Origin: a virus
Length of the DNA: 64,000 bases
Virus record (IMG/VR): IMGVR_UViG_3300031111_000011
Location: 1-64,000 of that record
Strand: one strand, 5' to 3'
The notes under the pieces were generated by a model. The model saw nothing but the letters and a program-made list of their open reading frames with translations. It was not told the origin of the DNA and did not search any database. Made by a program: the position numbers and the translations under genes. Positions 1 to 64,000 of this stretch are shown here, in pieces; positions within the stretch are counted from its first letter, which is position 1; the number at the start of each line of letters is the position of its first letter.

Positions 1-370
1 GCAGGAGGGATCTTTGATCCCGTATGCCAGAATGGTGAACGAAAGTACCCCCAAGGTACTTTCGAATCACCTATGAAACTAATATACTAATAAACCCAGT
101 TCTTCAGGAACTGGGTTATTTTTTTTGAAAAAAATAATATTATATTTTCTATTAGAGAACCCCTTTAGGGGTTCTAATAAATAATATTTAGTATTAATAG
201 AGCCGCCGCTCTATAAGCGGCGTCTATAGAGCCAACCTACCCCGACCCCCTATTTCCGAGTGTGTGCAGATCTGAGAACCAGTTGCAAAAATTCCGTGTG
301 AGGGTGTATATATACGCCTGAGAACTCGCGGGAGAACTTCGGGGCACCCCCTCCGGGGTGCCCCCCCCAG

Positions 371-400
371 TATCTGACAACATCTGACAGTATCTGACCA
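371..400 (+). repeat. Three direct repeats of TATCTGAC(A) in the ORF-free leader; iteron-like
   Basis: cagTATCTGACAacATCTGACAgTATCTGACc read directly; flanked by GC hairpins (GGGGCACCCC..GGGGTGCCCC at 342-366). Confidence 0.5.
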
Positions 401-859
401 TCCTCATCCTCTCCGCACAAGGTGACTGGGCACCACACTGAGCCACCACTCACCCTGGTCATCATCCTGTACCACTACGACCACACCACACACAACACAC
501 TGAATACATGGCACATACTCACCTCTCACCCTGCGGTATTGTGACCACATTGTGACCTATGGTCCATAGACATCTAAAGGATCGGGAGAAGTGGGTTGTC
601 CTGGTCCTGGTATGGTCCAGGCTAATCACTGCTAATCGTGCGCCCTGGTACGTGAAATCGTATTTCATTATGACATGGCATGTGATGACATTTCACAAAA
701 AGTGTCTCACTATGTGTCTCACTGAGACAACACACCACACTAAGCACCTGATATTACAAGACCCACCTAAGTCACCTACTGGTGACTAATTACCTTCCTG
801 CATTTTATTTCATCTTTTTTGAGAAAAAGAGCATTTGTGAGGAAATCGGAGCTTTTTGT

Positions 860-875
860 GCTCATATCTGAGAAG
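860..875 (+). promoter_or_regulatory. Palindromic motif GCTCATATCTGAGAAG (family TTCTCAnATnTGAGAAG), site 1
   Basis: Imperfect inverted repeat; a second copy lies at 905-921 (TTATCAGACTTGAGAAG). Confidence 0.5.
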
Positions 876-1480
876 ACACACCAAAAACCGGTCCTAATCG
901 GGTCTTATCAGACTTGAGAAGTTGAGTGGGGTTGCGTATAACCAAGCCACGTTGTGAGGGAAACCACAACGGACACGGCGCAAGCCACGTCGCTCTTTTA
1001 CATAGAAGGCCACACGGGATGAGAGGCACAGGGGAAACGGTGCCAGCGAGTAAACCCCATCAATAACATCTCACCTCGTGGCGATGACAAAGATCGGCAG
1101 GGATTTCCCCTGGGGAACGGCTACCCGTCAAGGTCTACTTACTCAAGCCTCAACTTGAGACGCCCAAAATAGTGGCTACGTAGATAAACGGTTAGGGCCG
1201 AGAGCCCAAACGATAACAAAACACACTCAACACGACTCACCATAGCTTGCTTACGGAAAAGTAAGGGATGCGGATGGTGGCAAGTTACTTGCCTTAATAT
1301 CCATTGAAAGCGTCATCCATCGGAAAAGTACGGGCTTCCTGGTGAGTTGTCTCTCCTCTGCTCTCTCATTGGAACATAGAACGGCGTCCCTTTTCATCCC
1401 TTGACATGGTTTCGACTAGGTCATGCGGACAGGATATCACGCCTCGTCGGTCCTTTCGAGGGAGTTGAGGGGAAACCAAA

Positions 1481-1510
1481 GCCCACCATTTAGGTGGTGG
1501 GCTCTGTTTT
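1481..1510 (+). terminator. Rho-independent terminator closing the ORF-free region
   Basis: GCCCACCA-tttagg-TGGTGGGC stem followed by tctgtttt. Confidence 0.6.
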
Positions 1511-1541
1511 CCCTTCAACCTAAGCACAAGGAGCACAGACT

Positions 1542-1847
1542 ATGAAAAAAACTGAACTCTACTTTGGCATGGAAGTCCACGGACGGGATGATGTTACCGA
1601 AGATGAATTCAACGAATTCCTGGAGAGGCATGTCTCCCCTGCTTTTCCTGACGGCCTGACCGTTACCGATGCGCAAGGCCAATGGCTTTCACCCGTGGCT
1701 GGTCTGGTCAAGGAAGGCTCGAAGATCCTGATTCTGCTCCACGATGGCGCGGACAACGCCATTGAATCCATCCGCAATATTTACAAAGCTCTCTTTGCTC
1801 AGGACAGCGTCCTTCGCATTGATCATGCCGTCAACGTCTCTTTCTAA
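1542..1847 (+). CDS. hypothetical protein (101 aa)
   Basis: ORF with AAGGAG RBS 8 nt upstream; first gene of + arm. Confidence 0.6.
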   Translation: MKKTELYFGMEVHGRDDVTEDEFNEFLERHVSPAFPDGLTVTDAQGQWLSPVAGLVKEGSKILILLHDGADNAIESIRNIYKALFAQDSVLRIDHAVNVSF

Positions 1848-1856
1848 GGAGGAATC

Positions 1857-2027
1857 ATGACCACTTTTCTGCACTTCGCGGTCTGGATGACAATGTTGGA
1901 CGACCATCTCACTTTGGCAAGCACCAGCACCTGGACGGTCTATCGGTCTTTGCTTAGTCGGCAAACCAGCGAGGGAATCGACCCCTTCTGCAAAAGCATT
2001 GAGCGTTTCTACGGCGCGGATCGATAA
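1857..2027 (+). CDS. hypothetical small protein (56 aa)
   Basis: TAAGGAGG RBS then ATG; not in ORF track (<60 aa). Confidence 0.45.
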   Translation: MTTFLHFAVWMTMLDDHLTLASTSTWTVYRSLLSRQTSEGIDPFCKSIERFYGADR

Positions 2028-2085
2028 CCAAACACACCAGGGGAGCACCTTTAGGGGTGCTCCTCACTATGGAGGAGATCTACTA

Positions 2086-2181
2086 ATGAGCCCTGAGCAG
2101 GAGTACAAACGACAACGGGCGAAGATCCTGGCCGAAATCGAACGTAGACAACAACAGCAACAGAAGGAGCGAAAACGATGA
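2086..2181 (+). CDS. hypothetical basic/Gln-rich peptide (31 aa)
   Basis: GGAGGAG RBS before ATG; in frame of track ORF 1999..2181. Confidence 0.3.
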   Translation: MSPEQEYKRQRAKILAEIERRQQQQQKERKR

Positions 2182-2345
2182 AACACTTTTTGATCCACTA
2201 CAAGCGGCCCGACAGTGGCCGCATCTATCATGTCGAGGTCACGGGTGAAACCATCATGGATGCCTGGAAGTCCGCACCGGAGCGTGTTCAGTTCCTGGAA
2301 CGAGGGAAAGCGCACCGTCGCTACGGCATAACCGAAATCTGCTGA
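2178..2345 (+). CDS. hypothetical small protein (55 aa)
   Basis: ATGA overlap with upstream stop; compact operon. Confidence 0.4.
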   Translation: MKHFLIHYKRPDSGRIYHVEVTGETIMDAWKSAPERVQFLERGKAHRRYGITEIC

Positions 2346-2421
2346 CCGCTTTACGTCTCCGCATCGCCTGGGAATCGGTGCGGAGAGGCAAACCGATCAA
2401 CTCACTCAATAGGAGGTCATC

Positions 2422-2571
2422 ATGGATAACACCTGCGATCAATGTCTATGCAAGAATTGTGACCATCCGGACTGCCCGTACCCATGCAAGGCGCAGCACT
2501 GCTGCGAAGCACCAGTCACTCGATGCCAGGATCTGGAAGATTATCGAAATGCGAAGGGATACAACAAGTAA
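2422..2571 (+). CDS. Cys-rich small protein (49 aa), probable zinc binder
   Basis: TAGGAGG RBS; MDNTCDQCLCKNCDHPDCPYPCKAQHCC. Confidence 0.5.
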   Translation: MDNTCDQCLCKNCDHPDCPYPCKAQHCCEAPVTRCQDLEDYRNAKGYNK

Positions 2572-2572
2572 T

Positions 2573-2722
2573 ATGACGGTACAAGACGCACTCGCCAAAT
2601 TGGAAGAGATCCACAGGCCGAAAGGCGAACCCAAAGAGGTGAAACCGTCCACCTTCCGCAGAACGTGGAATGTGAACGAATACCGACTCAGGAGGATGTC
2701 ATGGAAGAGAGGAAAATCATGA
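2573..2722 (+). CDS. hypothetical small protein (49 aa)
   Basis: ATG 2 nt after upstream stop; frame of track ORF 2378..2722. Confidence 0.4.
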   Translation: MTVQDALAKLEEIHRPKGEPKEVKPSTFRRTWNVNEYRLRRMSWKRGKS

Positions 2723-3003
2723 GCAATCCCAGACTGAACACTCACCTCAAAGGTGAGGAAAAAATCGGCAATTGCACAGTGAGAATGATCCGCAAAACTG
2801 CGAACGAGCAGACCTACGAGTATGTCATCGAGATCATCGGACCCATGCACGGGATCGGTGACACGTACCAGATGGTCAAGATCCACTTCAAAGCGGAGTG
2901 GGGAAACGTGGAAAGCGGCCAGGATGCAGCCATGGATGCGGCTCGAATGTTCCGGAATCTGCGGGAAAGCAACCTTTCCACATTCACCTTCAATGAATCG
3001 TAA
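2701..3003 (+). CDS. hypothetical protein (100 aa)
   Basis: CAGGAGG RBS then ATG 2701; frame of track ORF 2665..3003. Confidence 0.55.
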   Translation: MEERKIMSNPRLNTHLKGEEKIGNCTVRMIRKTANEQTYEYVIEIIGPMHGIGDTYQMVKIHFKAEWGNVESGQDAAMDAARMFRNLRESNLSTFTFNES

Positions 3004-3019
3004 CCAGGAGGAGAGCAAC

Positions 3020-3175
3020 ATGAAGACCTACCGCATCAAACACCGTAAAGGCAAGAACACGAATCACTGGGCCATCTGGGAAGTCAAGAAGGGAAACAAG
3101 ACGGGACCGCCCAGGATCGTGGCAACGGGACCGTACAGCGAGGTCTGGGCCAAGTTCCAGGAGATCATCGGCTGA
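3020..3175 (+). CDS. hypothetical small basic protein (51 aa)
   Basis: AGGAGGAG RBS then ATG. Confidence 0.45.
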   Translation: MKTYRIKHRKGKNTNHWAIWEVKKGNKTGPPRIVATGPYSEVWAKFQEIIG

Positions 3176-3255
3176 TTGCCTTACGTCCCCACATGAGCGC
3201 TCAAGCGCTTGTGTGGGGAGGCAAGCCAATCAACACACTAAAAGGGGAGGATTTC

Positions 3256-3429
3256 ATGACGTACTGGAATTGGATGTTGGACCTGATCTTTGATTTCGCA
3301 CCATTTAACCATGATCTGGCTGCTTTTGTCCGGGATCTGGGAATGTCCGCTCAGGTCATGCCATTGCACCGGGATCACCACGAACTGTTCGGGGAAATCG
3401 TGGACAGTTGGCACGGTGACAACCGATAG
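3256..3429 (+). CDS. hypothetical small protein (57 aa)
   Basis: GGGGAGG RBS then ATG. Confidence 0.45.
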   Translation: MTYWNWMLDLIFDFAPFNHDLAAFVRDLGMSAQVMPLHRDHHELFGEIVDSWHGDNR

Positions 3430-3438
3430 GAGGAAATC

Positions 3439-3831
3439 ATGGGACGAAGCGTAAGCACACCACCGAATTGCGAGGCCGTGGCCTACCAGCACATGGACTT
3501 TGAGGATGAAATCGACTGGGAAATGTTCGTTGAGGACATCCGCTTCATTGCCACCTCACTCTGGCCGTCTCTGGATGAGACGGACGAATGGGTGGGCCGT
3601 GAGGACCACGCACTCCTTGAGAATCAGCACTGCTACATCGGGGTGAGTGAGTACTGTGGACTCATCGCCATCTGGCTCCAGGTCAAGGAGGACATGAACA
3701 ACGATCATCCGGAGCTTTCCCGGCACTGGTGTGGTCAGATTAGCAAGCGGTTCGTGGAAACCTTCGGGGAACTGCGGAAGGTTGGAACATTCAGCAACGG
3801 GGAAGCCGTTTTCGAAAGGATCGCCGCATAA
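3439..3831 (+). CDS. hypothetical acidic protein (130 aa)
   Basis: TAGGAGG RBS; ORF track. Confidence 0.6.
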   Translation: MGRSVSTPPNCEAVAYQHMDFEDEIDWEMFVEDIRFIATSLWPSLDETDEWVGREDHALLENQHCYIGVSEYCGLIAIWLQVKEDMNNDHPELSRHWCGQISKRFVETFGELRKVGTFSNGEAVFERIAA

Positions 3832-4010
3832 TGACCACCTATCTCATGTACATCGACTGGATGACCATCGGGTCAGGGCTGCTTTCTGCCGATGACCTGG
3901 ACTTTCTCACCCTAATGGTGGACCGATCCAGTCAGGTGAAGGTGCTCCTGGCTCAAAGGGATGCAGGAATTCAGAGAATCAGCAACCGATTCACGGGCAT
4001 TAGCCGATAG
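3831..4010 (+). CDS. hypothetical small protein (59 aa)
   Basis: ATG overlaps upstream stop (ataATGa). Confidence 0.4.
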   Translation: MTTYLMYIDWMTIGSGLLSADDLDFLTLMVDRSSQVKVLLAQRDAGIQRISNRFTGISR

Positions 4011-4019
4011 GAGGAGCTA

Positions 4020-4439
4020 ATGGTATCAGCCCAGATAGCGGAGAAGATCCAAAAAGTCCACGCACTTGCCGAACGCGGCATCAACGGGGAAAAGGCAGCA
4101 GCAGAACGGCTGCTTGCCAGCCTACTCACCAAGCACGATGTCACCCTGGAGCAGGTGGGCATCTTCAATGCCAAGCGATCCTGGCACACATTCTCTTTCC
4201 AAGACAAACAACAGAAAGCTTTTCTCTCTCATATCATCGCAGCAGTAGTAAAACGGAAGTATAGTGCGGAGATAAATGGGAAGAAGTTTTTTGCATGGAT
4301 GACTGAAGACGAGGCCACAAACGCACGGCTTGCTTACGTTAAAGCGAAGAGATACTATAACCGGGAAGTAAAGTCTGCAAAAAACAGAACAGCGAATATG
4401 ATCATCAACTCACTCTACACCAAAGGAGAAGCACAATGA
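4020..4439 (+). CDS. hypothetical protein (139 aa)
   Basis: TAGGAGGAG RBS; ORF track. Confidence 0.6.
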   Translation: MVSAQIAEKIQKVHALAERGINGEKAAAERLLASLLTKHDVTLEQVGIFNAKRSWHTFSFQDKQQKAFLSHIIAAVVKRKYSAEINGKKFFAWMTEDEATNARLAYVKAKRYYNREVKSAKNRTANMIINSLYTKGEAQ

Positions 4440-5332
4440 CCCTCATGAAAAAGATCGAAAACGGAACTGATGCCATCCTCGCCATGGAAGAAGCCGGACA
4501 CAATTACACCGTCAGCAAGGTGCCCCTGGTTCTGCCCAACGGCGCGACGGTGCCCGATATGTGCGCCACGGTTACCGACGATGGCCGGTATCTGGGCACT
4601 GTGGGGCGGGACTTCCAACCCGTTCAGCCAGTGGACGTCTACGGGATTGCCCAGAACATGATCGATCTTTCCGGAGGCCAGATCACCAAGGTCGCAACTC
4701 TCCACGATGGTGGGTCGATGGCGATTTCCATCCACCTCCAACGGATGGAGCCGGTCACTGGGGACGTTGTGGATCTGGACTTCCTGCTCATGGCGGGGAA
4801 CAACGGCAAGATGGCGGTCCAGGGCCGATCCTTGTCAACCCGATTCTTTTGCATGAATCAACTTCCTTCGTCCACCTCACTCTTTTCCCTGAAGCACACC
4901 GTGAATGTTCTTTCTCGGATGGAGACGGCCACCAAGATGCTGGCCTACTACAACCGGGAACTCACCAAGTTCCAGGATGCCCTGCGGGTGCTCACTCGCT
5001 TCCGACATCCTGAAAAACAAGCGCTGGAATGGTTCACTGGGCTTCTCCCTGCTCCCCAGAAGGACAGCAAACGCAGTGCGTCCATCCACGAGAATACCGT
5101 GGAAACCTTCATCGAGCTACTCCACGACGGCCAGGGCGCAAATCATCCCGGTGTCCGTGGAACCGGATGGGGATCGCTGAATGCCCTGACGGAGTGGGTG
5201 AATCACCATCGGTCCACTCGTGTCCGGGGTGACCGTGATCCGGAGGAGGTCAAATTCACCTCCGTGACCATGGGGTCCGGTGATCAACTGATGCAGAAGG
5301 GGCTCAAGTCCCTACTCAAGATTGCCGTGTAA
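4436..5332 (+). CDS. phage/plasmid-related protein of unknown function (298 aa)
   Basis: ATGA overlap start, AAAGGAG RBS; product class is a guess. Confidence 0.55.
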   Translation: MTLMKKIENGTDAILAMEEAGHNYTVSKVPLVLPNGATVPDMCATVTDDGRYLGTVGRDFQPVQPVDVYGIAQNMIDLSGGQITKVATLHDGGSMAISIHLQRMEPVTGDVVDLDFLLMAGNNGKMAVQGRSLSTRFFCMNQLPSSTSLFSLKHTVNVLSRMETATKMLAYYNRELTKFQDALRVLTRFRHPEKQALEWFTGLLPAPQKDSKRSASIHENTVETFIELLHDGQGANHPGVRGTGWGSLNALTEWVNHHRSTRVRGDRDPEEVKFTSVTMGSGDQLMQKGLKSLLKIAV

Positions 5333-5521
5333 ACCCGCAGAGGGTGCAAGGGAACCTCCACGGGGCGGGGTGGTCCTGCCCAGGCAACGTGTGACTCCCT
5401 GAGTGCCAAGAAGTGATGGGGAGGACCGGAGGAGCATCTCAGCAGGGTTCTTGCCAAACCCTGGCTCTTTGGATGGCTCCTCCCCTACTTCGCTCAAAAC
5501 CTACTAAATCGAGGAGGTACT

Positions 5522-5698
5522 GTGGAACCCGCACTGCTTGAAGAGATTCAAAACGGGCCAACTATTGATGGCTACAAAGAACTCGCCCGACAGATTGATT
5601 GGGTCCAGAGGCTTAATGGGATGAAAGATGATTTGACCATTAGTGCCCTGACCCACATTGTGGACAGGATGAAAAAGGGAGGTGTAAAGTGCCGCTGA
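5522..5698 (+). CDS. hypothetical small protein (58 aa), GTG start
   Basis: GAGGAGG RBS 5 nt before GTG. Confidence 0.4.
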   Translation: MEPALLEEIQNGPTIDGYKELARQIDWVQRLNGMKDDLTISALTHIVDRMKKGGVKCR

Positions 5699-5964
5699 CC
5701 AAAAACGATGCACGGGTACTTCGAGTGCTGGCCGATCATCTGAAATTCAACAAAGATTCTCCGAAGGTGGAAGCGGATCTTCGCCGCATTGCCGACGAGA
5801 TTGATCCTGGCCCATCGGTGCCCCTGCTGGAGCACCAGCTTGCCGCCGCCATCTCGAAGGTCCAGGAGGTTCCTGGTGTCTACATGTTGGATGCGTTCGG
5901 GCTCTTGTCCCAGATTCGAACCAAGATCATCCAGGGAAAGCTGCGGATCGATATCATCGAATAA
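5689..5964 (+). CDS. hypothetical protein (91 aa)
   Basis: AAAGGGAGG RBS; GTG start overlapping upstream gene. Confidence 0.5.
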   Translation: MPLTKNDARVLRVLADHLKFNKDSPKVEADLRRIADEIDPGPSVPLLEHQLAAAISKVQEVPGVYMLDAFGLLSQIRTKIIQGKLRIDIIE

Positions 5965-5974
5965 GGAGGAGTCC

Positions 5975-6331
5975 ATGGCCTGGACAGCACGGAAAAGCTA
6001 CATGATCAACGAGCGCTCAGATACAGATCTCAGTGTTCAGATTATTTTCTCACTGGAGAGCAACCTCCTCAACAACGCCTCACTCCCAAGAGTAATTCAC
6101 GAACTTCAGACGGTCCACACCAAGTGGTGCATCCTGAGTAACGAGCACCAGTGGAAGCTATTCGGTGGCAGTCCACGAGGGAAACTGGAACGTCAATACA
6201 AGGAGGACTGGATAATCTCACGCGATCCGTTCAAGGTGCAGATTACCTGCTGCTCTCGTGACTTCGACTCACTCGATGAACGTGACCGATACATTTCGTA
6301 TCTTCACACTCTGGGGTATATTCCCTGGTAA
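5975..6331 (+). CDS. hypothetical protein (118 aa)
   Basis: TAAGGAGGAG RBS then ATG; frame of track ORF 5789..6331. Confidence 0.55.
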   Translation: MAWTARKSYMINERSDTDLSVQIIFSLESNLLNNASLPRVIHELQTVHTKWCILSNEHQWKLFGGSPRGKLERQYKEDWIISRDPFKVQITCCSRDFDSLDERDRYISYLHTLGYIPW

Positions 6332-6468
6332 GGAGGAGCCACTGGCGAGACGTGCCCAGGTTGACAGTGTTGCCGCACCGGTTTTTCTGGAAGAGGTGCG
6401 GGACGAAGTCAGCGTCTACAATCTGAAACGGGCCAAAACCAGCATGGACGTGTAACCAAGGAGAAGAC

Positions 6469-6684
6469 ATGTTTTACATCAGGTTTCTTGAGCTATGGAA
6501 TCTGTCAACATCGGATTTTAGGATTTACGGGGCGACTTTTGCGACGGATGAAATCTGGTTTTTAATTGTGGAGAAAGGCCGTGGGCTCTCTCACTGGGGC
6601 CGATCTCTACAGGCCAGGATGAATCGTTACAACGGCGTTATCCACTCTGATGATCATCCCCTGAACAAACTCTATGGGAGGTAA
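6469..6684 (+). CDS. hypothetical protein (71 aa)
   Basis: AAGGAGAAG RBS then ATG. Confidence 0.5.
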   Translation: MFYIRFLELWNLSTSDFRIYGATFATDEIWFLIVEKGRGLSHWGRSLQARMNRYNGVIHSDDHPLNKLYGR

Positions 6685-6686
6685 AC

Positions 6687-6974
6687 ATGAAAGAGCATCG
6701 ATTCACCATCGAAAGTGCGGCCCAGGTCAGAGCCAAGGTCAAGGCGTTTCAGGAACTGACCGATGCCAAGAAGGTTGAGGTTCGGGTTCGAGGCCCGTTC
6801 CAATTCGACAAGTCCAAGGATCAGCCCATCTTCATTTCCGCACCGGATGGGGATCTGGTCACCGTCTCGGATAAGGCGGGGACCGCTATCCACCGAGCCT
6901 CCAAGCAGGACATCAAACTGGGGGCCAATCCCGACCTGGATTTTCCCCAGGTCTGTATTCTGCGGGTCAGATAA
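6687..6974 (+). CDS. hypothetical protein (95 aa)
   Basis: GGGAGG RBS then ATG. Confidence 0.55.
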   Translation: MKEHRFTIESAAQVRAKVKAFQELTDAKKVEVRVRGPFQFDKSKDQPIFISAPDGDLVTVSDKAGTAIHRASKQDIKLGANPDLDFPQVCILRVR

Positions 6975-7041
6975 GCTCATTTCGTGGCGGGTCCGGTCCA
7001 CTGTGACCGGATCTGTCACACACACTCGATAAGGAGGATCG

Positions 7042-7176
7042 ATGCAAATAATCTATGTACACGACCAGAAAATTGTCATCAACGACAAAACGCCCAAACG
7101 ACGTGTCCGAAAACGTGTCAAACGACTGGAACCTTACCGACGAAAGGGCAAATACAAGGATCTTTTTGTTGATTAG
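7042..7176 (+). CDS. hypothetical very basic peptide (44 aa)
   Basis: TAAGGAGGATCG then ATG. Confidence 0.4.
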   Translation: MQIIYVHDQKIVINDKTPKRRVRKRVKRLEPYRRKGKYKDLFVD

Positions 7177-7179
7177 GGG

Positions 7180-7207
7180 TTGACCTACCGCCTGTAATTT
7201 ATATCAT
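7180..7207 (+). promoter_or_regulatory. sigma70-like promoter upstream of the LuxR-type regulator gene
   Basis: TTGACC, 16-nt spacer, TATCAT; small inverted repeat GTTGAactcTCAAC between promoter and start codon. Confidence 0.4.
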
Positions 7208-7248
7208 ATTTCCAGTGAGTTGAACTCTCAACGGAAAGGGTCCAGGTC

Positions 7249-8028
7249 ATGGAAAAACTCAGAGAGGCAATGTCCAAGGTGCTACGAGACGTAGGCGAAG
7301 GGTACGAACTGTTCTTGCTGGTTACTTACCACAGTCAGACCACTGGGGTCACCATCTTGGACAAGGATCTGACCATCCTCTGGTACAACCCATATGTCCA
7401 AAAATACTTTGGCCTTGAGTTCATTAACACTAATTACCTTGACAGGTTTCCTGGGGAGCAGAGAGAGGCCACGAAGAGTCAACTGCGGCAAGCAGAAAGG
7501 ACCGGGGTCAGTGATCCTGCGCTCCTTCAGCCCCCAGGTGTTGAGATGGTTGTCGAAAGGCGCATCTGGGCAGTCTCAGGCGGGTACATCGCCGCATCCT
7601 ACGACCACACCGTACTCACTCAAGCAGAACAACGCACCAAGGATGTACAGACCACACTGACCCTCTTAGCTGAGGCGCGGGAGGGGCTGATACGGGATGC
7701 CCAACTCAAGACACTGGATATGATGGAAACTCACTGCAAGGCAATCTGCGGCAAATATGGGAACCGAAGCCCGTATGAGTGCAAGTCGAGAAAGAAAGTG
7801 CTGGCTGAGATCCTGGCAGGTAGGCCCAGGCTCCAGACCACACTCACTGACACTGAACTGGAGGTGGCTCGGCTCTACCAAGCGGGTCATCGGAGAAAGG
7901 AGGTTGCCGAGATCCTCGATGTGTCTGAGCATACGGTAAAAAATCATAGTACCTCCATCAGAAAAAAGCTTGGCATGAACAACCCAAGTGTGTCCCTTAT
8001 TGAGTATCTTCAACGGTTTACCTTATAG
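7249..8028 (+). CDS. PAS-like sensor + LuxR/GerE-type HTH transcriptional regulator (VqmA-like architecture)
   Basis: C-terminal LTDTELEVARLYQAGHRRKEVAEILDVSEHTVKNHSTSIRKKLG is a LuxR/FixJ-type HTH; N-terminal ~120 aa has a PAS-like pattern; own promoter and own transcription unit. Confidence 0.7.
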   Translation: MEKLREAMSKVLRDVGEGYELFLLVTYHSQTTGVTILDKDLTILWYNPYVQKYFGLEFINTNYLDRFPGEQREATKSQLRQAERTGVSDPALLQPPGVEMVVERRIWAVSGGYIAASYDHTVLTQAEQRTKDVQTTLTLLAEAREGLIRDAQLKTLDMMETHCKAICGKYGNRSPYECKSRKKVLAEILAGRPRLQTTLTDTELEVARLYQAGHRRKEVAEILDVSEHTVKNHSTSIRKKLGMNNPSVSLIEYLQRFTL

Positions 8029-8051
8029 GACCGGATTAGGACCAGAATGGG

Positions 8052-8082
8052 ACTTAACAAAATATTCTGGCATTGTTAAGTA
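8052..8082 (+). promoter_or_regulatory. Perfect 9-bp-arm inverted repeat ACTTAACAA-N12-TTGTTAAGT; candidate operator
   Basis: Read directly; lies between the regulator gene and the next operon. Confidence 0.5.
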
Positions 8083-8268
8083 TTTCCTAATCAGGTCGGA
8101 ACCCAGTGATTTAGAACCTTTGGAAGACGGAAGGAGGCAGACGCTCACTTAGGTCGATCTCCCATAAATGGTACACCTTGACATACGGAGATGTGAGAAG
8201 GTACAGTACGTTGCTCTGCAACTAATAGCCAGAGAGCTACTACGCACTCACCAGAAAGGGAGTCAAGA

Positions 8269-8628
8269 ATGGAGATCCAAAAGAAAAAGGCCATCAAGAA
8301 TGTTCTCACTGCTTGCAAGCTCATCCGCAAGGAATTCGGTGACCTCCCCTACCCCCAGTTAATTTGTCTGCTGGAGGTCATGGTCGAGGAAGGGATTACA
8401 AAAAACCAAATCGGGGCAAATAACGATCCGACGATGCCAGTAAGCTCTATCAACAGATATGTTGCGAGGCTCACAGACGAGCACGAGCGCAGAAACGCAG
8501 CAGGAAAGCGGGTTCCCGGTCCCCTGACAGTGGATCGAGATCCTGACCTTCCCCAACGTCACCTCGTGAGTCTGACGTCTTTTGGCAAGTTGTTTCGGGA
8601 AGCCCTGGTCAATGAAATGGAGGCTTAA
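8269..8628 (+). CDS. hypothetical protein (119 aa), possible DNA-binding protein
   Basis: AAAGGGAG RBS then ATG; ORF track. Confidence 0.5.
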   Translation: MEIQKKKAIKNVLTACKLIRKEFGDLPYPQLICLLEVMVEEGITKNQIGANNDPTMPVSSINRYVARLTDEHERRNAAGKRVPGPLTVDRDPDLPQRHLVSLTSFGKLFREALVNEMEA

Positions 8629-8849
8629 TGACCAGCCAGGAAATCACTTTTCAGTTCGATGATAACACCCTTAGTGTTGAGGTGGCAGAGGACGGGATCA
8701 ACACTGAGGGTGCGCTATTCCGCTTGAATAAGATCTCTCTGGATGATCAAGAGGAATTGGGTAAGCTCAGGCGACACATAAATGATGCGCTCACCCGATA
8801 CCAAATGCTGCTCGAAAAATATCCAGAGGCAAAGGATGGAGAGATGTAA
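8628..8849 (+). CDS. hypothetical acidic protein (73 aa)
   Basis: ATGA overlap with upstream gene. Confidence 0.5.
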   Translation: MTSQEITFQFDDNTLSVEVAEDGINTEGALFRLNKISLDDQEELGKLRRHINDALTRYQMLLEKYPEAKDGEM

Positions 8850-8866
8850 CAAAAGTGGTTTCGTGT

Positions 8867-8897
8867 GAGGAGGGGTTGGCACCTCTCCTCTTTTTTT
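8867..8897 (+). terminator. Rho-independent terminator
   Basis: GAGGAG..CTCCTC stem followed by TTTTTTT; palindrome site 2 and an RBS follow immediately. Confidence 0.55.
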
Positions 8898-8905
8898 CTC
8901 TTTAA

Positions 8906-8923
8906 CTTCTCATATCTAAGAAG
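8906..8923 (+). promoter_or_regulatory. Palindromic motif CTTCTCATATCTAAGAAG, site 2
   Basis: Directly between terminator T-run and AAGGAGG RBS. Confidence 0.5.
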
Positions 8924-8936
8924 GAGGAAAGCGACT

Positions 8937-9134
8937 ATGTCTATTTGTGATCGGTGTGCGACCGGGTGTTGGACAGCCCCGAGTGTCCGTTGTCAGGCTT
9001 GCAATGCAGGTAGTCTGTTCATTCCCAATGGGGAACCCCACAAGGTGATGCCCCCGGTGCTTCACAAGGAAACCGAGACGTTTGGGTGGATTCTCCGCAA
9101 ACAGCTTCGGGAGAGATGCTACGATGCAACTTGA
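8937..9134 (+). CDS. Cys-rich zinc-ribbon-like protein (65 aa)
   Basis: AGGAGGAAAG RBS then ATG; CDRCATGC..CQAC. Confidence 0.5.
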   Translation: MSICDRCATGCWTAPSVRCQACNAGSLFIPNGEPHKVMPPVLHKETETFGWILRKQLRERCYDAT

Positions 9135-9942
9135 CGAGCGGTACTTCGACGTTGATGCACCCCAGGACGTGACGCTTCGGTATCTTCACGAAGGGTGCAG
9201 CGACGGCAAAGATACCTGTCTGGTAGTAACTAAGACCAACAGCGGGTGGGCGTACTATTGCCATCGGTGCAAACTCAAGGGGTTCAAGCCGGTACATGGT
9301 TTGCCGCCATCGAAAGTGGCAGCGCTCTTTCGAGCGCAACAGCGAAAGCAATCCACTCTGGTACGCCAAGTTCAGCTACCCAAAGACTTCACCACGGAGA
9401 TCCCTCCAGAGGGTCTGGTGTGGCTCTACCGTGTAGGGATCACTGATTATGAGATCTCCTTCTTTGGTATTGGGTGGAGCAAGTCCTACGGCAGAGTGAT
9501 CCTGCCGGTGTACCAAGGACGAAAGCTGATTTACTGGCAAGGCAGGTATGTAGGCAAAGACGAGAGCATGGAGAAGTACGTCAACCAGAAACAAGTGGGT
9601 CGTGAGGACACCTACTTTCGGAACGAACCTCGTGTCACCTCTGGTCGAATCGTCATGGTCGAGGACATCCTGTCTGCTATCAAGGTGGGACGGGTGAGCA
9701 ACTGTATCGGACTCCTCTACGCCTACGTCCCCGATGCCCTCGTGGTCAAGCTACGTGAACGATATGATGAAATCGTGATCTGGCTGGACCCTGACAAGAG
9801 CCTCTACACACTGCGCGTCCTGAAGCGTCTCAGAGCGTTTGGGCTACCAGTCCGGAGAGTCTACTCACCGAAAGATCCAAAATATTACAACGAGGAAGAG
9901 ATCGAAAGTTTTCTGGAAGGAGGACTGAATGGGAGGACGTAA
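9124..9942 (+). CDS. DNA primase (zinc ribbon + TOPRIM, T7 gp4 N-terminal type)
   Basis: CxxC..CxxC zinc ribbon (EGCSDGKDTC..YYCHRCK), TOPRIM Glu (VMVEDILSA) and DxD (IWLDPD). Confidence 0.8.
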   Translation: MQLDERYFDVDAPQDVTLRYLHEGCSDGKDTCLVVTKTNSGWAYYCHRCKLKGFKPVHGLPPSKVAALFRAQQRKQSTLVRQVQLPKDFTTEIPPEGLVWLYRVGITDYEISFFGIGWSKSYGRVILPVYQGRKLIYWQGRYVGKDESMEKYVNQKQVGREDTYFRNEPRVTSGRIVMVEDILSAIKVGRVSNCIGLLYAYVPDALVVKLRERYDEIVIWLDPDKSLYTLRVLKRLRAFGLPVRRVYSPKDPKYYNEEEIESFLEGGLNGRT

Positions 9943-10222
9943 GAAAGGGAAGTGGGTAAATGAGTATGACGACCCAGATATGTATGACTCTGCTATCCCA
10001 AAACACCGGCACACCTGGGGTGGTGCCTACGACATGGTTCTGGAACTTGACGATGGTGATGACGGAAAGCTCACTCTCATGGAAACGGATGATTCCCCTG
10101 CGATTTACTTGGGGTCACTCGATGATGAAAAATTGCGAGGGTACTTCTGCTTTCACACTTCCAGGCATGTGGACTTGTTCTGCGAAAAGCTCAAGGAATT
10201 GCAACGTAAACTGAGGTCATAA
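9929..10222 (+). CDS. hypothetical acidic protein (97 aa)
   Basis: GGAAGGAGG RBS then ATG. Confidence 0.55.
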   Translation: MGGRKKGKWVNEYDDPDMYDSAIPKHRHTWGGAYDMVLELDDGDDGKLTLMETDDSPAIYLGSLDDEKLRGYFCFHTSRHVDLFCEKLKELQRKLRS

Positions 10223-10231
10223 GGAGGATAA

Positions 10232-10465
10232 ATGAAATATCCCACACTGGAAGAAGTGAATACGGCGAGTCACAGGGAGCTGGCCCGATGGTATCGGTTT
10301 CTACCCTCCCCCGGACTGAATGCCATCAATGATGGTCTTCCCAGGAAGGACTGGGAGAAAGTCGTGGAGCAGGAATGTGCCATCATGAACACCATCATAG
10401 AGCGATTCTCCGCAATGGGGGGTTTCAACCCCGCCCTGAGCAAGAAGATCGGGTGGAAGGCATGA
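10232..10465 (+). CDS. hypothetical protein (77 aa)
   Basis: TAAGGAGGATAA then ATG. Confidence 0.5.
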   Translation: MKYPTLEEVNTASHRELARWYRFLPSPGLNAINDGLPRKDWEKVVEQECAIMNTIIERFSAMGGFNPALSKKIGWKA

Positions 10466-10719
10466 GAATTCAACTCACTCCAGAGGAGATCGACGGACTG
10501 AAGACGTGGTTGGCGTACCCAAAGAAGGTCCGCAGAGGGGAATGTCCGTTTGTCTTTGTGCCGGGGAATACCTGTGCTCGTATCTGCCGCATGGTTTTTC
10601 CGGGTGATGAACTCGGCCTGTGCCCCTGTGACCAAGAGGGCGCAGACCATAAAAAAATCTATGAAGTTGCACGAGAAGGTGCGGAAAGGGGGTACATCAC
10701 AATTGGACTCGGACATTAA
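10463..10719 (+). CDS. Cys-containing hypothetical protein (85 aa)
   Basis: ATG overlaps upstream stop; frame of track ORF 10375..10719. Confidence 0.45.
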
Positions 10720-11713
10720 TGGCACGGTGATTTTTCTGACACCGTTTGGATCGCATCTCTACGGTACATCCACTCCGGAGTCGGATCTGGACTACAAGGG
10801 GGTGTATCTGCCGACAAAGGAGCAGATCCTGATCGGGAAGATCCCCAAGACTATCACTCGAAACACCAAGGTCGGAGAGGGGAAGAACAGCAAGGAAGAC
10901 ATTGACTTTCAACTTTATTCTCTCCCCTACTTTGTGGACCTTCTGGTCCAGGGTGAAACGTCGGCTATCGACATGATCCATGTCCGAAAGGATCAAGCTC
11001 TCGTGTGGACGGATGAGTGGGAACGGCTGCACCGCAACCGTCACATGAGCTACAGCAGAAATATGAAGGCGTTCGTCGGGTATGCCCGTAAACAAGCGGC
11101 CAAGTACGGGGTCAAAGGCAGTCGCCTTGCAGCCATGCAAGACGTCCTTGAATACCTGATGGCCTATATCCAGAAGGAGATTCTGTATGATTATGAACGT
11201 GATACCAAACTTCGAGACGTATGGGATGATCTTCCTGATGGTGATCATATTCATCGTCTTGATCCGACTGATCGAACTCCTTATCGCATGTATCAGGTCT
11301 GTGGGAAGAAGTTTATGGAGACAGTCAAGATTCGAGAAGTCTACGCTTCGATCAAGAAGTCCTATGATCAATACGGTCACCGGGCAGAACTGGCGAAGAA
11401 GAATCAGGGCATCGACTGGAAGGCAGTATCCCACGCACTCCGTGCGGCTTACCAACTGGTGGAAATCTTTGGGTCCGGGGATCTGGCCTTTCCACTCGCT
11501 GATGCGGCTTATCTGCGGAAAGTGAAGGAAGGCTCACTGGACTGGACCTCCTGGGTTCAACCCCACCTGGAGGAAATGATGGGCCGGGTGGAGTGTATGG
11601 CCTCTCTCTCCAAATTCCCAGAACAAGTGGACCGGACCTTCTGGAACAATCTGACTATCGACATCATGGAAACGTGGTTACTTACTCAAACTGTAGGAGG
11701 TGAATTATGCTGA
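10661..11713 (+). CDS. Pol-beta superfamily nucleotidyltransferase (NTP_transf_2-like N-terminal domain), about 350 aa
   Basis: FGSHLYGTSTPESDLDYKGVY matches the hG[GS]x9-13Dh[DE]h motif; start uncertain (ATG 10661 overlaps the upstream gene; an internal GTG is possible). Confidence 0.55.
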   Translation: MKLHEKVRKGGTSQLDSDINGTVIFLTPFGSHLYGTSTPESDLDYKGVYLPTKEQILIGKIPKTITRNTKVGEGKNSKEDIDFQLYSLPYFVDLLVQGETSAIDMIHVRKDQALVWTDEWERLHRNRHMSYSRNMKAFVGYARKQAAKYGVKGSRLAAMQDVLEYLMAYIQKEILYDYERDTKLRDVWDDLPDGDHIHRLDPTDRTPYRMYQVCGKKFMETVKIREVYASIKKSYDQYGHRAELAKKNQGIDWKAVSHALRAAYQLVEIFGSGDLAFPLADAAYLRKVKEGSLDWTSWVQPHLEEMMGRVECMASLSKFPEQVDRTFWNNLTIDIMETWLLTQTVGGELC

Positions 11714-12774
11714 AGAACGTGACTATTTGTGGCTACAACGTGCGTGAAATCAATCTGGTACTGGCCGAGGACAACACCCCGCTTTACTCTGTGGGAGATC
11801 TCATGATGCCCATGGGGTTCACCCGCTACTCTGCGGCATCCAGGGTCAGGTCCATCCCGGAGCTTACCCACACCAAAATCAAGCTGCCCTCCACGGCCCA
11901 GGCGATTCATGTGGTGACCCCGGAGGGTGTCCTGGCCTTAGCCGAGACGGGGAAGTGTCGTACCAATTTCGTTTCGGAATTTCGATCCTATTGCCAGAAG
12001 GAGGGCATCCCCCTGCCCGATCCGGAAGTCACGCCGGATGGTCCCGCCGTCTTCAACGGCATCGAGATCACCTTCGAGGACGATGTCCTGGTGAGCCTGA
12101 CGGACATGTGGAAAGCGGACGGATCTCGTCAGGCCAAGAAACCCGTCCACTTCCTGAAAACGGATGGGACTGTGGAGTTTATCGAACAAATTCGGGAGGA
12201 AATAAAAGGTAAGGAATCTTACCTTTTACGATCTATCCCTGGTCGAGGTGGTGGAACCTACGCTCACTGGAAGATCGCTGTCCAGTATGCGGCTTTCCTC
12301 AGCCCCAAGTTCGCAAGCTGGATGGCCGATCTGGTCCGGGTCCGGTTCATCGAGATCAACGATCCGGAGCAGGGTGCCAAGCTGTACCGGGAACGTGCGA
12401 TCACCGACCGGATGAACAAGACCGGCTGCTCCCGTGAACAGGCAATCCACTATTTCGAGAAGAGCCTCGTCGCACGAAAAACGGTTTCGTCTCAGATCTG
12501 CCGGTTCGTTCCCAATGCGAGGAAACATATCGCTGAGATCACGGATCATCTCAATATGGGCTTTATCGGAATGAGAGCCCAGGACATCAAGAAAACCCGT
12601 GGGGTTTCCCAGACCCGTGAATCGTTTACCCTTGCGGAGCAGATGGGGGTGGCGTTTCTGGAACAGTGCATGATCGATCATATCGATCAAGTGAGATACG
12701 AAGCTGACCCGTACCACCTGCGGGATATGGCGTACTCCAACGGGCAAAAATGCCGAGCCATGATGGTGCGCTAA
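11707..12774 (+). CDS. KilA-N/Bro-N type antirepressor-like DNA-binding protein
   Basis: GGTYAHWKIAVQYAAFLSPKFASWM resembles a KilA-N (APSES) domain; GTAGGAGG RBS. Confidence 0.6.
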   Translation: MLKNVTICGYNVREINLVLAEDNTPLYSVGDLMMPMGFTRYSAASRVRSIPELTHTKIKLPSTAQAIHVVTPEGVLALAETGKCRTNFVSEFRSYCQKEGIPLPDPEVTPDGPAVFNGIEITFEDDVLVSLTDMWKADGSRQAKKPVHFLKTDGTVEFIEQIREEIKGKESYLLRSIPGRGGGTYAHWKIAVQYAAFLSPKFASWMADLVRVRFIEINDPEQGAKLYRERAITDRMNKTGCSREQAIHYFEKSLVARKTVSSQICRFVPNARKHIAEITDHLNMGFIGMRAQDIKKTRGVSQTRESFTLAEQMGVAFLEQCMIDHIDQVRYEADPYHLRDMAYSNGQKCRAMMVR

Positions 12775-12794
12775 AAAAAATCGGGTTTCACCCC

Positions 12795-12824
12795 TTGACA
12801 ACTTACCAGATGTGATTATATTAT
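12795..12824 (+). promoter_or_regulatory. Near-consensus sigma70 promoter (TTGACA .. TATATT/TATTAT)
   Basis: TTGACA at 12795-12800, then a 16-18 nt spacer and an AT-rich -10. Confidence 0.55.
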
Positions 12825-12854
12825 ATCTGGTTTCGGGAAATAGTAATTAACTAA

Positions 12855-12881
12855 CAGACCCTTGAGGGTCTGTGTTTTTTT
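12855..12881 (+). terminator. Rho-independent terminator ~45 nt downstream of the sigma70 promoter
   Basis: CAGACCCT-tg-AGGGTCTG followed by tgttttttt. Confidence 0.65.
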
Positions 12882-12890
12882 ACCTTCAAC

Positions 12891-12907
12891 TTATCAAATC
12901 TGAGAAC
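12891..12907 (+). promoter_or_regulatory. Palindromic motif TTATCAAATCTGAGAAC, site 3 (preceded by TACC)
   Basis: Sits between the terminator T-run and the AAGGAGG RBS of the 12918 gene. Confidence 0.5.
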
Positions 12908-12917
12908 AAGGAGGATT

Positions 12918-13223
12918 ATGAAAGAGTGTAACCGTTGCGGGAACCGGGAGTGTGACTTCATTCACGCTCCCAAGGAGCCGAAGGGCAAACCCAAAATGAG
13001 CTTTCCGAAGCTCCGGAAAGCCCCTCCAAAGGGGATCGCCCATGTTATGGGGCTTCCGTGCCCCATTTGGCGAAAAATCGACCCGATGCACAACCCTCTG
13101 TGGGAGAACCTGGACTCGGCCACCATCGTCAAGCTCCGGGATCTGCGGAAGGGGCTCGGCACACAGCGAAAAAACAAGGAGTGGAAAGGAGGCAAGAAGC
13201 GTAAACTTTGGAAAAACAGGTAG
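12918..13223 (+). CDS. zinc-ribbon, basic protein (101 aa)
   Basis: CAAGGAGG RBS; CNRCGNRECDF. Confidence 0.55.
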   Translation: MKECNRCGNRECDFIHAPKEPKGKPKMSFPKLRKAPPKGIAHVMGLPCPIWRKIDPMHNPLWENLDSATIVKLRDLRKGLGTQRKNKEWKGGKKRKLWKNR

Positions 13224-14434
13224 TCTGTCTCCGTGGGCTGCTGGATCACGATGCGTACCTCCGCTACGGTCCAGCCCTCCACGGGCTTAAGGACACTGAG
13301 CGTGAAATCAAACAGATCTTGACAGCTATCCAGCAGTACTACAAGCGGTATCCTGAACAAAAGGCCATCTCAGTGGATGAACTGAGGGTCTTTTTCCACC
13401 AGCAGCATCCAGCACTCAAGGACAAAGATGTCTTTGACGTTCTGTTCGACCAGATCCAACACCTTGACATCTCAAATCCCGACCTATTGGAAGACGCACT
13501 GAGGGACGTAGTTGAGCAATATTACGTCGGAAAGCTTTGTGCTGTCGGACTCCCGTGTCTCAATGGGGAGTCCACAGGGGTCATCGAGAAAATGAAGGAA
13601 ATTCTCGAAGAGGGTCTTGAGAAGATGAGTAAGACCGGTGATCAGGACGATAACCGGTGCAATATGGATCTGGATTACCTACTCGATGAGACGTTCAAGA
13701 ACGGGCTCTACACACCTTTGAGGGATCTGCGGTCCCTCCTTGGGCCTATCTACCCAGGCACACTGGGCCACATCTTTGCACGTCCGGAGACAGGTAAGAC
13801 TTCGTTTGCTTCAGCGATGGCATCTGCCTTTGCTTATCAAGTGCGTGACACCTCCGACATCATCCTCTACCTCAACAATGAAGAGGACAAGCGGCGTATT
13901 GCACTTCGCATCTGGGTTTCCATGATCGGGCAACCGATCCAATTTCTCGACGGAAACCGAGAAGAGGCAAGGAGAATTTGGAGCGAACGAGGTGGTGATC
14001 GGATTGAAGTCATTGGTGGAGTCACACACATCTCGCAGGTCGAACAGTACATCAGTGAGTTCAGACCCCGTGCGGTGTTTGTTGACCAGGGGCCGAATGT
14101 TTCAATCCCTGGTGATATGTCCGGGACGGACAAGCTTACAAAGCTATACAAGACCTACCGGAAACTCGCAGGGAAGTATGAAACAATCTTCATCTCCATC
14201 GGACAGGCAGACAGTCAGGCTGAGAACAAACAATGGCTCACAATGAACAACATCGATTCCAGCAAGGTGGGTATTCCTGGCGCATGTGACTACATCATTG
14301 GCGTAGGGATGAAAGACGATCCGGGTATGGAAGAGATGCGGTACATCAACCTGCCGAAGAACAAACTCACTGGGCAAAAGGGAAGACTCGTCTGTAGGCT
14401 GGATGTTAACACGTCCCGGTACGTTTCTGTTTGA
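13208..14434 (+). CDS. DnaB-family replicative helicase (T7 gp4 helicase-like)
   Basis: Walker A GHIFARPETGKTSF; RecA-like C-terminal domain; start assumed at TTG 13208. Confidence 0.7.
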   Translation: MEKQVVCLRGLLDHDAYLRYGPALHGLKDTEREIKQILTAIQQYYKRYPEQKAISVDELRVFFHQQHPALKDKDVFDVLFDQIQHLDISNPDLLEDALRDVVEQYYVGKLCAVGLPCLNGESTGVIEKMKEILEEGLEKMSKTGDQDDNRCNMDLDYLLDETFKNGLYTPLRDLRSLLGPIYPGTLGHIFARPETGKTSFASAMASAFAYQVRDTSDIILYLNNEEDKRRIALRIWVSMIGQPIQFLDGNREEARRIWSERGGDRIEVIGGVTHISQVEQYISEFRPRAVFVDQGPNVSIPGDMSGTDKLTKLYKTYRKLAGKYETIFISIGQADSQAENKQWLTMNNIDSSKVGIPGACDYIIGVGMKDDPGMEEMRYINLPKNKLTGQKGRLVCRLDVNTSRYVSV

Positions 14435-14447
14435 TTTTTTACCATTT

Positions 14448-14466
14448 ACTTCTCACATTTGAGCAT
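14448..14466 (+). promoter_or_regulatory. Palindromic motif ACTTCTCACATTTGAGCAT, site 4
   Basis: Follows a T-run after the helicase stop, precedes AAGGAGAG RBS. Confidence 0.45.
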
Positions 14467-14478
14467 AAGGAGAGTCAG

Positions 14479-14646
14479 TTGGCAGGAAAGCAGAAGAACA
14501 GCAAGAAGCCCAATGATACTCCCGCCCGTCGCCAGTACAAGCTGGAGAAACGAGCGGAGAAGAACAAGGAGCGGAGAGCAAAGCGTCAGGCGAAGCTCGA
14601 AGCAAAACACAAAGCCAAAAAAGAAAGGAGAAATGCTGATGATTGA
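14479..14646 (+). CDS. Lys/Arg-rich small protein (55 aa), TTG start
   Basis: AAGGAGAG RBS then TTG; the other frame over the same span (track ORF 14459) looks like Arg-rich junk. Confidence 0.4.
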   Translation: MAGKQKNSKKPNDTPARRQYKLEKRAEKNKERRAKRQAKLEAKHKAKKERRNADD

Positions 14647-15355
14647 GTTCAATAAAGGAGACAGGGTGGCCGTCAAGGATCTTGACATGTCCAATATTCT
14701 GTACTCGGTGTGTCCTGAGATGAAGCGGCTTCCTGGGAAGGAAGGCAAAGTCCTCGACACCTACCCCGTCTACAGCAGGGACGGCGCTCGGGTGGATTTC
14801 GACGGAGCAATCTACACCATCTACCTGGACGACCTACGGAAGGTTGAAACCTCCAAGAATCGCTTCAAAGACGGTGAACACGCTTTCGTGATCGGATTCC
14901 GAAATTCCCAGGCTGCTGGCATCCCCCTCACGGATGCCTTGAAAGCCCTCCGGAACAAGATTGTTCGATGCGCCGTGGGCAACGATGCTGTGGGCACCAG
15001 CAAGGTTTTCATCCAGCTTCCCACCGGGGCAACCCACCTGATCCATGCCGATGACCTGTGTGATCCGGAACAGATCGAGAAGGTCATCTACTACTACAAG
15101 CGGGACAAGAAGGGGAACCCCGTGGAAACCATCTGTCTCCTGATCAAGGACGGGGGGATGCACCGTGGTCGGTCCAAGTGCAATCGGGATGCCGGGGACA
15201 TCTTTCTCAAGAAGGAGGGCCGTCGGAAAGCTCGTGAACGTGCTGAGTTTGCCGCCCAGACCCAGTCGTCGGCCCGGTTCGCTCGTGGCGACCAGTTCAT
15301 GTTCGAGTACAAAACCAAACTCACCCCTCTGGAAAAGGAGATTGTCAAAGGATGA
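14633..15355 (+). CDS. hypothetical protein (240 aa)
   Basis: AAAGGAG RBS then ATG 14633; frame of track ORF 14459..15355. Confidence 0.55.
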   Translation: MLMIEFNKGDRVAVKDLDMSNILYSVCPEMKRLPGKEGKVLDTYPVYSRDGARVDFDGAIYTIYLDDLRKVETSKNRFKDGEHAFVIGFRNSQAAGIPLTDALKALRNKIVRCAVGNDAVGTSKVFIQLPTGATHLIHADDLCDPEQIEKVIYYYKRDKKGNPVETICLLIKDGGMHRGRSKCNRDAGDIFLKKEGRRKARERAEFAAQTQSSARFARGDQFMFEYKTKLTPLEKEIVKG

Positions 15356-15597
15356 AAATCAACACTGATATACCAAAACCTGGGGATCTGGTTCGTATTC
15401 TGAAAGTCTTTCGGACCAGTGCACACTTCGACGCATCTTATGATCTCCGTTTTCGGCAGCTTGTGGTGACGGATGTCCAGCGGTGCCACTGGGAAGGTCG
15501 TCACCTTCTGGCCTTAGTCGGCCACGCCCCTCTGGACCCGCTGAGTTCGTACTGCATTTTTGGGGTGGAGGTGGAGATCCTTCGGAAAGGAGAGTGA
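15352..15597 (+). CDS. hypothetical protein (81 aa)
   Basis: ATGA overlap; ORF track. Confidence 0.5.
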   Translation: MKINTDIPKPGDLVRILKVFRTSAHFDASYDLRFRQLVVTDVQRCHWEGRHLLALVGHAPLDPLSSYCIFGVEVEILRKGE

Positions 15598-16151
15598 TGA
15601 ACCCTACTATCTTTTTGGATCTGGATGGAGTCGTTGTGGACTTCATCCAGGGGGTTATCGATTGGTACGGGCTGGATACCAGCTACGACCTGATGAACCA
15701 CTACCAGTCAATCCTGGAAGTCACTGGGATGAGCAAGTCAGCGTTCTGGAAGGGACTCACTGAGGAGTTCTGGAAGGATCTCAAGTGGACCTCAGAGGGC
15801 AAAGAGTTCTATTCCTGGCTCAAGACCTTGGGGGTTCCCATCGTGGTCCTCACAAAGCCCACGCTGAACCGTGCCACTGGCAAACAGCAGTGGATCATGC
15901 GGGAGATGCCCACCCTTTTCAAAGAGGGCCGATATCTCATTGGTGGTTCCAAGCACCACGTAGCCGGTCCTGGCAAACTGCTCATCGATGATGACTTCGA
16001 AGGCAACTACATCAAATGGAAGGAGCATGGCGGTACCGCAGTGCTCTATCCGCAACCTTGGAACCCGGAAAGGAAAACTCACTTCAACGGCAACAAGGTG
16101 GACAAGGTCAAAGAGGCGATCCTCACAACCTTGAGAGGTTGGGGGGTCTAA
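15597..16151 (+). CDS. HAD-superfamily 5'(3')-deoxyribonucleotidase-like protein
   Basis: Begins MNPTIFLDLDGVVVDF (DxDGV HAD motif I); ATG 15597 overlaps upstream stop. Confidence 0.6.
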   Translation: MNPTIFLDLDGVVVDFIQGVIDWYGLDTSYDLMNHYQSILEVTGMSKSAFWKGLTEEFWKDLKWTSEGKEFYSWLKTLGVPIVVLTKPTLNRATGKQQWIMREMPTLFKEGRYLIGGSKHHVAGPGKLLIDDDFEGNYIKWKEHGGTAVLYPQPWNPERKTHFNGNKVDKVKEAILTTLRGWGV

Positions 16152-16152
16152 T

Positions 16153-18165
16153 GTGCAACGCAATATTGGCCTTGACGTAGAGACGAGTAAGTTGCCTGTA
16201 TTTCGGCCCTGGCAGAAGGGTGCGTTCCTGGTTAGTGTGGGGATCGTAGACGAGTGGGGATTTAAGAAGACGTGGTACTTCAACCACCGGGATCTCCACA
16301 ACATTGATCAGGCCCAGGCCATCGCTGAAATTCAAGCTGAGATTAACTTATCCCACCGTATCGTGGGGCATAACCTTAAATTTGATCTCCAGTGGCTTGC
16401 TTCCATTGGGGTCAGATTTGACCACTGCAAGTTGTTTTGTACTCAGGTAGCTGAGTATCTGCTGAATGGACAGCAGAAGATCCCGTACACTCTCGCTGCT
16501 ACATCAGAGCGATACGAGATCGCCCCAAAGATCGACCGGGTCAAGATGTTCTGGGATAGCGGGTATGAAACCGACGAAATCCCAATCGAGATCCTCGATC
16601 CCTACTTGCTCCAGGACTGTATCAACACACTCGCCATTTTCCAGCGACAGGTCGTTAACATCAACCAGTTGGGGATGTCCAAGATTGTGTCACTCCAAAT
16701 GGAGTTGATGCGCGTCCTGGCCGAGATGGAAATGAACGGGGCTAAGTTTCACCCCCAACGTGCTCAACGATACGTCAAGGAATTGGACGATCAGCTTGAG
16801 GCTATCGAGAACGAGCTATTCACTCACTTCGGTGCAAGATTCAACCTGGGGTCTGGGGATGAGCTCAGTGCGTGGTTATTTGGTGGAGTGCTCAAACAGG
16901 ACGATGTCCAACCCTACGTCACCACCCGCAACGTCAAAATCAAGGAACCTTATGTGTTCCACTATGCAGATCCGAAGAAGCAGCCTGTGATCAAGTACAA
17001 GACCAGGACGTTGAAGGAACTGATTGTGAAAACCCGTAAGGTGAAGGTGGACGTTCCGATAGCTGGTGTGGGGTTTGAGCCTCCAAAAGGATCTGAACTC
17101 AAAAAGGAGGGATTTTACCGCACTGACAAGGACACCCTGTTCCGTCTCAAGTGCAAAAACAAAAAGCTGAAGGCTATCAAGAGACTCCTCGAAGAGAGGA
17201 GTGTCGTCGCAAAGGCAAAGGAGACTTTCATCGGGTCCGGTGAAGGTACAGGGCTCATCAACAAAGTCCAACACGACGGGCTGATCCATCCGAGCTTCAA
17301 TCAAACGATTGCCGCCACGGGGAGGCTGAGTTCGTCAAACCCGAATGGGCAGAATCTGCCTCGCAAAGGCACCTCGCCCATCAAAAAAACCATCATCCCA
17401 AGGTTCGATAAGATCCTGAATGCTGACCTTGCCCAGTTGGAGTGGCGAGTGGCTGCATTCATGTCCCAAGATCCAGTGGCGATGCAGGAGATCATCGACG
17501 GTGTGGACTATCACACTGACAACGCGATCAGATTCTTTGGCGCTGATCCCAATGGTGACCCTGCGGAGTTCAAGAAGCTCCGTACCACGGCTAAGATCTT
17601 CGGATTTCGTTTACTCTACGGTGGGTCTGCTTACGGGATGTACATGGACGCAAAGATGCCTAACTACAGCAAGAAGAAGTGGCAACGCATCGTTGATGAG
17701 TACTACGAGAAGTATGCTGTCTTGAAGGAGTGGCAGGAGAAGAATATTGCGATTACCAACCGAAACAAAGGGAAGCTCGTTAACCCCTCCGGTCGGTTCT
17801 TCCAATTTCCCATTCTTCCACCGAACCGTAGGAGTGAGGTTTATTCGGTAACGGCTATCAAGAATTACCCGGTTCAGTCGTTCGCCACTGCTGACATTAC
17901 TCCGCTTGCCATGGTTGTGATCCACAAGAGGATGAAAGCGAAGGGACTTCGGTCCCTGATGACCCTCCAGGTTCACGATTCGATTGTCATCGATGCTGTG
18001 GAATCTGAGATTCCCACTATCGCTGAGATCTGTGTCAATACCTTCAGAGAGTTGCCTCAGTTGATCGAGCAGTTCTGGGGGTTCGAGTTCAACGTGCCGC
18101 TCGATGGTGACGTTGAAGTCGGAGACGACTACGGGTCGCTGGAGGAGTACAAGATGGCTGCTTAA
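16153..18165 (+). CDS. DNA polymerase, family A (T7-like, 3'-5' exonuclease + polymerase)
   Basis: Exo motifs (GLDVETS; HNLKFDLQWL); pol motif B RTTAKIFGFRLLYGGSAYG; motif C LQVHDSIVID; GTG start. Confidence 0.9.
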   Translation: MQRNIGLDVETSKLPVFRPWQKGAFLVSVGIVDEWGFKKTWYFNHRDLHNIDQAQAIAEIQAEINLSHRIVGHNLKFDLQWLASIGVRFDHCKLFCTQVAEYLLNGQQKIPYTLAATSERYEIAPKIDRVKMFWDSGYETDEIPIEILDPYLLQDCINTLAIFQRQVVNINQLGMSKIVSLQMELMRVLAEMEMNGAKFHPQRAQRYVKELDDQLEAIENELFTHFGARFNLGSGDELSAWLFGGVLKQDDVQPYVTTRNVKIKEPYVFHYADPKKQPVIKYKTRTLKELIVKTRKVKVDVPIAGVGFEPPKGSELKKEGFYRTDKDTLFRLKCKNKKLKAIKRLLEERSVVAKAKETFIGSGEGTGLINKVQHDGLIHPSFNQTIAATGRLSSSNPNGQNLPRKGTSPIKKTIIPRFDKILNADLAQLEWRVAAFMSQDPVAMQEIIDGVDYHTDNAIRFFGADPNGDPAEFKKLRTTAKIFGFRLLYGGSAYGMYMDAKMPNYSKKKWQRIVDEYYEKYAVLKEWQEKNIAITNRNKGKLVNPSGRFFQFPILPPNRRSEVYSVTAIKNYPVQSFATADITPLAMVVIHKRMKAKGLRSLMTLQVHDSIVIDAVESEIPTIAEICVNTFRELPQLIEQFWGFEFNVPLDGDVEVGDDYGSLEEYKMAA

Positions 18166-18179
18166 TTTTTTTCACTTGT

Positions 18180-18196
18180 CATTCTCAAATCTGAGA
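18180..18196 (+). promoter_or_regulatory. Palindromic motif TTCTCAAATCTGAGAAG, site 5
   Basis: After the DNA polymerase stop and a T-run, before AAAGGAGG RBS. Confidence 0.5.
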
Positions 18197-18209
18197 AGAA
18201 AGGAGGTGT

Positions 18210-18833
18210 ATGTACGCACACGTCGCAACCGCACAAGGCTTTGAGGAAGCCCTGTTTGGGATGGGTCTGAGCCATGGGGTGACGGATCTGAGCATGGTTT
18301 CTCACGGGGATCTCTCTCATGTCGCAGACAAGCTTCTCAAACGGGCAGATCTGCTGGCCCAGAAGGACGGGGGCCACAACAAGTTCCTCGAATCCATCCA
18401 GGTCTGGATTGTTATCCAGGCACCACGGTACTGGTGGCAGGAGTTTGACACCTACCGGATCGGGACCACCAAGCAGTCCGAATCTACCATGCACACCATC
18501 ATGGAGCGGGATCTGGTTCGGGGGGACTTCGAGGATGAGGAAATCTCAGTCTGCCAGTTGGAATACATCAACGACCTGAGAGCCGTTTATCTACGAGAGA
18601 AGACCCGTGGTGATCGGGAAGCCATGGACTCCATTTTCCTCCGCATGAAACGGAATCTCCCTGAAGGATTCCTCCAGACTCGCATGGTCAACGCCAACTA
18701 CAAGGTGCTTCGGAACATCGTGGCACAGCGAATCAATCACCGATTACCTGAATGGCAGGTATTCATCAACGCACTCCGAGAACTTCCGAAAGCGGAGTGG
18801 ATCAACCCCAAACTACTGGAAGGAGATGTGTAA
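18210..18833 (+). CDS. ThyX-like (flavin-dependent thymidylate synthase fold) protein with a divergent RHR motif
   Basis: IQAPRYWWQEFDTYRIGTTKQSES aligns to the ThyX APxxxxRQxxRHRxxSxNExS region; C-terminal LP..TR..N..L.N..R..AQ.E pattern also ThyX-like; RHR is replaced by TYR. Confidence 0.55.
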   Translation: MYAHVATAQGFEEALFGMGLSHGVTDLSMVSHGDLSHVADKLLKRADLLAQKDGGHNKFLESIQVWIVIQAPRYWWQEFDTYRIGTTKQSESTMHTIMERDLVRGDFEDEEISVCQLEYINDLRAVYLREKTRGDREAMDSIFLRMKRNLPEGFLQTRMVNANYKVLRNIVAQRINHRLPEWQVFINALRELPKAEWINPKLLEGDV

Positions 18834-18836
18834 CAA

Positions 18837-19454
18837 GTGAAGCAAGTGCAAGTGCGTATCACGAACGTGGAATTCGGAAAGAATCCCAGAGCGGGTAACC
18901 GTGATGGGGTGTTCGTCCATGCCTGGAATACCCGGCAGGACAAGCAGATCGCTCCAAAGTTCGTGTTCGCCAAACTTCCGAAGGGTGGAGACAATCCTCT
19001 CTACCAGCGGATCAAGAGTGAGTTGAGTGAAGGTGTGGAATGCACCTTTATCCTCGATGACCAGAACTACTGGAACCTGACGGACTTCCAGAATGTCAGT
19101 GGAGGTTCTGGTGGGCAGTCCAGCCCCCCTACTCCTGGTGGAGGAAACAAGACCTCCGGTGGTGGCGGGAAAGGACTGAGTGGGCAGTTCCGTAAGCCTG
19201 AAGAGATCTCTCGTACTGAGTGCCTCGTCATTGCGGAACGGATGGTTGCTAACGCCATGGGGAATGCCGAGCAGTTCGGTAAGGTCTTCAAAAAGACCTT
19301 GACCTTCGATCTGATTCGTTCCGAGGTTCTCTCCACTGCTGGTGAGCTCGTCAAGTTTGTGGAAGGCAAGCTCGACGTCGGTGCCCCCGAAGCATCCACA
19401 GGTGACCTGAATAGCCCTGGAGCCAACGCTCCTGACGACGACATCCCGTACTGA
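18837..19454 (+). CDS. ssb: single-stranded DNA-binding protein with Gly-rich linker and bacterial-type acidic tip
   Basis: Gly/Ser/Pro linker then C-terminal DDDIPY (compare E. coli SSB DDDIPF); sits in the replication module. Confidence 0.65.
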   Translation: MKQVQVRITNVEFGKNPRAGNRDGVFVHAWNTRQDKQIAPKFVFAKLPKGGDNPLYQRIKSELSEGVECTFILDDQNYWNLTDFQNVSGGSGGQSSPPTPGGGNKTSGGGGKGLSGQFRKPEEISRTECLVIAERMVANAMGNAEQFGKVFKKTLTFDLIRSEVLSTAGELVKFVEGKLDVGAPEASTGDLNSPGANAPDDDIPY

Positions 19455-19642
19455 TGTCATTCACGCAGCTTGCTGCCTGGGTGGGTCTGCTCATTGGAAC
19501 CATCCTTATGTTCGGAGGGGTCATTGCACCCCTCCTGAACGCAACCGTTGATGTTCTTGTGATTGCCGGGATCACTGTCCTGGCTCTCACAGTCTGGGGA
19601 TTCTGCAAACTCGTCGTTCAGATCCTCGACAAACTCTACTAA
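19454..19642 (+). CDS. small membrane protein (62 aa, 2 TM)
   Basis: Hydrophobic throughout; ATGA overlap. Confidence 0.5.
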   Translation: MSFTQLAAWVGLLIGTILMFGGVIAPLLNATVDVLVIAGITVLALTVWGFCKLVVQILDKLY

Positions 19643-19669
19643 TCCAACCAAAAAGGAGGACAACACACT

Positions 19670-20539
19670 ATGAAACGACTTTTTTTGATCGCTCTGACTA
19701 TCCTGATGGCCTTTTCCCTCTCCGCTTGCGGAGTTTCCCACGTCGATCCCAACGAGGAACTCGCCCTGGTGAGCAAACTGGGTGACGGCAAGGGCTCCAT
19801 CCAGGTCTACGGTACCGGGTGGCAGTTTTACAACCCGCTGAAGTGGACCGGCAAGACCTTCTCCCTGGCCCGAACCACCATCAAGTGGGTGACTGAAGAC
19901 CCCAACACCGGTGCTTTCACCTTCAACAGCAGCAAGGGGCTCAAGTTCCAAGTGGATGTCGGGGCTACTGTCCAGATGCGAAAGGGTGCGTCTGCCGAGG
20001 CGTACCGACTCTACAAGAAGGACATCAACGCTGTCCTGAACTCCGACTTCGGGAACAACCTGCGGGAGGCGTTCAACGACGCTGGTTCCCAACGCGCCAC
20101 AGAGGAAATCTACGGCGACAAGAAAGCCTTCGTGGATGCTGTCGAGGAAATCATGCAGAAGCGATTCTCCGTCCTCTTCCAGGACGTGGACATTTTCCTG
20201 CTCAATGACATGATTCTCCCGCCTTCGGTCAAGGCCGGTATCGAGCGTAAGGAAGCCGCCCGTCAGAAAGCCGAGCAGCGAGAGAACGAGATCGCTGAGG
20301 CCACCGCTGACCGGCTGAAGAAACAACAGGCCACCGATGCTGTTGCCTACGAGATCGAGCGCACTGCCCAGGCCAAGGCCAAGGAGATCACCTCCATTGC
20401 CGAAGCTGAGGCGAAAGCCATCATGCTGAAACGGGCTCAGATCACCCCTGAATACGTCGAGTACGTCAAGGTCAACGGATGGGACGGCAAGCTTCCCCAG
20501 GTCACGGGAGGCGCTGGCACCCTGATCGACTTGCGGTAA
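19670..20539 (+). CDS. SPFH/band-7 (prohibitin-like) domain lipoprotein
   Basis: Lipobox LSAC at residues 17-20; band-7 core; coiled-coil C-terminus. Confidence 0.7.
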   Translation: MKRLFLIALTILMAFSLSACGVSHVDPNEELALVSKLGDGKGSIQVYGTGWQFYNPLKWTGKTFSLARTTIKWVTEDPNTGAFTFNSSKGLKFQVDVGATVQMRKGASAEAYRLYKKDINAVLNSDFGNNLREAFNDAGSQRATEEIYGDKKAFVDAVEEIMQKRFSVLFQDVDIFLLNDMILPPSVKAGIERKEAARQKAEQRENEIAEATADRLKKQQATDAVAYEIERTAQAKAKEITSIAEAEAKAIMLKRAQITPEYVEYVKVNGWDGKLPQVTGGAGTLIDLR

Positions 20540-20548
20540 CCCTCAACC

Positions 20549-20579
20549 GGGGAGGGGGAATCTGCCCCCCTCCCCTTCT
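20549..20579 (+). terminator. GC-rich hairpin (terminator-like) after the SPFH gene
   Basis: GGGGAGGGGG-aatctg-CCCCCCTCCCC; weak T-tract. Confidence 0.45.
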
Positions 20580-20671
20580 GAAAGGAAATAAAGATCCAAG
20601 ACTGTTTACCCCTCCGACTGGCATTCGAGGCATATAACACACCGTGGACTAAACCACGGAACACATACTAC

Positions 20672-21481
20672 GTGACGGAGCTTATCACTCCACCTCGAAT
20701 TGTTCAGCTTCGGACCCGACACAAGGACCGTATCCCGCTCACTTCCATCGATGATTCGGCCAAGGCACTTGAAGGTAACGGGTTCCATAGCATGATGGAA
20801 AGGTGGCTCTACCGTTCTCCCCGAAAGAGTGAGTTCCTGAACGAATTTCGTGTCTTCGACAAGATCCACGGAAGGAAGGTGGTCGGAAAACTCGATGTTT
20901 TCCATAAACCCTCCGGGACACTCTACGATTACAAATCTACGAGCATCTACAAGGCGATGTTCGGAGATGTCGAGGACTTCGAGAACCAGCTAAACATCTA
21001 CGCATGGTTCATGTCCCAGGAAGGGTACGATGTAAACGCCATCAAGGTCATCTTCTGGCACTTCATGTGGGACAAATTCCAGATGATGCGCGACCCAAAG
21101 TACCCTCGTCACAAGTATCATGAAATCGATATTCCCCTCTGGACTTTAGAAGAGAGAGAGGAGTTTCTTTTCAGCAAGGTGCGGCAGCACGTAGCGGCAG
21201 AGAGTCTTGCTGATGATGACCTCCCCTACTGCACTCCTTCGGAGATGTGGGAGAAGGACACCAAGTACGCCATCATGGAACCAGGAGCAAAACGTGCGGC
21301 GAGAGTTCTTGATACACCGGAAGACCTTGAGAAGTATGCGGAATGGAAGGAAACGTCGGGCAAACCACTCAAGAAAGGGTGGAAGATCGAAGAGCGGCCA
21401 GGGACTCGGATGCGATGTGAGCAGTTCTGCTCATGCAATGTCTTCTGCAACCAATACGCGGAGTGGCAGGGTGCGTGTTAG
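20672..21481 (+). CDS. PD-(D/E)xK nuclease, Cas4/RecB-like, with C-terminal Cys cluster
   Basis: GKLDVFHK .. DYKST motif; C-terminal CEQFCSCNVFC; GTG start uncertain. Confidence 0.55.
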   Translation: MTELITPPRIVQLRTRHKDRIPLTSIDDSAKALEGNGFHSMMERWLYRSPRKSEFLNEFRVFDKIHGRKVVGKLDVFHKPSGTLYDYKSTSIYKAMFGDVEDFENQLNIYAWFMSQEGYDVNAIKVIFWHFMWDKFQMMRDPKYPRHKYHEIDIPLWTLEEREEFLFSKVRQHVAAESLADDDLPYCTPSEMWEKDTKYAIMEPGAKRAARVLDTPEDLEKYAEWKETSGKPLKKGWKIEERPGTRMRCEQFCSCNVFCNQYAEWQGAC

Positions 21482-21962
21482 AATTCCCTCTTCTTTTCGT
21501 TCACTGGCAAAGGCGATTGAGTTTTGGGAAAACGTCCCAAAGGGGCAAAGAACAAAGGCCAATGCTCGGAGGGTAGCCAATGTTGTAGGCTATCGTTCCA
21601 TGGCTGAAGTCAAGTTTGCTGCTGATCTGAAAGCAAAGAAGATCAAGTTTGACTATGAGCCGGAGAAGTTCCAGTACATCCCACCAGCGAAAAACTACAC
21701 ACCTGATTTCCGAATCAAGAAACGAAAGCGCTCTGGTGGGTATATGTACATCGAGTTCAAAGGGAATTTCAAAGGCTCTGATCGGACCAAAATGCTCTTA
21801 GTGAAGCGGGATCACCCAGAGATGGATCTTCGGCTTGTCTTTATGAAGGCTGACAACAGACTCAATCGGAACTCGAAGACCACTTATGCGAAGTGGTGTG
21901 ACAAAAACGGATTCAAATGGGCTGATGGTGGAGTGCTGCCGGATGCCTGGGCAAAGGAATAG
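21471..21962 (+). CDS. Holliday-junction resolvase, T7 endonuclease I (gp3) homologue
   Basis: KFDYEPEKFQYIPPAKNYTPDF, VKRDHPEMDLRLVF and YAKWCDKNGFKWADGGVLPDAWAKE match T7 gp3 blocks from memory; GTG 21471 or ATG 21600 as start. Confidence 0.7.
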   Translation: MRVRIPSSFRSLAKAIEFWENVPKGQRTKANARRVANVVGYRSMAEVKFAADLKAKKIKFDYEPEKFQYIPPAKNYTPDFRIKKRKRSGGYMYIEFKGNFKGSDRTKMLLVKRDHPEMDLRLVFMKADNRLNRNSKTTYAKWCDKNGFKWADGGVLPDAWAKE

Positions 21963-21969
21963 GAGGTAC

Positions 21970-22404
21970 ATGCAACCTACCATTTACTTCAAGCAGTTGG
22001 ACAAGAGAGCCATCGTCCCTGTGTATCAGTCCCCTGGTGCCAGTGGGTTTGATTTCCATGCGCTCGACGGGGGCCAGATCCTTCCTGGTGAGATTGTCCT
22101 GTTTGAAACAGGACTCGCTTGTGAGATCCCGATTGGCCTGGAACTCCAAGTCAGACCCCGGTCTGGTCTTGCAGTGAAACACGGCATCACAGTGGTCAAC
22201 GCACCTGGGACGGTGGATTCAGATTACCGGGGTCCGATCATGGTCGGGCTGATCAACCTGGGTCGGACACACCACATGGTCAGGGCTGGAGATAGGATTG
22301 CACAGGGTGTTATCCAGGAAGTGAAAATCCCTCATATCCTTGTCGTAGAACATCTATCGGAGACGGAACGTGGATCGGGCGGTTTTGGATCAACAGGTCG
22401 ATAG
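21970..22404 (+). CDS. dut: dUTP pyrophosphatase
   Basis: RSGLA, GTVDSDYRG and GGFGSTG motifs; AGGAGG RBS. Confidence 0.9.
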   Translation: MQPTIYFKQLDKRAIVPVYQSPGASGFDFHALDGGQILPGEIVLFETGLACEIPIGLELQVRPRSGLAVKHGITVVNAPGTVDSDYRGPIMVGLINLGRTHHMVRAGDRIAQGVIQEVKIPHILVVEHLSETERGSGGFGSTGR

Positions 22405-22524
22405 AATTATCGAAGCTTCTGAGATCCTTCGTATGAAGGGTACCAGCAACCCGACCCTGGATGATCTGACAGATCTTGCCGAAGAGCTTCAAGACGTCGC
22501 TGAAATTATCACGGAGGAATACCT

Positions 22525-22701
22525 ATGAACGGAAAGAAAGCCAAAGCCATTCGGAAAGCGGTCTATCGAGATGTACCTGGAGGCTCCACTGGGGAGCAGC
22601 GCCGGTATGTCCAACACACCAAAACCAAGGTTGTCTACGTGACCGGCCATCGACGTGCCTACGTGGATGCCAAGAAACTCATCAAAGAAAGGGGGATCTA
22701 A
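22525..22701 (+). CDS. hypothetical basic protein (58 aa)
   Basis: ACGGAGGAATACCT then ATG; not in ORF track. Confidence 0.4.
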   Translation: MNGKKAKAIRKAVYRDVPGGSTGEQRRYVQHTKTKVVYVTGHRRAYVDAKKLIKERGI

Positions 22702-22916
22702 TGAAACACGCAATCAAACGCCGGGTCTTTTTCTGGAGAAACTTCAACTTCGTGATGCGGGGTTTTCGTCGGCTGAGTACCCGGCTGGAGCGGATTCAGA
22801 AGGAGCGAAAAGCGGAACTCATCGCCATGGCAATCAAGATGAATGCCCTGGAGCGGGAACATGAGGACACGTCGGTGACCCTCAAGAACCTCAAGGAGAT
22901 GTTTCCGGCCCTGTAA
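22701..22916 (+). CDS. hypothetical protein (71 aa)
   Basis: ATG overlapping upstream TAA; frame of track ORF 22476..22916. Confidence 0.45.
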   Translation: MKHAIKRRVFFWRNFNFVMRGFRRLSTRLERIQKERKAELIAMAIKMNALEREHEDTSVTLKNLKEMFPAL

Positions 22917-24823
22917 TGTTCCCAACGCTGTACCAGGAGTTCATCTACAAGCGAACCTATTCTCGGTGGCTGGATGAACTCCTTCGGAGAGAGGAGTGGG
23001 AGGACACGGTAGCTCGGTACCAAGAGTTCTTCCTGGACGGTAAACTCAAGGATATTCCCGATGCAGCTAAGGTGGAATTCCTTGAGGCTACCGGTGCAAT
23101 CTACAACCTCGAAGTTATGGGGTCCATGCGGACCCTGTGGACTGCTGGTCCTGCCTTGGCCCGTGAAAACATCTGCGGGTACAACTGTGCTTACAAGGCA
23201 GTCAATACTGTGCGAAGCTTCGCTGAGATCCTGTACATCCTGCTCTGTGGTACTGGGGTTGGGTACAGTGTGGAGCGGCAGGAGATCAACCAACTCCCTG
23301 AAGTCCCGCCTTACTTCTCCACTCCAGAACGCACCGTTGTGTTCTCTGATTCGAAGAAGGGATGGGCTGAGGGATTTCTCAAGTGGATGAACGCCCTCTA
23401 TAAGGGTGAGTTGCTTGAGTACGACCTCTCCCGAATCCGTCCTGCTGGATCACGGCTGAAGACCTTCGGGGGCAGAGCCAGTGGACCTGAGCCCCTCCAG
23501 GAACTTCTGGAATTCGCCAAACGCATTTTTCTCAGTGCCAAGGGACGGAAGCTAACGAGCCTGGAATGTTACGACATCTGCTGCAAGATCGCTGAGGTGG
23601 TTGTCGTAGGAGGTGTGAGACGGTCTGCCTGTATTTGCCTCACCAACCTGTCCGATGACCGGATGGCTAAGGCCAAGACGGGTGAGTTCTGGCTTCTCAA
23701 CCCCCAGAGATCCCTGTCCAACAATTCGGTGGCGTACACCGAGAAGCCTCAAGTGCGGAAGTTCATGAGTGAGTGGCTCAAGCTCATGGAGTCCCAGACC
23801 GGAGAGCGGGGGATCTTCAATCGAAGAGCAGCAGAGGTTGCTGTGCAGCGCACCCTACGCCGAAAGGGAGGGTTCGCTTGGGGCTGCAATCCTTGCGGGG
23901 AAGTGATTCTCCGTCCGTCTGGTCAGTTCTGCAACCTGAGCGAGGCGATCATTCGGGCTGAGGACACTCTTGAAACAATTCTCAAGAAGGTCCGATACGC
24001 AACCATCCTGGGTTGTGTCCAGGCCACACTCACTGCGTTCAAATTTCTGGGGAGTTCATGGACAGTGAACACCGAGGAGGAGCGACTCCTTGGGGTGTCT
24101 CTCACAGGTCTTATGGACCATCCAATTCTTAGTGAGGTGTCGGACAAGGCCAAGGCATGGCTTGTCAAGATGAAAGGAGAGGCCATTGAAACAGCGGAAA
24201 GGTGGTCGGAGATTCTTGGAATTCCGATGCCGAAAGCGATTACGACCGTCAAGCCGTCTGGAACAGTCAGTCAACTGGTTGACTCTGCATCCGGACTTCA
24301 CCCTCGCTTTGCTCCTTTCTATGTACGCCGGGTTCGTGTCTCTGCGACAGATCCTGTAGCGAAGATGCTTGTTGACCAGGGAGTTCCCTGTAGCCCTGAA
24401 GTCGGACAGGACACGGTAAGTCCATCCACTTGGGTCTTTGAGTTCCCGGTTAAGTCTCCGGACAACGCGAAGGTAGCCAGCGCAATCACTGCTCTGGAGC
24501 AGTTGGAGTACTGGCTGATGCTCAAACAGCATTGGTGTGAACACAACCCCTCTTGCACGGTCTATGTGGGAGAGGATGAGTGGTTGGAAGTGGGTGCATG
24601 GGTGTGGAAACACTGGGATGAGATTTGCGGTCTTACCTTCATGCCTCGCAGTGACGCAGTTTACAAACTTGCTCCTTATGAGGAGGTAGATGCGAGGACT
24701 TACTACGATCTTGTTGACGCTCTTCCTGACATCAATTTTGGTGAATTGTCTCGATACGAAACCGAAGACCTCACTGAAGGGAGCAGAGAATTCGCCTGTC
24801 AGGGAGGAGCTTGCGAACTATGA
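22916..24823 (+). CDS. nrdJ: ribonucleotide reductase, class II (adenosylcobalamin-type) candidate
   Basis: NPCGEV and CNLSE active-site blocks; N-terminal YKRTYSRW..EEWEDTVARY; 635 aa single chain with no separate radical-generating subunit nearby. Confidence 0.75.
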   Translation: MFPTLYQEFIYKRTYSRWLDELLRREEWEDTVARYQEFFLDGKLKDIPDAAKVEFLEATGAIYNLEVMGSMRTLWTAGPALARENICGYNCAYKAVNTVRSFAEILYILLCGTGVGYSVERQEINQLPEVPPYFSTPERTVVFSDSKKGWAEGFLKWMNALYKGELLEYDLSRIRPAGSRLKTFGGRASGPEPLQELLEFAKRIFLSAKGRKLTSLECYDICCKIAEVVVVGGVRRSACICLTNLSDDRMAKAKTGEFWLLNPQRSLSNNSVAYTEKPQVRKFMSEWLKLMESQTGERGIFNRRAAEVAVQRTLRRKGGFAWGCNPCGEVILRPSGQFCNLSEAIIRAEDTLETILKKVRYATILGCVQATLTAFKFLGSSWTVNTEEERLLGVSLTGLMDHPILSEVSDKAKAWLVKMKGEAIETAERWSEILGIPMPKAITTVKPSGTVSQLVDSASGLHPRFAPFYVRRVRVSATDPVAKMLVDQGVPCSPEVGQDTVSPSTWVFEFPVKSPDNAKVASAITALEQLEYWLMLKQHWCEHNPSCTVYVGEDEWLEVGAWVWKHWDEICGLTFMPRSDAVYKLAPYEEVDARTYYDLVDALPDINFGELSRYETEDLTEGSREFACQGGACEL

Positions 24824-24966
24824 AAATGATTCTGGAGTACGTCGCAGGGATTTTTATCTCACTTGGGGCCATCATCGGAGCGGGTGCGGTGATGGTTATT
24901 GCAACTTTGGCCGCAACGTGGCCCTTTTGGGTTGCTCTTGCCTGTATCGTTTACATCTTCTTTTAG
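24820..24966 (+). CDS. small hydrophobic membrane protein (48 aa); holin candidate
   Basis: ATGA overlap with RNR stop; almost entirely TM. Confidence 0.4.
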   Translation: MKMILEYVAGIFISLGAIIGAGAVMVIATLAATWPFWVALACIVYIFF

Positions 24967-24975
24967 GAGGCCAAC

Positions 24976-25080
24976 ATGACAATCGAACGCTTTATGGAGT
25001 GGGTCATGGTGGGGATCATCGTTGTTGCGGGGATCTTCATCACTCTCGGTATCGACTCACTCTCCAACATCCTGAGTTAG
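24976..25080 (+). CDS. small membrane protein (34 aa); holin/antiholin candidate
   Basis: AGGAGG RBS then ATG; one TM. Confidence 0.35.
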   Translation: MTIERFMEWVMVGIIVVAGIFITLGIDSLSNILS

Positions 25081-25089
25081 GAGGTGGCC

Positions 25090-25329
25090 TTGAATCAGAA
25101 GGGATTCACTTTGATCGAACTGATGATTGTGGTTGCGATCATTGGGATCTTGGGCGCTGTGGCCGTCCCCAATCTCGTTTCTTACAAGCAGAAAGCGGAG
25201 TCGGCAGCACTGGAAATCAAGATCAACCGAGAGAACATGAAAAAGGCGGGGGAGGATCTGAGGGACACCTTCAAGTCCCTCCTCCCCCGGAAGACTTACT
25301 CGAACGAAGTTATTGTGACAAGGGAGTAA
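25090..25329 (+). CDS. type IV prepilin-like protein (class III signal peptide)
   Basis: AGGAGG 6 nt before TTG; MNQKG|[24 protein letters not shown] is a canonical prepilin leader plus N-terminal helix. Confidence 0.55.
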
Positions 25330-25331
25330 CA

Positions 25332-25862
25332 TTGGCAATTGACAAAGACCAGATGCGAGATCTGGTTCGGGATGTCCTGATGTACCTGGACCCTGAGATC
25401 CCCTTCTCTGCTGATGCAGTGGAGTTGATCATGCTCACTATGGCTCAGGAATCCCACATGGGAACATACATTAAGCAGCTTGGTACAGGACCGGCCAAGG
25501 GTGTGGTTCAGATGGAACCCTCTACTGAGGAAGACATCTGGGACAATTACCTGCGGTACAAGAAGGATCTGGCAACTAAGGTACGTGCGCTCTATGCAGC
25601 CATGCAAATCGGGCGTGACTTTGAGCTTGATCCTCTTCGACACAACCTCGCCTACCAGATCGCCATGGCGAGGGTTCACTATCGGAGAGTGAGTGACCCT
25701 CTTCCCAAGGTCCATTTCCAACTTCAGTTTGAGGCTGATGGGATCATCACAGAGAACAGTGTGAAGCGACTCGCTGAGTATTGGAAGGAGCATTACAACA
25801 CACCACTTGGAAAGGGAAAACCTGAAGAGGCGGTGTACAACTATGTGAGGTTCGCTGTATGA
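25332..25862 (+). CDS. lytic transglycosylase (SLT-domain) endolysin candidate
   Basis: MAQESHMG..GTGPAKGVVQME matches the SLT ES..G..GA.GLMQ signature; TTG start after AGGGAG. Confidence 0.55.
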   Translation: MAIDKDQMRDLVRDVLMYLDPEIPFSADAVELIMLTMAQESHMGTYIKQLGTGPAKGVVQMEPSTEEDIWDNYLRYKKDLATKVRALYAAMQIGRDFELDPLRHNLAYQIAMARVHYRRVSDPLPKVHFQLQFEADGIITENSVKRLAEYWKEHYNTPLGKGKPEEAVYNYVRFAV

Positions 25863-26383
25863 GGAACTGCGATAACTGTCGGTACTTAGAGGTTTCTCTA
25901 CGGGATGAGCCGTGCTTCGGGTGTGTAGGGTACAGTAACTGGAAACCCGAACTCCCTCCCAGTGGAGAGGGACAGAAAGGACGAGAAGTAATCGTGAATA
26001 ACTGTGTTCTCCCCGACAGCGGGAAACGAGAAGGGTTCGATAGTGGATCGATTCGAGATAGCCGAGAAGGGAAAGGCCGGTACGATCTGATCAGCCCCTT
26101 CGCTCTGAAGCGGATCGCAGTCCACTACGAAAATGGTGCCAAGAAGTACGCTGACCGGAACTGGGAGAAAGGCCAACCGATCATGCGGTACTTCGACAGT
26201 GCCGTGCGTCACCTCTTCACATGGGTCACAGACAAACTCTGTGGCCGTCCCCATGCGGAGGATCACCTCGCTGCTGCGGCCTGGAACGTCATGGCAATGC
26301 TGGACCACGAGGAACGTATCGCTATTGGCCGACTCCCTACCGGGATCGATGATAGCCCTGGTCCTGCATGGAAGCCCGAATAA
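25859..26383 (+). CDS. hypothetical protein; possibly the dATP/dGTP diphosphohydrolase-associated N-terminal domain family
   Basis: RYDLISPFALKRIAVHYENGAKKYADRNWEKG recalled as a hallmark of that phage domain family; uncertain. Confidence 0.4.
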   Translation: MRNCDNCRYLEVSLRDEPCFGCVGYSNWKPELPPSGEGQKGREVIVNNCVLPDSGKREGFDSGSIRDSREGKGRYDLISPFALKRIAVHYENGAKKYADRNWEKGQPIMRYFDSAVRHLFTWVTDKLCGRPHAEDHLAAAAWNVMAMLDHEERIAIGRLPTGIDDSPGPAWKPE

Positions 26384-26394
26384 ACAACCCACTG

Positions 26395-26422
26395 GAAGGG
26401 GCATATATTTTTTGCCCCTTCC
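26395..26422 (+). terminator. 10-bp GC hairpin (GGAAGGGGCA..TGCCCCTTCC) with a T-rich loop
   Basis: Read directly; immediately followed by palindrome site 6 and the RBS of rtcB. Confidence 0.4.
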
Positions 26423-26438
26423 TTCTCAATATTGAAAA
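26423..26438 (+). promoter_or_regulatory. Palindromic motif TTCTCAATATTGAAAAG, site 6
   Basis: Abuts the AGGAGG RBS of rtcB. Confidence 0.45.
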
Positions 26439-26446
26439 GGAGGACT

Positions 26447-27661
26447 ATGGAAAAGGTCATGTTTTCATCAGGCAGAATCCCTGCCTACTCATGGTTACCA
26501 GTGGACAAACTGGAGGAAGGCGCTCTGGAACAGATCCAGGCTTGCACTGCCCACCCCAAGGCTTACCACCACATGGCTGTGATGCCCGACTGTCACCAGG
26601 GATATGGGATGCCCATTGGCGGTGTGGTTGCCCTGGACGGCGCAATCAGCCCCAACATGGTGGGGGTGGACATCGGCTGTGGGATGAGTGTGGTCCGCAC
26701 CAACGCCAAATTCGTTCACACTTATCAAATCAAGGAAATCCTGAACCGACTCAAGACCATGGTTCCTGTCGGTGAGGGGAAGTTTCGATCTGACCCCGTC
26801 TCCTGGCCCAAGTGGGTGGAGTATCTGGACAAGGTCAAGGAGCGTCCTGACTGGATGAAGGGCTCTAACTGGCATCGGTTCAAGTGCAGCATGGGAACTC
26901 TGGGAGGTGGGAACCACTTTCTGGAGCTTCAGCGGGATGAAGAGGGTTACCTCTACATGATGCTCCACTCCGGTTCCCGTGGCCTGGGGTACGCCATTGC
27001 CAAGTACTACAACGAACTGGCCCAGACCTACTGCGTCAACCTAGACATCCCCAACAAAGATCTGGCTTACCTGCCGACCGATCACAAGTGGGGGCAAGCC
27101 TACATCCGGGACATGAACTTCGCCCTGGCTTTTGCCAAGGAAAACCGCAGGGTCATGATGGATGCCTTCAAATTCGCTTTCTTCCACGTTCTTGGATCTC
27201 CTGTCCGGGAGGACATTGATGTTGTCGATGAGATCGACATCCACCACAACTACGCGGCATTGGAGCACCACTTCGGCAAGGATCTGTGGGTTCACCGGAA
27301 AGGCGCGACTTCGGCCCAGTCTGGACAACTGGGGATCATTCCCGGTTCCATGGGAACCCACTCCTACGTCGTCGCTGGTAAGGGGAACCCGGACTCCTTC
27401 AAGTCCTGCTCCCACGGTGCTGGTCGAGTGAAGGGTCGGATGGCCGCTACTCGTGAACTCGACCGGATGGAGCAGGAGAGGAAGATGGACGGCATTGTCT
27501 TTGACGGGTTCAAAACCCTGAAGAAGGGTAAGCTGAAAGGTGCGTATGACCTGGGCGAAGCCCCTGATGCCTACAAAAATATTGATACTGTCATGTGGCA
27601 CCAGGGGGATCTGGTGGACGTGGTAGTAAAACTCAAACCGATAGGAGTCTTGAAAGGGTGA
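26447..27661 (+). CDS. rtcB: RtcB-family RNA 3'-phosphate ligase
   Basis: DIGCGM, GGGNHFLELQ, HNYAALE and HRKGAT blocks; about 404 aa. Confidence 0.85.
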   Translation: MEKVMFSSGRIPAYSWLPVDKLEEGALEQIQACTAHPKAYHHMAVMPDCHQGYGMPIGGVVALDGAISPNMVGVDIGCGMSVVRTNAKFVHTYQIKEILNRLKTMVPVGEGKFRSDPVSWPKWVEYLDKVKERPDWMKGSNWHRFKCSMGTLGGGNHFLELQRDEEGYLYMMLHSGSRGLGYAIAKYYNELAQTYCVNLDIPNKDLAYLPTDHKWGQAYIRDMNFALAFAKENRRVMMDAFKFAFFHVLGSPVREDIDVVDEIDIHHNYAALEHHFGKDLWVHRKGATSAQSGQLGIIPGSMGTHSYVVAGKGNPDSFKSCSHGAGRVKGRMAATRELDRMEQERKMDGIVFDGFKTLKKGKLKGAYDLGEAPDAYKNIDTVMWHQGDLVDVVVKLKPIGVLKG

Positions 27662-28053
27662 TCCTTGACCACGAAAAGCTCTACGAGCATTCCGTAGAGT
27701 ATTGGGCGAAGCATAGACCTGACCCTCATCCGAGGGTCTTCTATGTGATGCTCGATGTTGCGAATCTTCTTGTAAAAGCAGGAGTAACAAACTGCCTCTA
27801 CGATAGATACAAACATCGAAGATTGGGGATGCACGTACCATACAAGTATGTGCTCACTCTTTCCGAGCCGGAAATTGAATCTGCGTTTAAGAAGAGGTTC
27901 TGTCATCTCAAGAAGGAGGATTCCGGCACGGAAACCTTCTACGCAACCAAGGAGCTACGGGACTGGATCGAGTGGGTTCAAGGTCTTCAAAATGCCAATC
28001 TTCTTCCGTTTGAAATCAGACACCGTATCTGGGAATCCCTCGAAGTGAAATGA
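27658..28053 (+). CDS. hypothetical protein (131 aa), GTG start
   Basis: GTG overlaps rtcB stop; frame of track ORF 27595..28053. Confidence 0.45.
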   Translation: MILDHEKLYEHSVEYWAKHRPDPHPRVFYVMLDVANLLVKAGVTNCLYDRYKHRRLGMHVPYKYVLTLSEPEIESAFKKRFCHLKKEDSGTETFYATKELRDWIEWVQGLQNANLLPFEIRHRIWESLEVK

Positions 28054-28328
28054 AACCAATCGAAACCTTCCTGCTACGAGGAGATAAACTCGCTCGTAGA
28101 CGGTACGGTTTTGTGTTCGACCCGGAATCTTGTGAGTTGGTCTTGTCCTACTACTACGAGGAGGACCGGCCAACTCCAAGACATCGGTGGACAATCCACA
28201 AACAATGGTCAACGGAACTCAGCGATATTCTCGTTGGGGGCATCACTCTGGAGAAGATCAAAATACCAGAACCAGTAGTGAATGCTGTTCGTCTGAAATT
28301 CGCTAAACAGATAGGAGTGAGAAAATGA
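28050..28328 (+). CDS. hypothetical protein (92 aa)
   Basis: ATGA overlap. Confidence 0.5.
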   Translation: MKPIETFLLRGDKLARRRYGFVFDPESCELVLSYYYEEDRPTPRHRWTIHKQWSTELSDILVGGITLEKIKIPEPVVNAVRLKFAKQIGVRK

Positions 28329-28483
28329 AAGTCAAAATTTATTACGGGTACTTCAGTAGCGTGGAAATGAAGTTTAATGAAGTTTTTGGGGAGCGAAAGG
28401 ACATACGCATCTCTCATGTCCGGCAGACTCCTATTGGAGACACCCGCTACATTATGCTCAGTGTCTTCTATGAGGAGGTCTAA
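28325..28483 (+). CDS. hypothetical protein (52 aa)
   Basis: ATGA overlap; not in ORF track. Confidence 0.4.
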   Translation: MKVKIYYGYFSSVEMKFNEVFGERKDIRISHVRQTPIGDTRYIMLSVFYEEV

Positions 28484-28638
28484 TGAACTTCTGCAAGAAG
28501 TGCAAGCATTACCAGAAGCTTCCCAGGCATGTGAGCAAGTGCCCCAGTGAGAAGGTGGGCTGGTGTCAGCTTCTGGTCCGGTATGTCGCAGCAGAGGATC
28601 GGTTCAACAAATGCTTCGAGAAACGTGAGGAAGCATGA
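28483..28638 (+). CDS. Cys-rich zinc-ribbon protein (51 aa)
   Basis: ATG overlaps TAA; CKKC..CP..C. Confidence 0.4.
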   Translation: MNFCKKCKHYQKLPRHVSKCPSEKVGWCQLLVRYVAAEDRFNKCFEKREEA

Positions 28639-28937
28639 AGCTGATCTGCTGTCCCTCTTGTTGGGACGTGTTCAAACTCGCCAAGGAAGAGCGCACCTGC
28701 TCATGCGGACGGTGCTCAGGCAGGTACCTCAACAACACCTACGCCGAGACAAATGGTGAGGGAATCAACCTCGCCATTGGCAACGGGTCACTCCTGCAAG
28801 CGGCTTACAACCTCGACCACTTTGCGAAGGACGCAGAGCGTCACGAGTTCATCGACCACAACCCCGTGATCTGTTGGGTCCGTCCTCCAGAAGGACCGGG
28901 AAACCCACACACCACTGTACGAAAGGAGGAATCATGA
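28635..28937 (+). CDS. Cys-rich protein (100 aa)
   Basis: ATGA overlap; CCPSC..CSCGRC. Confidence 0.5.
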   Translation: MKLICCPSCWDVFKLAKEERTCSCGRCSGRYLNNTYAETNGEGINLAIGNGSLLQAAYNLDHFAKDAERHEFIDHNPVICWVRPPEGPGNPHTTVRKEES

Positions 28938-30322
28938 ACCCCATTCTGAATACTGACTCTTACAAAGCGAGTCATTACAGGCAGTACCCTGAAGATGTGG
29001 CCTGGGTGAGTTCCTATATCGAAGCACGGGGTGGAAAATACCCTGAGACGGTTTTCTTCGGGCTGCAAGCCTTCCTGAAGGAGTACCTAAGCAAACCCTT
29101 CACCCAGGCTCATATCAATGAGGCAGAGGACTTCTGGGAGGCTCACGGCCTCCCGTTCAATCGGGGAGGGTGGGAATACATCCTCGCCAGATACCGGGGC
29201 TATATGCCTATTTTGATCCAGGCGGTGGATGAGGGCTCGGTGGTTCCCACTGGCAATGTTCTTGTTCAGATTATTAACACTGACCCTGAAGTTCCCTGGA
29301 TCACCAGCTACGTGGAAACCGCTCTGCTCCGGGCAATCTGGTACCCCACCACGGTGGCTACCCTTTCCCACTTCTGCAAGCGAGATCTCTACAACTACTG
29401 GAAGGAGTCGAGTGACGCTCCTATTGAGTCCCTGGACTTCAAACTTCACGACTTCGGTGCTCGTGGGGTGAGTTCCCTGGAATCTGCTGGACTGGGTGGG
29501 ATGGCCCACCTCGTCAACTTCAAAGGCACCGATACGGTGGAAGGGGTTCTCGCTGCAAGACGGTACTACAACGAGCCCATGGCAGGATACTCAATCCCTG
29601 CTGCCGAGCACTCCACCATCTGCTCCTGGGGCGGTCCAGGACGAGAAATGGATGCCTTCCGAAACATGATCAGCCAGTTCGGTGGAGACTATCCACTGAT
29701 CGCTGTGGTCAGCGATTCGTACAATATCTGGGACGCAGTGGATAACAAATGGCCTTACCTGGATACCGAGATCAGTGCCAGTGGGTCCACCATCGTGGTC
29801 CGTCCGGACAGTGGAGATCCCCACATCGTACCTGTCGAGGTGATCAGCCGTCTCATGCAGAAGTTCGGATTCACGGTCAATAGCAAGGGCTACCACGTCC
29901 TTCCGGATCGAATTCGAGTTATCCAAGGCGACGGGATTACCGGCGATAGCCTGAATCGCATCCTGTTCAACCTCCGGATGAAGCGTCTCAGCATCGACAA
30001 TATTGCCTTTGGTATGGGTGGTGGGCTGCTCCAGCAGATCAACCGGGATACCTGCAAGTTCGCCATGAAGTGCAGTGCGGTTGCTGGCAAGAGCAACCAA
30101 TGGCAACCGGTGTTCAAGCAACCTGTGGATCAGCCTGACAAGGTGAGCAAAAAGGGTCGGCTGAACCTGATCCGGAACTCGGATGGTGAGTTCGAGACGG
30201 TCCCGGAGAAGTGGGAAGAGTCGCGGGGGGTTATGCCCATCCGGAGCATTAACGGGCTCCGCTACCACACCACAACTTTCGAGGAAATCCGGGGACGGGT
30301 CCAGGAGCACCTCATTGCTTAG
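28934..30322 (+). CDS. nadV: nicotinamide phosphoribosyltransferase (NadV/NAMPT)
   Basis: N-terminus MNPILNTDSYKASHYRQYP matches NAMPT over about 460 aa; GGAGGAATC RBS. Confidence 0.85.
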   Translation: MNPILNTDSYKASHYRQYPEDVAWVSSYIEARGGKYPETVFFGLQAFLKEYLSKPFTQAHINEAEDFWEAHGLPFNRGGWEYILARYRGYMPILIQAVDEGSVVPTGNVLVQIINTDPEVPWITSYVETALLRAIWYPTTVATLSHFCKRDLYNYWKESSDAPIESLDFKLHDFGARGVSSLESAGLGGMAHLVNFKGTDTVEGVLAARRYYNEPMAGYSIPAAEHSTICSWGGPGREMDAFRNMISQFGGDYPLIAVVSDSYNIWDAVDNKWPYLDTEISASGSTIVVRPDSGDPHIVPVEVISRLMQKFGFTVNSKGYHVLPDRIRVIQGDGITGDSLNRILFNLRMKRLSIDNIAFGMGGGLLQQINRDTCKFAMKCSAVAGKSNQWQPVFKQPVDQPDKVSKKGRLNLIRNSDGEFETVPEKWEESRGVMPIRSINGLRYHTTTFEEIRGRVQEHLIA

Positions 30323-30821
30323 AGTCGGAGTCTTTGTTGGCAGATGCCAACCTTTCCACAAGGGGCATGAGCAGATCATCCGTCAGATGCTCCATGAACG
30401 TGGAACAGAGCGGTGTGTCATTCTCTTGGGGAGCATCAATGCTCCCCTTTCCGCTAAGAACCCTTTCCCCTACCCCACTCGTTATCAGTGGGTGAAGAAC
30501 ACCTTCCAGTATGTCCATGTCTTGGGCATTCCGGACTTCCCCGACAATGATGACTACTGGCTCTTCCATATCATGCAAGTTCTCAAGCTCCCTTACGTGG
30601 AGAGTGTTGACCCTTATTTCTACGTAGGCAGTGAGAGAGACGGTCGGGTCTACCACGAGCGTGGATTCACAACCATGATCGTTCCGCGCAGTAAGCAGTA
30701 CAGTGGGACTGAGATCCGAAGACGGCTTGCAGCCGGTGAGGACTTCAGTGAATTGGTGAGCGACCCTGAGTACGCTCAGTCAGTGAAGAGTGTGTGGGAC
30801 ACTGTGAAACATGCAATTTGA
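30315..30821 (+). CDS. nicotinamide-nucleotide adenylyltransferase (NMNAT/NadM-like)
   Basis: VGVFVGRCQPFHKGH (GxFxPxHxGH nucleotidyltransferase motif); TTG start overlapping the nadV stop. Confidence 0.7.
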   Translation: MLRVGVFVGRCQPFHKGHEQIIRQMLHERGTERCVILLGSINAPLSAKNPFPYPTRYQWVKNTFQYVHVLGIPDFPDNDDYWLFHIMQVLKLPYVESVDPYFYVGSERDGRVYHERGFTTMIVPRSKQYSGTEIRRRLAAGEDFSELVSDPEYAQSVKSVWDTVKHAI

Positions 30822-30834
30822 AAGGAGGAAACAA

Positions 30835-31128
30835 ATGGCAAATAAGGTCAAACTCACCCAAGAGGAACTCAACGACATCGTCTTTGAAGACGGCGGTGAA
30901 TTCTTCGAGATCATCGAAAAAAGCGAGTGGGAGGATAACGGTAAATGGCAACACCAGGACATCATCTTCAAGTGGAAAGCTGATGGCAAGATCTACTCCC
31001 TCGCCCATGGACGTTCAGGCTCCTACTACACGGATTGGTACTGGGAGGTCCAGGAGGGTGATCACGACGGAATGGTTACCGAGGTCCGTCAGGTCGAGAA
31101 GGTTGTCAAGACCTGGGAGGCAGTGTGA
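30835..31128 (+). CDS. hypothetical acidic protein (97 aa)
   Basis: AAAGGAGGAAACAA then ATG. Confidence 0.55.
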   Translation: MANKVKLTQEELNDIVFEDGGEFFEIIEKSEWEDNGKWQHQDIIFKWKADGKIYSLAHGRSGSYYTDWYWEVQEGDHDGMVTEVRQVEKVVKTWEAV

Positions 31129-31343
31129 CGCACTTCTTCACCAAGGAGTCGATCCCAAGAGGACCGTGGGTGACGTACCGCAAGAAACACCTCACTCAGG
31201 CAATGAGGATCGACGGGCCTTTCGGAGTGGAAACCAGGGAGGGCCGAGTGCATTGCCCTGATGGTTATCTGGCAGTGGATGCCCACGGTTATCCTTATCC
31301 AATCGCAACGGATGAGTTCGAAATGATTTACGAGGAGGTGTGA
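31125..31343 (+). CDS. hypothetical protein (72 aa)
   Basis: GTG overlap start; ORF track. Confidence 0.45.
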   Translation: MTHFFTKESIPRGPWVTYRKKHLTQAMRIDGPFGVETREGRVHCPDGYLAVDAHGYPYPIATDEFEMIYEEV

Positions 31344-31720
31344 TGAAAACAATCCTATACGTGATTCAGCACAAGACCACCAAAGAGTTCCTGTCGGGGA
31401 GTGGAATGTACTCCGAGTTGACTTCAAATTTGGGGGAAGCCCGATACCACCACGCGCCAGGGTATGCCAAACTCCACCTGGGGCATTATCTCCGGGGTTA
31501 CCGCAACAGAAGCCACACCAAGGCTTCCTTCGAGATCGTCCCTGTGACGGTCAGCCTGGGGGAAGAACCCCCTGTCCCTGACGACTACGAGTACCTCCAT
31601 TGGTTTAGGGTTGAGGCTGATTTCGGTCCTGCTGACGGTGATGTGAAAGCCATCATGGACGAGCAGTACGAAGCGGAGACAGGGAATCCGGTTCCTGAAA
31701 ACTGGAGACGGGAGGAATAA
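31340..31720 (+). CDS. hypothetical protein (126 aa)
   Basis: ATGA overlap; ORF track. Confidence 0.55.
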   Translation: MMKTILYVIQHKTTKEFLSGSGMYSELTSNLGEARYHHAPGYAKLHLGHYLRGYRNRSHTKASFEIVPVTVSLGEEPPVPDDYEYLHWFRVEADFGPADGDVKAIMDEQYEAETGNPVPENWRREE

Positions 31721-31941
31721 TGTCAAAGATCAATTTACTGACCATGGTCTATGGCAATAAGAGGCTTGAGGTCAAAGCCTCGGACTGTTGGACCAAGAAT
31801 GACAGGCCCATCCTTTTCTGGTGCAAGCGGGTTCGTCAGGAGGGCTATGAGGACATCTGTTTGATTTCCTTTGTGTTCCTCATCTTTGCCATTTGGTTTG
31901 GGTGGAAAACCCCAGATGGCTCACCAGTGAGGATTCCGTGA
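31720..31941 (+). CDS. hypothetical protein (73 aa), one TM
   Basis: ATG overlaps TAA. Confidence 0.5.
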   Translation: MSKINLLTMVYGNKRLEVKASDCWTKNDRPILFWCKRVRQEGYEDICLISFVFLIFAIWFGWKTPDGSPVRIP

Positions 31942-32087
31942 TGCCCAAATACGTCTACGAACCACACACTCCCGTGAAGTTCAAGTGGTGCAAGTGGATG
32001 GTCTGTAAGCATTGTGGCCTTGTCTACTTGCGAAATAAATCGACCAAGAAAGCCGTCCAACTGGGATGCAACTGGAGGGACCGATGA
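31941..32087 (+). CDS. zinc-ribbon protein (48 aa)
   Basis: gtgATG overlap; CKWMVCKHCG. Confidence 0.4.
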   Translation: MPKYVYEPHTPVKFKWCKWMVCKHCGLVYLRNKSTKKAVQLGCNWRDR

Positions 32088-32251
32088 GCGAGAGTGAGTT
32101 GGACATTCTGATGAAAAGGTTAGAGCCCTTTGCAAAAGGACTCTTTTCGGGACAGGTCTGTGAGTGGCCCCAACTTAAGCCTCTTTTGGCAGATCTGTAC
32201 GGATATCTGGAAAGAGAAAAACGCAGGAAGGAGTTTGATGGAACGACGTGA
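32084..32251 (+). CDS. hypothetical protein (55 aa)
   Basis: ATGA overlap. Confidence 0.4.
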   Translation: MSESELDILMKRLEPFAKGLFSGQVCEWPQLKPLLADLYGYLEREKRRKEFDGTT

Positions 32252-33398
32252 AACTTTCCCCACCATATACACCTTATCCAGGGTGGGGAAGCCACAGAGG
32301 TGGCGTGTAGAAGTCAACGAGACTCCCGTCAACGAGTATGCCTTACTGGTAGTTCAGTACGGGCAAGTTGACGGCAAACTCACCCAGAGCGTCAAGAAGA
32401 TCAAAGGCAAGAACATTGGCAAAGCCAATGAGACAACCCCTTACGAACAAGCCCTGAAGGAAGCCAAGGCGAAGCACCTCAAGCAACTCACTCAGGGTGG
32501 ATACTTCGATCACATTCCCACCAAGCAGGAGATGGATGACCTCCTCCTGCCGATGCTGGCTCAACCCTTCGAGAAGCGTAAGAAACATATTGAGTACCCT
32601 GCCATCGTTCAGCCCAAGCTGAACGGAGTGAGGTGTATGGTTCGACGGGTCAGTGAGTCGAGGGTGATCTTCAGATCCCGCCTGGGGAAAAGCTATGACA
32701 AGGTAACGAAACATCTGGTCCCTCACCTTCTCCAGTTGCTTTCTGTTGGGGAAACCTGGGACGGGGAACTCTACGTCCACGGGTGGACCTTCCAGCGCAT
32801 CGTCCGTGCTGTCAAGAAGTTCAGAGAGGACGACACTCCAAAGCTTGAGTTCTGGGTCTACGACAAGGTTAGTGACGAAGATTACGCCGACAGATACAAC
32901 TACCTTTGGAAAAAGATCCTTGAGCACGGAGTACCCGATCTCAGTCCTGTCAAGTGGACTAACAGCCAGATTGTGATCAGGGAAGCTGAGATAAGACAGT
33001 ACCACGACTTCTACGTGCAGCACGGCTTTGAGGGGATCATCATCCGGAACCGGAAGGGTGGTTATCAGACCGTTTACCGGTCCAACAACCTCCAGAAGTA
33101 CAAGGAGTTCATCGACCATGAGTTCATCATTATCGATGGGCGGTCCTCCGAGGGGAACCAGGAAGGGTGTGTGGTATTCACTGTAGAGGGTGTTGCCATT
33201 GACGCCAAAAAGAAAGAGCACCCGGCTGGTGTGGTTCGGTTTGAGGTTGTGCCTCGTGGCACCTTCGAGCAGAGACGCAAATACCTCACCGATATCGATG
33301 ACCTGATTGGCGAGGAGATTACAGTACGTTACCAGGAACTCTCTGAAGATGGTGTGCCTATCTTTCCGGTGGGTGTAGCCATCAGGGACTATGAGTGA
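32238..33398 (+). CDS. ATP-dependent DNA ligase
   Basis: Motif I KLNGVR (adenylated Lys), motif IV EGIIIRN; AGGAAGGAG RBS then ATG 32238. Confidence 0.8.
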   Translation: MERRETFPTIYTLSRVGKPQRWRVEVNETPVNEYALLVVQYGQVDGKLTQSVKKIKGKNIGKANETTPYEQALKEAKAKHLKQLTQGGYFDHIPTKQEMDDLLLPMLAQPFEKRKKHIEYPAIVQPKLNGVRCMVRRVSESRVIFRSRLGKSYDKVTKHLVPHLLQLLSVGETWDGELYVHGWTFQRIVRAVKKFREDDTPKLEFWVYDKVSDEDYADRYNYLWKKILEHGVPDLSPVKWTNSQIVIREAEIRQYHDFYVQHGFEGIIIRNRKGGYQTVYRSNNLQKYKEFIDHEFIIIDGRSSEGNQEGCVVFTVEGVAIDAKKKEHPAGVVRFEVVPRGTFEQRRKYLTDIDDLIGEEITVRYQELSEDGVPIFPVGVAIRDYE

Positions 33399-33604
33399 TG
33401 CAATGGATTCATAGGAGTTCTGTGCTGCGGAAGGCAGAATGGCACCGTTGGTTTGCTTGGCACCCCGTGGCTGTGAAAACATATCCGGATGGTTCCGAGA
33501 AGATGATCTGGTGGGAACCTGTTCTCCGTCGAGGAGAGCTTCAACTTGTATTGGATGGTGTCGAGTGGGTCTACGAATATAAGGAGATCGAAGGGGATGA
33601 CTGA
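33395..33604 (+). CDS. hypothetical Trp-rich protein (69 aa)
   Basis: ATGA overlap. Confidence 0.5.
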   Translation: MMQWIHRSSVLRKAEWHRWFAWHPVAVKTYPDGSEKMIWWEPVLRRGELQLVLDGVEWVYEYKEIEGDD

Positions 33605-33764
33605 AGAAAAGAAAAGTATCACCTGCAAGTGCGGTCACTTCAGTGAGTTTCCTGCCTACGTTTACGCTCACTGGTACCACCAGCTTGTTTGGAGATGCCC
33701 GGAATGTGGAACAAGATACGACCTGTTGGCGGGTGTCTACAAGGAGGATGAATATGAAGACTAA
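33597..33764 (+). CDS. zinc-ribbon protein (55 aa)
   Basis: CKCG..CPECG. Confidence 0.45.
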   Translation: MTEEKKSITCKCGHFSEFPAYVYAHWYHQLVWRCPECGTRYDLLAGVYKEDEYED

Positions 33765-34032
33765 TCACATGAATGCCTGTTACAAGTGCAAGTGGAGCAG
33801 ACGGGTTCCAGGCAGCAGCCATCACCAGTGCTGCATCCTGGGGCTACATTATGTTGAACGCACTGAGGGTAGGGGATTCGTTGCTCCCACCAGTATGCAC
33901 CCTGTGGAGAAGGGTTGGTTCCTCTGGCCTTTCAACTTTGATCCGGTGTGGCTTGAGTTCTGTGTAGAGTGGGAACGCCAGCGTGAAATCCTGTTCCGGA
34001 AGTTTGACAATATTCTGAGAAAGGAGGCTTAA
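33754..34032 (+). CDS. Cys/His-rich protein (92 aa)
   Basis: AAGGAGGATGAAT then ATG. Confidence 0.5.
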   Translation: MKTNHMNACYKCKWSRRVPGSSHHQCCILGLHYVERTEGRGFVAPTSMHPVEKGWFLWPFNFDPVWLEFCVEWERQREILFRKFDNILRKEA

Positions 34033-34235
34033 TGCCTGTTCGACATCTCACTGCAACAAAGGATGGTCCAAAGGAAGTGGACCTGACTCCTGTCAAAGCC
34101 ATTCGCCTTCACTGCCTTGAGTGTATGGGGTGGGAGGTGACTGAAGTTCGTAAGTGTACTCGCCCAACTTGCCCTCTATTTCCGTTTAGACTTGGAAAGA
34201 ATCCTGGGCGTAAGGGTGTCGGCCCTCAGTCGTAA
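34032..34235 (+). CDS. Cys-rich protein (67 aa)
   Basis: ATG overlapping TAA; CLECMGW..C..C. Confidence 0.5.
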   Translation: MPVRHLTATKDGPKEVDLTPVKAIRLHCLECMGWEVTEVRKCTRPTCPLFPFRLGKNPGRKGVGPQS

Positions 34236-34250
34236 GTAGGACACTCTACT

Positions 34251-34367
34251 ATGAAGACCCACCGCTATAAGTGTCATAGATGCGGCTACGTGACCTACGT
34301 CACTTACCTGGACGGTGAGGATGGAGTTTGTCCTCATTGCCTCACTCCGATCATTCTACCTATCTAA
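34251..34367 (+). CDS. zinc-ribbon peptide (38 aa)
   Basis: CHRCG..CPHC; weak RBS. Confidence 0.3.
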   Translation: MKTHRYKCHRCGYVTYVTYLDGEDGVCPHCLTPIILPI

Positions 34368-34370
34368 TAG

Positions 34371-34408
34371 AAAAGCCCCCTTCCCTTAACCGGGTTGGGG
34401 GCTTTTTT
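34371..34408. terminator. Bidirectional rho-independent terminator at the convergence point of the two arms
   Basis: AAAAGCCCCC-16 nt-GGGGGCTTTTTT. Confidence 0.7.
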
Positions 34409-34420
34409 GCGTTCCAGGGC

Positions 34421-34648
34421 TTAGTGGATGGGGTCACCAAGGAACACGTAGAAGGGCAAACCACAATGCTTACACCACGCATCCATGCCCCACGAACCAT
34501 CACCAAGTTCCCGGTACTCACCGACTTCAGTGATCATCTCAGAGCACTGGATGCACTCGATCTCGATGGATGCAACGGACATGTCGTCGGACATGTCCAC
34601 AGTCCCAATTTCCTGGCCGACCACATTAAGAGCTTTGTATTTTGTCAT
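34421..34648 (-). CDS. zinc-ribbon small protein downstream of the integrase (excisionase/accessory candidate)
   Basis: CIQC..CKHCG; start overlaps the integrase stop. Confidence 0.4.
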   Translation of the reverse strand: MTKYKALNVVGQEIGTVDMSDDMSVASIEIECIQCSEMITEVGEYRELGDGSWGMDAWCKHCGLPFYVFLGDPIH

Positions 34649-35940
34649 TAGCCCACCTTTCCGAAGAGGGGAATCACCTGGGCTGTCTTGGGTGCGTGGA
34701 CCCCGTCATCCTCCCAAGGATGGAACTGAGCAGCCCACTCATCGATGAGCCTCTTCCCCTCCTCCTTGAGGGTCTTCTCAAAGTGGATGTAGTCCTGGGT
34801 GATCAGTGCTCCCATCTGGATTGGGTCACCCTTCTTCTGGATCGTATGAGAGAGCATCACACTCACCAGACGTTCGTTCCCAGACACCTCATAGAGTTTG
34901 GTAGCCAGAGTGTGTCGGAACTTGTGGAAGGATTCACTCTCCTTCCTACTCTTGCCCTTCTGGACCCCAAACAACAGTTCCCTGGCCTGATTGATTGGTC
35001 GTCGAGAGTGCCATTTGAACCGGAACACCTTACCAGTGTATTTGGCCGATCCGTGTTTTTTGGACTGTACCAATTTAATAGCGTCCTTGACGATCTCAGG
35101 CATGTAGAACCATGCCCACTTCCCGTCATTCGGACCCTTTCGCAGGAACTTGAGGGTTCCTTCCTTCCAGTCGATCCGGTCCCACCACACTCCCACATCC
35201 TTCTTATGGTTCCCGTTCCCAGTGAGTTCATGGACTCGGAACCCCATGAAGAAGCCCAGGCAGACCTGGGCGTAAGCTTCGGCCCATCGGAGTCCATCCA
35301 CCCCCTCAGTTTGTCTGTACAGGAACCGTAGCAGCTTGGCTACTTCCTCATCCGTGAACGTCCGGACATCCTCCATCAATTCCTCCTCAGTAGGTTCGGT
35401 GCTGACAGGTTTGACCAGATCAGCCGGGTTAGCCCCGGCGTACAGACCCTCCCCAAGGGCAAACTTGTACAGGTTCCGGATCGTGCTGATGAAGGCGTTG
35501 ATCGTGGTCGGTGCGTAGTGCCCCTCCTTGACCAAAGCCCTCTGAAACACCCGGAGCTTGCCTGGGGTGATTGCCGCCAGGGGCTCATGTGCGAACCATT
35601 TCTTAAACCGCTGGTTGTACTTGGATTGGTAGTTCGGCACAGCCGATGCTCCCACCTTTTCCATGTGCTCCAGCCACAACTTGTACGCCCGACTGAAAGT
35701 GATCGCTTCGAGCTTGTCCGGGATGGCCTGTCCCAGTTTGAGCTTCTGAAGCATCTTATTCCGCTCCTCCTCAGCGATCTGAAGGGAGAATCCGTTGTCC
35801 TCCCTGCCCACCTGGAACCGCTTGTTCTTACCATCCACCTTCACCATGAAGCTGAAGGTCTTGCCATCCCTGCCGTGGTAGGTGTAACAGCCCCGGTGCC
35901 GCTTGCTTGCTACGTGTGTCCCGATTTTCCCCTTTGCCAT
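34648..35940 (-). CDS. int: tyrosine recombinase / phage integrase
   Basis: HKFRHTLATKLY..LSHT region consistent with R..HxxR..Y catalytic residues; AAAGGAGG RBS then ATG at 35940 (MAKGKIG). Confidence 0.85.
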   Translation of the reverse strand: MAKGKIGTHVASKRHRGCYTYHGRDGKTFSFMVKVDGKNKRFQVGREDNGFSLQIAEEERNKMLQKLKLGQAIPDKLEAITFSRAYKLWLEHMEKVGASAVPNYQSKYNQRFKKWFAHEPLAAITPGKLRVFQRALVKEGHYAPTTINAFISTIRNLYKFALGEGLYAGANPADLVKPVSTEPTEEELMEDVRTFTDEEVAKLLRFLYRQTEGVDGLRWAEAYAQVCLGFFMGFRVHELTGNGNHKKDVGVWWDRIDWKEGTLKFLRKGPNDGKWAWFYMPEIVKDAIKLVQSKKHGSAKYTGKVFRFKWHSRRPINQARELLFGVQKGKSRKESESFHKFRHTLATKLYEVSGNERLVSVMLSHTIQKKGDPIQMGALITQDYIHFEKTLKEEGKRLIDEWAAQFHPWEDDGVHAPKTAQVIPLFGKVG

Positions 35941-36106
35941 TCTACCTCCTTTCGTGGGGTAACAAACCCCGGTTTGATTGTGACTTTCTTGTGACTTTTG
36001 GCCCGTCATGACTTACTGCAATAATTCAATTTTTCAAGTCTGGGCAAATATAACAACTCCGCAAACCTTTGTCAATAGCGAACTTCTCGTGTGTTATCAG
36101 TACCTT

Positions 36107-36124
36107 CTGCTCACATCTGAGAAG
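36107..36124 (+). promoter_or_regulatory. Palindromic motif CTGCTCACATCTGAGAAG, site 7 (preceded by TACC)
   Basis: In the 250-bp non-coding gap between integrase and morphogenesis module. Confidence 0.45.
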
Positions 36125-36173
36125 CTCGATTCGTTACCCCTGCGTCCAGAACCACTCACTCTAATTTACTCAA

Positions 36174-36212
36174 TAAAAAAAGGGACATAGCCTATAATTT
36201 GGCTATGTCCCT
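36174..36212 (-). terminator. Rho-independent terminator ending the late (-) operon
   Basis: - strand: AGGGACATAGCC-loop-GGCTATGTCCCT followed by TTTTTTT. Confidence 0.65.
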
Positions 36213-36244
36213 CGTGTGTGTTTGTGACCTATAGGTGACTTTAG

Positions 36245-36260
36245 TTCTCAATATTGAGAA
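36245..36260. promoter_or_regulatory. Perfect 16-bp palindrome TTCTCAATATTGAGAA, site 8
   Basis: Read directly; abuts the stop of the 108-aa gene. Confidence 0.45.
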
Positions 36261-36587
36261 TTAGGAACCACCCTCTGGTTGGGCAGGTTGGATAATGGCT
36301 GGTGGAGTGGATGGTAGGACAACTGGGGGCAGTTCCTTGACCATCGTGAATCCCATACCCACAAGTCCAGCAATGAAAGCGGCCAGTCCACCGAACAGTA
36401 CCTTCCGCTGATTACCCCGGAGTGTGTCTACCTCACCCCTGAGATCCTCAATGTGAGCCCGGTTGGTCGCGCACCGACTCCATCCACCGTTATTGGCTTT
36501 GGCATGAATCTCATCCACCTTGCTCTGGACAGACATAAGCCTTTCGTCAATGCGAACCAGGAGTTCGCCCATCTCAGCAGGATTCAT
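36261..36587 (-). CDS. membrane protein with coiled coil and C-terminal TM (108 aa)
   Basis: ORF track; last gene of the late operon. Confidence 0.5.
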   Translation of the reverse strand: MNPAEMGELLVRIDERLMSVQSKVDEIHAKANNGGWSRCATNRAHIEDLRGEVDTLRGNQRKVLFGGLAAFIAGLVGMGFTMVKELPPVVLPSTPPAIIQPAQPEGGS

Positions 36588-36997
36588 TACACCCCCTTCT
36601 TGAGCGCCATGAAGTCAGCGATCTTGCGGTAACCGAAAGCAGATCCTACGGCGATGCCGAGCATCCATTGGTACCACTGTGGGCAGGTAGCCAGGGCAGC
36701 AAACCCGACTGTGACCCACCCTGCTCCGGTTGGAAAGAAACAGAGGATGGCAGGAATCGAAAGGACAATGGTAAACCATTCATCCTTCCACCCGCTCTGG
36801 TTGATGGAGGTGTTCTCCCAGGCGATGTCCCCCTGCTGTTGGGTGAGCATCTTATTAATGGTAGCTTCGGTTTTCGCCTCAGTCACCTTGACCTTGGATT
36901 CAACCTCCACCTCTTTGATACGTTGCCGATGTCGGAACCAATCTGTGACGGGGGCCATCAGACCCCCGACCAGATCACCAAGGATCTTACCGACCAC
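36587..36997 (-). CDS. membrane protein (136 aa, 2 C-terminal TM)
   Basis: ORF track; ATGA overlap. Confidence 0.5.
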   Translation of the reverse strand: MVGKILGDLVGGLMAPVTDWFRHRQRIKEVEVESKVKVTEAKTEATINKMLTQQQGDIAWENTSINQSGWKDEWFTIVLSIPAILCFFPTGAGWVTVGFAALATCPQWYQWMLGIAVGSAFGYRKIADFMALKKGV

Positions 36998-39900
36998 TTC
37001 GTGACTCCTTCATAGTTTCCTTGATGATGTCGTGACGCTCCAGGATTAACAGGTCGATCTCTTCCCGCTTCTCCTGGGCAGTCATATCCTCATCAAGTTG
37101 GATAGCATCGATTTCCTTATTGATGGCTCTCACCTGTTTCATTGAGGCATTCATCAGTGGTCGGAGTTCGATCTTATCCTGGTTGTTGTCATAGTAGTTG
37201 TCAGCTTCAAGATCATCCTTTGCACTCCAAGATCTGAACGCTGTGTCTACCTCGGCAGCGAGGTCGTAGAACCGTTCGTAGTGCTTGGTGTACCCAGGAG
37301 TGTCGTGTCGCATCATTCCACCATTGAGCAGGTAGTAGTCCTCTTTTACGAGGGCTGGATCGGTTGGGAAGGACATCAGGTGCGGCATCACAATGTGGTC
37401 CGTCAGGGTGAGAGCGAGACGACCCACTGTTGCGAATTGGCTGTTGATGAAGTGGTCAAGGCGCTGTGGTGAAATAAACCCAGTGAGTTTACCAATGCCA
37501 CGAGCGGTCTTGCTGGTGCGGTGAGTCCACTGCATGTCAGGGTCAAGACTCTGTTTGCTCCGACTTACAATAGGAGCCCCCGTGTACCCGTCCTCACCCC
37601 CTTCACCGTCAGTCTGGGCCAGGACTTCCTCCATGAGAGGAGGAAAGCCAACTGCGAAGGTTTCCCGGAGGGTCTTCCAGGCAAACTTACCGACACTACC
37701 GTACTCACCTTCCTGCCAAGCTTCTGCCATGGCAGTTGGGAGTCCACTGAAGATCGCGCCTACCTCGAAAGGCATCGGGATCTGGAAGCGTTCTCCAAAG
37801 GCGTAGACATGGTAGTATCCCCACTTCTGGTGATACGGCAGATCACGATACTTGACCTTACGGTCTTCATCGTCATCGTGTGCCGTGTTCCATGCGTGGA
37901 GTGCCAGGGTCAGAGCCGAGAGCATTGCCCCTTTGTAGAGGATCTGCTTGCGGATCATCCCCAGAGCCCGTTTATCTTTACGGGCTTCACGAGCAAGTTT
38001 GTACAGACCCTGGATTCGAGCGTTGAGGAATGGGACCGTTCTTGTGAATACAGCAACGAATCCACTCTCTCCGCTCAGTCCGAAGTCCAGGATGTCCTTC
38101 GCTTCGAAAGCAGCCTCGAAGGAACTCTTGCCTTGAGCTTTTGTATTCTGGTAGAGGGCAACTCGCGTTGCCGACTCACTGAGCTCCATGAGCTTGCCCA
38201 GTTTACCTTCGCCCTTCATTGCCTTCTTGATTGCCTTCTGAGCACCCAGTGGATTGTCCGCACGGTAGTACCCACCAGAGAACCCACCACCCTGACTCAT
38301 CATCTCGACAACGTCTGGATGATTCCGCAGAGTAGCCCACATCCCCTTAGCCGTATCCACAACAGGAATGAACCCGTCCTTCATCACACCGGTAGCCATG
38401 GTGTCCCTGGTCATGTTTCGAACATGGAACCACGGGTTAGCGGTCACACCAAAGGTGAGCCCTCGCTTGAGTCCACCCATGATCTGGAAGACGGTGTTGT
38501 TCAGCCCCTTATGGTTAAGCTCCGTGAGAGCCTGGAACACATCGTTATCCTCGACCTTATAATACCGGGCCTTACCATCCACCCGAATCGAAATCAGATC
38601 GTTGCGTTTGGCAAGATCCTTCGGGTTACCCAGTACCCTGGTCATGAATGCCGATGTCCCCTTCTTCTCGCTCACCATGCCATTGGCTTTCAGTGAGTTG
38701 TAGAGCTTCTTGCGGGAGATGTTCTTGAGACTCTGGTCGATCAGGTACGTGTAGTTCATGACGAGATTCTCGATAGGATCACCGATCATCCCTTCCTTTT
38801 CACCTTCCTTGAGAGCCTTCACCGTACCCACGAACTTGTCGAGGGCTGTCGGTGCTTGGCTACCAAAGACCCCCTCTTCCTCCAGGTCGAAGACCCGGTT
38901 CAGAGGAATGTACACGTCCTTACGCCATGCCTTTTCCCATTCAGGATTCCAGATACCCGCCTTCCGGCAGAACTCTTTTACCGATTCATTATACTCCTTC
39001 AGGTGAGCCTTGACTTTGTCGTACTCACCGGCCTTGAGTTGATTATCAGCAGCCGCTCTGAGCTTTGCGATCTCAGCGTCAGTGTCGATGCCTTTACCAA
39101 AGATCCCGTCAGCAAACTCGCTACCTTTGACCCGTTTCAGTTCATCCACGGTGTCGGCAACAAGCCGAGCTTTGACGGCTTTCATGGTCTGGGCATCCAT
39201 ACCTTCAAACACACTGAGGAGCCCCTTCGAAGCATCCGGACGAGTAATGACCCAGTGGGTTGCCTTGTTGTACATTGGCTTGCCATGATGCAGGATCGTA
39301 CCCATGATTGCTGGCATCGATTGATGGAGACGACGGGACATGTACGCCGACATCTCAGCACCAACCCCAAGCTTCTCTTCGAGGGTCTTGAGCTTCCGGA
39401 ACCGGTCAACGCCCGTCAGGATTGTCCACTCCTTGAAGGCAGTGGCTGTGTCCACGGGATGACTCACTCCATCCAGGATCTTGGCAGCAGCACCCTTGAT
39501 GGTGTCCATCTTGGTTTTCCCCTCGCTCAGAGCGAGGTTCTTGGTAGCCTCATCCAGATCACGGGCCTTAGAATACTTACCCTTGATCCCTCGATCTTCA
39601 AGATGCTTGCGGTAAAGCTTATCCAACTCACTCTGGTCGCTGTAGAGCTTCTCAGGCAGGTTGAACTTCTTATGGAGTTGACCAATAGGGTCACCACCCG
39701 CCTCTCGTTTGAGGTATTCAAGCGGAGTCAGACCATCATGTTTCCATGGATTTCCTTTCACCTTAGTAGATCGGTGTTCAGTAAGGCCGTACTCGAAGTC
39801 GTATTTAAAGTCCTCCAGCGTTTTTCCTTGGGCTTCGGCAACGACCTTCATCCAGATAGCAGCCTGAACCTCTCTCGGGGACCACTCGTGATCAGTCTCC

Positions 39901-42900
39901 TCGCTGAGTTCATGAGCAAGTTGAAACAGCTTACGACGAGAAGCAGTATGCTCATCAGCCAGGAAGTTGGAGTCCAGAGTGGCAATCTCGAAGTTATGAG
40001 GAGCCTCTTCACCGTCCTTGAGAAGCCCTGCGTCCTTCCGCTCTCTGTACTCAGTCACCTCATTCCTGCTCTTGATGGCTGCGCGTACATTGGAAGCTGA
40101 GAGCAGAACGTGGCCGAAAAAGGCCCGATGCATCCACATATCATTCGTGGTTGCCTCAGTGTCACCTGTGAGAGCCCGGATAAACTCATCGACCTTATAA
40201 TTCTTGCTGAACGTCAGGTCGCCTGACAGAATCCGATCAAGGGCTTTCTTAACATTGGATGGGTATTTGCCTCCTGGTTTGTCACGCTTACCCATAAGGT
40301 AGAGGTACGTGTCCACCGCAAACTGGGTGTTGGTAGTAGCCTTCGCGTTAGGCGAAGTGAGCCCAAGGAGAATGTTGAAGAGAGGGGCATCCTTACCGAA
40401 GACCCTCTTAACTGTCTCCTGGTGGTTACTATACCATGTGACGGCTCGTGGGTTCTCCACGAGAACCTGCTTACACCAGTCCTTGTACTCTTTGTCAGTG
40501 TGTTTAAACTCACTCCACTCTCGCATATCCTTATGGATCAGCCGGTTCTTAGCAACCTCAAGGAGGTTGTCGATGTCCTTCATAGTAAGGGACACTTTGT
40601 CATCCGAGAACCCCATCACCTTTTTCAGCCATGCGTTCATGAACTCAAGGAACTTCTGGAAAACTTGCTTGCGCTTCATCGGGTTAAGTTTTTCGGCCCG
40701 ACGAGCGATCACCTCTTCGACAATGAGTCGGCGTTTCTCGATCTCCTTCTGTTCAGGAGTGAGGTCTTTCCGACCAGCGATATTCTTAAGGTCATCAGCA
40801 TAGAGATCCTTGACCTCCGCGTAAGCCTTCTTGGATTTCCTGATAGCAACATAAGCGCTGTCAAGGAACTCCTTGAAGAGTTTACCCGCCTCGTCCTTGG
40901 TGCTGCGAGTGTCAAACAGCTTGAGAAGCCCCCGGTGACCCACTTGCTCGTGGAGCCACACTTGGGTTGCACGTTTGGTGTCAGACAGACTGTCGGCCAC
41001 AAAGTAGATCTTGTCGGCCTCTTCATCCCACACTGCTTCCACACGGACCCCATTATTGGTGTCCTCTTTGGAGAGACGGTGCTTCTCAGGAAGCTGGTCA
41101 TGAGACTCAACCAATTCAATCTTGGCACCGCGACTACCCACCAGCTTCTGGAGTGTGTGGAGCTTGTCAAAGATCTGCTTTGAGGACTCTTTCTTGAGTT
41201 TACTCCGAGCCATCTTAGCAGCCTTGCTGTAACGAGGATTCCCTTCCTCGTCGTACTTCAGAGGGGTCTTCCTGTCGTTTGTCCCTTCAGGAGCAACATT
41301 CCCCGAACTATCCTCTTCGTAGGTCACACCTTCCTTGAGATCGTGTTTGACTTTAACCTTGCCCGATCCCTCGTACTTCTTCCTACCCCACTCCCTAAGA
41401 GGTTTCTCCTCAACCTCCCAGGTTCCATCAGCCTGTTCCACTGGCTGGTGCGTAAGTGGGTCTTCAAATTTCCGGATAGCTCGTTTGGCTGCTTCCTTGT
41501 TCTTATAGACCTTGCCTACGGTCTTGCTGACCGTAGGGGCTGGTTCGGATGTGACATTCGACGGAACATTTTCAACCTGCTTAGACTTCGGAGTGAGGAT
41601 TTCCTTGGTCTTGTCACCCAGGCCGAGCTCCATGTTGGCTTTCTCAGCCAGAGCCTCAGCGTCAGCTTTACGTTGAGCATCGACCTTCCTGCTTTCCTCA
41701 GCGGCTTTCCGTTTTTCAACAGCAGCTACCTGGGAAGGATGGAGGGCTGGTTTCGCCTCAAGCTTTGCGCCTTCTTTTTGGAAGAAGGCAGCATCGCTCT
41801 TGGCCTTCTGATCCACGACCTTGGCTTGTTGACTTTGTTGTTCTGCCTCGATGCCAGAGCGCACCTCTCCCGCCATCTGGGATTTCTGGACAGATCGTTT
41901 TTGCTCACTTGCCCGTTTAGTAGTCGCTGCTTTCTCAGCGATCTCAGCACGGGCTTTCTCGTTGGCACGAGCTTCACGTTCAGCCTTCCCTCGTGTCGTA
42001 GAAGGGTTCCCAGGTTGTTTACTTGCTTCCTTACGCGCCTGTTCCTGACGAGCTTGAACCTCAAGACGATCCACTTGCTCTTCGAGACGTTGGGCAAGAC
42101 CATCTGTGAGGACACCCATCCGAGGATCTCCAGTGGATGCTTTGAGAGCACTCAGGTCGTACATGACTCCCTTGAGTTTTGGGATACTCTCCTCACCAAC
42201 CACGAGAGCCCGGTGAGCAGCACGGAGAGACTTGGCAGCAGCCTTGTGCTCCTTAACCTCACTACCTTCCAGAGCGGGGAGCATGTTGTGGACAGCACCC
42301 ATCAGCCCTTTCGGAGTAGACACAAAGTCAACGAACTGCTGGAACTTATCTCGTTCCGCAGCAGCAGCGTCCATCTGAGCTTCACGGTTCGCACGTTGAA
42401 GTTGCTCCTCCTGCATACGAGCCTCAGCAGCCATGGTCGCTTCGATCTGGCGCTGACGATCACGAGCAGTCTGTTGACGGGCTACCTCAGCCTCTGCTTG
42501 GAGTTGTTCCTTGGTTTTCGCCTCGACCTTTTCTTCAGTAGATCCTCCAACACTGAAGGCTCCAGCGTCCTCCTCGACCTTGATTCCACCTTGGTCATCA
42601 TCCTTAGCAAAAGCCGTATCCAAATCTTCAGGAACTGAAGGCGCAGTTGTCTTGTTGGTTTCCGCATCAGCATTGGTTTCACCCTCCGCATCTGCTTCGG
42701 TTTGTTTCTTTGCCTTGACATGGGCGATGACATCGAATGGAGCTTTCACAGCAACACCGGCACCTGGGAGAAGCATACCGCCCACTGCACCGATCTTCAT
42801 GCTCTCGTTCCGGGAAGCTTTGAACTCCTCAGAACCTACCACCTCTTTGAAATCGTCAATGAGTTCCCCAACAGGAGCATCAGGGTTGGCCGCATACACA

Positions 42901-43694
42901 TCAGCAGCAGCCTCAGTGTACGCCTGGATTCCTTCTTCAAGACCCTCTCCAGCAGCACCTTGCATAAGCTTGCCGATGTAGAGCTTGAGCTTGTCACCCA
43001 TTTTCAGGGATTTTCCGAAGGCTCCTGCGACACGCTTCAGTGAGTTGATTTGGAGAAGGTTCCCGGCCATTTCAGCAGGGGTTCCAAGGGCAGCGTGAAT
43101 CAGAGCAGCATTGAACCGCACGTCCTCATCCTCGATCCCCTTGTCAATGAGATCCTTGTCCTTTTCCCCCATCATCTGCATGAAGGTAGTGGCTGTTCCG
43201 ACTGGAGCACTGAGTGCAGACGCAACCATAGAGGCACCATAGCGGCTCAGGCCAACACCAGCTTCTTCGATGGTTCCGAGAATGGTCCCTTTTTTGGAAG
43301 GGTCCATTTCATCCACTTTGTCTGGAAGGGCTTCTTCTACAGAGCCAATGTCCTCAACAGCTTGTTTACGCTTTGCTGTGTGTGGGTCATCCTGCGCAGC
43401 TTCAGCGGATCGCTTACGCATCTGAGCAAGATATCCACCGGAATTTAGTTCGACAGGCTTACCATCAAGGGTCCGATCCTGGAGCACCTTTGTGCCGTGG
43501 ATTGCATCTGAAAGGCCAACCCCAAGGGATTGGCCCATTCGTTTCAGGGCACCTGAGTGTTCTTCTTCGGGTTCGGATGTATTGAGTTGCTCGATCTCAG
43601 ACTCATCCACGTCCTCGATCACAAAGGTTTGTGTTTTTGGTTTTTCAGCTTCAAACTCGTCTTGATCGATATCCTCAATAATGAACTTTGCCAC
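36987..43694 (-). CDS. giant virion/internal (ejection) protein, 2235 aa, with HExxH motif and long coiled-coil middle
   Basis: GTG start after ACGAGGA; WLHEQVGH zincin-like motif; Ala/Glu/Lys/Gln-rich central region; occupies the slot of the internal core protein or vRNAP in podovirus gene orders. Confidence 0.7.
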   Translation of the reverse strand: MAKFIIEDIDQDEFEAEKPKTQTFVIEDVDESEIEQLNTSEPEEEHSGALKRMGQSLGVGLSDAIHGTKVLQDRTLDGKPVELNSGGYLAQMRKRSAEAAQDDPHTAKRKQAVEDIGSVEEALPDKVDEMDPSKKGTILGTIEEAGVGLSRYGASMVASALSAPVGTATTFMQMMGEKDKDLIDKGIEDEDVRFNAALIHAALGTPAEMAGNLLQINSLKRVAGAFGKSLKMGDKLKLYIGKLMQGAAGEGLEEGIQAYTEAAADVYAANPDAPVGELIDDFKEVVGSEEFKASRNESMKIGAVGGMLLPGAGVAVKAPFDVIAHVKAKKQTEADAEGETNADAETNKTTAPSVPEDLDTAFAKDDDQGGIKVEEDAGAFSVGGSTEEKVEAKTKEQLQAEAEVARQQTARDRQRQIEATMAAEARMQEEQLQRANREAQMDAAAAERDKFQQFVDFVSTPKGLMGAVHNMLPALEGSEVKEHKAAAKSLRAAHRALVVGEESIPKLKGVMYDLSALKASTGDPRMGVLTDGLAQRLEEQVDRLEVQARQEQARKEASKQPGNPSTTRGKAEREARANEKARAEIAEKAATTKRASEQKRSVQKSQMAGEVRSGIEAEQQSQQAKVVDQKAKSDAAFFQKEGAKLEAKPALHPSQVAAVEKRKAAEESRKVDAQRKADAEALAEKANMELGLGDKTKEILTPKSKQVENVPSNVTSEPAPTVSKTVGKVYKNKEAAKRAIRKFEDPLTHQPVEQADGTWEVEEKPLREWGRKKYEGSGKVKVKHDLKEGVTYEEDSSGNVAPEGTNDRKTPLKYDEEGNPRYSKAAKMARSKLKKESSKQIFDKLHTLQKLVGSRGAKIELVESHDQLPEKHRLSKEDTNNGVRVEAVWDEEADKIYFVADSLSDTKRATQVWLHEQVGHRGLLKLFDTRSTKDEAGKLFKEFLDSAYVAIRKSKKAYAEVKDLYADDLKNIAGRKDLTPEQKEIEKRRLIVEEVIARRAEKLNPMKRKQVFQKFLEFMNAWLKKVMGFSDDKVSLTMKDIDNLLEVAKNRLIHKDMREWSEFKHTDKEYKDWCKQVLVENPRAVTWYSNHQETVKRVFGKDAPLFNILLGLTSPNAKATTNTQFAVDTYLYLMGKRDKPGGKYPSNVKKALDRILSGDLTFSKNYKVDEFIRALTGDTEATTNDMWMHRAFFGHVLLSASNVRAAIKSRNEVTEYRERKDAGLLKDGEEAPHNFEIATLDSNFLADEHTASRRKLFQLAHELSEETDHEWSPREVQAAIWMKVVAEAQGKTLEDFKYDFEYGLTEHRSTKVKGNPWKHDGLTPLEYLKREAGGDPIGQLHKKFNLPEKLYSDQSELDKLYRKHLEDRGIKGKYSKARDLDEATKNLALSEGKTKMDTIKGAAAKILDGVSHPVDTATAFKEWTILTGVDRFRKLKTLEEKLGVGAEMSAYMSRRLHQSMPAIMGTILHHGKPMYNKATHWVITRPDASKGLLSVFEGMDAQTMKAVKARLVADTVDELKRVKGSEFADGIFGKGIDTDAEIAKLRAAADNQLKAGEYDKVKAHLKEYNESVKEFCRKAGIWNPEWEKAWRKDVYIPLNRVFDLEEEGVFGSQAPTALDKFVGTVKALKEGEKEGMIGDPIENLVMNYTYLIDQSLKNISRKKLYNSLKANGMVSEKKGTSAFMTRVLGNPKDLAKRNDLISIRVDGKARYYKVEDNDVFQALTELNHKGLNNTVFQIMGGLKRGLTFGVTANPWFHVRNMTRDTMATGVMKDGFIPVVDTAKGMWATLRNHPDVVEMMSQGGGFSGGYYRADNPLGAQKAIKKAMKGEGKLGKLMELSESATRVALYQNTKAQGKSSFEAAFEAKDILDFGLSGESGFVAVFTRTVPFLNARIQGLYKLAREARKDKRALGMIRKQILYKGAMLSALTLALHAWNTAHDDDEDRKVKYRDLPYHQKWGYYHVYAFGERFQIPMPFEVGAIFSGLPTAMAEAWQEGEYGSVGKFAWKTLRETFAVGFPPLMEEVLAQTDGEGGEDGYTGAPIVSRSKQSLDPDMQWTHRTSKTARGIGKLTGFISPQRLDHFINSQFATVGRLALTLTDHIVMPHLMSFPTDPALVKEDYYLLNGGMMRHDTPGYTKHYERFYDLAAEVDTAFRSWSAKDDLEADNYYDNNQDKIELRPLMNASMKQVRAINKEIDAIQLDEDMTAQEKREEIDLLILERHDIIKETMKESRSGR

Positions 43695-43705
43695 TGTAGT
43701 CCTCG

Positions 43706-44800
43706 TTACTGTTCATTTGCGGTTTTATATACCTGCCACTGGCCGCGCACCTTCTTGTAAAATTGATCACCAATTTTCTTCATCGCCCCGTCCGGAGAAT
43801 CCGGAAAAGCTTTGGCGAGTGCACCTTCAGGGGTGTCTGCGTCAACCTCAGCAGGTTTCGGTTTCCCTTTACCACCCACTCCGTAGCCGCCACCTCCCTT
43901 GAGATCCTCCCTGGTGAAGCCAGTGAGTTCCAGGGCATCATCGATGATTTGCTCTCTACGGTTTCCGCGAACATCTTTAGCTCCGGAAACGAGACTCTTC
44001 AGGATTGCCATCCGATCACTCCTGTCTTTCTTAGAGAGTGTCCGGATGATGGCTTCCTTACGTTTGCTTCCGTCAGGAAGATTGAGAGCCTCTTCGAGGA
44101 GAGCGGCGTCTTTCGCAGCAGCACCCTTGTTCGGGTCAGTCTTACGAGCCTTAGCGTTGATACCTGCAACACCAAGAGAGGTTTTCGAACTGAGCTTCGC
44201 ACGGTCCATCGCGGCAGTGTTGTTCGCATCAGCAATATTTTCACGGGAGGTACGATCTGCGGCTCTCTCTGTGGAATCATGTTTCAGCTTGTCGTCCTGG
44301 AGTTTCTTGGCGTTCTTGTGCTTCATGTTCAGCACTTCCTGCTGGAAAAACAGCTTGCCGTCAGACACATAGTTATCCATCTGTTTCTGCATCTGTTCCA
44401 CTGTTTGGAACTGCATCACTGGTTTTGCCTCTGGATCGTAGACTGCATTTCCGTTCTCGTCGTATTTCCCTTTATAGAAGCTTATGATCCCATTTTCACC
44501 GACTTCACCAGGGACAACGGTCTGACCATCTTCGAGGTGAGTGTTGTAAACCTTTGCAGCAGCGTTGGCACTGCGATCACCAAGCATCCAATCCTTACGA
44601 GCAGCGAGACTTTTCTGAGCAGCACGTTGAGCAGCGATTTTCATCTCATGCTCATCCTTCTTCATCTGATGCGTTTCCTCTTGCATCTCCAGAAGTTTGT
44701 CGTCTTTCTTCTTCTTCTGTGCGTCTTTGTAGCCTTGGATTCCGATCTTAAGACCGCTATCAAAACCTTCAGCCATTGAATCCCAAATTCCTGGCATCAT
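43706..44800 (-). CDS. internal virion protein (364 aa)
   Basis: Lys/Asp-rich, Gly-rich C-terminus; position. Confidence 0.6.
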   Translation of the reverse strand: MMPGIWDSMAEGFDSGLKIGIQGYKDAQKKKKDDKLLEMQEETHQMKKDEHEMKIAAQRAAQKSLAARKDWMLGDRSANAAAKVYNTHLEDGQTVVPGEVGENGIISFYKGKYDENGNAVYDPEAKPVMQFQTVEQMQKQMDNYVSDGKLFFQQEVLNMKHKNAKKLQDDKLKHDSTERAADRTSRENIADANNTAAMDRAKLSSKTSLGVAGINAKARKTDPNKGAAAKDAALLEEALNLPDGSKRKEAIIRTLSKKDRSDRMAILKSLVSGAKDVRGNRREQIIDDALELTGFTREDLKGGGGYGVGGKGKPKPAEVDADTPEGALAKAFPDSPDGAMKKIGDQFYKKVRGQWQVYKTANEQ

Positions 44801-44807
44801 TTACTCC

Positions 44808-45668
44808 TTATCCCCCAAAGAGGCTTGCGCCATAAGCTGAACCAGCGCCACCGGCCAGGGCACCGAGCCCTGTTCCTGCGACCTTTCCAAGGAGACTTCC
44901 AATGCCTCCTCCACCAGATGTGCTCTGTGTGGAACTCATGACACGAGATGCCAGAGTGCCGTAAGACCCGGCTGCTCCCTGCATACCGGCCATGGCACGA
45001 TTGGCTGGATCTGCGGTGGCGAGTTGCTGAGTTCCGTTACCTTGGGTGGATTGGATTCCAGGCAGTCCTTGGGCTGACCGGTTGGCGTTCATAGCAAGTC
45101 CCAGACGGCTGAAGCTTTCAGTTTCAGCGGCCTTACCTGCTGCATACCGAGCACCACCGATGGCTTTGGCTCTTTCCAGACCAGAGGTCTTGAGCATAGA
45201 TGCCATCTTGCTACCATCGACGTTGATGCCCATTCTGGCCGCATCCCGACGTGCTTGCGCTTCAGAGGCACCCAGTGCCTGGGCTACATCCGCTTGAGCC
45301 TCGTTCTGCCAATCAGCTTTATTCACACCCCTGAGTGCCTCATCATAGAACTTAGACGAGATCTCCTTCCCACGGGAAAGTTCTGCCGCTTGGTTTTCAC
45401 GCATCAGGTCTTTGATTGGCTGATTCAGTTCCAGGTCACGGACCTGTTCCTGCATCGTCAGTTTCGACGCTTCAGTAATGTACGGTAGGAGTTCTTTGTT
45501 TGCTTCAGCAGCCTGGATTTCGTAATCCTGGAAATACTGCTTATACATTTCCCATTGATCTTCGGCCATGTCTTGCTGACGTTCAGCGACAGCGGCCATC
45601 TTCCGGGAAGAAACAGCATCGTAGGTATTCGTTGTGGTTTGGCTACTACCTTTTCCACCACCACCCAT
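44808..45668 (-). CDS. internal virion protein (286 aa), Gly/Ala-rich
   Basis: ORF track; position. Confidence 0.6.
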   Translation of the reverse strand: MGGGGKGSSQTTTNTYDAVSSRKMAAVAERQQDMAEDQWEMYKQYFQDYEIQAAEANKELLPYITEASKLTMQEQVRDLELNQPIKDLMRENQAAELSRGKEISSKFYDEALRGVNKADWQNEAQADVAQALGASEAQARRDAARMGINVDGSKMASMLKTSGLERAKAIGGARYAAGKAAETESFSRLGLAMNANRSAQGLPGIQSTQGNGTQQLATADPANRAMAGMQGAAGSYGTLASRVMSSTQSTSGGGGIGSLLGKVAGTGLGALAGGAGSAYGASLFGG

Positions 45669-45672
45669 TGAT

Positions 45673-46203
45673 CTACTCCTTATAGAAATCCCTGGTGACG
45701 TAACTTACGACCCCAGGAACAGATGTTGTTTGGTCATCGATCCAACAGGCATTCGGAACCTCTCCAACCTTCTTCATCCCAGTCAGGAAGATCCACTTGG
45801 CTGCTTTGATCGTGGTAGGTGTAAGGCCGGTGATCACATCGAACAGGAAGTATCCATCCCTATCCTTTAGGTGGATCAGTTCCTTGACAACCCACTTACC
45901 TACTTCCACACTCTTCTCTCCCCACACCTCTTTGAATAGACAGAAGTGAATCTGTGCGCTTCGTTCTCGCATATTGTTCAGCCAAACAATTCCTACTGGA
46001 ATACCGGCATCGGTAATGACCCAGAGTGCGTTGTCCGGATTCTTGAACATGGCGAGGAAGGTTGGGAAGGTAATCTTGCTCTCATAGAAAACGGTGTCCA
46101 GTGTTCCGTCTTCTTCCATCTTCTGAAAGATGCGGAGAAGCTGACTGTCTTTCAGTGTGGGGATTCCATCGTTTACGATGTACGGATAAAGAGAGAGTTC
46201 CAA
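45673..46203 (-). CDS. virion-associated protein (176 aa)
   Basis: ORF track. Confidence 0.5.
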   Translation of the reverse strand: MELSLYPYIVNDGIPTLKDSQLLRIFQKMEEDGTLDTVFYESKITFPTFLAMFKNPDNALWVITDAGIPVGIVWLNNMRERSAQIHFCLFKEVWGEKSVEVGKWVVKELIHLKDRDGYFLFDVITGLTPTTIKAAKWIFLTGMKKVGEVPNACWIDDQTTSVPGVVSYVTRDFYKE

Positions 46204-46204
46204 T

Positions 46205-46447
46205 TTACTCCTTCGGAAAGCGTTCCTTCACAGCTTGACACTGCGAGATATATGTTTCAATCTGAATGGCATCGTTCTTTACGATGCCGTCCAGGTAGTC
46301 AGCCATTGGTGGGTAAGCGAGTTGTCGGAGAAGAACATAATTTTCGACTTTCCACGCTGCCACATTGTTGACGTAGTTTGAAAGATAACTGTCAAGGAGA
46401 GTTGTAGTACTCTCCTTTGCATATTTAGCAATCAGTTGTCCGTCCAT
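46205..46447 (-). CDS. hypothetical protein (80 aa)
   Basis: ORF track; tight spacing. Confidence 0.45.
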   Translation of the reverse strand: MDGQLIAKYAKESTTTLLDSYLSNYVNNVAAWKVENYVLLRQLAYPPMADYLDGIVKNDAIQIETYISQCQAVKERFPKE

Positions 46448-46448
46448 A

Positions 46449-48341
46449 TTATTTCCCCATTATAATCCAGGCCACTTGCCCGTCTGTAGAAAGAGACGGG
46501 GAAGTACCAAGTACAACAGTTCCAGAAACACTCGGCAAAATAACTCGGTAATAATATGTCGGGGATGCAGGAGGAGATAGAAAGGAAGTTGTCGTTCCGT
46601 TACTCCAAGTAGAGCACCACGAACTGATTGTGATGTAAACCCTCATATGGGTAATAGCCGACGCTTGAGTTCCTGTATCAAAAGAAACCAAAAGCTGGTC
46701 CGGACCAAAAACCCCCGGCCCGTTAGTACCAGTGTTTGTGCCACTACCACAAGTGGTCCACGATGACCCATTGTTCAGAGAGTACTGAACATATGCCGAG
46801 TACGTGCAGTTGCGGGTTCTGTAGTAAAGCCATGTCGGGTGTGACCCATCAGGAGCCTCATATCGCCCGTAGACCATAAATACGAGATTCGTACCATAAA
46901 ATCTTCGGACATCAGAAATATGCACTGGATCATCGGCAGCAGCGCCGGAACTACTTGGCCCGTAGTACGTGCCAGATTGGGCAGAAGACCCCTCAACGAA
47001 TCTGTCTGTATCAGCGCTGTTCGGATAAACAGTTGATCCAAGTTCGAGAGTTGCTACTACGTCGAACTCCCACTTAGCGGGTGAACCGGCGCTGTAGCCA
47101 CTTTGTCTCTGAACATTCATCGGCTGGAGATTGAAAGTCTGGTCGTACCCGCTATACGTTTGATCGTAGACTGGCACGATCTTCGGCATGAGCATAATCT
47201 TCGGTTGCTCAATGAACAGGGTATCAGGTTGAACCGTATCCCCGTTGTCTGCTTCCCCATATTCAATACCAGTGACCATACCTTGCGTAGCATGGAGCCC
47301 AGTAGTGGTATCATAGTACTTCTGAGAAATTTGGCCCTCATCGATCAGGACATAGTTCTGACCCGAAATTCCTCCATTTGGGGCAACAATAATCCGTCCC
47401 TCAGTATCCCCATTATCGCTCGTTTCGATAATGACATTGCTGTCACCGAAGGTGGCTTTCCCTCCTTCAGAGAGGTTGATCTCGGCAGAGGCATTGAACT
47501 CATCACCAGTGAATGTTCCAGCCTTGACGTGTCGAGCCAGGATCGTGTCATCGACAATGAGATTCCCGTCAATGGCTACTGTAGGAGTCCCGTCAACATC
47601 ACCGGTCATGAGGATTCCAGCACGTTCCCAATACGCTGTGTCTGTGCCGGGAAGTTTAGGGTCAGCAGATCCATTGGCCTGGATACACCGGTACCGGCGA
47701 ACAGAGGTTCCGGTGGTCACCTTCACCAGATCCGACACGGAGTACTCATTCCCGCTGTTGTACTCACTTGGATCTGTCCCCTTCAGGATGTCCACAACAC
47801 CATCGATGGTTTCACCAATGGATTCGTCCCCCGGAATCACATACCCACCTTGAGAGGGTCTTGGGGTCCAGGGGCTGTACACACCGGAGTAAGCAATGGC
47901 CCGAATCCAGTAGTAGTGGTCGTTCGTGTAGTCACCAAAGGAGTGTTCGTAGGTGTTGGCTGGACCTGTGACAATCGCCACACGGGTGGCTGAAGTCACA
48001 CTGTCGGTAGTGTTCACCCATACTTCGATATGGCTAAAGTGGACGTCTGTTGGGTTAGTCCACGAGAGGTGGTTCTTCCACACACCCTTAGTTATGGAGA
48101 GATTGGTAGGAGAATTGATCGGAGAGGAGTCAGCAATGAGTGTGTCGTCCTGATCCTTAGTGAGTCCGAGTGAGGTGTAAGCTGAGGCTGCTTCGAGGTT
48201 ATCGTAGGTGACGAAGCGGTCCCCGCTTTCCCCACGGGTGCCTTCACGAGTCTCCACCACCTCCTTGAGTGCAAGGAGAAAGTTCTGGAGTTCGGGTGAG
48301 GCATCCGCAGGGACATCAGGAATTGGAGGGAGGTTAGACAT
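46449..48341 (-). CDS. tail fibre / receptor-binding protein candidate (630 aa)
   Basis: Ser/Thr/Gly/Asn-rich beta-type sequence after a conserved-looking N-terminus; start moved to ATG 48341 (GGAGC RBS). Confidence 0.55.
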   Translation of the reverse strand: MSNLPPIPDVPADASPELQNFLLALKEVVETREGTRGESGDRFVTYDNLEAASAYTSLGLTKDQDDTLIADSSPINSPTNLSITKGVWKNHLSWTNPTDVHFSHIEVWVNTTDSVTSATRVAIVTGPANTYEHSFGDYTNDHYYWIRAIAYSGVYSPWTPRPSQGGYVIPGDESIGETIDGVVDILKGTDPSEYNSGNEYSVSDLVKVTTGTSVRRYRCIQANGSADPKLPGTDTAYWERAGILMTGDVDGTPTVAIDGNLIVDDTILARHVKAGTFTGDEFNASAEINLSEGGKATFGDSNVIIETSDNGDTEGRIIVAPNGGISGQNYVLIDEGQISQKYYDTTTGLHATQGMVTGIEYGEADNGDTVQPDTLFIEQPKIMLMPKIVPVYDQTYSGYDQTFNLQPMNVQRQSGYSAGSPAKWEFDVVATLELGSTVYPNSADTDRFVEGSSAQSGTYYGPSSSGAAADDPVHISDVRRFYGTNLVFMVYGRYEAPDGSHPTWLYYRTRNCTYSAYVQYSLNNGSSWTTCGSGTNTGTNGPGVFGPDQLLVSFDTGTQASAITHMRVYITISSWCSTWSNGTTTSFLSPPASPTYYYRVILPSVSGTVVLGTSPSLSTDGQVAWIIMGK

Positions 48342-50025
48342 GTGATAGCTCCACTGGAGACGCCGCAATGAGAAGACGATCTACCTGGGGCTTTCCTTCG
48401 AGTTGGAATTCCCAGTCATTGGGTCGGGAACCAGCGGGTAGCCGAAACATTTTCTCATCGCTAATTGTAGCTGTGTGAACAAGAGATCCGTTCAGGTAGA
48501 CCTTCAGGGTCAGATTCCCGTTTGTGAAATCCCCGTGGACACGACCACAACTGTAAAGGTTGCGGTCTTCAAAGACCTTTGATTTCCAAGTGAAGTCCTT
48601 GTACCCAGTGCCACCTTCCCACTTACGGATCGAGTAGGTGGTCCCACTCTTATCCACCACATAGAGGTCGTTCTGGTCTGGGTGGATGAATCCGCAGTAG
48701 ATAGGATCACCTCCTGTGACGTCGATCAGGGAGGGTGTGTCTGCCATGTCAATGACGATCCCGGTGTTGGTCCCTTGGAAAAACCCGTAGTAGGAGTCGT
48801 CGTAGAAGAACCCAATCAGTGTCTCAGGACTGAGGGCTCTCCACTGTTTTGCAGTGAAAATCGCTTCAGTAGCGTTAACAGCTTGACCAGCGCTTGTGAC
48901 TTGGTACAGACCTTCAGGGGATGGATAGAAGACTCCATACGGTGATGAAACGAGCCCTCGTTTGCTGAGGCACTTCTGTTTCACCTCGATCCGCTTCTTC
49001 GTCATGGTGCTTGGGTCAGAACCCTGGATGATATACGGGTAAGCATCCGTAGCGACCACCAGAGTTGAGCCATGTACGCCCAGAGCGACGATCTCGTAGT
49101 CAACCGTATGTCGGTATGCTTCAGGCCATGCGTATGGAATATGGGGCTCTGAGACGCAGACTTCTTGCCCAGAAAATCCCGCCAGGATTCCGTTCTGAAA
49201 CTGGATCAAACCGGCCATGTCGCTCGGTGGCACAACCCAAGACTCTGTTGGACACACTTCTCCGAGATCCGAGGTCAGGGCTGTGGGAGAGGAATCATCG
49301 TCGGCATCATAGACGTAGATTTCGTCAGATGTGACAAGAGTAGCCGGGATATCCCAAACGGGAGTTCCGGAGAGGTTTACAGGACGTGCCTTTACCAGTT
49401 GGTAGGCAGCAGTCCCAGAAGTGCCAGTAAGAAGGCGATACAGGCGAAAATGAGTGATATCGTTTCCATTGGACACCAGAGTTGGTTTCACAAAACCCTT
49501 GAGCCGGATGTGTTGATCTTCCTCCAGAGTACTCACACCAGTTACGGGACTTGGGGCAGACTCCTCACCCCAGGCTGTCACATAAGTATAGATGTAGGAG
49601 TAGGTCACACCCAGTTCCCCGCTACCGGTGCCTTGAGGCTCTACGGTGAGAGCAGCGTCCGGAGGGACAACTCCGAGTCGGCGGGTTTCAGTTGGGTAGG
49701 TGGAAGCTGCCCCGGACGTTGCCAGGGTCAGGTTGGTCTGTTTCGGGTACCCGTCCCCTGTGAAATACGACCGATAATCAGAGTCTTGGACCTGGGCTTT
49801 TACCACATCCACATCTGAGTCCCAGGCAAGCCATGCGGTGTTCAGTTTGTGAACGGTTCGGATGTCTCCCGCCTGGGCAACCGTTTGGATCAGACTCAGA
49901 TCTTTGATTGGCTTGAGATTCCCCGACTGGAGGTCACAGTTAGTGGCGACCTGGGCGAGGTTGCTTTCGAGCAGTTTGGCTGAGATCCGTGGGATTCGTT
50001 TCCCAAAGACGGTAACATCGATCAT
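48334..50025 (-). CDS. tail structural protein (563 aa; tubular/nozzle candidate)
   Basis: Size and position between adaptor-like genes and the fibre. Confidence 0.55.
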   Translation of the reverse strand: MIDVTVFGKRIPRISAKLLESNLAQVATNCDLQSGNLKPIKDLSLIQTVAQAGDIRTVHKLNTAWLAWDSDVDVVKAQVQDSDYRSYFTGDGYPKQTNLTLATSGAASTYPTETRRLGVVPPDAALTVEPQGTGSGELGVTYSYIYTYVTAWGEESAPSPVTGVSTLEEDQHIRLKGFVKPTLVSNGNDITHFRLYRLLTGTSGTAAYQLVKARPVNLSGTPVWDIPATLVTSDEIYVYDADDDSSPTALTSDLGEVCPTESWVVPPSDMAGLIQFQNGILAGFSGQEVCVSEPHIPYAWPEAYRHTVDYEIVALGVHGSTLVVATDAYPYIIQGSDPSTMTKKRIEVKQKCLSKRGLVSSPYGVFYPSPEGLYQVTSAGQAVNATEAIFTAKQWRALSPETLIGFFYDDSYYGFFQGTNTGIVIDMADTPSLIDVTGGDPIYCGFIHPDQNDLYVVDKSGTTYSIRKWEGGTGYKDFTWKSKVFEDRNLYSCGRVHGDFTNGNLTLKVYLNGSLVHTATISDEKMFRLPAGSRPNDWEFQLEGKPQVDRLLIAASPVELSHV

Positions 50026-50673
50026 TTATCCGAAGCTCCGAGGGTAGACCATCGAAGACTGGTTGGTGGCGTTTTTGCCCACCTTGTTTCGGGCAGACAC
50101 CACACCCCTACGAAACTCTCGCTGATTCTCAGGAACCAGTTCGAAATTCGTCCAGGTCTTTCCTGGCATCTTGAACAGCCTCTCTCTGGCTCCAGCCAGG
50201 ATTGGGTCGAGCCAATCATCAAAAAGGATGTCCTCGAATGTGGTTGCCGAGCCAAGAGGGGCTACCGCGACGTCAAGATAGATGTCACAAGCAGCAGTGA
50301 TGGGGTACACCAGGGCAGTCTGATAGTCTGGAAAGTAATAGAATTTCTTGGTGGATTCACTGGCAACGTGATCAGCGTGATTAACAACCTCTCGCTTTTC
50401 AAGTTCCCAGGCGACACTGTTGACGAGGAACCCGCTGATCCCAACCGGCTTCCGGGTGGATGCAACGAGTTCCCCAAGGTCAATTTCGATGCTGTTGTTC
50501 AGAGAGGTGTCGATGTCCGATTGGACAACAGATTGGACCATCCCTTTGCTGAGAATCCAAGTCTTGGTACAGAACTTCGTAATGGAATCCCTGATCGCAT
50601 TCTCCACCATGGGAGTTGGGCAACCGAGAACATCGGGAAGAACCCGTTTTACAAATTCACTGATGGAAATCAC
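50026..50673 (-). CDS. virion structural protein (215 aa)
   Basis: ORF track; position. Confidence 0.5.
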   Translation of the reverse strand: MISISEFVKRVLPDVLGCPTPMVENAIRDSITKFCTKTWILSKGMVQSVVQSDIDTSLNNSIEIDLGELVASTRKPVGISGFLVNSVAWELEKREVVNHADHVASESTKKFYYFPDYQTALVYPITAACDIYLDVAVAPLGSATTFEDILFDDWLDPILAGARERLFKMPGKTWTNFELVPENQREFRRGVVSARNKVGKNATNQSSMVYPRSFG

Positions 50674-50681
50674 GATGACCT

Positions 50682-51401
50682 CTACTTAAGGGATGGGGAA
50701 GGGTTGACTCTGAGATTGGGATCTACTTCTTGTTCTTTAAGATCCTGTCTCCCAAGTGTGTCGAGGAAGGTGTTGTAGTAAGCTGCTGCACGACCAGCAC
50801 TGTCCGCAGCATCTCCGTCTTTCGAGTAGGCTCGATAGAGGATGTAATCGATCAGAGCAGATTCATAATGATCAGGCAGATCAATATAAGTGCTTGCTCC
50901 ATAAGATGCACAGGCAGTTGGCAGAGCAGAGTATACAATCTCGACATAACCTTGTCCGGAAGTGGGTTGTGGTGGGTAAACAGAAAAGATCTGCGGAAGT
51001 TTCTCATTATACATGTAATGAGAGACAACCGCTGATGCGTCAGCCGATGCCCAATCCGGGTCCATGGCATCCAGTAGATCTTGATCGATGATACGGATTG
51101 ACTTACCAGGAGTGGTGCCACCGACACCCAGATTCCTTGTCAGGGCAAGCAGATAAAGACCCGCACGAAGGGTAGCACCACTATGATCCTGGTAAGTAGA
51201 GGAGCCATCAGGAAGGGACTGACTTGTTCCAGCCGCAAGCTGGACATCAGTCTTAACAACGTTGGCATCGGGCTTGAGGATGACAATCACCCCCTGGCCG
51301 ATGTTCAGCCATCCGAGAAGCTCATCCGTAGACCATCGAACATTGCTCGTGTCCTGGAGAAGGATCGACACCTTGTCAATGATGGTCTTGGTGGAAATCA
51401 A
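50682..51401 (-). CDS. virion structural protein (239 aa; tail tubular A / adaptor candidate)
   Basis: ORF track; position. Confidence 0.5.
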   Translation of the reverse strand: MISTKTIIDKVSILLQDTSNVRWSTDELLGWLNIGQGVIVILKPDANVVKTDVQLAAGTSQSLPDGSSTYQDHSGATLRAGLYLLALTRNLGVGGTTPGKSIRIIDQDLLDAMDPDWASADASAVVSHYMYNEKLPQIFSVYPPQPTSGQGYVEIVYSALPTACASYGASTYIDLPDHYESALIDYILYRAYSKDGDAADSAGRAAAYYNTFLDTLGRQDLKEQEVDPNLRVNPSPSLK

Positions 51402-51848
51402 TTACAGGGTTCCTTTATCAATCACCTGATAGGAGAGTTGCGGGACTCTGATACTCTGCCACTTGATCTTGCCGTCAGAAGTTGTGGTCATAACACTCTT
51501 GTAAGAAACAGCATCTTTGACCACACTCATGAACTCAGCCGGGATACGGCAGACAACCTCACGAGGCAGATAGAGACTCCGACCATTTAGGCCGAGGAAA
51601 ACATACTTGGGCTGTCCCTCTTGGTTGTTGAAGATGATATCCACGTACTCCCGCACAGGTTTTGGTTTCTCATCGAGTTCAACAGCTTCACCAAGGTTAC
51701 CCGCTTTCGCATCCGCTTCGATCAGCATGGGGATAACAGTTTTTCGGTCCAGGTTGTCCGGATCGACCGGCACATCCCGCTCTGCACAAGCAGCGAGAAG
51801 GTCTTCCTTCTTCATTCTCCAATAATCGGATTTGGTTGGTTCGGTCAT
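51402..51848 (-). CDS. head-associated protein (148 aa)
   Basis: Directly after the capsid-gene terminator. Confidence 0.5.
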   Translation of the reverse strand: MTEPTKSDYWRMKKEDLLAACAERDVPVDPDNLDRKTVIPMLIEADAKAGNLGEAVELDEKPKPVREYVDIIFNNQEGQPKYVFLGLNGRSLYLPREVVCRIPAEFMSVVKDAVSYKSVMTTTSDGKIKWQSIRVPQLSYQVIDKGTL

Positions 51849-51874
51849 TTGCTCCTCTTGTCAGTTAAATATTA

Positions 51875-51900
51875 CAAAAGGGGAGGCCGAAGCCTCCCCC
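51875..51900 (-). terminator. Rho-independent terminator immediately after the major capsid gene
   Basis: - strand: GGGGGAGGC-ttcg-GCCTCCCC followed by TTTTG. Confidence 0.65.
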
Positions 51901-51909
51901 CAGGTTGTG

Positions 51910-52971
51910 TTACGCGAGGTCGGAAACAGCCACCTCAGCCCGTGCCATAAAGTGCTGGTTCAGGATGACGGTTGCGCTGTAAGCCTTCCATCCGGCGTGG
52001 CCTCTCTGACCCAGAGGGTCGCTGTCGGAAGGAGTGTTAGGGTTGATCACCATAGGAGTGATCGCACTCTTTCCTTTGAGAGGAACGATGCCGAAAGCGT
52101 CACGAGCGAAGAAAAAGATAGGATAGACGTAAGCCTTGTCCCCTGTTCCTTCGAGCACGTCTGTTCCTCCGGTTGCACCGACTGCGCCGAAGCTCTTCAC
52201 CACGGTGCTAACGATGTACCGCACACTTTCGACCTTGCCGATTTCGCCTTCCCAAGCTGTCATGGTTCCGTACTTTTCAGCCGGAACGAACCCTGCGAGG
52301 CCACGGATGTCCGCTTCACAGTCAGGGTGGCAAACAGCGACGAATGCCGGACTGATAGCTTCAGTTCCGTAGTTCGCAGTGGAACGAACAACATTGGTGA
52401 TAGGTTTGGCGAGGTTCCGCTTGAGTTGACGAGTGATCTGACGCTGGAGGTTCAGGGTCAGGCCGCTGTTCACCTCATCCCGTGCATCCCCGTTGGCGTA
52501 GAACACGTTGGTTCCACCCACCAGGGCGTTGTACCGGGTCATCTCGATCAGATAAGCGGCTTGTTCTCCGAGGATCTCAACAGCTTCCTGGAGAACAGGA
52601 TCTTCGTGTGTATCCTCGACCACGTCAGAGATCTCGGTACGGTCACCGTACTGAGTGAGAGTAGCGGTGATGTCTTCACTTTCAAGATCCGTTGCATCAG
52701 GCGTGATACCTTCGCTCAGGGTCTTGGCAGTGAGGTTGAAGATCTCGTCAGTCCCGTCTTGACCGTAGTATTCATACGGATTGAAGCTCGAACCCGTGAA
52801 TGGGTTGGAGTTCAGGAAGTACCGTCTGAACTTGATGGTCTTGGAACTGCGTTTCGGCAGAGGCCGAGCTTGTCCGAATTTCTCGAAAACGAGGTAAGGG
52901 GTACCTCGTTTCAGCAGGTCACGAACAACGTAAGCAGCGGTACGGGGAGAAAGAGAACCATAGGTATTCAT
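51910..52971 (-). CDS. major capsid protein candidate (353 aa)
   Basis: Follows an acidic scaffold gene; T7 gp10-like size; terminator directly downstream. Confidence 0.6.
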   Translation of the reverse strand: MNTYGSLSPRTAAYVVRDLLKRGTPYLVFEKFGQARPLPKRSSKTIKFRRYFLNSNPFTGSSFNPYEYYGQDGTDEIFNLTAKTLSEGITPDATDLESEDITATLTQYGDRTEISDVVEDTHEDPVLQEAVEILGEQAAYLIEMTRYNALVGGTNVFYANGDARDEVNSGLTLNLQRQITRQLKRNLAKPITNVVRSTANYGTEAISPAFVAVCHPDCEADIRGLAGFVPAEKYGTMTAWEGEIGKVESVRYIVSTVVKSFGAVGATGGTDVLEGTGDKAYVYPIFFFARDAFGIVPLKGKSAITPMVINPNTPSDSDPLGQRGHAGWKAYSATVILNQHFMARAEVAVSDLA

Positions 52972-52996
52972 TTGTTACTTGTGCCTTTCTATCAGC

Positions 52997-53932
52997 CTAC
53001 TTGACAGCTTCTTCCCAAGCAGCGTCAAAGTCTTCTTTGGCTGGACCGTCCTTTGGGGGTCCACCAGATGACCCTGGCACTGCCAACAGGTCTTGGGCTC
53101 TCCTGCTGGCCGATGGAGTTGGTTTTGGTTTTGGTTTGGATTGAGGAGACGGGGTGTTGACTCTCTTGTAAGAGTCGAACATCTCGATAACCTCTGAAGC
53201 GGACCCTGATTGGGCAACTCTCTGGAGCCCTTCCCGGAGGAAGGCAGGTTGGGCGTTGATCCAAGCTTCGAGTTTTCCTGACTCTACAATTTCGGAGAAG
53301 TCAGGGTGTTTCTCGGCAATGGCATCAAAGTGTGCCTTTGTGTCGTCTGCCTGTGATCTCTGCTCAATAGACTCGATCTTCGGGGTGATCTTCTGGAGAC
53401 GTTCATCGACCAGTGCTTCCGCTTCCTTACGTGCCAGAGCACGGAACGGACTTTCCAGGTCAGGATATTCCTTGAAGAATGCTTCAAGGTCTTCCTCACT
53501 GGCTCCATCAGGGAGGGTTGGTGTTTCACCCTTAGCCTTCAGTGCTTCAGCGAGTTTCGCTTCCGCTTCTTCAGCCCGTTTGTTGGCTGCGCGGATGCGT
53601 CCTTCCCAAGAACTGGTGCGTTGTTTCTCCTTCTCATACAGATCCTTGTAGTCTGTCTCATCAGATGACTCTGGGTTCTCCTCCTCCCCGTCACTTGCCT
53701 GACCGTCGTCAGGGGTGCGGTTGAAAAGTTCAGTGTCTTCCTCTTGAGGGACTTCAGTGTCCGTACTTTCCTGCTCAGACGTTTCCTTCTCAGAGGGATT
53801 GGCCGGTTCCTCTTCAAATTCTACGTCATCAGCAGGAGTCTCCTCCTTGATCGCTTCATCGAAAAAATCTTCAAATGTGGGGTCTTTCTTTTTTTCGTCC
53901 TTCTCCAAAGTGTGCTCCTCTACGGGGTCCAA
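52997..53932 (-). CDS. scaffolding protein (acidic, coiled-coil, 311 aa)
   Basis: Glu/Asp-rich N-terminus; lies between portal and capsid. Confidence 0.6.
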   Translation of the reverse strand: MDPVEEHTLEKDEKKKDPTFEDFFDEAIKEETPADDVEFEEEPANPSEKETSEQESTDTEVPQEEDTELFNRTPDDGQASDGEEENPESSDETDYKDLYEKEKQRTSSWEGRIRAANKRAEEAEAKLAEALKAKGETPTLPDGASEEDLEAFFKEYPDLESPFRALARKEAEALVDERLQKITPKIESIEQRSQADDTKAHFDAIAEKHPDFSEIVESGKLEAWINAQPAFLREGLQRVAQSGSASEVIEMFDSYKRVNTPSPQSKPKPKPTPSASRRAQDLLAVPGSSGGPPKDGPAKEDFDAAWEEAVK

Positions 53933-54233
53933 TACGGATATCCCTGGTTATTGGGTGATAGGTGTCCAGGCAGGAAACCTGGGCCGGGGTGGTTACAGAC
54001 CGAGTGGGTTGTCGATAGTCGGGGCAGATTTGTAGGCGGGATTCGAAGACCTTCGGATACTCTGAATGAGTTGCTTATGTTCTCTGATTGCGCCTTGATT
54101 TTTCATAACGTCTTCAGTAGACGCCGAATCGTTTGCCCTGCGAAGTTTTTCAATGCGGAAGTCAAGAAGCTTCATGAAGACCTGAAAACTTTCGGTCCCA
54201 CTATGCCTACTGACTTCCCGCATCAGTTGTCTC

Positions 54234-56291
54234 TCATCCAACAGTCACCTCTGGGATTGCGCCCTGTTCAAGTTGCTCAGGTGGTAGCTGCTCCATGTGG
54301 GGAAGCCCAGGCCGCTCTGTTGACCCTTCGTCGTTAACATGGCCGCTTGATTTAGCCTTCATGAGTTCCAGTTCGCGCATGAACTGTTTTTCCTCCTCAG
54401 CAGCGGCAGCAGCCCTTTGCTGCTCATCAGCAACCTGATCCGGATTCTTGATGAGGTTCATCTCATCCAAGTCAAGTGCCTTGGCGATTTCTCGGAGGAT
54501 CGCATCACGATTCACGAACTGCATATCGATCTCGTTGTTCGTGAGGGCAAGGAACTGGTTAAGCTGTTCGGCTCGAACTTCTTTAGCAATCAGAGAGGCA
54601 GATCCCTCGGCATTAACGCTGAAGTCGCCCTTGATTTCCGGTTTCGGATTGAACTCCATGTTCCAGAAATACATGCTCTTGATGAAGGGCTTTGTGATCC
54701 CATCATCGAAGTTCTTGACCTGATCCTTAATGGTGATGTTGGCTGATCCCATCAGGAGGCTTAGGCCAGTAGCTGTCTTGCCAGCACCTCCGAGGTGCGC
54801 CTGATCTCCGTACATATAACGGGGAACAGTGGTAACCTCGTCAGCAGTCTTCAGGAAGAATTCCACCATGGTGAGAAATTCAGAGGTATGTGACGGAATC
54901 TGGTTGACATTGATTGCCTTGGCTGAGGCTTCCATGCCCTGGCCGTTACGTCTGAAAACTCTGAATGGGTAGATGTCTTGCGGATCTTCAGCCGAGTCCA
55001 GAAGGTCGATGTTGGCCTCGATAATAGGACCGGCAGAGATGGCAGCATTATCGAGCAGAGCACGAACACTGGCGTTGAACAGGCTCTGCGGATCACGCAT
55101 GATCCGGGGGATGCCTTCACCGAAAATGCTCGTCTCGTCCTTCTCGTAGTAGTAGGTGAAATATGGGAAAGTGACCCCTTCCAGGGGACTGATCACCGCC
55201 TTGATCACTACGTCACCGAGAAGCCACACGTTGGCAGCAACCTCCATACCGAGCCTTTCCTCATCAATCTCAACGCCGTAATCCTTGAGATCCTGAGTAC
55301 TTACGAACCCCCAAAACTCAAGGAGTTCATATCGGCCTTTGGCCCCCATCTGAGTAGCCGCCTTGCTCTCACCATCCTGGCTGAGGGTCCGGAGGTCACT
55401 CTCATGGTTCTTGTACTCGACATCGCCGTCGTGGTGTGCTCGAAGGTATGCTCGAATAGCGTCCCCTTTGAAGTCCTTCCGGCCAGCAAGCTGGTAAACC
55501 TGATGCCGGTTCTTGACGTGTCGCTGGAACACAAATCGGGCATCGTCAACCCGGTTCACAGACATGTCAGGGTAAAAGTCCCAAATAGGGACAAACTCAC
55601 AGTAAGGTGAGTAGGACGTCATGGACATTGTGGCCCAGGTACCACTCTCATGTGGAACCCATCGTTTCGCCACGTTCTGTTTAATCAGTGGGCCTTTGAG
55701 AATACCCGTTCCGTAAACATTCCCGGAATGGATGACATTCCGAATGATCTCTCGATACTTGATCTCAGCGAGTTGATCTTCGATCTCCTTTTGCATCGAA
55801 TCAGATCTACGTTTCGCTTCATCAAAAAGAACTTGCTTGATCTGGTGAGGAGATGGCTCCTGGCCGTTGATTTCGGTGAGTTGGGCGTAAATCTGTTCGA
55901 CCAAATCTGGGCTCAACTCCGGAAGCGGAGTCGGGGTAATCCCCCAGTTACGGTCCCCGTTCGCTGGAAAGAGTATGTCACACACCCTGGCACTGACTGT
56001 TTTGACCTTTGTGCGTGTGATGGAAAGATTCGCCTTCGACCGTTTTGGGTGCATTTTTGAGAGAATACCAGGGTCATACTGCCCCTTGTATTGGCGAAGA
56101 TCCTTGATCCACTCCTGTTCGATTTGACGACGATCTGATTCCACTTGATCGAAGAGCCCACGGATATACAGGCCGAGAGGGGACATATAGTCCGCATACA
56201 TCGCTTTCTTTTCAGTGAGTTCTGGACTTGCCTCTTCCTCTTTCACAGCAGCGACGTAGGTCTTGTCAAACATCTGCTTTTCATGTTCCAT
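54234..56291 (-). CDS. portal protein candidate (685 aa)
   Basis: Size and position upstream of scaffold and capsid; acidic C-terminal tail. Confidence 0.6.
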   Translation of the reverse strand: MEHEKQMFDKTYVAAVKEEEASPELTEKKAMYADYMSPLGLYIRGLFDQVESDRRQIEQEWIKDLRQYKGQYDPGILSKMHPKRSKANLSITRTKVKTVSARVCDILFPANGDRNWGITPTPLPELSPDLVEQIYAQLTEINGQEPSPHQIKQVLFDEAKRRSDSMQKEIEDQLAEIKYREIIRNVIHSGNVYGTGILKGPLIKQNVAKRWVPHESGTWATMSMTSYSPYCEFVPIWDFYPDMSVNRVDDARFVFQRHVKNRHQVYQLAGRKDFKGDAIRAYLRAHHDGDVEYKNHESDLRTLSQDGESKAATQMGAKGRYELLEFWGFVSTQDLKDYGVEIDEERLGMEVAANVWLLGDVVIKAVISPLEGVTFPYFTYYYEKDETSIFGEGIPRIMRDPQSLFNASVRALLDNAAISAGPIIEANIDLLDSAEDPQDIYPFRVFRRNGQGMEASAKAINVNQIPSHTSEFLTMVEFFLKTADEVTTVPRYMYGDQAHLGGAGKTATGLSLLMGSANITIKDQVKNFDDGITKPFIKSMYFWNMEFNPKPEIKGDFSVNAEGSASLIAKEVRAEQLNQFLALTNNEIDMQFVNRDAILREIAKALDLDEMNLIKNPDQVADEQQRAAAAAEEEKQFMRELELMKAKSSGHVNDEGSTERPGLPHMEQLPPEQLEQGAIPEVTVG

Positions 56292-56626
56292 TAGACAACT
56301 TTGACCTTGTAGAAGTAGAAGACGTGCTTGGCCCCTGAGTCCAGAGTTACTTCAAAGAGAAGTGTGTTGCTGGTTCCCTTGTAAGTGTCTCCTGGATACT
56401 GAAATGTGACCGAAACTGCGTCAGTGTGGACAGTAACCGTGTCAATAATGTCTTCCGTAATCTCTGTAGTGAGATCATCCCCTGGTTTGACTTTCCCCGT
56501 GTAGCACTTCACGTCACAACTACTGAGAGCCGTTCCGTCTGGAAGAGAGTCACTGAAGTCAAACCGGAATGGACCCCACTCATCCGAAAAGTATCGGATC
56601 TCAATGGTGTCGTTAGGGAAATCCAT
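56291..56626 (-). CDS. hypothetical structural protein (111 aa)
   Basis: ORF track. Confidence 0.5.
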   Translation of the reverse strand: MDFPNDTIEIRYFSDEWGPFRFDFSDSLPDGTALSSCDVKCYTGKVKPGDDLTTEITEDIIDTVTVHTDAVSVTFQYPGDTYKGTSNTLLFEVTLDSGAKHVFYFYKVKVV

Positions 56627-57096
56627 TATGCGTACTCTACGGTGATGCCAAAGGTGTCGTTGGCGAGGTTCGGAGCACCCGCAGTGACAGTCCGACGAAT
56701 CCAGACACGTTGAGCACCTGATGCCGCAATATCGCTGATAGAGAGCTTCGAACCACTAAGAGGATGGGAGAACGAAACTCCGGAAGGTGCTGATCCTTCA
56801 GCCCCAATAGTCTGGGTTGTGCTGTCCAGGCCGATATCAAACTGGGTGTAGGAACTGGTTGACTCTGTGTCGATCCAGATCTTAACCACCACAGCGGTGG
56901 CATCCCCGGCGTTGTAAAGGTCGATAGCCCGATACTCAACATCGCCAGCAATAGCCTCAGCGGGCTCCACGTTGTCGAACAGGTTGTTGAGAGCGGTTCC
57001 ACTTACCTGATTTGAACTCCCGACACCTCCGAGAGAGGCATCGGGGTCAGAGTTAGATGCACCACCAGTGAGCCGAAACTGGAGAGAAGCAGCCAT
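56626..57096 (-). CDS. hypothetical structural protein (156 aa), Ser/Thr/Gly-rich
   Basis: ORF track. Confidence 0.5.
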   Translation of the reverse strand: MAASLQFRLTGGASNSDPDASLGGVGSSNQVSGTALNNLFDNVEPAEAIAGDVEYRAIDLYNAGDATAVVVKIWIDTESTSSYTQFDIGLDSTTQTIGAEGSAPSGVSFSHPLSGSKLSISDIAASGAQRVWIRRTVTAGAPNLANDTFGITVEYA

Positions 57097-57108
57097 TGTT
57101 TCTCCTTA

Positions 57109-60045
57109 TTAATTTGGAAATGGTGTCACGCACCCGAAGGTGAACGGGATACTCTTCCCTGGCCCGATGGCCGTGGGAAGAATCAGTCCGGTGTTCTGGA
57201 AGGTGACAGGTTGTGATTCGAAACCGGCAGCAAGAGCCTCAGCTACCCGTTCGAGTTGAAGGACATTTGGTGGATTCACCAGGAACTGCTTCGAGATCGT
57301 GGAAACAATCCCTACCGCATTCGGATAAATGTTCGAAAAGATTTTGCTATTCGAGATCAACTGGAGCCAGAGCGGGATGTGGTAAGCAAAGTCCCTCGTG
57401 ATCTGGTTCAGTAGATGAAGAGCGAAATCAGAATCCACCTCTGTGAGGATGTGAGAGGCGATCTGGTTTGCGTCTACCCGGAGGATATGGGACGCACCAG
57501 GGATGCTTTGTGACTCCAGAATATGAGCCCCTGAGAGCCCTGTGGTAGCCCTCAGCAGATGAGCCGCCGAATCCATTGCTCCACTGATGAGAATATGGCT
57601 ATCAAACGACTTGGACCCGTCCACCAGGAGGTGTACCGATCCGCTCATCTGAGCAGCAGCCAAAATATGGGCAGCAGCCGAAAGGAGTGAGTTGTACCGG
57701 TCAAAAACCTGTGCGGCAAAGTCTTGTGAAACTTGATTCAGGATATGCGAAGCACCATCAATTGATCCACCCACCAGAAGGTGGTTGGCAATGTCCCTGG
57801 ACACCCCATTCAGAACGTGAGCAGCACCGTCAAAACTCTCACCAGCCATAATATGTGCTGCAAGGTCCAGATAGCGGTATTGGGTAGAAAGCTCAAAATT
57901 GGCAGTGTAGCTTCGATTCTGGTAAACACTCGTTGCAGTGAGTGGGTTGCTCGTTGTAGTAGCGTACCCTGTCCAGTTGACAAAGGCATAGCCACTGTTC
58001 GGGACAGCCGTGACAGCAGTGGAGTTGCCACCGTAAGAAACGGTTTGACTGGTGGTCCCGCTTAGTGTCCCACCTGTTCCAGCAGAAAAGGTCACATTAT
58101 AACTGGGAAACGTAGCAGTGACACTAAGGTACAGTTGGTTCGCAGTGCCATCTGGACCGTAGAAAATCGAGACAGGTTTAGGGGTTGAGGTCGGGGGCGA
58201 ATTAACCGCATCGTGGTAATCCCTGAGACAAAGCTTGGTGTCCCCGGTCTTGTTAATGTGGGATCGTCCAGCAGCGTTAAAAGTGATCGTTTTCCAAACA
58301 TTCGCCGTGGTACCGGATGCTACTGTCCCAAAAATAGTTGACCCGAAACTATTGTAGTCACTGGTTGTAAGTGACGAACTCTGTGTACCTGCGTAGCAAT
58401 ATACAGTAGAGCCTGTGGTTACTGCCGAGTCTCCTTGATTCGTGTGTGTCTTTGCCTTGAAAGAAACCGCAGTAATCGTAGCAGCACTTAAGGCCGATGT
58501 ATCGTGACGTGTGAAAGCTCGGACAATTTGGTACTTAGTACCAGCGTACGTTGACTTACAAGAGATATTGGTTGCGCTATCGACAACATACCCACCAGTA
58601 CTCCTGGCGACTCCCCAACTTGAATCCCCCAACATAGTATTACTAATTGTGCCAGCACCAGTGAGTTCCCCGTAGTAGGTGTAAGCATCAATGTATGAAG
58701 TGTTACGCAGAACTCCTGAAGTAATAGTCTCAGAAGTTGGGTATTTCACATACTCAAGAGTCCCATCGGGATTGTCACAAAGAGTATGTAGAACTGTTGC
58801 TGTAAGGGGAGTAAACTCCGCGTCAATAAGAATTGGTTGGCGAATGGTAAACTTAACGCTTCCATCCATGTCAGTGATAATGTACCTGCCGAATTCATCC
58901 GGTTGGTAATACTCCCCTGTAACTGACAGGGAATTGGCCTTCTTAACCCGCGTAATAATATGATCCTGAACAACTTGAACAAATTGCTCATAGGTTGTAT
59001 CCAGGTAACCAACCTTGCTAATATCCCACCATCGGTTTGGGTCTTTGTATACCTTCGGGATTTCACCAGTGAGGTCTTTGGTGTCAATCGCAGCACCGAT
59101 CCAACCGGGGCCACCTACGTACCCACCGATCAACTTACCGTCGCAAATGTAACCATACCCCTCAGTGGTAACGGGCTTACCGGCCAGAATCGATAGCGCC
59201 TCACAAAAAATTCGATTGATACCTCGCTTCATTGGAGCGTCTTTGATAAGAATATGGATCTTACCATCATTCATGTAGGAGGTACACGCACCAACTTGAG
59301 TCTGGTCTACAAAGTAGCCCTCTGGAAGTGTTTCGCAGATATCATCTTCAGTCCCTTTTGTTACGGACTTCCCAACCTGTTGACCAAAGCTAATTGAAAA
59401 GCGAGACTCTGCCATACGAGCAAAGACAACATTGTACCACTCAGCCGTGGTAACAATCCCGTGGGCAGACACGTCTGGATCGATAAAAGCCTCCCGAAGC
59501 ACCTGTGTGCCGGATACTTTTGGATTCTGGACTTTCAAACCCTTAAGGTGAATCTTGTATGACACCTTAAAGTCTTCAATAGGCCGGTCAACCTTAACCA
59601 TTTGGCGGGTGGAGACACGGCTGTTTTGTACAACACAATTACCGAGGTCAATAGTACATGGGTTTACTTGTGTGTTCTTTGTGAGATCTACCGGAACGTC
59701 TTGACCGTCAAACTCAATGCCCTCAATCGAAAACTCAAGTTGTTCGGTCCCAAGCTTCTGGTTTTCATCAGGTCGAAGTCCAAGGTACTTCGTTGGAGTG
59801 CCATCCGTTCGAATACCAGCACTAACAATGTTCTTATCACGTAGAAGAATCCTACCGACAGTGCTCTCAGTTTGGGCAACTTCCTCTAAAATGATTGGTC
59901 TGAGAGTCCCGTTTTCATCCTGGTAGTACTCTGGAGAACTCACGTCAAAGCACCGGTACTCCGCAAAGCCATCGTCATACGGAAGTACATCAGTAAATCT
60001 ATTTACAGGAGCATGTGAAGGAAGAAGAGGGGTTCTCTCGGTCAT
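57109..60045 (-). CDS. large virion appendage protein (978 aa) with C-terminal tandem xxHxL repeats
   Basis: About 20 ~13-aa repeats (AAHVLNGVSRD.. / ASHILNQVSQD.. / AAHLLRATTGL..); lies between terminase and portal, as the sheath/appendage gene does in N4. Confidence 0.6.
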   Translation of the reverse strand: MTERTPLLPSHAPVNRFTDVLPYDDGFAEYRCFDVSSPEYYQDENGTLRPIILEEVAQTESTVGRILLRDKNIVSAGIRTDGTPTKYLGLRPDENQKLGTEQLEFSIEGIEFDGQDVPVDLTKNTQVNPCTIDLGNCVVQNSRVSTRQMVKVDRPIEDFKVSYKIHLKGLKVQNPKVSGTQVLREAFIDPDVSAHGIVTTAEWYNVVFARMAESRFSISFGQQVGKSVTKGTEDDICETLPEGYFVDQTQVGACTSYMNDGKIHILIKDAPMKRGINRIFCEALSILAGKPVTTEGYGYICDGKLIGGYVGGPGWIGAAIDTKDLTGEIPKVYKDPNRWWDISKVGYLDTTYEQFVQVVQDHIITRVKKANSLSVTGEYYQPDEFGRYIITDMDGSVKFTIRQPILIDAEFTPLTATVLHTLCDNPDGTLEYVKYPTSETITSGVLRNTSYIDAYTYYGELTGAGTISNTMLGDSSWGVARSTGGYVVDSATNISCKSTYAGTKYQIVRAFTRHDTSALSAATITAVSFKAKTHTNQGDSAVTTGSTVYCYAGTQSSSLTTSDYNSFGSTIFGTVASGTTANVWKTITFNAAGRSHINKTGDTKLCLRDYHDAVNSPPTSTPKPVSIFYGPDGTANQLYLSVTATFPSYNVTFSAGTGGTLSGTTSQTVSYGGNSTAVTAVPNSGYAFVNWTGYATTTSNPLTATSVYQNRSYTANFELSTQYRYLDLAAHIMAGESFDGAAHVLNGVSRDIANHLLVGGSIDGASHILNQVSQDFAAQVFDRYNSLLSAAAHILAAAQMSGSVHLLVDGSKSFDSHILISGAMDSAAHLLRATTGLSGAHILESQSIPGASHILRVDANQIASHILTEVDSDFALHLLNQITRDFAYHIPLWLQLISNSKIFSNIYPNAVGIVSTISKQFLVNPPNVLQLERVAEALAAGFESQPVTFQNTGLILPTAIGPGKSIPFTFGCVTPFPN

Positions 60046-60047
60046 GG

Positions 60048-61646
60048 TTAGTATCCTGCTCCGCTATCAGCGGGGGTGTTGTATCTGCTGTGACTGGACG
60101 GTCGGGCTTTGCGCTTCATTGTCCGTCCCTCACTCAATTCGAGACAAGCATACTGAAGGGCATCGTGAACGTGGGAATAGATGTTCTTCTCTGGCTTTTC
60201 CTTGTACTTCTCACCGAGACGTACACTCTGGACCACCTTTGCAAATTTGTACTCGCTGATGAATCCCTTACGAAGTGTGTTGGCAGTGAGTTGAGAAAGC
60301 TGGAATCCACTCTGCTTACGAAGAAAGAAGTTCACCGCTTCACGACGAGCCAGTTCGTTGTTTGTCTTGGCGAGTCGAGTGGGTAGTCCCGCCTGGACCA
60401 GAATGTCCATGGCAGACCGCTTGTCATTCTGCGACCTGTTCCGGGCAGCAGGGTCAATGACAAGCTCAAAGTTGAACCGCATGTACTTGTTCTTGATCAG
60501 GGGCCAAAGGTGATCTTCTGCAAACTCCTGAATAGAGGTGTTCTCTGTGACAATCTCGTCAAGGATTATCAGAGATCCTGTCGGAGTGAGTTGGCAGAAA
60601 GCCGCAGCAGGAGTGAGCCCAACGTCCACACCGATGGTGATTGGCAGACCTTCAAGGGGTTTGATTGGGCGGTCGGTCGCGTGGTACTTGTCTTGGTAAG
60701 CCTTGTAGACAGGTCTTCCCTGTCGCAGAGCGCCATAGTTATTCAGGATGAAAATATTCACCCAGTCGGGGTCAGCACCCGCTACCTGATCCACGTAATA
60801 GTCTGGATCAAGATGTTTGAACCAGACGTCAATCAAATCCCCAGTGAGTGTTCCGGATGGGTTCCTTCGGAGTGGAGTCCCGTCCTGGGTGTAGGCTGCT
60901 GCCTGGGCTGGAGGACAAAGCTCAAACAAACCACGGTCTACCGCTTCCCAGTGTCCGAGGTTGTCAGCTTCAGGATTGATCCGATAAAAGTTGTTCTCGG
61001 CATCAGCTACGATCCCATCAGCCTCACTGCACATGAGCAGTGCGGGTGGTTGGTGATAGAAGCTGTGGCGATTGGGCTGCACCTCTTCGGCAAGTCTGTA
61101 CAGCCAGTGATCCACGTCTACAGAGTTGTAGTCGCAGATAATGAAGGGATCGATGGCACCCCCGTCCATAGATGCAGGAAACCGATTGACACGGGATTTG
61201 AGCATCTGGTGGACTCCAGGAGGGATTTCAGCCGCCTCGTTGATGTGGCTTGCGGTCAACTCCAGGGACTGTAGCTTATTGACATCTTCCTCCCGGTCGA
61301 GAGCGATGAAGTTCAACTCCATGTTGACCCTGGTTCCGTCCGGAAGAGGCAACGCAACAGTCCCACGGATGGGCGCACCCATCACGATTTTGATCATGTC
61401 CTTGAACCACTGTTTCCAGGACTTCACGACTGTCGTTGCAAGAGCCGGGTAAGACGCACGAATGATCGCATATCGACTATTCCGAACCCCATCCGAGTCG
61501 GGTACCTGCTTAAGAGCATTCATGAACAGATGAAGGATACATCCACTGGACTTCCCAGATCCCACCGGGCCTCTAACGAAGAGGAACCTGTTGGGATCAC
61601 GATGGACTTTCATGAACGTATTGTTTGCGACATAGTTGATTTGCAT
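60048..61646 (-). CDS. terL: terminase large subunit
   Basis: Walker A VRGPVGSGKSS at the N-terminus; C-terminal nuclease region; 532 aa. Confidence 0.85.
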   Translation of the reverse strand: MQINYVANNTFMKVHRDPNRFLFVRGPVGSGKSSGCILHLFMNALKQVPDSDGVRNSRYAIIRASYPALATTVVKSWKQWFKDMIKIVMGAPIRGTVALPLPDGTRVNMELNFIALDREEDVNKLQSLELTASHINEAAEIPPGVHQMLKSRVNRFPASMDGGAIDPFIICDYNSVDVDHWLYRLAEEVQPNRHSFYHQPPALLMCSEADGIVADAENNFYRINPEADNLGHWEAVDRGLFELCPPAQAAAYTQDGTPLRRNPSGTLTGDLIDVWFKHLDPDYYVDQVAGADPDWVNIFILNNYGALRQGRPVYKAYQDKYHATDRPIKPLEGLPITIGVDVGLTPAAAFCQLTPTGSLIILDEIVTENTSIQEFAEDHLWPLIKNKYMRFNFELVIDPAARNRSQNDKRSAMDILVQAGLPTRLAKTNNELARREAVNFFLRKQSGFQLSQLTANTLRKGFISEYKFAKVVQSVRLGEKYKEKPEKNIYSHVHDALQYACLELSEGRTMKRKARPSSHSRYNTPADSGAGY

Positions 61647-61648
61647 AG

Positions 61649-62065
61649 TTACTTAGTTCCGGAGAGTGGAATAACCTTCCCTGCGATAGGAGGAGCAGCC
61701 TTTGGTTGCTCTTGGGTAGGATTGCCAAGCATGAGATTGAGAACAGTTGTGTCCCCAGAACCCAGATTGACTTCGGTGGATTTGAGACGAGGAAAGCAGT
61801 ACCCCATCAGATCTTTCTCGATTGAGCGTCTCCACTTGATCTGATCTTCCAAACCTTCGAGTTCACCTGCCATCATGTAAGTGAAAAGAACCTGATCAAT
61901 CAGATCGAACTGATGGTCTTCCTTCAGTTGCTTCAGGAGAACTTTGGCCCGTTTCTGCTTATTATAGATCTGAGGCTTACGAGGTTTGCGTTTCGCTGCT
62001 TTCTTCTTCGGGGCTTTTTTCTTCGGAGGGGATTGACCTTCAACGGTCCACTCTTGGTCAGACAT
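61649..62065 (-). CDS. terminase small subunit candidate (Lys-rich DNA-binding N-terminus)
   Basis: Directly upstream of terL; start moved to ATG 62065 (AAAGGAAC RBS) because the track start overlaps tRNA-Gln. Confidence 0.5.
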   Translation of the reverse strand: MSDQEWTVEGQSPPKKKAPKKKAAKRKPRKPQIYNKQKRAKVLLKQLKEDHQFDLIDQVLFTYMMAGELEGLEDQIKWRRSIEKDLMGYCFPRLKSTEVNLGSGDTTVLNLMLGNPTQEQPKAAPPIAGKVIPLSGTK

Positions 62066-62076
62066 GAAGTTCCTTT

Positions 62077-62151
62077 TGGAAGGGGCAGAAGGAATCGAAC
62101 CTTCCTGCACAGGTTCAAAGCCTGTTGGTTAAGCCGCTCACCCATACCCCT
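62077..62151 (-). tRNA. tRNA-Gln(UUG)
   Basis: Hand-folded: acceptor AGGGGTA/TGCCCCT, anticodon stem ACAGG/CCTGT, loop CUUUGAA, T-loop TTCGATT, encoded CCA. Confidence 0.55.
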
Positions 62152-62157
62152 ATAAGC

Positions 62158-62231
62158 TGGTCAGGGATGCTGGAATCGAACCAGCCGCCCCAAGCTTCCA
62201 AAGCCCAGGAGACTCCTTGCCGTTATCCCTG
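62158..62231 (-). tRNA. tRNA-Pro(UGG), tentative
   Basis: 7-bp acceptor, T-arm GCTGG/TTCGATT/CCAGC, loop UUUGGAA; anticodon stem has three G.U pairs. Confidence 0.45.
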
Positions 62232-62243
62232 ATGATTTGCAGA

Positions 62244-62318
62244 TGGCTCCAGAACCTGGACTCGAACCAGGATTTCAACGGTTAACAGCCGCGCGTGTTA
62301 CCTTGACACTATTCTGGA
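62244..62318 (-). tRNA. tRNA-Asn(GUU)
   Basis: Acceptor TCCAGAA/TTCTGGA, D-stem GTGT/ACAC, loop CUGUUAA, T-arm CCTGG/TTCGAGT/CCAGG, CCA. Confidence 0.6.
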
Positions 62319-62329
62319 GTGAGGAGAGA

Positions 62330-62406
62330 TGGTTGGAGCGAGAGGATTCGAACCCCCACTTAACGGGTTAAAAGCCCGTTGTGCTAACCGTTGACACTAC
62401 GCTCCA
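62330..62406 (-). tRNA. tRNA-Lys(UUU)
   Basis: Acceptor TGGAGCG/CGCTCCA, anticodon stem ACGGG/CCCGT, loop CUUUUAA, CCA. Confidence 0.65.
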
Positions 62407-62416
62407 ACAAAAAAGA

Positions 62417-62493
62417 TGGTCGCACCACCAGGACTCAAACCTGGGTCTGTCGCTTATCAGGCAACTGTTCTAATCTGTTGAACTATGGTGCAA
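62417..62493 (-). tRNA. tRNA-Ile(GAU)
   Basis: D-stem GTTC/GAAC, anticodon stem GTTGC/GCGAC, loop CUGAUAA, T-arm CCAGG/TTTGAGT/CCTGG, CCA. Confidence 0.65.
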
Positions 62494-62495
62494 TG

Positions 62496-62570
62496 TGGCA
62501 CCCCGCTAAGGAATCGAACCCTACCAATGCACCGGGTTGGAACCGGGCCGCACCCATGTGCTGCGAGGTG
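62496..62570 (-). tRNA. tRNA-Trp(CCA), tentative
   Basis: Acceptor and T-arm fold; loop UUCCAAC; short D-loop. Confidence 0.45.
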
Positions 62571-62583
62571 TGAGATGTAGAAA

Positions 62584-62690
62584 TGGGGTGAGCGGAGGGA
62601 ATCGAACCCTCTACAACAGGGCCACGACCTGTCGGCTCAACCTTTTGCTCTTCGCCCACAGTTGGACCACTCACTAAGAGTGGCTCACCC
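62584..62690 (-). tRNA. atypical long tRNA-like element (91-106 nt)
   Basis: Canonical T-arm GAGGG/TTCGATT/CCCTC plus acceptor and CCA, 9-bp terminal stem; no regular anticodon arm found by eye. Confidence 0.3.
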
Positions 62691-62697
62691 CACGAAA

Positions 62698-62797
62698 TGG
62701 ACGATGACCGTGGGACTCGAACCCACGCTCCCAAGAGGTGTCTCCCGGCGATCAACCCGTAACTGCCCCCCAGTGTGTTATCCAGCTACACCAGACA
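62698..62797 (-). tRNA. atypical long tRNA-like element (~100 nt)
   Basis: Acceptor CGATGTC/GTCATCG, D-arm GTGT-AGCTGGATA-ACAC, T-arm GTGGG/TTCGAGT/CCCAC, CCA; 49-nt middle lacks a canonical anticodon hairpin. Confidence 0.3.
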
Positions 62798-62808
62798 TCG
62801 ATATTTGT

Positions 62809-62883
62809 TGGTACTCCCTGATGGAATCGAACCACCCTCTACTGCTTGTAAGGCAGTCGTTATAGCCACTCTACTAAGGGAGT
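62809..62883 (-). tRNA. tRNA-Val(UAC)
   Basis: Acceptor ACTCCCT/AGGGAGT, anticodon stem ACTGC/GCAGT, loop CUUACAA, CCA. Confidence 0.55.
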
Positions 62884-62954
62884 ATGTGCCGGTGGCAGTG
62901 ATTAACGACCTTTGCTCTTATCATCGGGACGGTCATGCGAGGACCGGCAGAAAA

Positions 62955-63028
62955 TGGACTCCCTGAGAGGATTCGAACCTCCATCCAACGGTTCGTAGCC
63001 GAATGCTCATCCGTTGAGCTACAGGGAG
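62955..63028 (-). tRNA. tRNA-Arg(ACG)
   Basis: Acceptor CTCCCTG/CAGGGAG, D-stem GCTC/GAGC, loop CUACGAA, T-arm GGAGG/TTCGAAT/CCTCT, CCA. Confidence 0.55.
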
Positions 63029-63034
63029 TGAGTT

Positions 63035-63075
63035 GGTTTTGCCCTAAAAATAGGGGCGTTTTTGTGGCAAAACTA
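63035..63075. other. Nested hairpin spacer inside the tRNA array
   Basis: GTTTTGCC..GCCCTaaaaatAGGGGC..GGCAAAAC, read directly. Confidence 0.4.
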
Positions 63076-63151
63076 TGGTCTGCCTGGGAGGAGTCGAACC
63101 CCCTACTCTGGGGGTAGAAACCCCAAGCTCTGTCCGATGAGCTACAGGCAG
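63076..63151 (-). tRNA. tRNA-Arg(UCU)
   Basis: Acceptor CTGCCTG/CAGGCAG, D-stem GCTC/GAGC, anticodon stem TGGGG/CCCCA, loop UUUCUAC, CCA. Confidence 0.65.
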
Positions 63152-63156
63152 TGAAG

Positions 63157-63231
63157 TGGAGCCTCGTGGAGGACTTGAACCCCCGTCCCAAGCTTACAAG
63201 GCACGTATTCTACCAGTTGAACTAACGAGGC
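63157..63231 (-). tRNA. tRNA-Thr(UGU)
   Basis: Acceptor GCCTCGT/ACGAGGC, loop CUUGUAA, T-arm with TTCAAGT loop, CCA. Confidence 0.6.
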
Positions 63232-63238
63232 AAAGAAG

Positions 63239-63312
63239 TGGAGCGGTCACCAGGAATCGAACCTGGATCTGCCATCGGGGAGACAGCTATGCTACCATTA
63301 CACCATGACTGC
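63239..63312 (-). tRNA. tRNA-Gly (CCC or UCC), tentative
   Basis: T-arm CCAGG/TTCGATT/CCTGG; acceptor has one A-C mismatch; loop CUCCCCG. Confidence 0.4.
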
Positions 63313-63323
63313 TCAAAAATTGA

Positions 63324-63400
63324 TGGAGCGGATACAGGGACTCGAACCCTGACCATCTGGTTGGAAGCCAGATATGCTTGCCGTTGAACACCATACCCGC
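63324..63400 (-). tRNA. tRNA-Gly(UCC)
   Basis: Acceptor GCGGGTA/TATCCGC, anticodon stem TCTGG/CCAGA, loop CUUCCAA, CCA. Confidence 0.6.
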
Positions 63401-63403
63401 TCA

Positions 63404-63489
63404 GTGAGCCAAGGGGAGACTCGAACTCCCAAACCTTCCAGATCAGGGCCATGGTGACCTGGATATGCACCCTATACACCAGCTTGGCG
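63404..63489 (-). tRNA. atypical class-II-sized tRNA-like element (~86 nt)
   Basis: T-arm GGGAG/TTCGAGT/CTCCC and 6-bp acceptor; internal 8-bp hairpin CCAGGTCA/TGATCTGG; no encoded CCA; anticodon arm not resolved. Confidence 0.3.
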
Positions 63490-63496
63490 TGTTCGA

Positions 63497-63572
63497 TGGT
63501 GGACCAAGAGGGACTCGAACCCTCAGCGTCCTCCTTGCAAGGGAGGAGTGTTCCCGATTACACCACCGGCCC
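63497..63572 (-). tRNA. tRNA-Ala(UGC)
   Basis: D-stem GTGT/ACAC with loop AATCGGGA, anticodon stem CCTCC/GGAGG, loop CUUGCAA, T-arm GAGGG/TTCGAGT/CCCTC, CCA; acceptor has three G.U pairs. Confidence 0.65.
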
Positions 63573-63661
63573 ACAGGACAGATTTCCTTTTTGACGTCTT
63601 GGGCCAGGAATACTGTCTAAGAACCCAATGGAACCACAGGGGTATCTCCCCATGGCGGTTT

Positions 63662-63735
63662 TGGCGGTCCATACGGGACTCGAACCCGTCTTGCATGATC
63701 GACAGTCACGCACCTTCCCTGATGGCTAATGGACC
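63662..63735 (-). tRNA. tRNA-Asp(GUC)
   Basis: Acceptor GGTCCAT/ATGGACC, anticodon stem CGTGA/TCATG, loop CUGUCGA, T-arm ACGGG/TTCGAGT/CCCGT, CCA. Confidence 0.65.
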
Positions 63736-64000
63736 GAAAATGTTACCCTGTGTAAAACTCCTCCGCGTTTCCATGGTCACCAGAGGAGAAAACCCGGTCG
63801 CACAGGGGTATCGAAGACTCCGGGTTTTGGCTTATGGCTCGACTCAGGGGAGTTTCACCCCCACACTCTATGGTCACTTTGTCTGACCAGGACCAGGGAC
63901 TTCCATTGGAGTGTTTAAGCAGTGAGCGGTCTTACGGTCATCCGCACTGCGAGTCGCATATGCTTGCTCTCCACTCATAGCGAGAATACTTACAACCATT

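Follow-up and report, generated by a model that had tools for sequence, protein, structure and literature searches.

The window analysed here is the whole 64,000-nucleotide stretch (positions 1 to 64,000) of IMG/VR virus record IMGVR_UViG_3300031111_000011. The giant gene described below and its late-arm neighbours lie on its minus strand, where an unbroken chain of open reading frames (ORFs) runs from 62110 to 36987. The large terminase gene (terL, 60048-61646, phrog_2) is followed by a gene for a 978-residue protein with an InlB B-repeat (57109-60045), two small ORFs, the portal (54234-56291, SU10_portal), a 311-residue ORF in the scaffold position, the major capsid protein (51910-52971), the adaptor (50682-51401, SU10_adaptor), a 563-residue phrog_511 protein and the tail fibre (46449-48368). 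The chain ends with a giant ORF of 2235 residues that begins with GTG (36987-43694). Both the gene chain and the giant ORF had been noted in a preliminary description, and both proved real when the ORF list, the continuity of the chain and the translation were inspected. A small terminase had also been proposed at 61649-62110; this call found no support in any library, and the listed ORF overlaps a tRNA-Gln gene (62077-62151).

The ORFs of 80, 176, 286 and 364 residues that follow the tail fibre have no match in Pfam or PHROGs. The three larger ones, which fill the interval between fibre and giant (43706-46203), are candidate internal or ejection proteins and lack an NCBIfam match as well; the 286-residue protein has Gly-rich termini. 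Escherichia phage PTXU04 has a similar series of small genes ahead of its giant, gp25. NCBIfam gave no match for the giant or for any neighbouring ORF. On the 3′ side of the giant are two small membrane proteins of 136 and 108 residues (36261-36997, phrog_2524) with hydrophobic segments at residues 73-103 and 61-86, respectively. They are likely holin or lysis genes at the end of the late operon, and Bacillus phage Page has holins directly 3′ of its own giant. An integrase gene and the lysis-type genes adjoin the giant at the arm boundary.

The giant contains a match to the Pfam domain LPD38 (PF18857) at residues 1948-2105 (37380-37853), scoring 83.9 bits against a cut-off of 27 (E 2e-23); an identical 2235-residue protein (P0001) is on record in a public assembly. 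All 37 of its whole-protein homologues are phage giants of 2-4 thousand residues (kaa) that share only the C-terminal 36% of the protein, and PF18857 is present in every one. Upstream of this region the effector domains vary from homologue to homologue and include ART-PolyVal, ddrB-ParB, methyltransferases, Zeta toxin and helicase. The N-terminal 1430 residues match no sequenced phage of the INPHARED set and about 25 metagenomic giants at 30-55% identity, and the central domains recur in 182 other proteins, most of them giants, ParB-methylase-helicase giants included. These comparisons show the middle of the giant to be exchangeable cargo, here a zincin and a DUF7178 domain.

Polyvalent proteins, large phage proteins that are carried in the head and enter the host with the DNA, were described as a class in 2017 by Iyer, Burroughs, Anand, de Souza and Aravind, with the virion RNA polymerase (vRNAP) of coliphage N4 as one member (PMC5512222). 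The giant combines three distinct domains (zincin, DUF7178 and LPD38) in one polypeptide, with two or more effector or enzymatic domains and an architecture that varies among homologues, and its gene has a late, virion-type location as the last large gene of a terminase-portal-capsid-tail operon. Our main reading, to which we give a probability of roughly 70%, is that the 2235-residue protein is an LPD38-type polyvalent protein and the final large protein encoded by the virion operon. The preliminary description had offered a new kind of ejection or effector protein; ejection or effector function is supported, whereas the novelty is not, the LPD38 class having been known since 2017 (PMC5512222).

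The N-terminal conserved module (residues ~30-390, 42525-43607) is rich in Gly and Ala and contains GEGLEEGIQAYTE. In phmmer and jackhmmer searches it forms the N-terminal 'head' of 17 other giants, with E values down to 1e-146. It has no Pfam or PHROG match, and residues 1-400 returned nothing even at a Pfam E value of up to 10. A composition scan delineated the next part as a charged linker rich in Ala, Glu, Lys, Gln and Arg (residues ~395-740, 41475-42512), which is probably a coiled coil or disordered. Residues 367-467 and 518-708 contain at least 55% of these five amino acids, so that the Ala/Glu/Lys/Gln-rich core, put at ~500 residues in the preliminary description, amounts to about 340. 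Single-sequence and profile searches of the giant against the PDB gave only low-complexity matches to IF2, which were also the only PDB profile matches of the linker.

At the other end, a conserved module of ~800 residues includes LPD38 (36990-39407). It aligns with the giants of PTXU04 (gp25), Page (gp20) and phiARM81mr (p69) at 25-29% identity (E 1e-67 to 5e-30); the C-terminus matched PTXU04 gp25 at 25% identity with E 5e-49. These LPD38 giants range from 1.7 to 3.9 kaa, their upstream regions are modular, as here, and their genes likewise close the virion module on its 3′ side. The cargo differs: the present giant has an HExxGH zincin and DUF7178, both of which PTXU04 gp25 lacks, and is without the methyltransferase, ParB, ART, LPD1/LPD5 or MuF-C domains of its relatives. 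The C-terminal module is the family-defining part and presumably serves packaging or ejection. Together with the N-terminal module it makes up a constant 'chassis' common to other giants, which, judging from the pattern of conservation, would serve encapsidation and/or an ejection conduit.

The first cargo domain is a zincin-like metallopeptidase of the HExxGH variant (residues ~838-1060, 40515-41183). The sequence WLHEQVGH, taken in the preliminary description for an HExxH motif, is in fact HExxxH (H915-E-Q-V-G-H920), and a pattern search found no HE..H anywhere in the giant. Its HEQVGH stretch (40935-40952) supplies predicted zinc ligands (H915 and H920) and a predicted catalytic base (E916). 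Among 25 relatives H915 and H920 are invariant, and E916 and G919 are conserved in at least 90%. By alignment and structure model, E993-E994 (40713-40718) lie in a downstream helix (helix 151-169 of the model) and provide the predicted third zinc ligand, with E994 invariant. A zincin core fold with a Glu as predicted third ligand on the following helix is present. The systems nearest to it are the minimal intracellular zincins (SprT/Spartan, Wss1, IrrE/ImmA and minigluzincins) and the MPTase-PolyVal domains; the likeness to M49 dipeptidyl-peptidase III would be one of motif alone (HExxGH ... EExR(K)AE(D)). Searched as separate segments at a Pfam E value of up to 10, the HExxxH region matched no peptidase model, and the HEXXXH variant is already documented in polyvalent-protein metallopeptidases (PMC5512222). 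One relative (P0045) has HNQVGH in place of the motif, and some members may therefore lack peptidase activity.

The second cargo domain, DUF7178 with an extension (residues ~1080-1385, 39540-40457), is predicted to have an HhH-GPD-like glycosylase fold. It contains a Lys/Asp pair 18 residues apart, K1167 and D1185 (40140-40196), within the pattern G-x-K-V-x-x-F-x-x-A-L-x-G-D-x-x-A-V-x-V-D-x-W-M-x-R. The pair is invariant in 33 sequences, stand-alone proteins included, and 97-98% conserved in about 115. HhH-GPD glycosylases have a two-lobed, all-alpha fold in which a helix-hairpin-helix precedes a Gly/Pro-rich loop and a catalytic Asp, with a Lys in addition in the bifunctional enzymes; here G1177-D1178 fall in the loop, and the K1167-D1185 spacing resembles that of endonuclease III (Nth). 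When the family profile was aligned by hhalign with that of E. coli Nth, K1167 and D1185 fell on K120 and D138 (and R143 was also matched), with E 0.0037 and a probability of 9%. This profile-profile test was under-powered because the Nth homologues used, the best 120 of 8000, were all orthologues at least 86% identical. Against E. coli MutY and AlkA, hhalign gave no more than short alignments without significance, one of which placed the N-terminal 'WY' of MutY on W1087-Y1088 (E 0.32). None of the 33 members matched Pfam HhH-GPD (PF00730) at E values up to 5, and Foldseek with a 611-residue model found nothing in the PDB below E = 1.

The systems nearest to the predicted fold are endonuclease III/Nth, Ogg2/Tm1821, AGOG, MagIII and MutY, together with the related queuosine-salvage hydrolase QNG1 (DUF2419). 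Compared with HhH-GPD glycosylases, DUF7178 is without the Fe-S cluster motif, has a predicted hairpin longer than the classical HhH, and has invariant residues of its own (W1087-Y1088, S1114, N1122, Q1277 and W1281). It occurs in over 100 giants and also as small stand-alone phage proteins; two of the latter are encoded in leading clusters of small, early-type genes of phage contigs, a setting consistent with a function required when infection begins. A literature search for DUF7178 found no paper. The domain is a candidate DNA-repair (HhH-GPD-like) glycosylase. That it forms an unrecognised branch of the HhH-GPD glycosylases/AP-lyases which acts at the first moment of infection, whether injected as polyvalent cargo or expressed early, is a tentative proposal that we regard as possible and, on balance, doubtful. 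In this glycosylase reading the target would be DNA or a nucleotide: the enzyme would excise a host-specific or defence-installed base, cripple host DNA or destroy a nucleotide signal. Glycosylase-lyases of this superfamily form covalent Lys-DNA intermediates, and the SprT/Wss1-like HExxGH zincin might resolve such intermediates or release DUF7178 from the giant.

Two relatives bear on how such a protein would be used. In Stx phage phi24B, gp47, whose likeness to the giant rests on the LPD38 domain reported in the preprint, is abundant in virions by mass spectrometry, invisible in cryo-EM and has been proposed to act in ejection (bioRxiv 10.64898/2026.04.10.717836). Efficient infection by PTXU04 depends on its gp25 (bioRxiv 10.1101/2023.09.18.558157). 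By analogy the giant would be packed in the capsid and expelled through the tail with the DNA, its presence in the virion being suggested by homologues at 25-30% identity and by gene position. The same logic, that of head-carried enzymes acting before phage gene expression, has been proposed for phage P1 DarB/DdrB and T4 Alt (PMC5512222), injected enzymes for anti-defence or host modification that are packaged in the capsid and whose domains differ from those of the giant.

A protein delivered in this way could also be purely structural, a trans-envelope conduit in which the enzyme-like domains are vestigial or mere scaffold. Such a role was proposed by the authors of the phi24B study (bioRxiv 10.64898/2026.04.10.717836), LPD38 is the only confident domain annotation in the infection-relevant PTXU04 gp25 (bioRxiv 10.1101/2023.09.18.558157), and across the wider family conservation is confined to the N- and C-terminal modules. 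In the same slot, the capsid relatives Rollin and DES1 encode giants of about 2150 residues that are otherwise unrelated in sequence: BLASTP of the giant against them gave no significant similarity, and Rollin is linked to it only by the zincin profile. Against a conduit, H915, E916, H920, E994, S1114, N1122, K1167 and D1185 show little or no variation among distant members and stand-alone proteins of 170-260 residues, indicating selection for chemistry and not for shape alone. No membrane-spanning segment was found in the giant or in the three proteins encoded upstream. We consider the conduit explanation unlikely.

A slimmer chance is given to the zincin being a cell-wall peptidase, a virion-associated lysin that would breach the peptidoglycan to let the ejection channel pass, in a role like that of T7 gp16. 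Podophages have to cross the murein, the search of the late-arm genes revealed no other lysin, and this activity was proposed for the phi24B gp47 metallopeptidase (bioRxiv 10.64898/2026.04.10.717836). Slightly less probable again is that the giant is a late protein that stays out of the virion, for instance a factor for anti-defence or superinfection exclusion in the cytoplasm whose gene happens to end the late operon. The arm boundary that it shares with the lysis-type genes and the integrase is a common site for accessory genes, and its place in the virion is itself argued from relatives. Against this, phi24B gp47, of the same LPD38 family, is a virion protein; four unrelated podophage lineages keep the giant in this position, behind the fibre and internal-protein genes; and a counter-defence enzyme produced late would achieve little if it did not travel to the next cell.

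The preliminary description had likened the whole arm to that of N4 and had suggested a divergent, truncated vRNAP. The coarse late-arm order does parallel that of N4, and a terminase-portal-capsid-tail-type order is generic for podophages. Structural homology does not extend with it: the adaptor matches N4 gp67 (E 2.5e-4), portal (E 0.07) and capsid (E 1) are marginal, and the adaptor homologue of N4 occupies a different position in its arm. Homology of the whole arm to N4, with the adaptor as the only match, was rejected. By tblastn, portal and capsid group with HMO-2011/Rollin-type phages and have no Schitoviridae among their matches. In sequence, the structural proteins are of the SU10/HMO-2011/Rollin type and not N4-like.

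The giant does share with N4 gp50 a relative position at the end of the late arm, and in N4 the protein is packaged in the head and injected. N4 gp50 also holds a zincin metallopeptidase and was classed as a polyvalent protein by Iyer et al. (PMC5512222). Since the polyvalent class includes N4 vRNAP, it is reasonable, as a functional analogy, to place the giant in the vRNAP slot. A T-run and inverted-repeat motif (TTCTCA-N4-TGAGAA) at six intergenic sites might be read as the early-arm hairpins that a vRNAP recognises; being palindromic, it could equally well, or better, be an operator bound by the phage's LuxR-type regulator (7249-8028). As had been stated, the giant is about 1300 residues shorter than gp50 (by 1265, gp50 having 3500). 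Unlike gp50, it has no detectable polymerase domain: BLASTP and phmmer against gp50 gave nothing (E > 2), and profiles of the zincin, DUF7178 and C-terminal modules matched no N4 late protein. A T7-like single-subunit RNA polymerase core takes about 1100 residues, as in PDB 2PO4; none was found in the giant, and none fits the unmodelled remainder, a 360-residue Gly/Ala-rich module and the ~340-residue charged linker, which is too small and too biased in composition. Searches of the window revealed no RNA polymerase gene of any kind, with no such Pfam match in 30 plus-arm ORFs and no genes for the heterodimeric N4 RNAPII. The idea that the giant is a divergent or truncated N4-type vRNAP is close to refuted already, with a negligible chance of being correct; as far as the sequence can tell, the giant is not an RNA polymerase.

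In the preferred reading, that of an LPD38-type polyvalent protein, H915, H920 and E994 would bind zinc with E916 as catalytic base, and, once delivered, the zincin may cleave either the giant to which it belongs or a target in the host. DUF7178, through Lys1167 and Asp1185, may have DNA or a nucleotide as its substrate in the first moments of infection, in anti-defence or host takeover. The giant would not transcribe, and a phage without an RNA polymerase of its own would have to rely on that of the host.

One attractive but mistaken reading of this genome is thereby removed: a phage is not N4-like just because a giant gene sits in the slot of N4 vRNAP. With the giant, the LPD38 polyvalent proteins gain a member analysed in detail; the class has many members in metagenomes and hardly any experiments, one relative having been found in virions and one being necessary for infection. 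The fresh lead is the central cargo, DUF7178, with its predicted glycosylase fold and endonuclease III-like Lys/Asp pair. If this is true, phages would inject a base-excision-type enzyme with their genome, which would be either a new early weapon or a new form of genome-end processing.

The late arm is an unbroken chain of minus-strand ORFs running from 62110 down to 36987, which is supported by strand-consistent GC and AT skew. Library searches identified a large terminase (532 aa, 60048–61646), a 978-aa protein with one InlB B-repeat (57109–60045), an SU10-type portal (685 aa, 54234–56291), the major capsid protein (353 aa, 51910–52971), an SU10-type adaptor (239 aa, 50682–51401), a phrog_511 protein (563 aa, 48334–50025) and a tail fibre (639 aa, 46449–48368), all on the minus strand. 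A 311-aa minus-strand ORF (52997–53932) occupies the scaffold position, and four minus-strand ORFs of 80, 176, 286 and 364 aa (43706–46447), without matches in the library searches, lead to the 2235-aa giant ORF (36987–43694, minus strand), whose exact product is also present in a public metagenome assembly. The ORF chain and these identifications bear out the late-arm gene order of the preliminary description. Its small-terminase call found no support in the library searches; that ORF (61649–62110) shares sequence with tRNA-Gln, which places its true start farther downstream.

Two small minus-strand proteins encoded 3′ of the giant (136 aa, phrog_2524, and 108 aa; 36261–36997) have one hydrophobic segment each and are probably holin or lysis proteins; in Bacillus phage Page, holins likewise directly follow the LPD38 giant. 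The late arm is closed by a minus-strand tyrosine integrase (34648–36009; phrog_1, E 6e-31; Phage_int_SAM_1 and Phage_integrase domains), which lies at the junction of both arms; its presence suggests a temperate lifestyle. Directly upstream of the late arm lies an array of 12 minus-strand tRNA genes (62077–63735; Gln, Asn, Lys, Ile, Val, two Arg, Thr, two Gly, Ala and Asp).

A repeated element occurs at 852–876, 8891–8925, 12875–12909, 14434–14468, 18166–18200 and 36101–36125, and is made up of a T-run and, after it, the inverted repeat TTCTCA-(A/T)ATC-TGAGAA(G). The copies at 8891, 12875, 14434 and 18166 are just upstream of plus-strand genes, and the copy at 36101 separates the integrase gene from the 108-aa ORF. 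Because the T-run precedes the hairpin rather than following it, an intrinsic terminator was rejected. The element, probably the hairpin motif noted previously, resembles an operator or a promoter and perhaps serves the phage's PAS plus LuxR/GerE regulator (7249–8028).

The giant is a new LPD38 polyvalent protein, neither a new kind of system nor a virion RNA polymerase. From N to C terminus it contains an N-terminal module, a charged linker, a zincin domain, a DUF7178 domain and the LPD38 module; its Ala/Glu/Lys/Gln-rich stretch, formerly put at ∼500 aa, measures ∼340 aa. LPD38 (PF18857) was detected at aa 1948–2105 with 83.9 bits against a Pfam cut-off of 27, and PHROGs 9854 and 18222 span aa 1538–2229. 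A search of 5.8 billion proteins returned 37 homologues of 1950–3900 aa each, all 37 of which contain LPD38, with the alignment confined to the last 36% of the giant. Upstream, these homologues carry ART-PolyVal, ddrB-ParB, methyltransferase, Zeta toxin, helicase or pyrophosphatase domains. The 'polyvalent proteins', described in the study from which the LPD nomenclature originates (Iyer et al. 2017, PMC5512222), are marked by just this combination of a constant C-terminal module and shuffled enzymatic cargo. For aa 740–1440, an exhaustive HMMER search found 182 relatives. About 25 giants match the whole central region at 30–55% identity; many more share the HExxxH domain only, among them DarB-like ParB-methylase-helicase giants, and others share the DUF7178 domain only, including stand-alone proteins of 170–300 aa. 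The N-terminal module (aa ∼30–390) is found at the N-terminus of 17 of these giants, some with a different C-terminal module. This conservation pattern suggests that the N- and C-terminal modules would form a packaging or ejection chassis and that the centre would be its cargo.

The motif WLHEQVGH, previously read as HExxH, is in fact H-E-x-x-x-H, and HExxH is absent from the whole giant. The predicted structure of the central region shows a canonical zincin core, with a helix (9–26, fragment numbering), three strands (29–33, 58–61 and 66–70), the motif helix (77–98) and a later helix (151–169). In 25 relatives, H915, H920 and E994 are invariant, and E916, G919 and E993 show conservation of 90% or more. 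The giant of Pseudomonas phage Rollin, the closest relative by capsid, carries this domain too, with an ordinary zincin motif, HEMGH (zincin family profile, E 9e-11). The modelled core, the conserved residues and the HEMGH relative together identify the HExxGH domain as a predicted one-residue-insertion variant of zincin. Pairing HExxGH with EExxARRAE presumably recalls M49 dipeptidyl-peptidase III, by motif only. None of the Pfam peptidase models detects the HExxxH domain; polyvalent-protein metallopeptidases with HEXXXH have been described as a set (Iyer et al., PMC5512222). One close metagenomic relative (P0045, 1238 aa) begins right at the zincin domain and has HNQVGH in place of HEQVGH, substituting the catalytic Glu; this protein is possibly inactive or truncated.

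Searched as a separate segment, aa 1080–1215 pass the Pfam gathering score for DUF7178, and the conserved unit reaches ∼aa 1385. In fold comparison the domain scored highest with the Tm1821 8-oxoG glycosylase (11.1, 173 residues aligned), then with QNG1 (9.1 and 8.2), Pa-AGOG (8.3), MagIII (8.2) and Endonuclease III (8.1 and 7.9); NTHL1, MutY, AlkA, Mag1, ROS1 and OGG1 rank lower in the same list. The most conserved residues among ∼115 members are W1087, Y1088, S1114, N1122, K1167, D1185, Q1277 and W1281, and S1114, N1122, K1167 and D1185 do not vary at all among 33 aligned sequences, some of them from stand-alone proteins. In the model, K1167 is at a helix start and D1185 caps the next helix; the two are 18 residues apart, with G1177-D1178 in between. 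K120 and D138 of E. coli endonuclease III, which are catalytic, have the same 18-residue spacing. Unguided hhalign placed K1167 on K120, D1185 on D138 and R1190 on R143, a weak match (E 0.0037, probability 9%), and none of 33 DUF7178 members matched Pfam HhH-GPD (PF00730) at E ≤ 5. The domain may be a true HhH-GPD-type enzyme, a tentative assignment at somewhat below even odds.

Stand-alone DUF7178 genes in two metagenomic phage contigs (L012, 7001–7612; L014, 1845–2399; proteins of 184–203 aa) are near the start of rightward small-gene clusters, upstream of DNA-metabolism genes such as those for PolA and RecT. From the layout of these two contigs, the clusters are read as early operons, which suggests a function that is expressed early or, in the giant, delivered ready-made. 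In L012 the gene precedes those for a pentapeptide-repeat protein, a dGTP_diPhyd_N protein and PolA; close to it is an SPFH/Band_7 gene, of a type also present in the window.

Escherichia phage PTXU04, Bacillus phage Page and Aeromonas phage phiARM81mr each have their LPD38 giant as the final large gene in the virion module. Stx phage phi24B gp47, a 2811-aa LPD38 protein, is abundant in virions by mass spectrometry and absent from the cryo-EM map, and was proposed to be an encapsidated ejection protein (bioRxiv 10.64898/2026.04.10.717836). PTXU04 gp25, which matches the C-terminus of the giant (E 5e-49), was needed for efficient infection in a CRISPRi-ART study (bioRxiv 10.1101/2023.09.18.558157). 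By analogy, we infer that the giant would be packaged in the head, ejected with the DNA and needed for infection. After delivery, the zincin might process the giant itself or a host protein, and the DUF7178 domain might target DNA or a nucleotide as infection begins. Less probably, the giant is a conduit protein with a structural role only, its enzymes being vestigial; that its putative catalytic residues are conserved counts against this. Other improbable readings are that the zincin is a peptidase that opens murein, or that the giant is a late protein outside the virion, against which the abundance of gp47 in virions speaks. The giants of the closest capsid relatives, Rollin (15452–22006) and Xanthomonas phage DES1 (32798–39268), of ∼2150–2180 aa, are also in the late/virion arm downstream of the capsid gene, and neither has a BLAST relationship to the window giant. 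Rollin's has only the zincin domain in common with it and lacks LPD38 and DUF7178; its annotation 'oligopeptide ABC transporter ... OppA' looks like a mis-annotation.

The late arm of phage N4 has the same coarse order, with the 3500-aa gp50 last. When all 18 late-arm proteins were compared with all N4 late proteins by pairwise BLASTP and phmmer, the one significant pair was the adaptor and gp67; portal and capsid gave two full-length but marginal alignments, and the giant had no match to gp50. N4 gp67 (41901–42611), annotated '30 kD virion structural protein', resembles the SU10-type adaptor weakly but significantly (BLASTP E 2.5e-4, phmmer E 1e-6), and its gene adjoins the terminase, whereas the window adaptor gene comes after the capsid gene. 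Capsid and portal tblastn matches were to Pseudomonas phage Rollin, Pseudoalteromonas Y3, Xanthomonas DES1, HMO-2011-type roseophages and pelagiphages, phiM6, CHOED and Bacillus Page-like phages; Schitoviridae were absent among them. Single-sequence and profile searches found no sequence relative of the giant among solved structures, and profiles of its three conserved modules did not match N4 late proteins. An RNA polymerase core cannot fit in the unmodelled 830 residues because these are a 360-aa Gly/Ala-rich module and the charged linker. The plus arm codes for DnaB-like helicase, PolA, RNR, dUTPase, endonuclease I, ligase, RtcB, NAMPT and others, and no RNA polymerase of any type was found there. 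The N4-like reading of the giant as a virion RNA polymerase is thus refuted, as far as computation reaches.

The plus strand also has a cluster of counter-defence-type metabolism genes (26432–30821, with others at 10550–11713 and 25859–26383). They include an RtcB RNA ligase (E 7e-105) with an RlaP-like nucleotidyltransferase, as well as NAMPT and a cytidylyltransferase-like (NMNAT-like) protein, which together may reconstitute NAD+. A gene for a dATP/dGTP diphosphohydrolase N-domain protein (MazZ-like) is preceded by a 390-aa ORF without matches.

Glycosylases are not mentioned among polyvalent-protein domains in the 2017 survey (PMC5512222), nor is DUF7178 in the literature found. For the poorly studied LPD38 class, a glycosylase-like cargo would offer a concrete, testable lead.

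Follow-up and report, generated by a model that had tools for sequence, protein, structure and literature searches.

Degenerate genes reportedly occur in long bacterial tRNA arrays. In phage T4, the RNAs known as species I and II come from one precursor with its eight tRNAs (PMC2330249). The phage array described here contains two units, e2 and e3, that resemble both in being extra tRNA-sized units among bona fide tRNAs, presumably co-transcribed with them and with no known decoding role. The likeness to the T4 RNAs is one of description only, and e2 and e3 differ from them in that both have a full acceptor/T/D framework and that e3 has a traceable host origin. A second described group, the bacterial Y RNAs of the YrlA type, have tRNA-like domains in which the place of the acceptor stem is filled by a stem-loop connecting the T arm to the D arm (PMC4201824). 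YrlA-type RNAs and e2 and e3 are alike in being tRNA-shaped noncoding RNAs encoded near RNA repair genes, but the acceptor stem of e2 and e3 is built from the ends of the RNA, and in YrlA that position is taken by the T-D intervening stem-loop. A third precedent is provided by the Rickettsia palindromic elements, palindromic mini-elements found inserted in genes for structured RNAs.

Relatives of the phage carry Ro60 and tRNA-like RNAs within or beside their tRNA arrays, and those RNAs have a 5' module in common. A Y RNA reading of e2 and e3 was considered and rejected: the relatives' 5' module is absent from e2 and e3 and from the window (the whole 64,000-nucleotide stretch of viral DNA that was analyzed), neither the window nor the 10 kb upstream of terminase in locus L001 contains a Ro60 (TROVE) gene, and the Rfam search returned no Y RNA match.

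The tRNA array and its phage

An initial annotation had picked out three over-long, atypical tRNA-like elements inside the tRNA array, here called e1, e2, and e3. All three lie on the minus strand, as does the array around them, at positions that proved correct to within ~3 nt. Each has the canonical T arm ascribed to it (consensus in all three) and an acceptor stem that pairs (7 bp in e1, 7 bp with one U.U in e2, and 6 bp in e3), and CCA is indeed encoded in two of them, e1 and e2. They are nevertheless three different kinds of thing, not members of one class.

ARAGORN at default settings skips all three. At a relaxed threshold (-ps90), it also recovered two divergent minus-strand genes that fall below the default threshold, a tRNA-Trp(CCA) gene (62496..62569) directly after e1 in the array and a tRNA-Pro(UGG) gene (62158..62231) with a counterpart in relative L003 (at ~7874-7953). 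The initial listing of the array had missed both genes and also the continuation of the array, which runs beyond the end of the window and comprises ~27 units in total. Without e1, the array covers 19 amino acids, with His as the sole gap; with e1 (His) and the Trp and Pro genes counted, all 20 are covered. The array has its own tRNA-Leu(CAG), it is tightly packed around e2 and e3, and a search of its minus strand for internal promoter or terminator motifs found none.

Elsewhere in the window, on the plus strand, the phage encodes RtcB (26432..27661; Pfam PF01139, E = 7e-105) and an RlaP-family nucleotidyltransferase (10550..11713; Pfam PF10127, E = 2e-10). The phage also encodes NAMPT. RtcB is an RNA ligase that acts on 3'-phosphate (or 2',3'-cyclic phosphate) ends and 5'-OH ends in tRNA repair and splicing, and the RlaP family has been linked to RNA repair pathways. 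For comparison, we gathered 95 related loci, the nearest terminase homologues being 62% identical. The pair e2 and e3 is carried by one genome only, which was assembled from two samples.

A tRNA-His(GUG) gene with a 5' leader

The initial annotation described e1 as over-long and without a normal anticodon arm. In fact, the 110-nt e1 unit (62584-62693, minus strand) is made up of a tRNA-His(GUG) gene of normal size (62584..62659; 73 nt plus the encoded CCA) and a 34-nt 5' leader, and its seeming extra length is due to that leader. The core matches the Rfam tRNA model RF00005 with 35.9 bits (62587-62659, model positions 1-71; gathering score, 29 bits), and it has an anticodon arm, ACAGG-UCGUGGC-CCUGU, with a GUG anticodon and a stem and loop of normal length. 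The acceptor strands GUGGGCG and CGCUCAC form 7 bp, and the T arm (GAGGG-TTCGATT-CCCTC) is of consensus sequence. From end to end, the core aligns with tRNA-His genes found in related phages (L016:7426 and L015:13980), and its BLAST matches are the tRNA-His genes of Streptomyces phages. The e1 core therefore shares with the canonical bacterial and phage tRNA-His (RF00005) its cloverleaf, GUG anticodon, C73, and encoded CCA, as well as homology to the tRNA-His of related phages. It departs from the canonical form in having C33 in the anticodon loop (UCGUGGC), where U33 is usual; in a weak D stem, although the D loop retains GG; and in the 34-nt leader, which competes for the 3' acceptor strand. 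It also has U at position -1, whereas a planctomycete tRNA-His gene encodes G-1. Judged by its sequence, the e1 core is a tRNA-His(GUG) gene of the working type, and what had looked like an atypical element is an ordinary tRNA-His gene with a leader.

The leader (62660..62693, minus strand) contains a hairpin (CCACUC-UUAGU-GAGUGG) and the stretch GGGGUGAGC (62683-62691), which pairs over 9 bp with e1's own 3' strand, discriminator, and CC, so that an alternative acceptor stem with a G-1:C73 pair can form. The 9-bp terminal stem of the initial annotation is thus real: the 110-nt unit folds at -51.4 kcal/mol (z = -3.95), with none of 200 shuffled sequences folding as well, and the leader-paired fold beats the canonical cloverleaf by 9.5 kcal/mol, with pair probabilities of 0.80-1.0. 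In the e1 precursor, then, the leader is predicted to pair with the 3' acceptor strand and CCA of the tRNA, and it would have to come off, presumably through RNase P, before the cloverleaf could form. We looked for the leader in the tRNA-His genes of the relatives and found it absent from them. One candidate for a second duplicated 5' acceptor strand, in relative L055, was rejected because it falls within coding sequence.

Two tRNA-like genes lacking an anticodon arm

That none of the three elements has a normal anticodon arm, as the initial annotation held, is incorrect for e1 but stands for e2 and e3, neither of which has a 5-bp/7-nt arm. The 103-nt e2 gene (62698..62800, minus strand) has an acceptor stem, D arm, T arm, and CCA. 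Its acceptor strands, CGAUGUC and GUCAUCG, form a 7-bp stem with a U6.U67 mismatch; its D arm, GUGU-AGCUGGAUAA-CACA, has GG in the loop; its T arm, (C)GTGGG-TTCGAGT-CCCAC(G), is of consensus sequence with a 6-bp stem; and its 3' end is U73 followed by the encoded CCA. The middle 46 nt contain a 7-bp hairpin (CCGGGAG-ACAC-CUCUUGG), and the anticodon stem-loop is missing. A search of e2 for a 5-bp/7-nt arm with all pairs intact found none; the best candidate, GGCAG-UUACGGG-UUGAU, makes four of the five pairs, two of them G.U. The e2 cloverleaf comes to -12.7 kcal/mol, whereas the minimum free energy is -34.8 kcal/mol, and the fold is no better than that of shuffled sequences (z = +0.33), so that e2 has no well-defined fold.

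The 84-nt e3 gene (63406..63489, minus strand) is better defined: its minimum-energy structure, a clean cloverleaf, accounts for 44% of the ensemble. It has an acceptor stem of only 6 bp (GCCAAG/CUUGGC, with C1.U72 unpaired), a D stem, GUG(U)/(G)CAU, whose loop contains GG, a consensus T arm (GGGAG-TTCGAGT-CTCCC), and C73, and, as had been observed before, it lacks an encoded CCA, the only gene in the array to do so. In place of the anticodon and variable arms stands a single hairpin, UCCAGGUCA-CCAUGGCCC-UGAUCUGGA. This internal hairpin had been recorded as 8 bp; it is real, and its stem measures 9 bp and its loop 9 nt. No candidate for a 5-bp/7-nt anticodon arm was found in e3.

Neither gene fits an established RNA model. 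In searches of 232 nt and 101 nt, no RF00005 match to e2 or e3 appeared at a cutoff as loose as E<=10. Nor did ARAGORN find a tmRNA in its tmRNA mode (-m), and the Rfam tmRNA models picked up T-arm fragments only (tmRNA, 10.8-11.3 bits; permuted tmRNA, 8.6-12.6 bits; threshold, 47), so that a tmRNA is unsupported. A class II tRNA, another of the options first proposed, would have both an anticodon arm and a variable arm, and e3 has one hairpin instead of the two, while e2 has a 7-bp extra hairpin and no anticodon arm; that option survives only as a statement about the descent of e3, from a class II tRNA-Leu(CAG) whose variable and anticodon arms are gone.

The e3 match leads outside the phage. 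The 22-mer GAGTTCGAGTCTCCCCTTGGCT of e3 has matches confined to five planctomycete genome-bin contigs, within or next to tRNA-Leu genes, and in four of the five it lies inside a tRNA-Leu gene called by ARAGORN; among 185,579 species genomes, Pirellulales and Planctomycetaceae are the sole groups with the e3 end match. In the three contigs that were checked (L096-L098), the genes present, PSD1, PSCyt, and DUF1501, are of a kind usual on planctomycete chromosomes. In the T arm together with the 3' acceptor strand, e3 and the host tRNA-Leu(CAG) are identical at 24/24 nt, compared with 11-18/24 for 21 canonical phage tRNAs, and the exact match to the 3' part of the host gene extends over 25 nt and continues, given one inserted C, into the host 3' trailer ACTGA. 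The 5' acceptor strand equals that of the host at six of seven positions. By hand count, e3 is ~84 nt long and the uninterrupted host gene ~85 nt, and e3 matches the L100 host gene in the length of the 33-nt anticodon-plus-variable segment. With 24/24 nt shared with a real tRNA-Leu gene, the tRNA ancestry of e3 is evidently not due to chance.

Thus, e3 has in common with the class II tRNA-Leu(CAG) of Pirellulales and Planctomycetaceae its length, acceptor stem, D stem, exact T arm, 3' trailer, and lack of an encoded CCA, and in the planctomycete host arrays CCA is almost never encoded. It differs in having one 9-bp/9-nt hairpin for the anticodon arm and variable arm together, and also in the change of A73 to C73, the loss of the 1:72 pair, and an extra C after position 7; small indels at both of its ends cut the acceptor stem to 6 bp. 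A sharp boundary separates the part that is 100% identical to the host gene from the part that is unrelated. The pattern suggests that e3 arose as a DNA-level copy of a tRNA-Leu(CAG) locus of the Pirellulales type and that the central 33 nt of the copy were swapped out afterward. Since A73 is an identity element for LeuRS, the change of position 73 from A to C, together with the altered 1:72 pair, would be expected to block leucylation; e3 is probably unable to decode, and its leucylation is unlikely. Two earlier ideas about e3 were dropped: descent from an initiator tRNA (on the basis of the C1.U72 mismatch and a CAU in the loop) gave an unconvincing alignment to the array's own tRNA-Met and was superseded by the tRNA-Leu(CAG) match, and likenesses to neighboring tRNA-Gly genes, or to a mosaic of 12-20-nt repeats, were too short to trust.

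No such source was found for e2. A relationship to tRNA-Ser was rejected, as the T arm alone matches; tRNA-Arg(ACG) would account for the Arg-like D loop and for UUACGGG, but it requires a very weak stem. The tRNA ancestry of e2 appears to be evident only at the level of its arms. Single-sequence covariance models of e2 and e3 found no homologue of either in 85 related phage loci, returning canonical tRNAs only (<=29 bits), and BLAST against GenBank phages gave T-arm matches only for both. Exact-pattern scans of viral contigs with the e2 3' end, D arm, and hairpin gave zero matches, two metagenome scans were likewise empty, and the e3 hairpin had no match in the viral contigs. Both hairpins are single copy, occurring nowhere else in the window or in viral contigs, and short-word BLAST searches with the central segments of e2 and e3 produced only chance-level matches of 9-14 nt.

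Probable disrupted tRNA copies and competing explanations

We consider it probable, at roughly 0.6, that e1 is a tRNA-His gene with a leader and that e2 and e3 are tRNA-derived, nondecoding by-products, that is, redundant copies disrupted by hairpin replacement. The possibility of pseudogenes or tRNA-like elements had been raised for all three; it is the best fit for e2 and e3, which have neither an RF00005 match nor an anticodon arm, but not for e1. Of the two, e3 combines tRNA ancestry, loss of the anticodon arm, and redundancy with the phage's tRNA-Leu(CAG), as a disrupted tRNA copy should. Both retain the acceptor stem, T arm, and D arm, the part seen by RNase P, the 3' processing enzymes, and the CCA-adding enzyme, whereas the anticodon module seems to have been swapped for hairpins that carry no anticodon, so that neither product could read codons. 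They would probably be co-transcribed with the array and then trimmed to stable tRNA-shaped RNAs, presumably without a function of their own. One point against this reading is that slow neutral decay does not look like the history of e3, which has four intact helices, a perfect new 9-bp hairpin, and a sharp identity boundary.

A replacement of this kind has a parallel in the planctomycetes. In one planctomycete genome bin, one 26-nt palindromic cassette stands precisely in place of the anticodon and the two nucleotides after it in each of two distinct tRNA genes, both of which have intact paralogues in the other array of the same genome. A third tRNA gene has the same 26-nt cassette in its variable loop. 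The cassette-bearing Leu(TAA) variant has one compensatory change in its anticodon stem, from U-A to C-G, which hints at selection on the extended hairpin of this host variant and tells against the by-product reading. Replacement of an anticodon by a hairpin, to all appearances the same kind of event as in e2 and e3, is therefore found in the tRNA arrays of the probable host lineage. Like the palindromic mini-elements mentioned above, the planctomycete cassette is a short hairpin segment that sits in a tRNA gene loop without disturbing the remaining fold; the e2 and e3 hairpins differ from such elements in being single copy.

The disrupted-copy reading has one substantial competitor, namely, that e2 and e3 are functional, nondecoding tRNA mimics that are processed like tRNAs and either soak up a host factor, such as a defense toxin specific for tRNA-Leu(CAG), or work with RtcB and RlaP as Y RNAs do with Ro60 in the relatives. 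We regard this as unlikely, yet it has several observations on its side. In e3, identity to the host tRNA-Leu(CAG) is complete in the T arm and 3' acceptor strand (24/24) and nearly so in the 5' acceptor strand (6/7), while all else differs, including the changes at 73 and 1:72 expected to block leucylation, and the RNA is predicted to adopt a single dominant cloverleaf. Phage tRNAs are known to counter tRNA-targeting defenses (PMC10264068). Because the phage encodes RtcB and RlaP (and, in addition, NAMPT), e2 and e3 may have a role as decoys, as proposed initially, or in RNA repair, and these two enzymes, together with the Ro60 genes and tRNA-like RNAs in the array region of the relatives, raise the possibility that tRNA-shaped noncoding RNAs are functional in this phage group. 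Against such a role, however, neither gene is conserved among the 85 related loci, the fold of e2 is ill defined, the end indels and 6-bp acceptor stem of e3 resemble damage rather than design, no partner protein was recognized, and the window contains no Ro60 (TROVE) gene. A broader version of the same idea would place e2, e3, and the cassette-bearing planctomycete tRNA genes in an undescribed class of anticodon-less tRNA-shaped RNAs, in which a hairpin cassette precisely takes the place of the anticodon (or of the anticodon and variable arms), the acceptor/T/D framework remains intact, processing is tRNA-like, and the products serve as decoys for tRNA-targeting defense or as cofactors or substrates of RtcB and RlaP, a role filled in the relatives by Ro60 and tRNA-like RNAs; we hold this only as a doubtful, speculative proposal.

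It is quite improbable that e3 is, or was, the attP site for integration into the host tRNA-Leu(CAG), with its 3' identity as the recombination core. The 3' ends of tRNA genes are common sites of phage integration, the 25-nt exact match running on into the host trailer is of the kind expected, and the phage has an integrase-like gene (34648-36009). The catalytic-domain match of that gene is nevertheless below threshold, at 24.6 bits against a Pfam cutoff of 27.1, and e3 lies ~27 kb away from it in the middle of an operon-like array. Moreover, e3 also has a 5' acceptor strand and a D stem, which would be superfluous for an attP site, and its discriminator is C where the host has A, so that integration would yield a defective tRNA-Leu. 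For e2, the corresponding comparison found no match to the 3' part of a host tRNA.

It is more improbable still that e2 and e3 are tRNAs with short intervening sequences (an option listed in the initial annotation) that a putative endonuclease would cut out, leaving the phage RtcB to reseal the RNA into functional tRNAs. RtcB is the tRNA-splicing ligase of archaea and animals, it is encoded by this phage, and ARAGORN with its intron option models e2 as Arg(ACG) with a 7-nt intron and e3 as Gln(CUG) with a 10-nt intron. These forced models, however, need mismatched stems rich in G-U pairs and yield arbitrary anticodons, and neither gene gave a persuasive intron model. Since the uninterrupted host gene is itself no shorter than e3, no excision from e3 could yield a product with an anticodon arm as well as a variable arm. 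The hairpins of both genes are without bulges, and the arm of e3 is a plain hairpin, which is why it has no bulge-helix-bulge motif; nor does either gene have a group I core, the segments being tens of nucleotides long and far under the size of a group I intron. In the planctomycete cassette cases the anticodon itself has been replaced, so excision could not restore it.

Least credible of all is that e2 and e3 are unusual decoders (tRNA-Sec, as proposed initially, an allo-tRNA-like species, or frameshifting or recoding tRNAs with 8-9-nt loops). In its favor are the acceptor-plus-T stack of e2, at 13 bp (7 + 6), and the long extra arm of e2, and in e3 the 6-bp D stem and the presence of CAU and AUG in the 9-nt loop. 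Against it, the tRNA-Sec model RF01852 gives e2 20.8 bits and e3 14.7 bits against a threshold of 47, a UCA anticodon is missing from the central regions of both, e3 lacks CCA, has an acceptor stem of 6 bp, and has C in place of U8, and the long open reading frames of the phage are uninterrupted under the standard bacterial code and so give no hint of recoding.

These results correct the annotation of the array: the phage has tRNAs for all 20 amino acids, and e2 and e3 are not to be counted as decoders. To our knowledge, few phages of planctomycetes have been described, and e3 provides a sequence-based host prediction for an uncultured phage, its ends matching a tRNA-Leu(CAG) found only in Pirellulales and Planctomycetaceae among the species genomes searched. 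The results also point to a recurring form of tRNA gene disruption in the probable host lineage, in which a hairpin takes the place of the anticodon module and the remaining fold is kept. If the products of e2 and e3 are unstable, the two are ordinary pseudogenes; if they are stable, they would be ready-made tRNA mimics and would bear on the conflict between phage and host over tRNAs, in which anticodon nucleases, RtcB repair, and Ro60 with its Y RNAs take part.

Three elements of the phage tRNA array

A minus-strand tRNA array lies at the window end, immediately upstream of the genes for the small and the large terminase subunit of a phage with an SU10-type portal. The large terminase of its closest relatives is only 62% identical, and among GenBank phages no match to the phage was found beyond individual tRNAs. 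Within the window, ARAGORN found 12 tRNAs at default settings and Rfam 13, and a relaxed ARAGORN threshold added tRNA-Pro(UGG) (62158-62231, minus strand) and tRNA-Trp(CCA) (62496-62569, minus strand). Two assemblies (L001 and L002) yielded the source contig, and there the array extends past the window end and comprises 21 tRNAs at the default threshold. Spacers are mostly 4 to 12 nt. A search of the minus strand revealed neither promoter nor terminator motifs within the array, which suggests that it is likely transcribed as one precursor. Longer spacers (47 to 265 nt; 62884-62954, 63029-63075, 63573-63661 and 63736-64000, minus strand) contain hairpins without tRNA features, such as GUUUUGCC..GGCAAAAC at 63036-63073 (minus strand). 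The sole tRNA-Met(CAU) (L001:6187-6259, beyond the window end) resembles an initiator in its C1.U72 mismatch and in the three G-C pairs adjoining the anticodon loop, and we identified no distinct gene for elongator tRNA-Met or for tRNA-Ile(CAU) in the array.

Elements e1 (62584-62693), e2 (62698-62800) and e3 (63406-63489) are located where the initial annotation placed them, on the minus strand, and each has the perfect T arm and paired acceptor stem ascribed to it. CCA is encoded at the ends of e1 and e2; e3 is the only one of the 26 array units to lack it. We consider it probable (about 0.6) that e1 is a tRNA-His gene of ordinary type preceded by a structured leader and that e2 and e3 are non-decoding tRNA copies in which the decoding module has been replaced.

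The description of e1 as over-long and devoid of a normal anticodon arm proved incorrect. Rfam recognizes a full-length tRNA at 62587-62659 (35.9 bits) with the anticodon arm ACAGG-UCGUGGC-CCUGU, giving the anticodon GUG (His), and the extra 34 nt are a 5′ leader (62660-62693, minus strand), so that the core is only 73 nt plus CCA. This core with its CCA aligns end to end with the tRNA-His of two related phage loci (L016 and L015) and is similar to that of a third (L003), and the 3′ half of the core matches tRNA-His genes of Streptomyces phages. Without e1, histidine would be the only amino acid absent from the array. The anticodon loop carries C33.

The leader, which is absent from the relatives' tRNA-His genes, contains the hairpin CCACUC-UUAGU-GAGUGG, and its start, GGGGUGAGC, forms a 9-bp pairing with the 3′ strand of the tRNA, including C73 and CC. 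The 110-nt unit has a folding energy of −51.4 kcal/mol (z = −3.95; 0 of 200 shuffles as good), and the leader-paired fold is 9.5 kcal/mol better than the canonical cloverleaf and dominates the ensemble. Because the D arm is unformed in the leader-paired fold, this fold cannot be a working tRNA, and the leader would presumably have to be cut off before e1 acts as one. Position −1 is U in the phage (62659-62660) and in its relatives (L003:7161-7162 and L016:7425-7426), with no G-1 encoded; a planctomycete tRNA-His gene (L096:5550-5624) encodes G-1, opposite C73. In the modeled fold, the outer strand of the leader could supply the G-1:C73 pair.

A planctomycete tRNA-Leu without its decoding part

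Element e3 matches no tRNA model. At minimum energy it folds into a clean cloverleaf, which accounts for 44% of the ensemble. The internal hairpin noted previously is present in the place of the anticodon arm, with a 9-bp rather than an 8-bp stem and a 9-nt loop, CCAUGGCCC.

A search of 185,579 species genomes with the exact 3′ 22-mer of e3 gave five exact matches, every one in Pirellulales or Planctomycetaceae genome bins. Four fall within ARAGORN-called tRNA-Leu genes of 85 to 88 nt (three CAG and one AAG) and the fifth within a Leu(CAG) copy that ARAGORN did not call and that has a deletion in the D arm. In the alignment, the matched genes carry A73 and do not encode CCA. Their arrays comprise up to 28 tRNA genes, and on the three contigs checked (L096 to L098) the neighbors encode PSD1, PSCyt and DUF1501, typical planctomycete chromosomal genes. 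In the T arm and the 3′ acceptor strand together, e3 is identical to the planctomycete tRNA-Leu at 24 of 24 positions (6 of 7 on the 5′ strand); for the 21 canonical phage tRNAs, agreement with the corresponding planctomycete genes is limited to 11 to 18 of 24. The identity enters the host 3′ trailer with one inserted C (host CTTGGCT-ACTGA, e3 CTTGGCT-C-ACTGA), and the 5′ leader of e3 also briefly resembles that of the host gene. By hand count from the alignment the two are of nearly equal length (~84 nt for e3 and ~85 nt for the host gene), and the CCA-less state, which e3 shares with no other phage gene, is the rule in the host, where 1 of 69 tRNA genes encodes CCA. In the gene on planctomycete contig L100, 33 nt form the anticodon and variable arms; e3 has in their place 33 unrelated nt that fold as a single hairpin. 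From the identity to the host gene, the near-equal length and the missing CCA, we conclude that e3 descends by DNA-level copying from a tRNA-Leu(CAG) locus of Pirellulales type and that its decoding part has been replaced.

Relative to the planctomycete class II tRNA-Leu(CAG), e3 thus retains the T arm, 3′ acceptor strand, approximate length and CCA absence but has one hairpin for two arms and C73 in place of A73. It also has small indels at both ends and a 6-bp acceptor stem. Judged from its sequence, e3 cannot read codons. A73 is an identity element for LeuRS, so e3, with C73, should not be leucylated. The phage encodes a separate short tRNA-Leu(CAG). A long variable arm is the norm for bacterial tRNA-Leu, and short forms are unusual; in both the phage and planctomycete arrays, however, short tRNA-Leu genes (74 to 79 nt, A73, no long variable arm) predominate (L001:6347-6422 and 6532-6609, beyond the window end; L097:816-891, 910-983, 1086-1161 and 1522-1600), and the only class II tRNA-Leu in the planctomycete arrays is Leu(CAG).

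Element e2 and the hairpin cassettes of planctomycete arrays

Element e2 ends in U73 and CCA. Its acceptor stem is 7 bp long and includes a single U.U mismatch, its D arm carries the loop AGCUGGAUAA, and its T stem has 6 bp. The hairpin CCGGGAG-ACAC-CUCUUGG lies in the 46 nt that separate the D arm from the T arm, and there is no acceptable anticodon stem-loop in this stretch; the reported lack of a normal anticodon arm stands for both e2 and e3. The Rfam tRNA model gives no match to e2, whose cloverleaf lies 22 kcal/mol above the minimum free energy; the folding z-score is +0.33. As tRNA-Sec, e2 scores 20.8 bits (threshold 47 bits), and ARAGORN's intron model, Arg(ACG) with a 7-nt intron, relies on a stem with many G.U pairs and mismatches. 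No parent or homologue was found in 85 related phage loci, GenBank phages, the scanned viral contigs and metagenomes, or the planctomycete arrays, where the T arm alone matches.

Two paralogous tRNA arrays (L096 and L097) occur in a single planctomycete genome bin. Two different genes in them, a copy of tRNA-Leu(TAA) (L096:6841-6937, minus strand) and one of tRNA-Gln(CTG) (L097:513-612, plus strand), carry the same 26-nt palindromic cassette, CGGGCACCG[A/C]CGCGCAGCGGTGGTCG, in place of exactly 5 nt, namely the anticodon and the two bases after it. The cassette lengthens the anticodon stem into a long hairpin; the remainder of each gene is unaltered, and each has an intact paralogue in the other array. 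A third copy, in reverse complement, occupies the variable loop of a tRNA-Arg(CCG) with an intact anticodon arm on an IMG/VR contig (L101:3049-3142, minus strand). All three copies found are within tRNA genes. Insertion of hairpin cassettes into tRNA loops thus does take place in the probable host lineage, and it yields the very architecture of e3. The cassette-bearing Leu(TAA) directly follows tRNA-Val(TAC), as does e2 in the phage. The hairpins of e2 and e3 are single copy, with no further copy in the window or the viral contigs scanned. Elsewhere in the L096 array lie an apparent 3′ tRNA fragment (~6776-6840, minus strand) and a tRNA-Leu(CAG) copy that has a deletion in the D arm (6436-6519, minus strand), indicating that degenerate tRNA pieces are common in planctomycete arrays.

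Relics or functional RNAs

Most likely, e2 and e3 are relics still embedded in the array. Against a pure relic view, every e3 helix is intact, the boundary between conserved and replaced sequence is sharp, a host variant has one compensatory change, and the phage invests in RNA repair. It encodes an RtcB RNA ligase (26432-27661, plus strand; E = 7e-105), an RlaP-family nucleotidyltransferase (10550-11713, plus strand) and a nicotinamide phosphoribosyltransferase (NAMPT; 28874-30322, plus strand), which together suggest countermeasures against host defenses that cleave tRNA or deplete NAD. That e2 and e3 act as functional mimics or decoys nevertheless seems unlikely.

Related phages encode Ro60 (TROVE; L003:5235-6764, L005:1-452 and L007:1-427), and one to three tRNA-like RNAs are present in L003, adjoining the TROVE gene (4788-4892 and 4988-5080), and in L016 (4983-5092, 5123-5203 and 5283-5366). 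These share a 5′ module (GGCAGTGAG..GGGTTACTTCG), downstream of which come a T arm and CCA, preceded in some RNAs by a D arm; Rfam at its gathering threshold reports none of them, save for one partial tRNA match. Their sequences suggest that they are likely phage Y-RNA-like molecules. Both the Ro60 gene and the 5′ module are absent from the phage window, and known bacterial Y RNAs (PMC4201824) have an architecture unlike that of e2 and e3.

An attP site would account for the 3′ identity of e3 and fails on its 5′ strand, altered discriminator and position, making this reading improbable. The phage may be temperate; a 453-aa integrase-like protein (34648-36009, minus strand) has weak tyrosine-integrase domain matches, that to the catalytic domain falling under the Pfam cutoff. 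Splicing of e2 or e3, contradicted by length and the absence of any splicing motif, is very improbable, and a special decoder, contradicted by the model scores and by reading frames intact under the standard code, is more improbable still.

tRNA pseudogenes within arrays are already known. Extra non-tRNA units in the tRNA clusters of phages also have precedents, among them the species I and II RNAs of T4, which have a precursor in common with the eight T4 tRNAs (PMC2330249). What is new here is that the host origin of e3 is traceable, that its anticodon module is precisely replaced while the tRNA framework is kept, and that a hairpin cassette recurs in planctomycete arrays.
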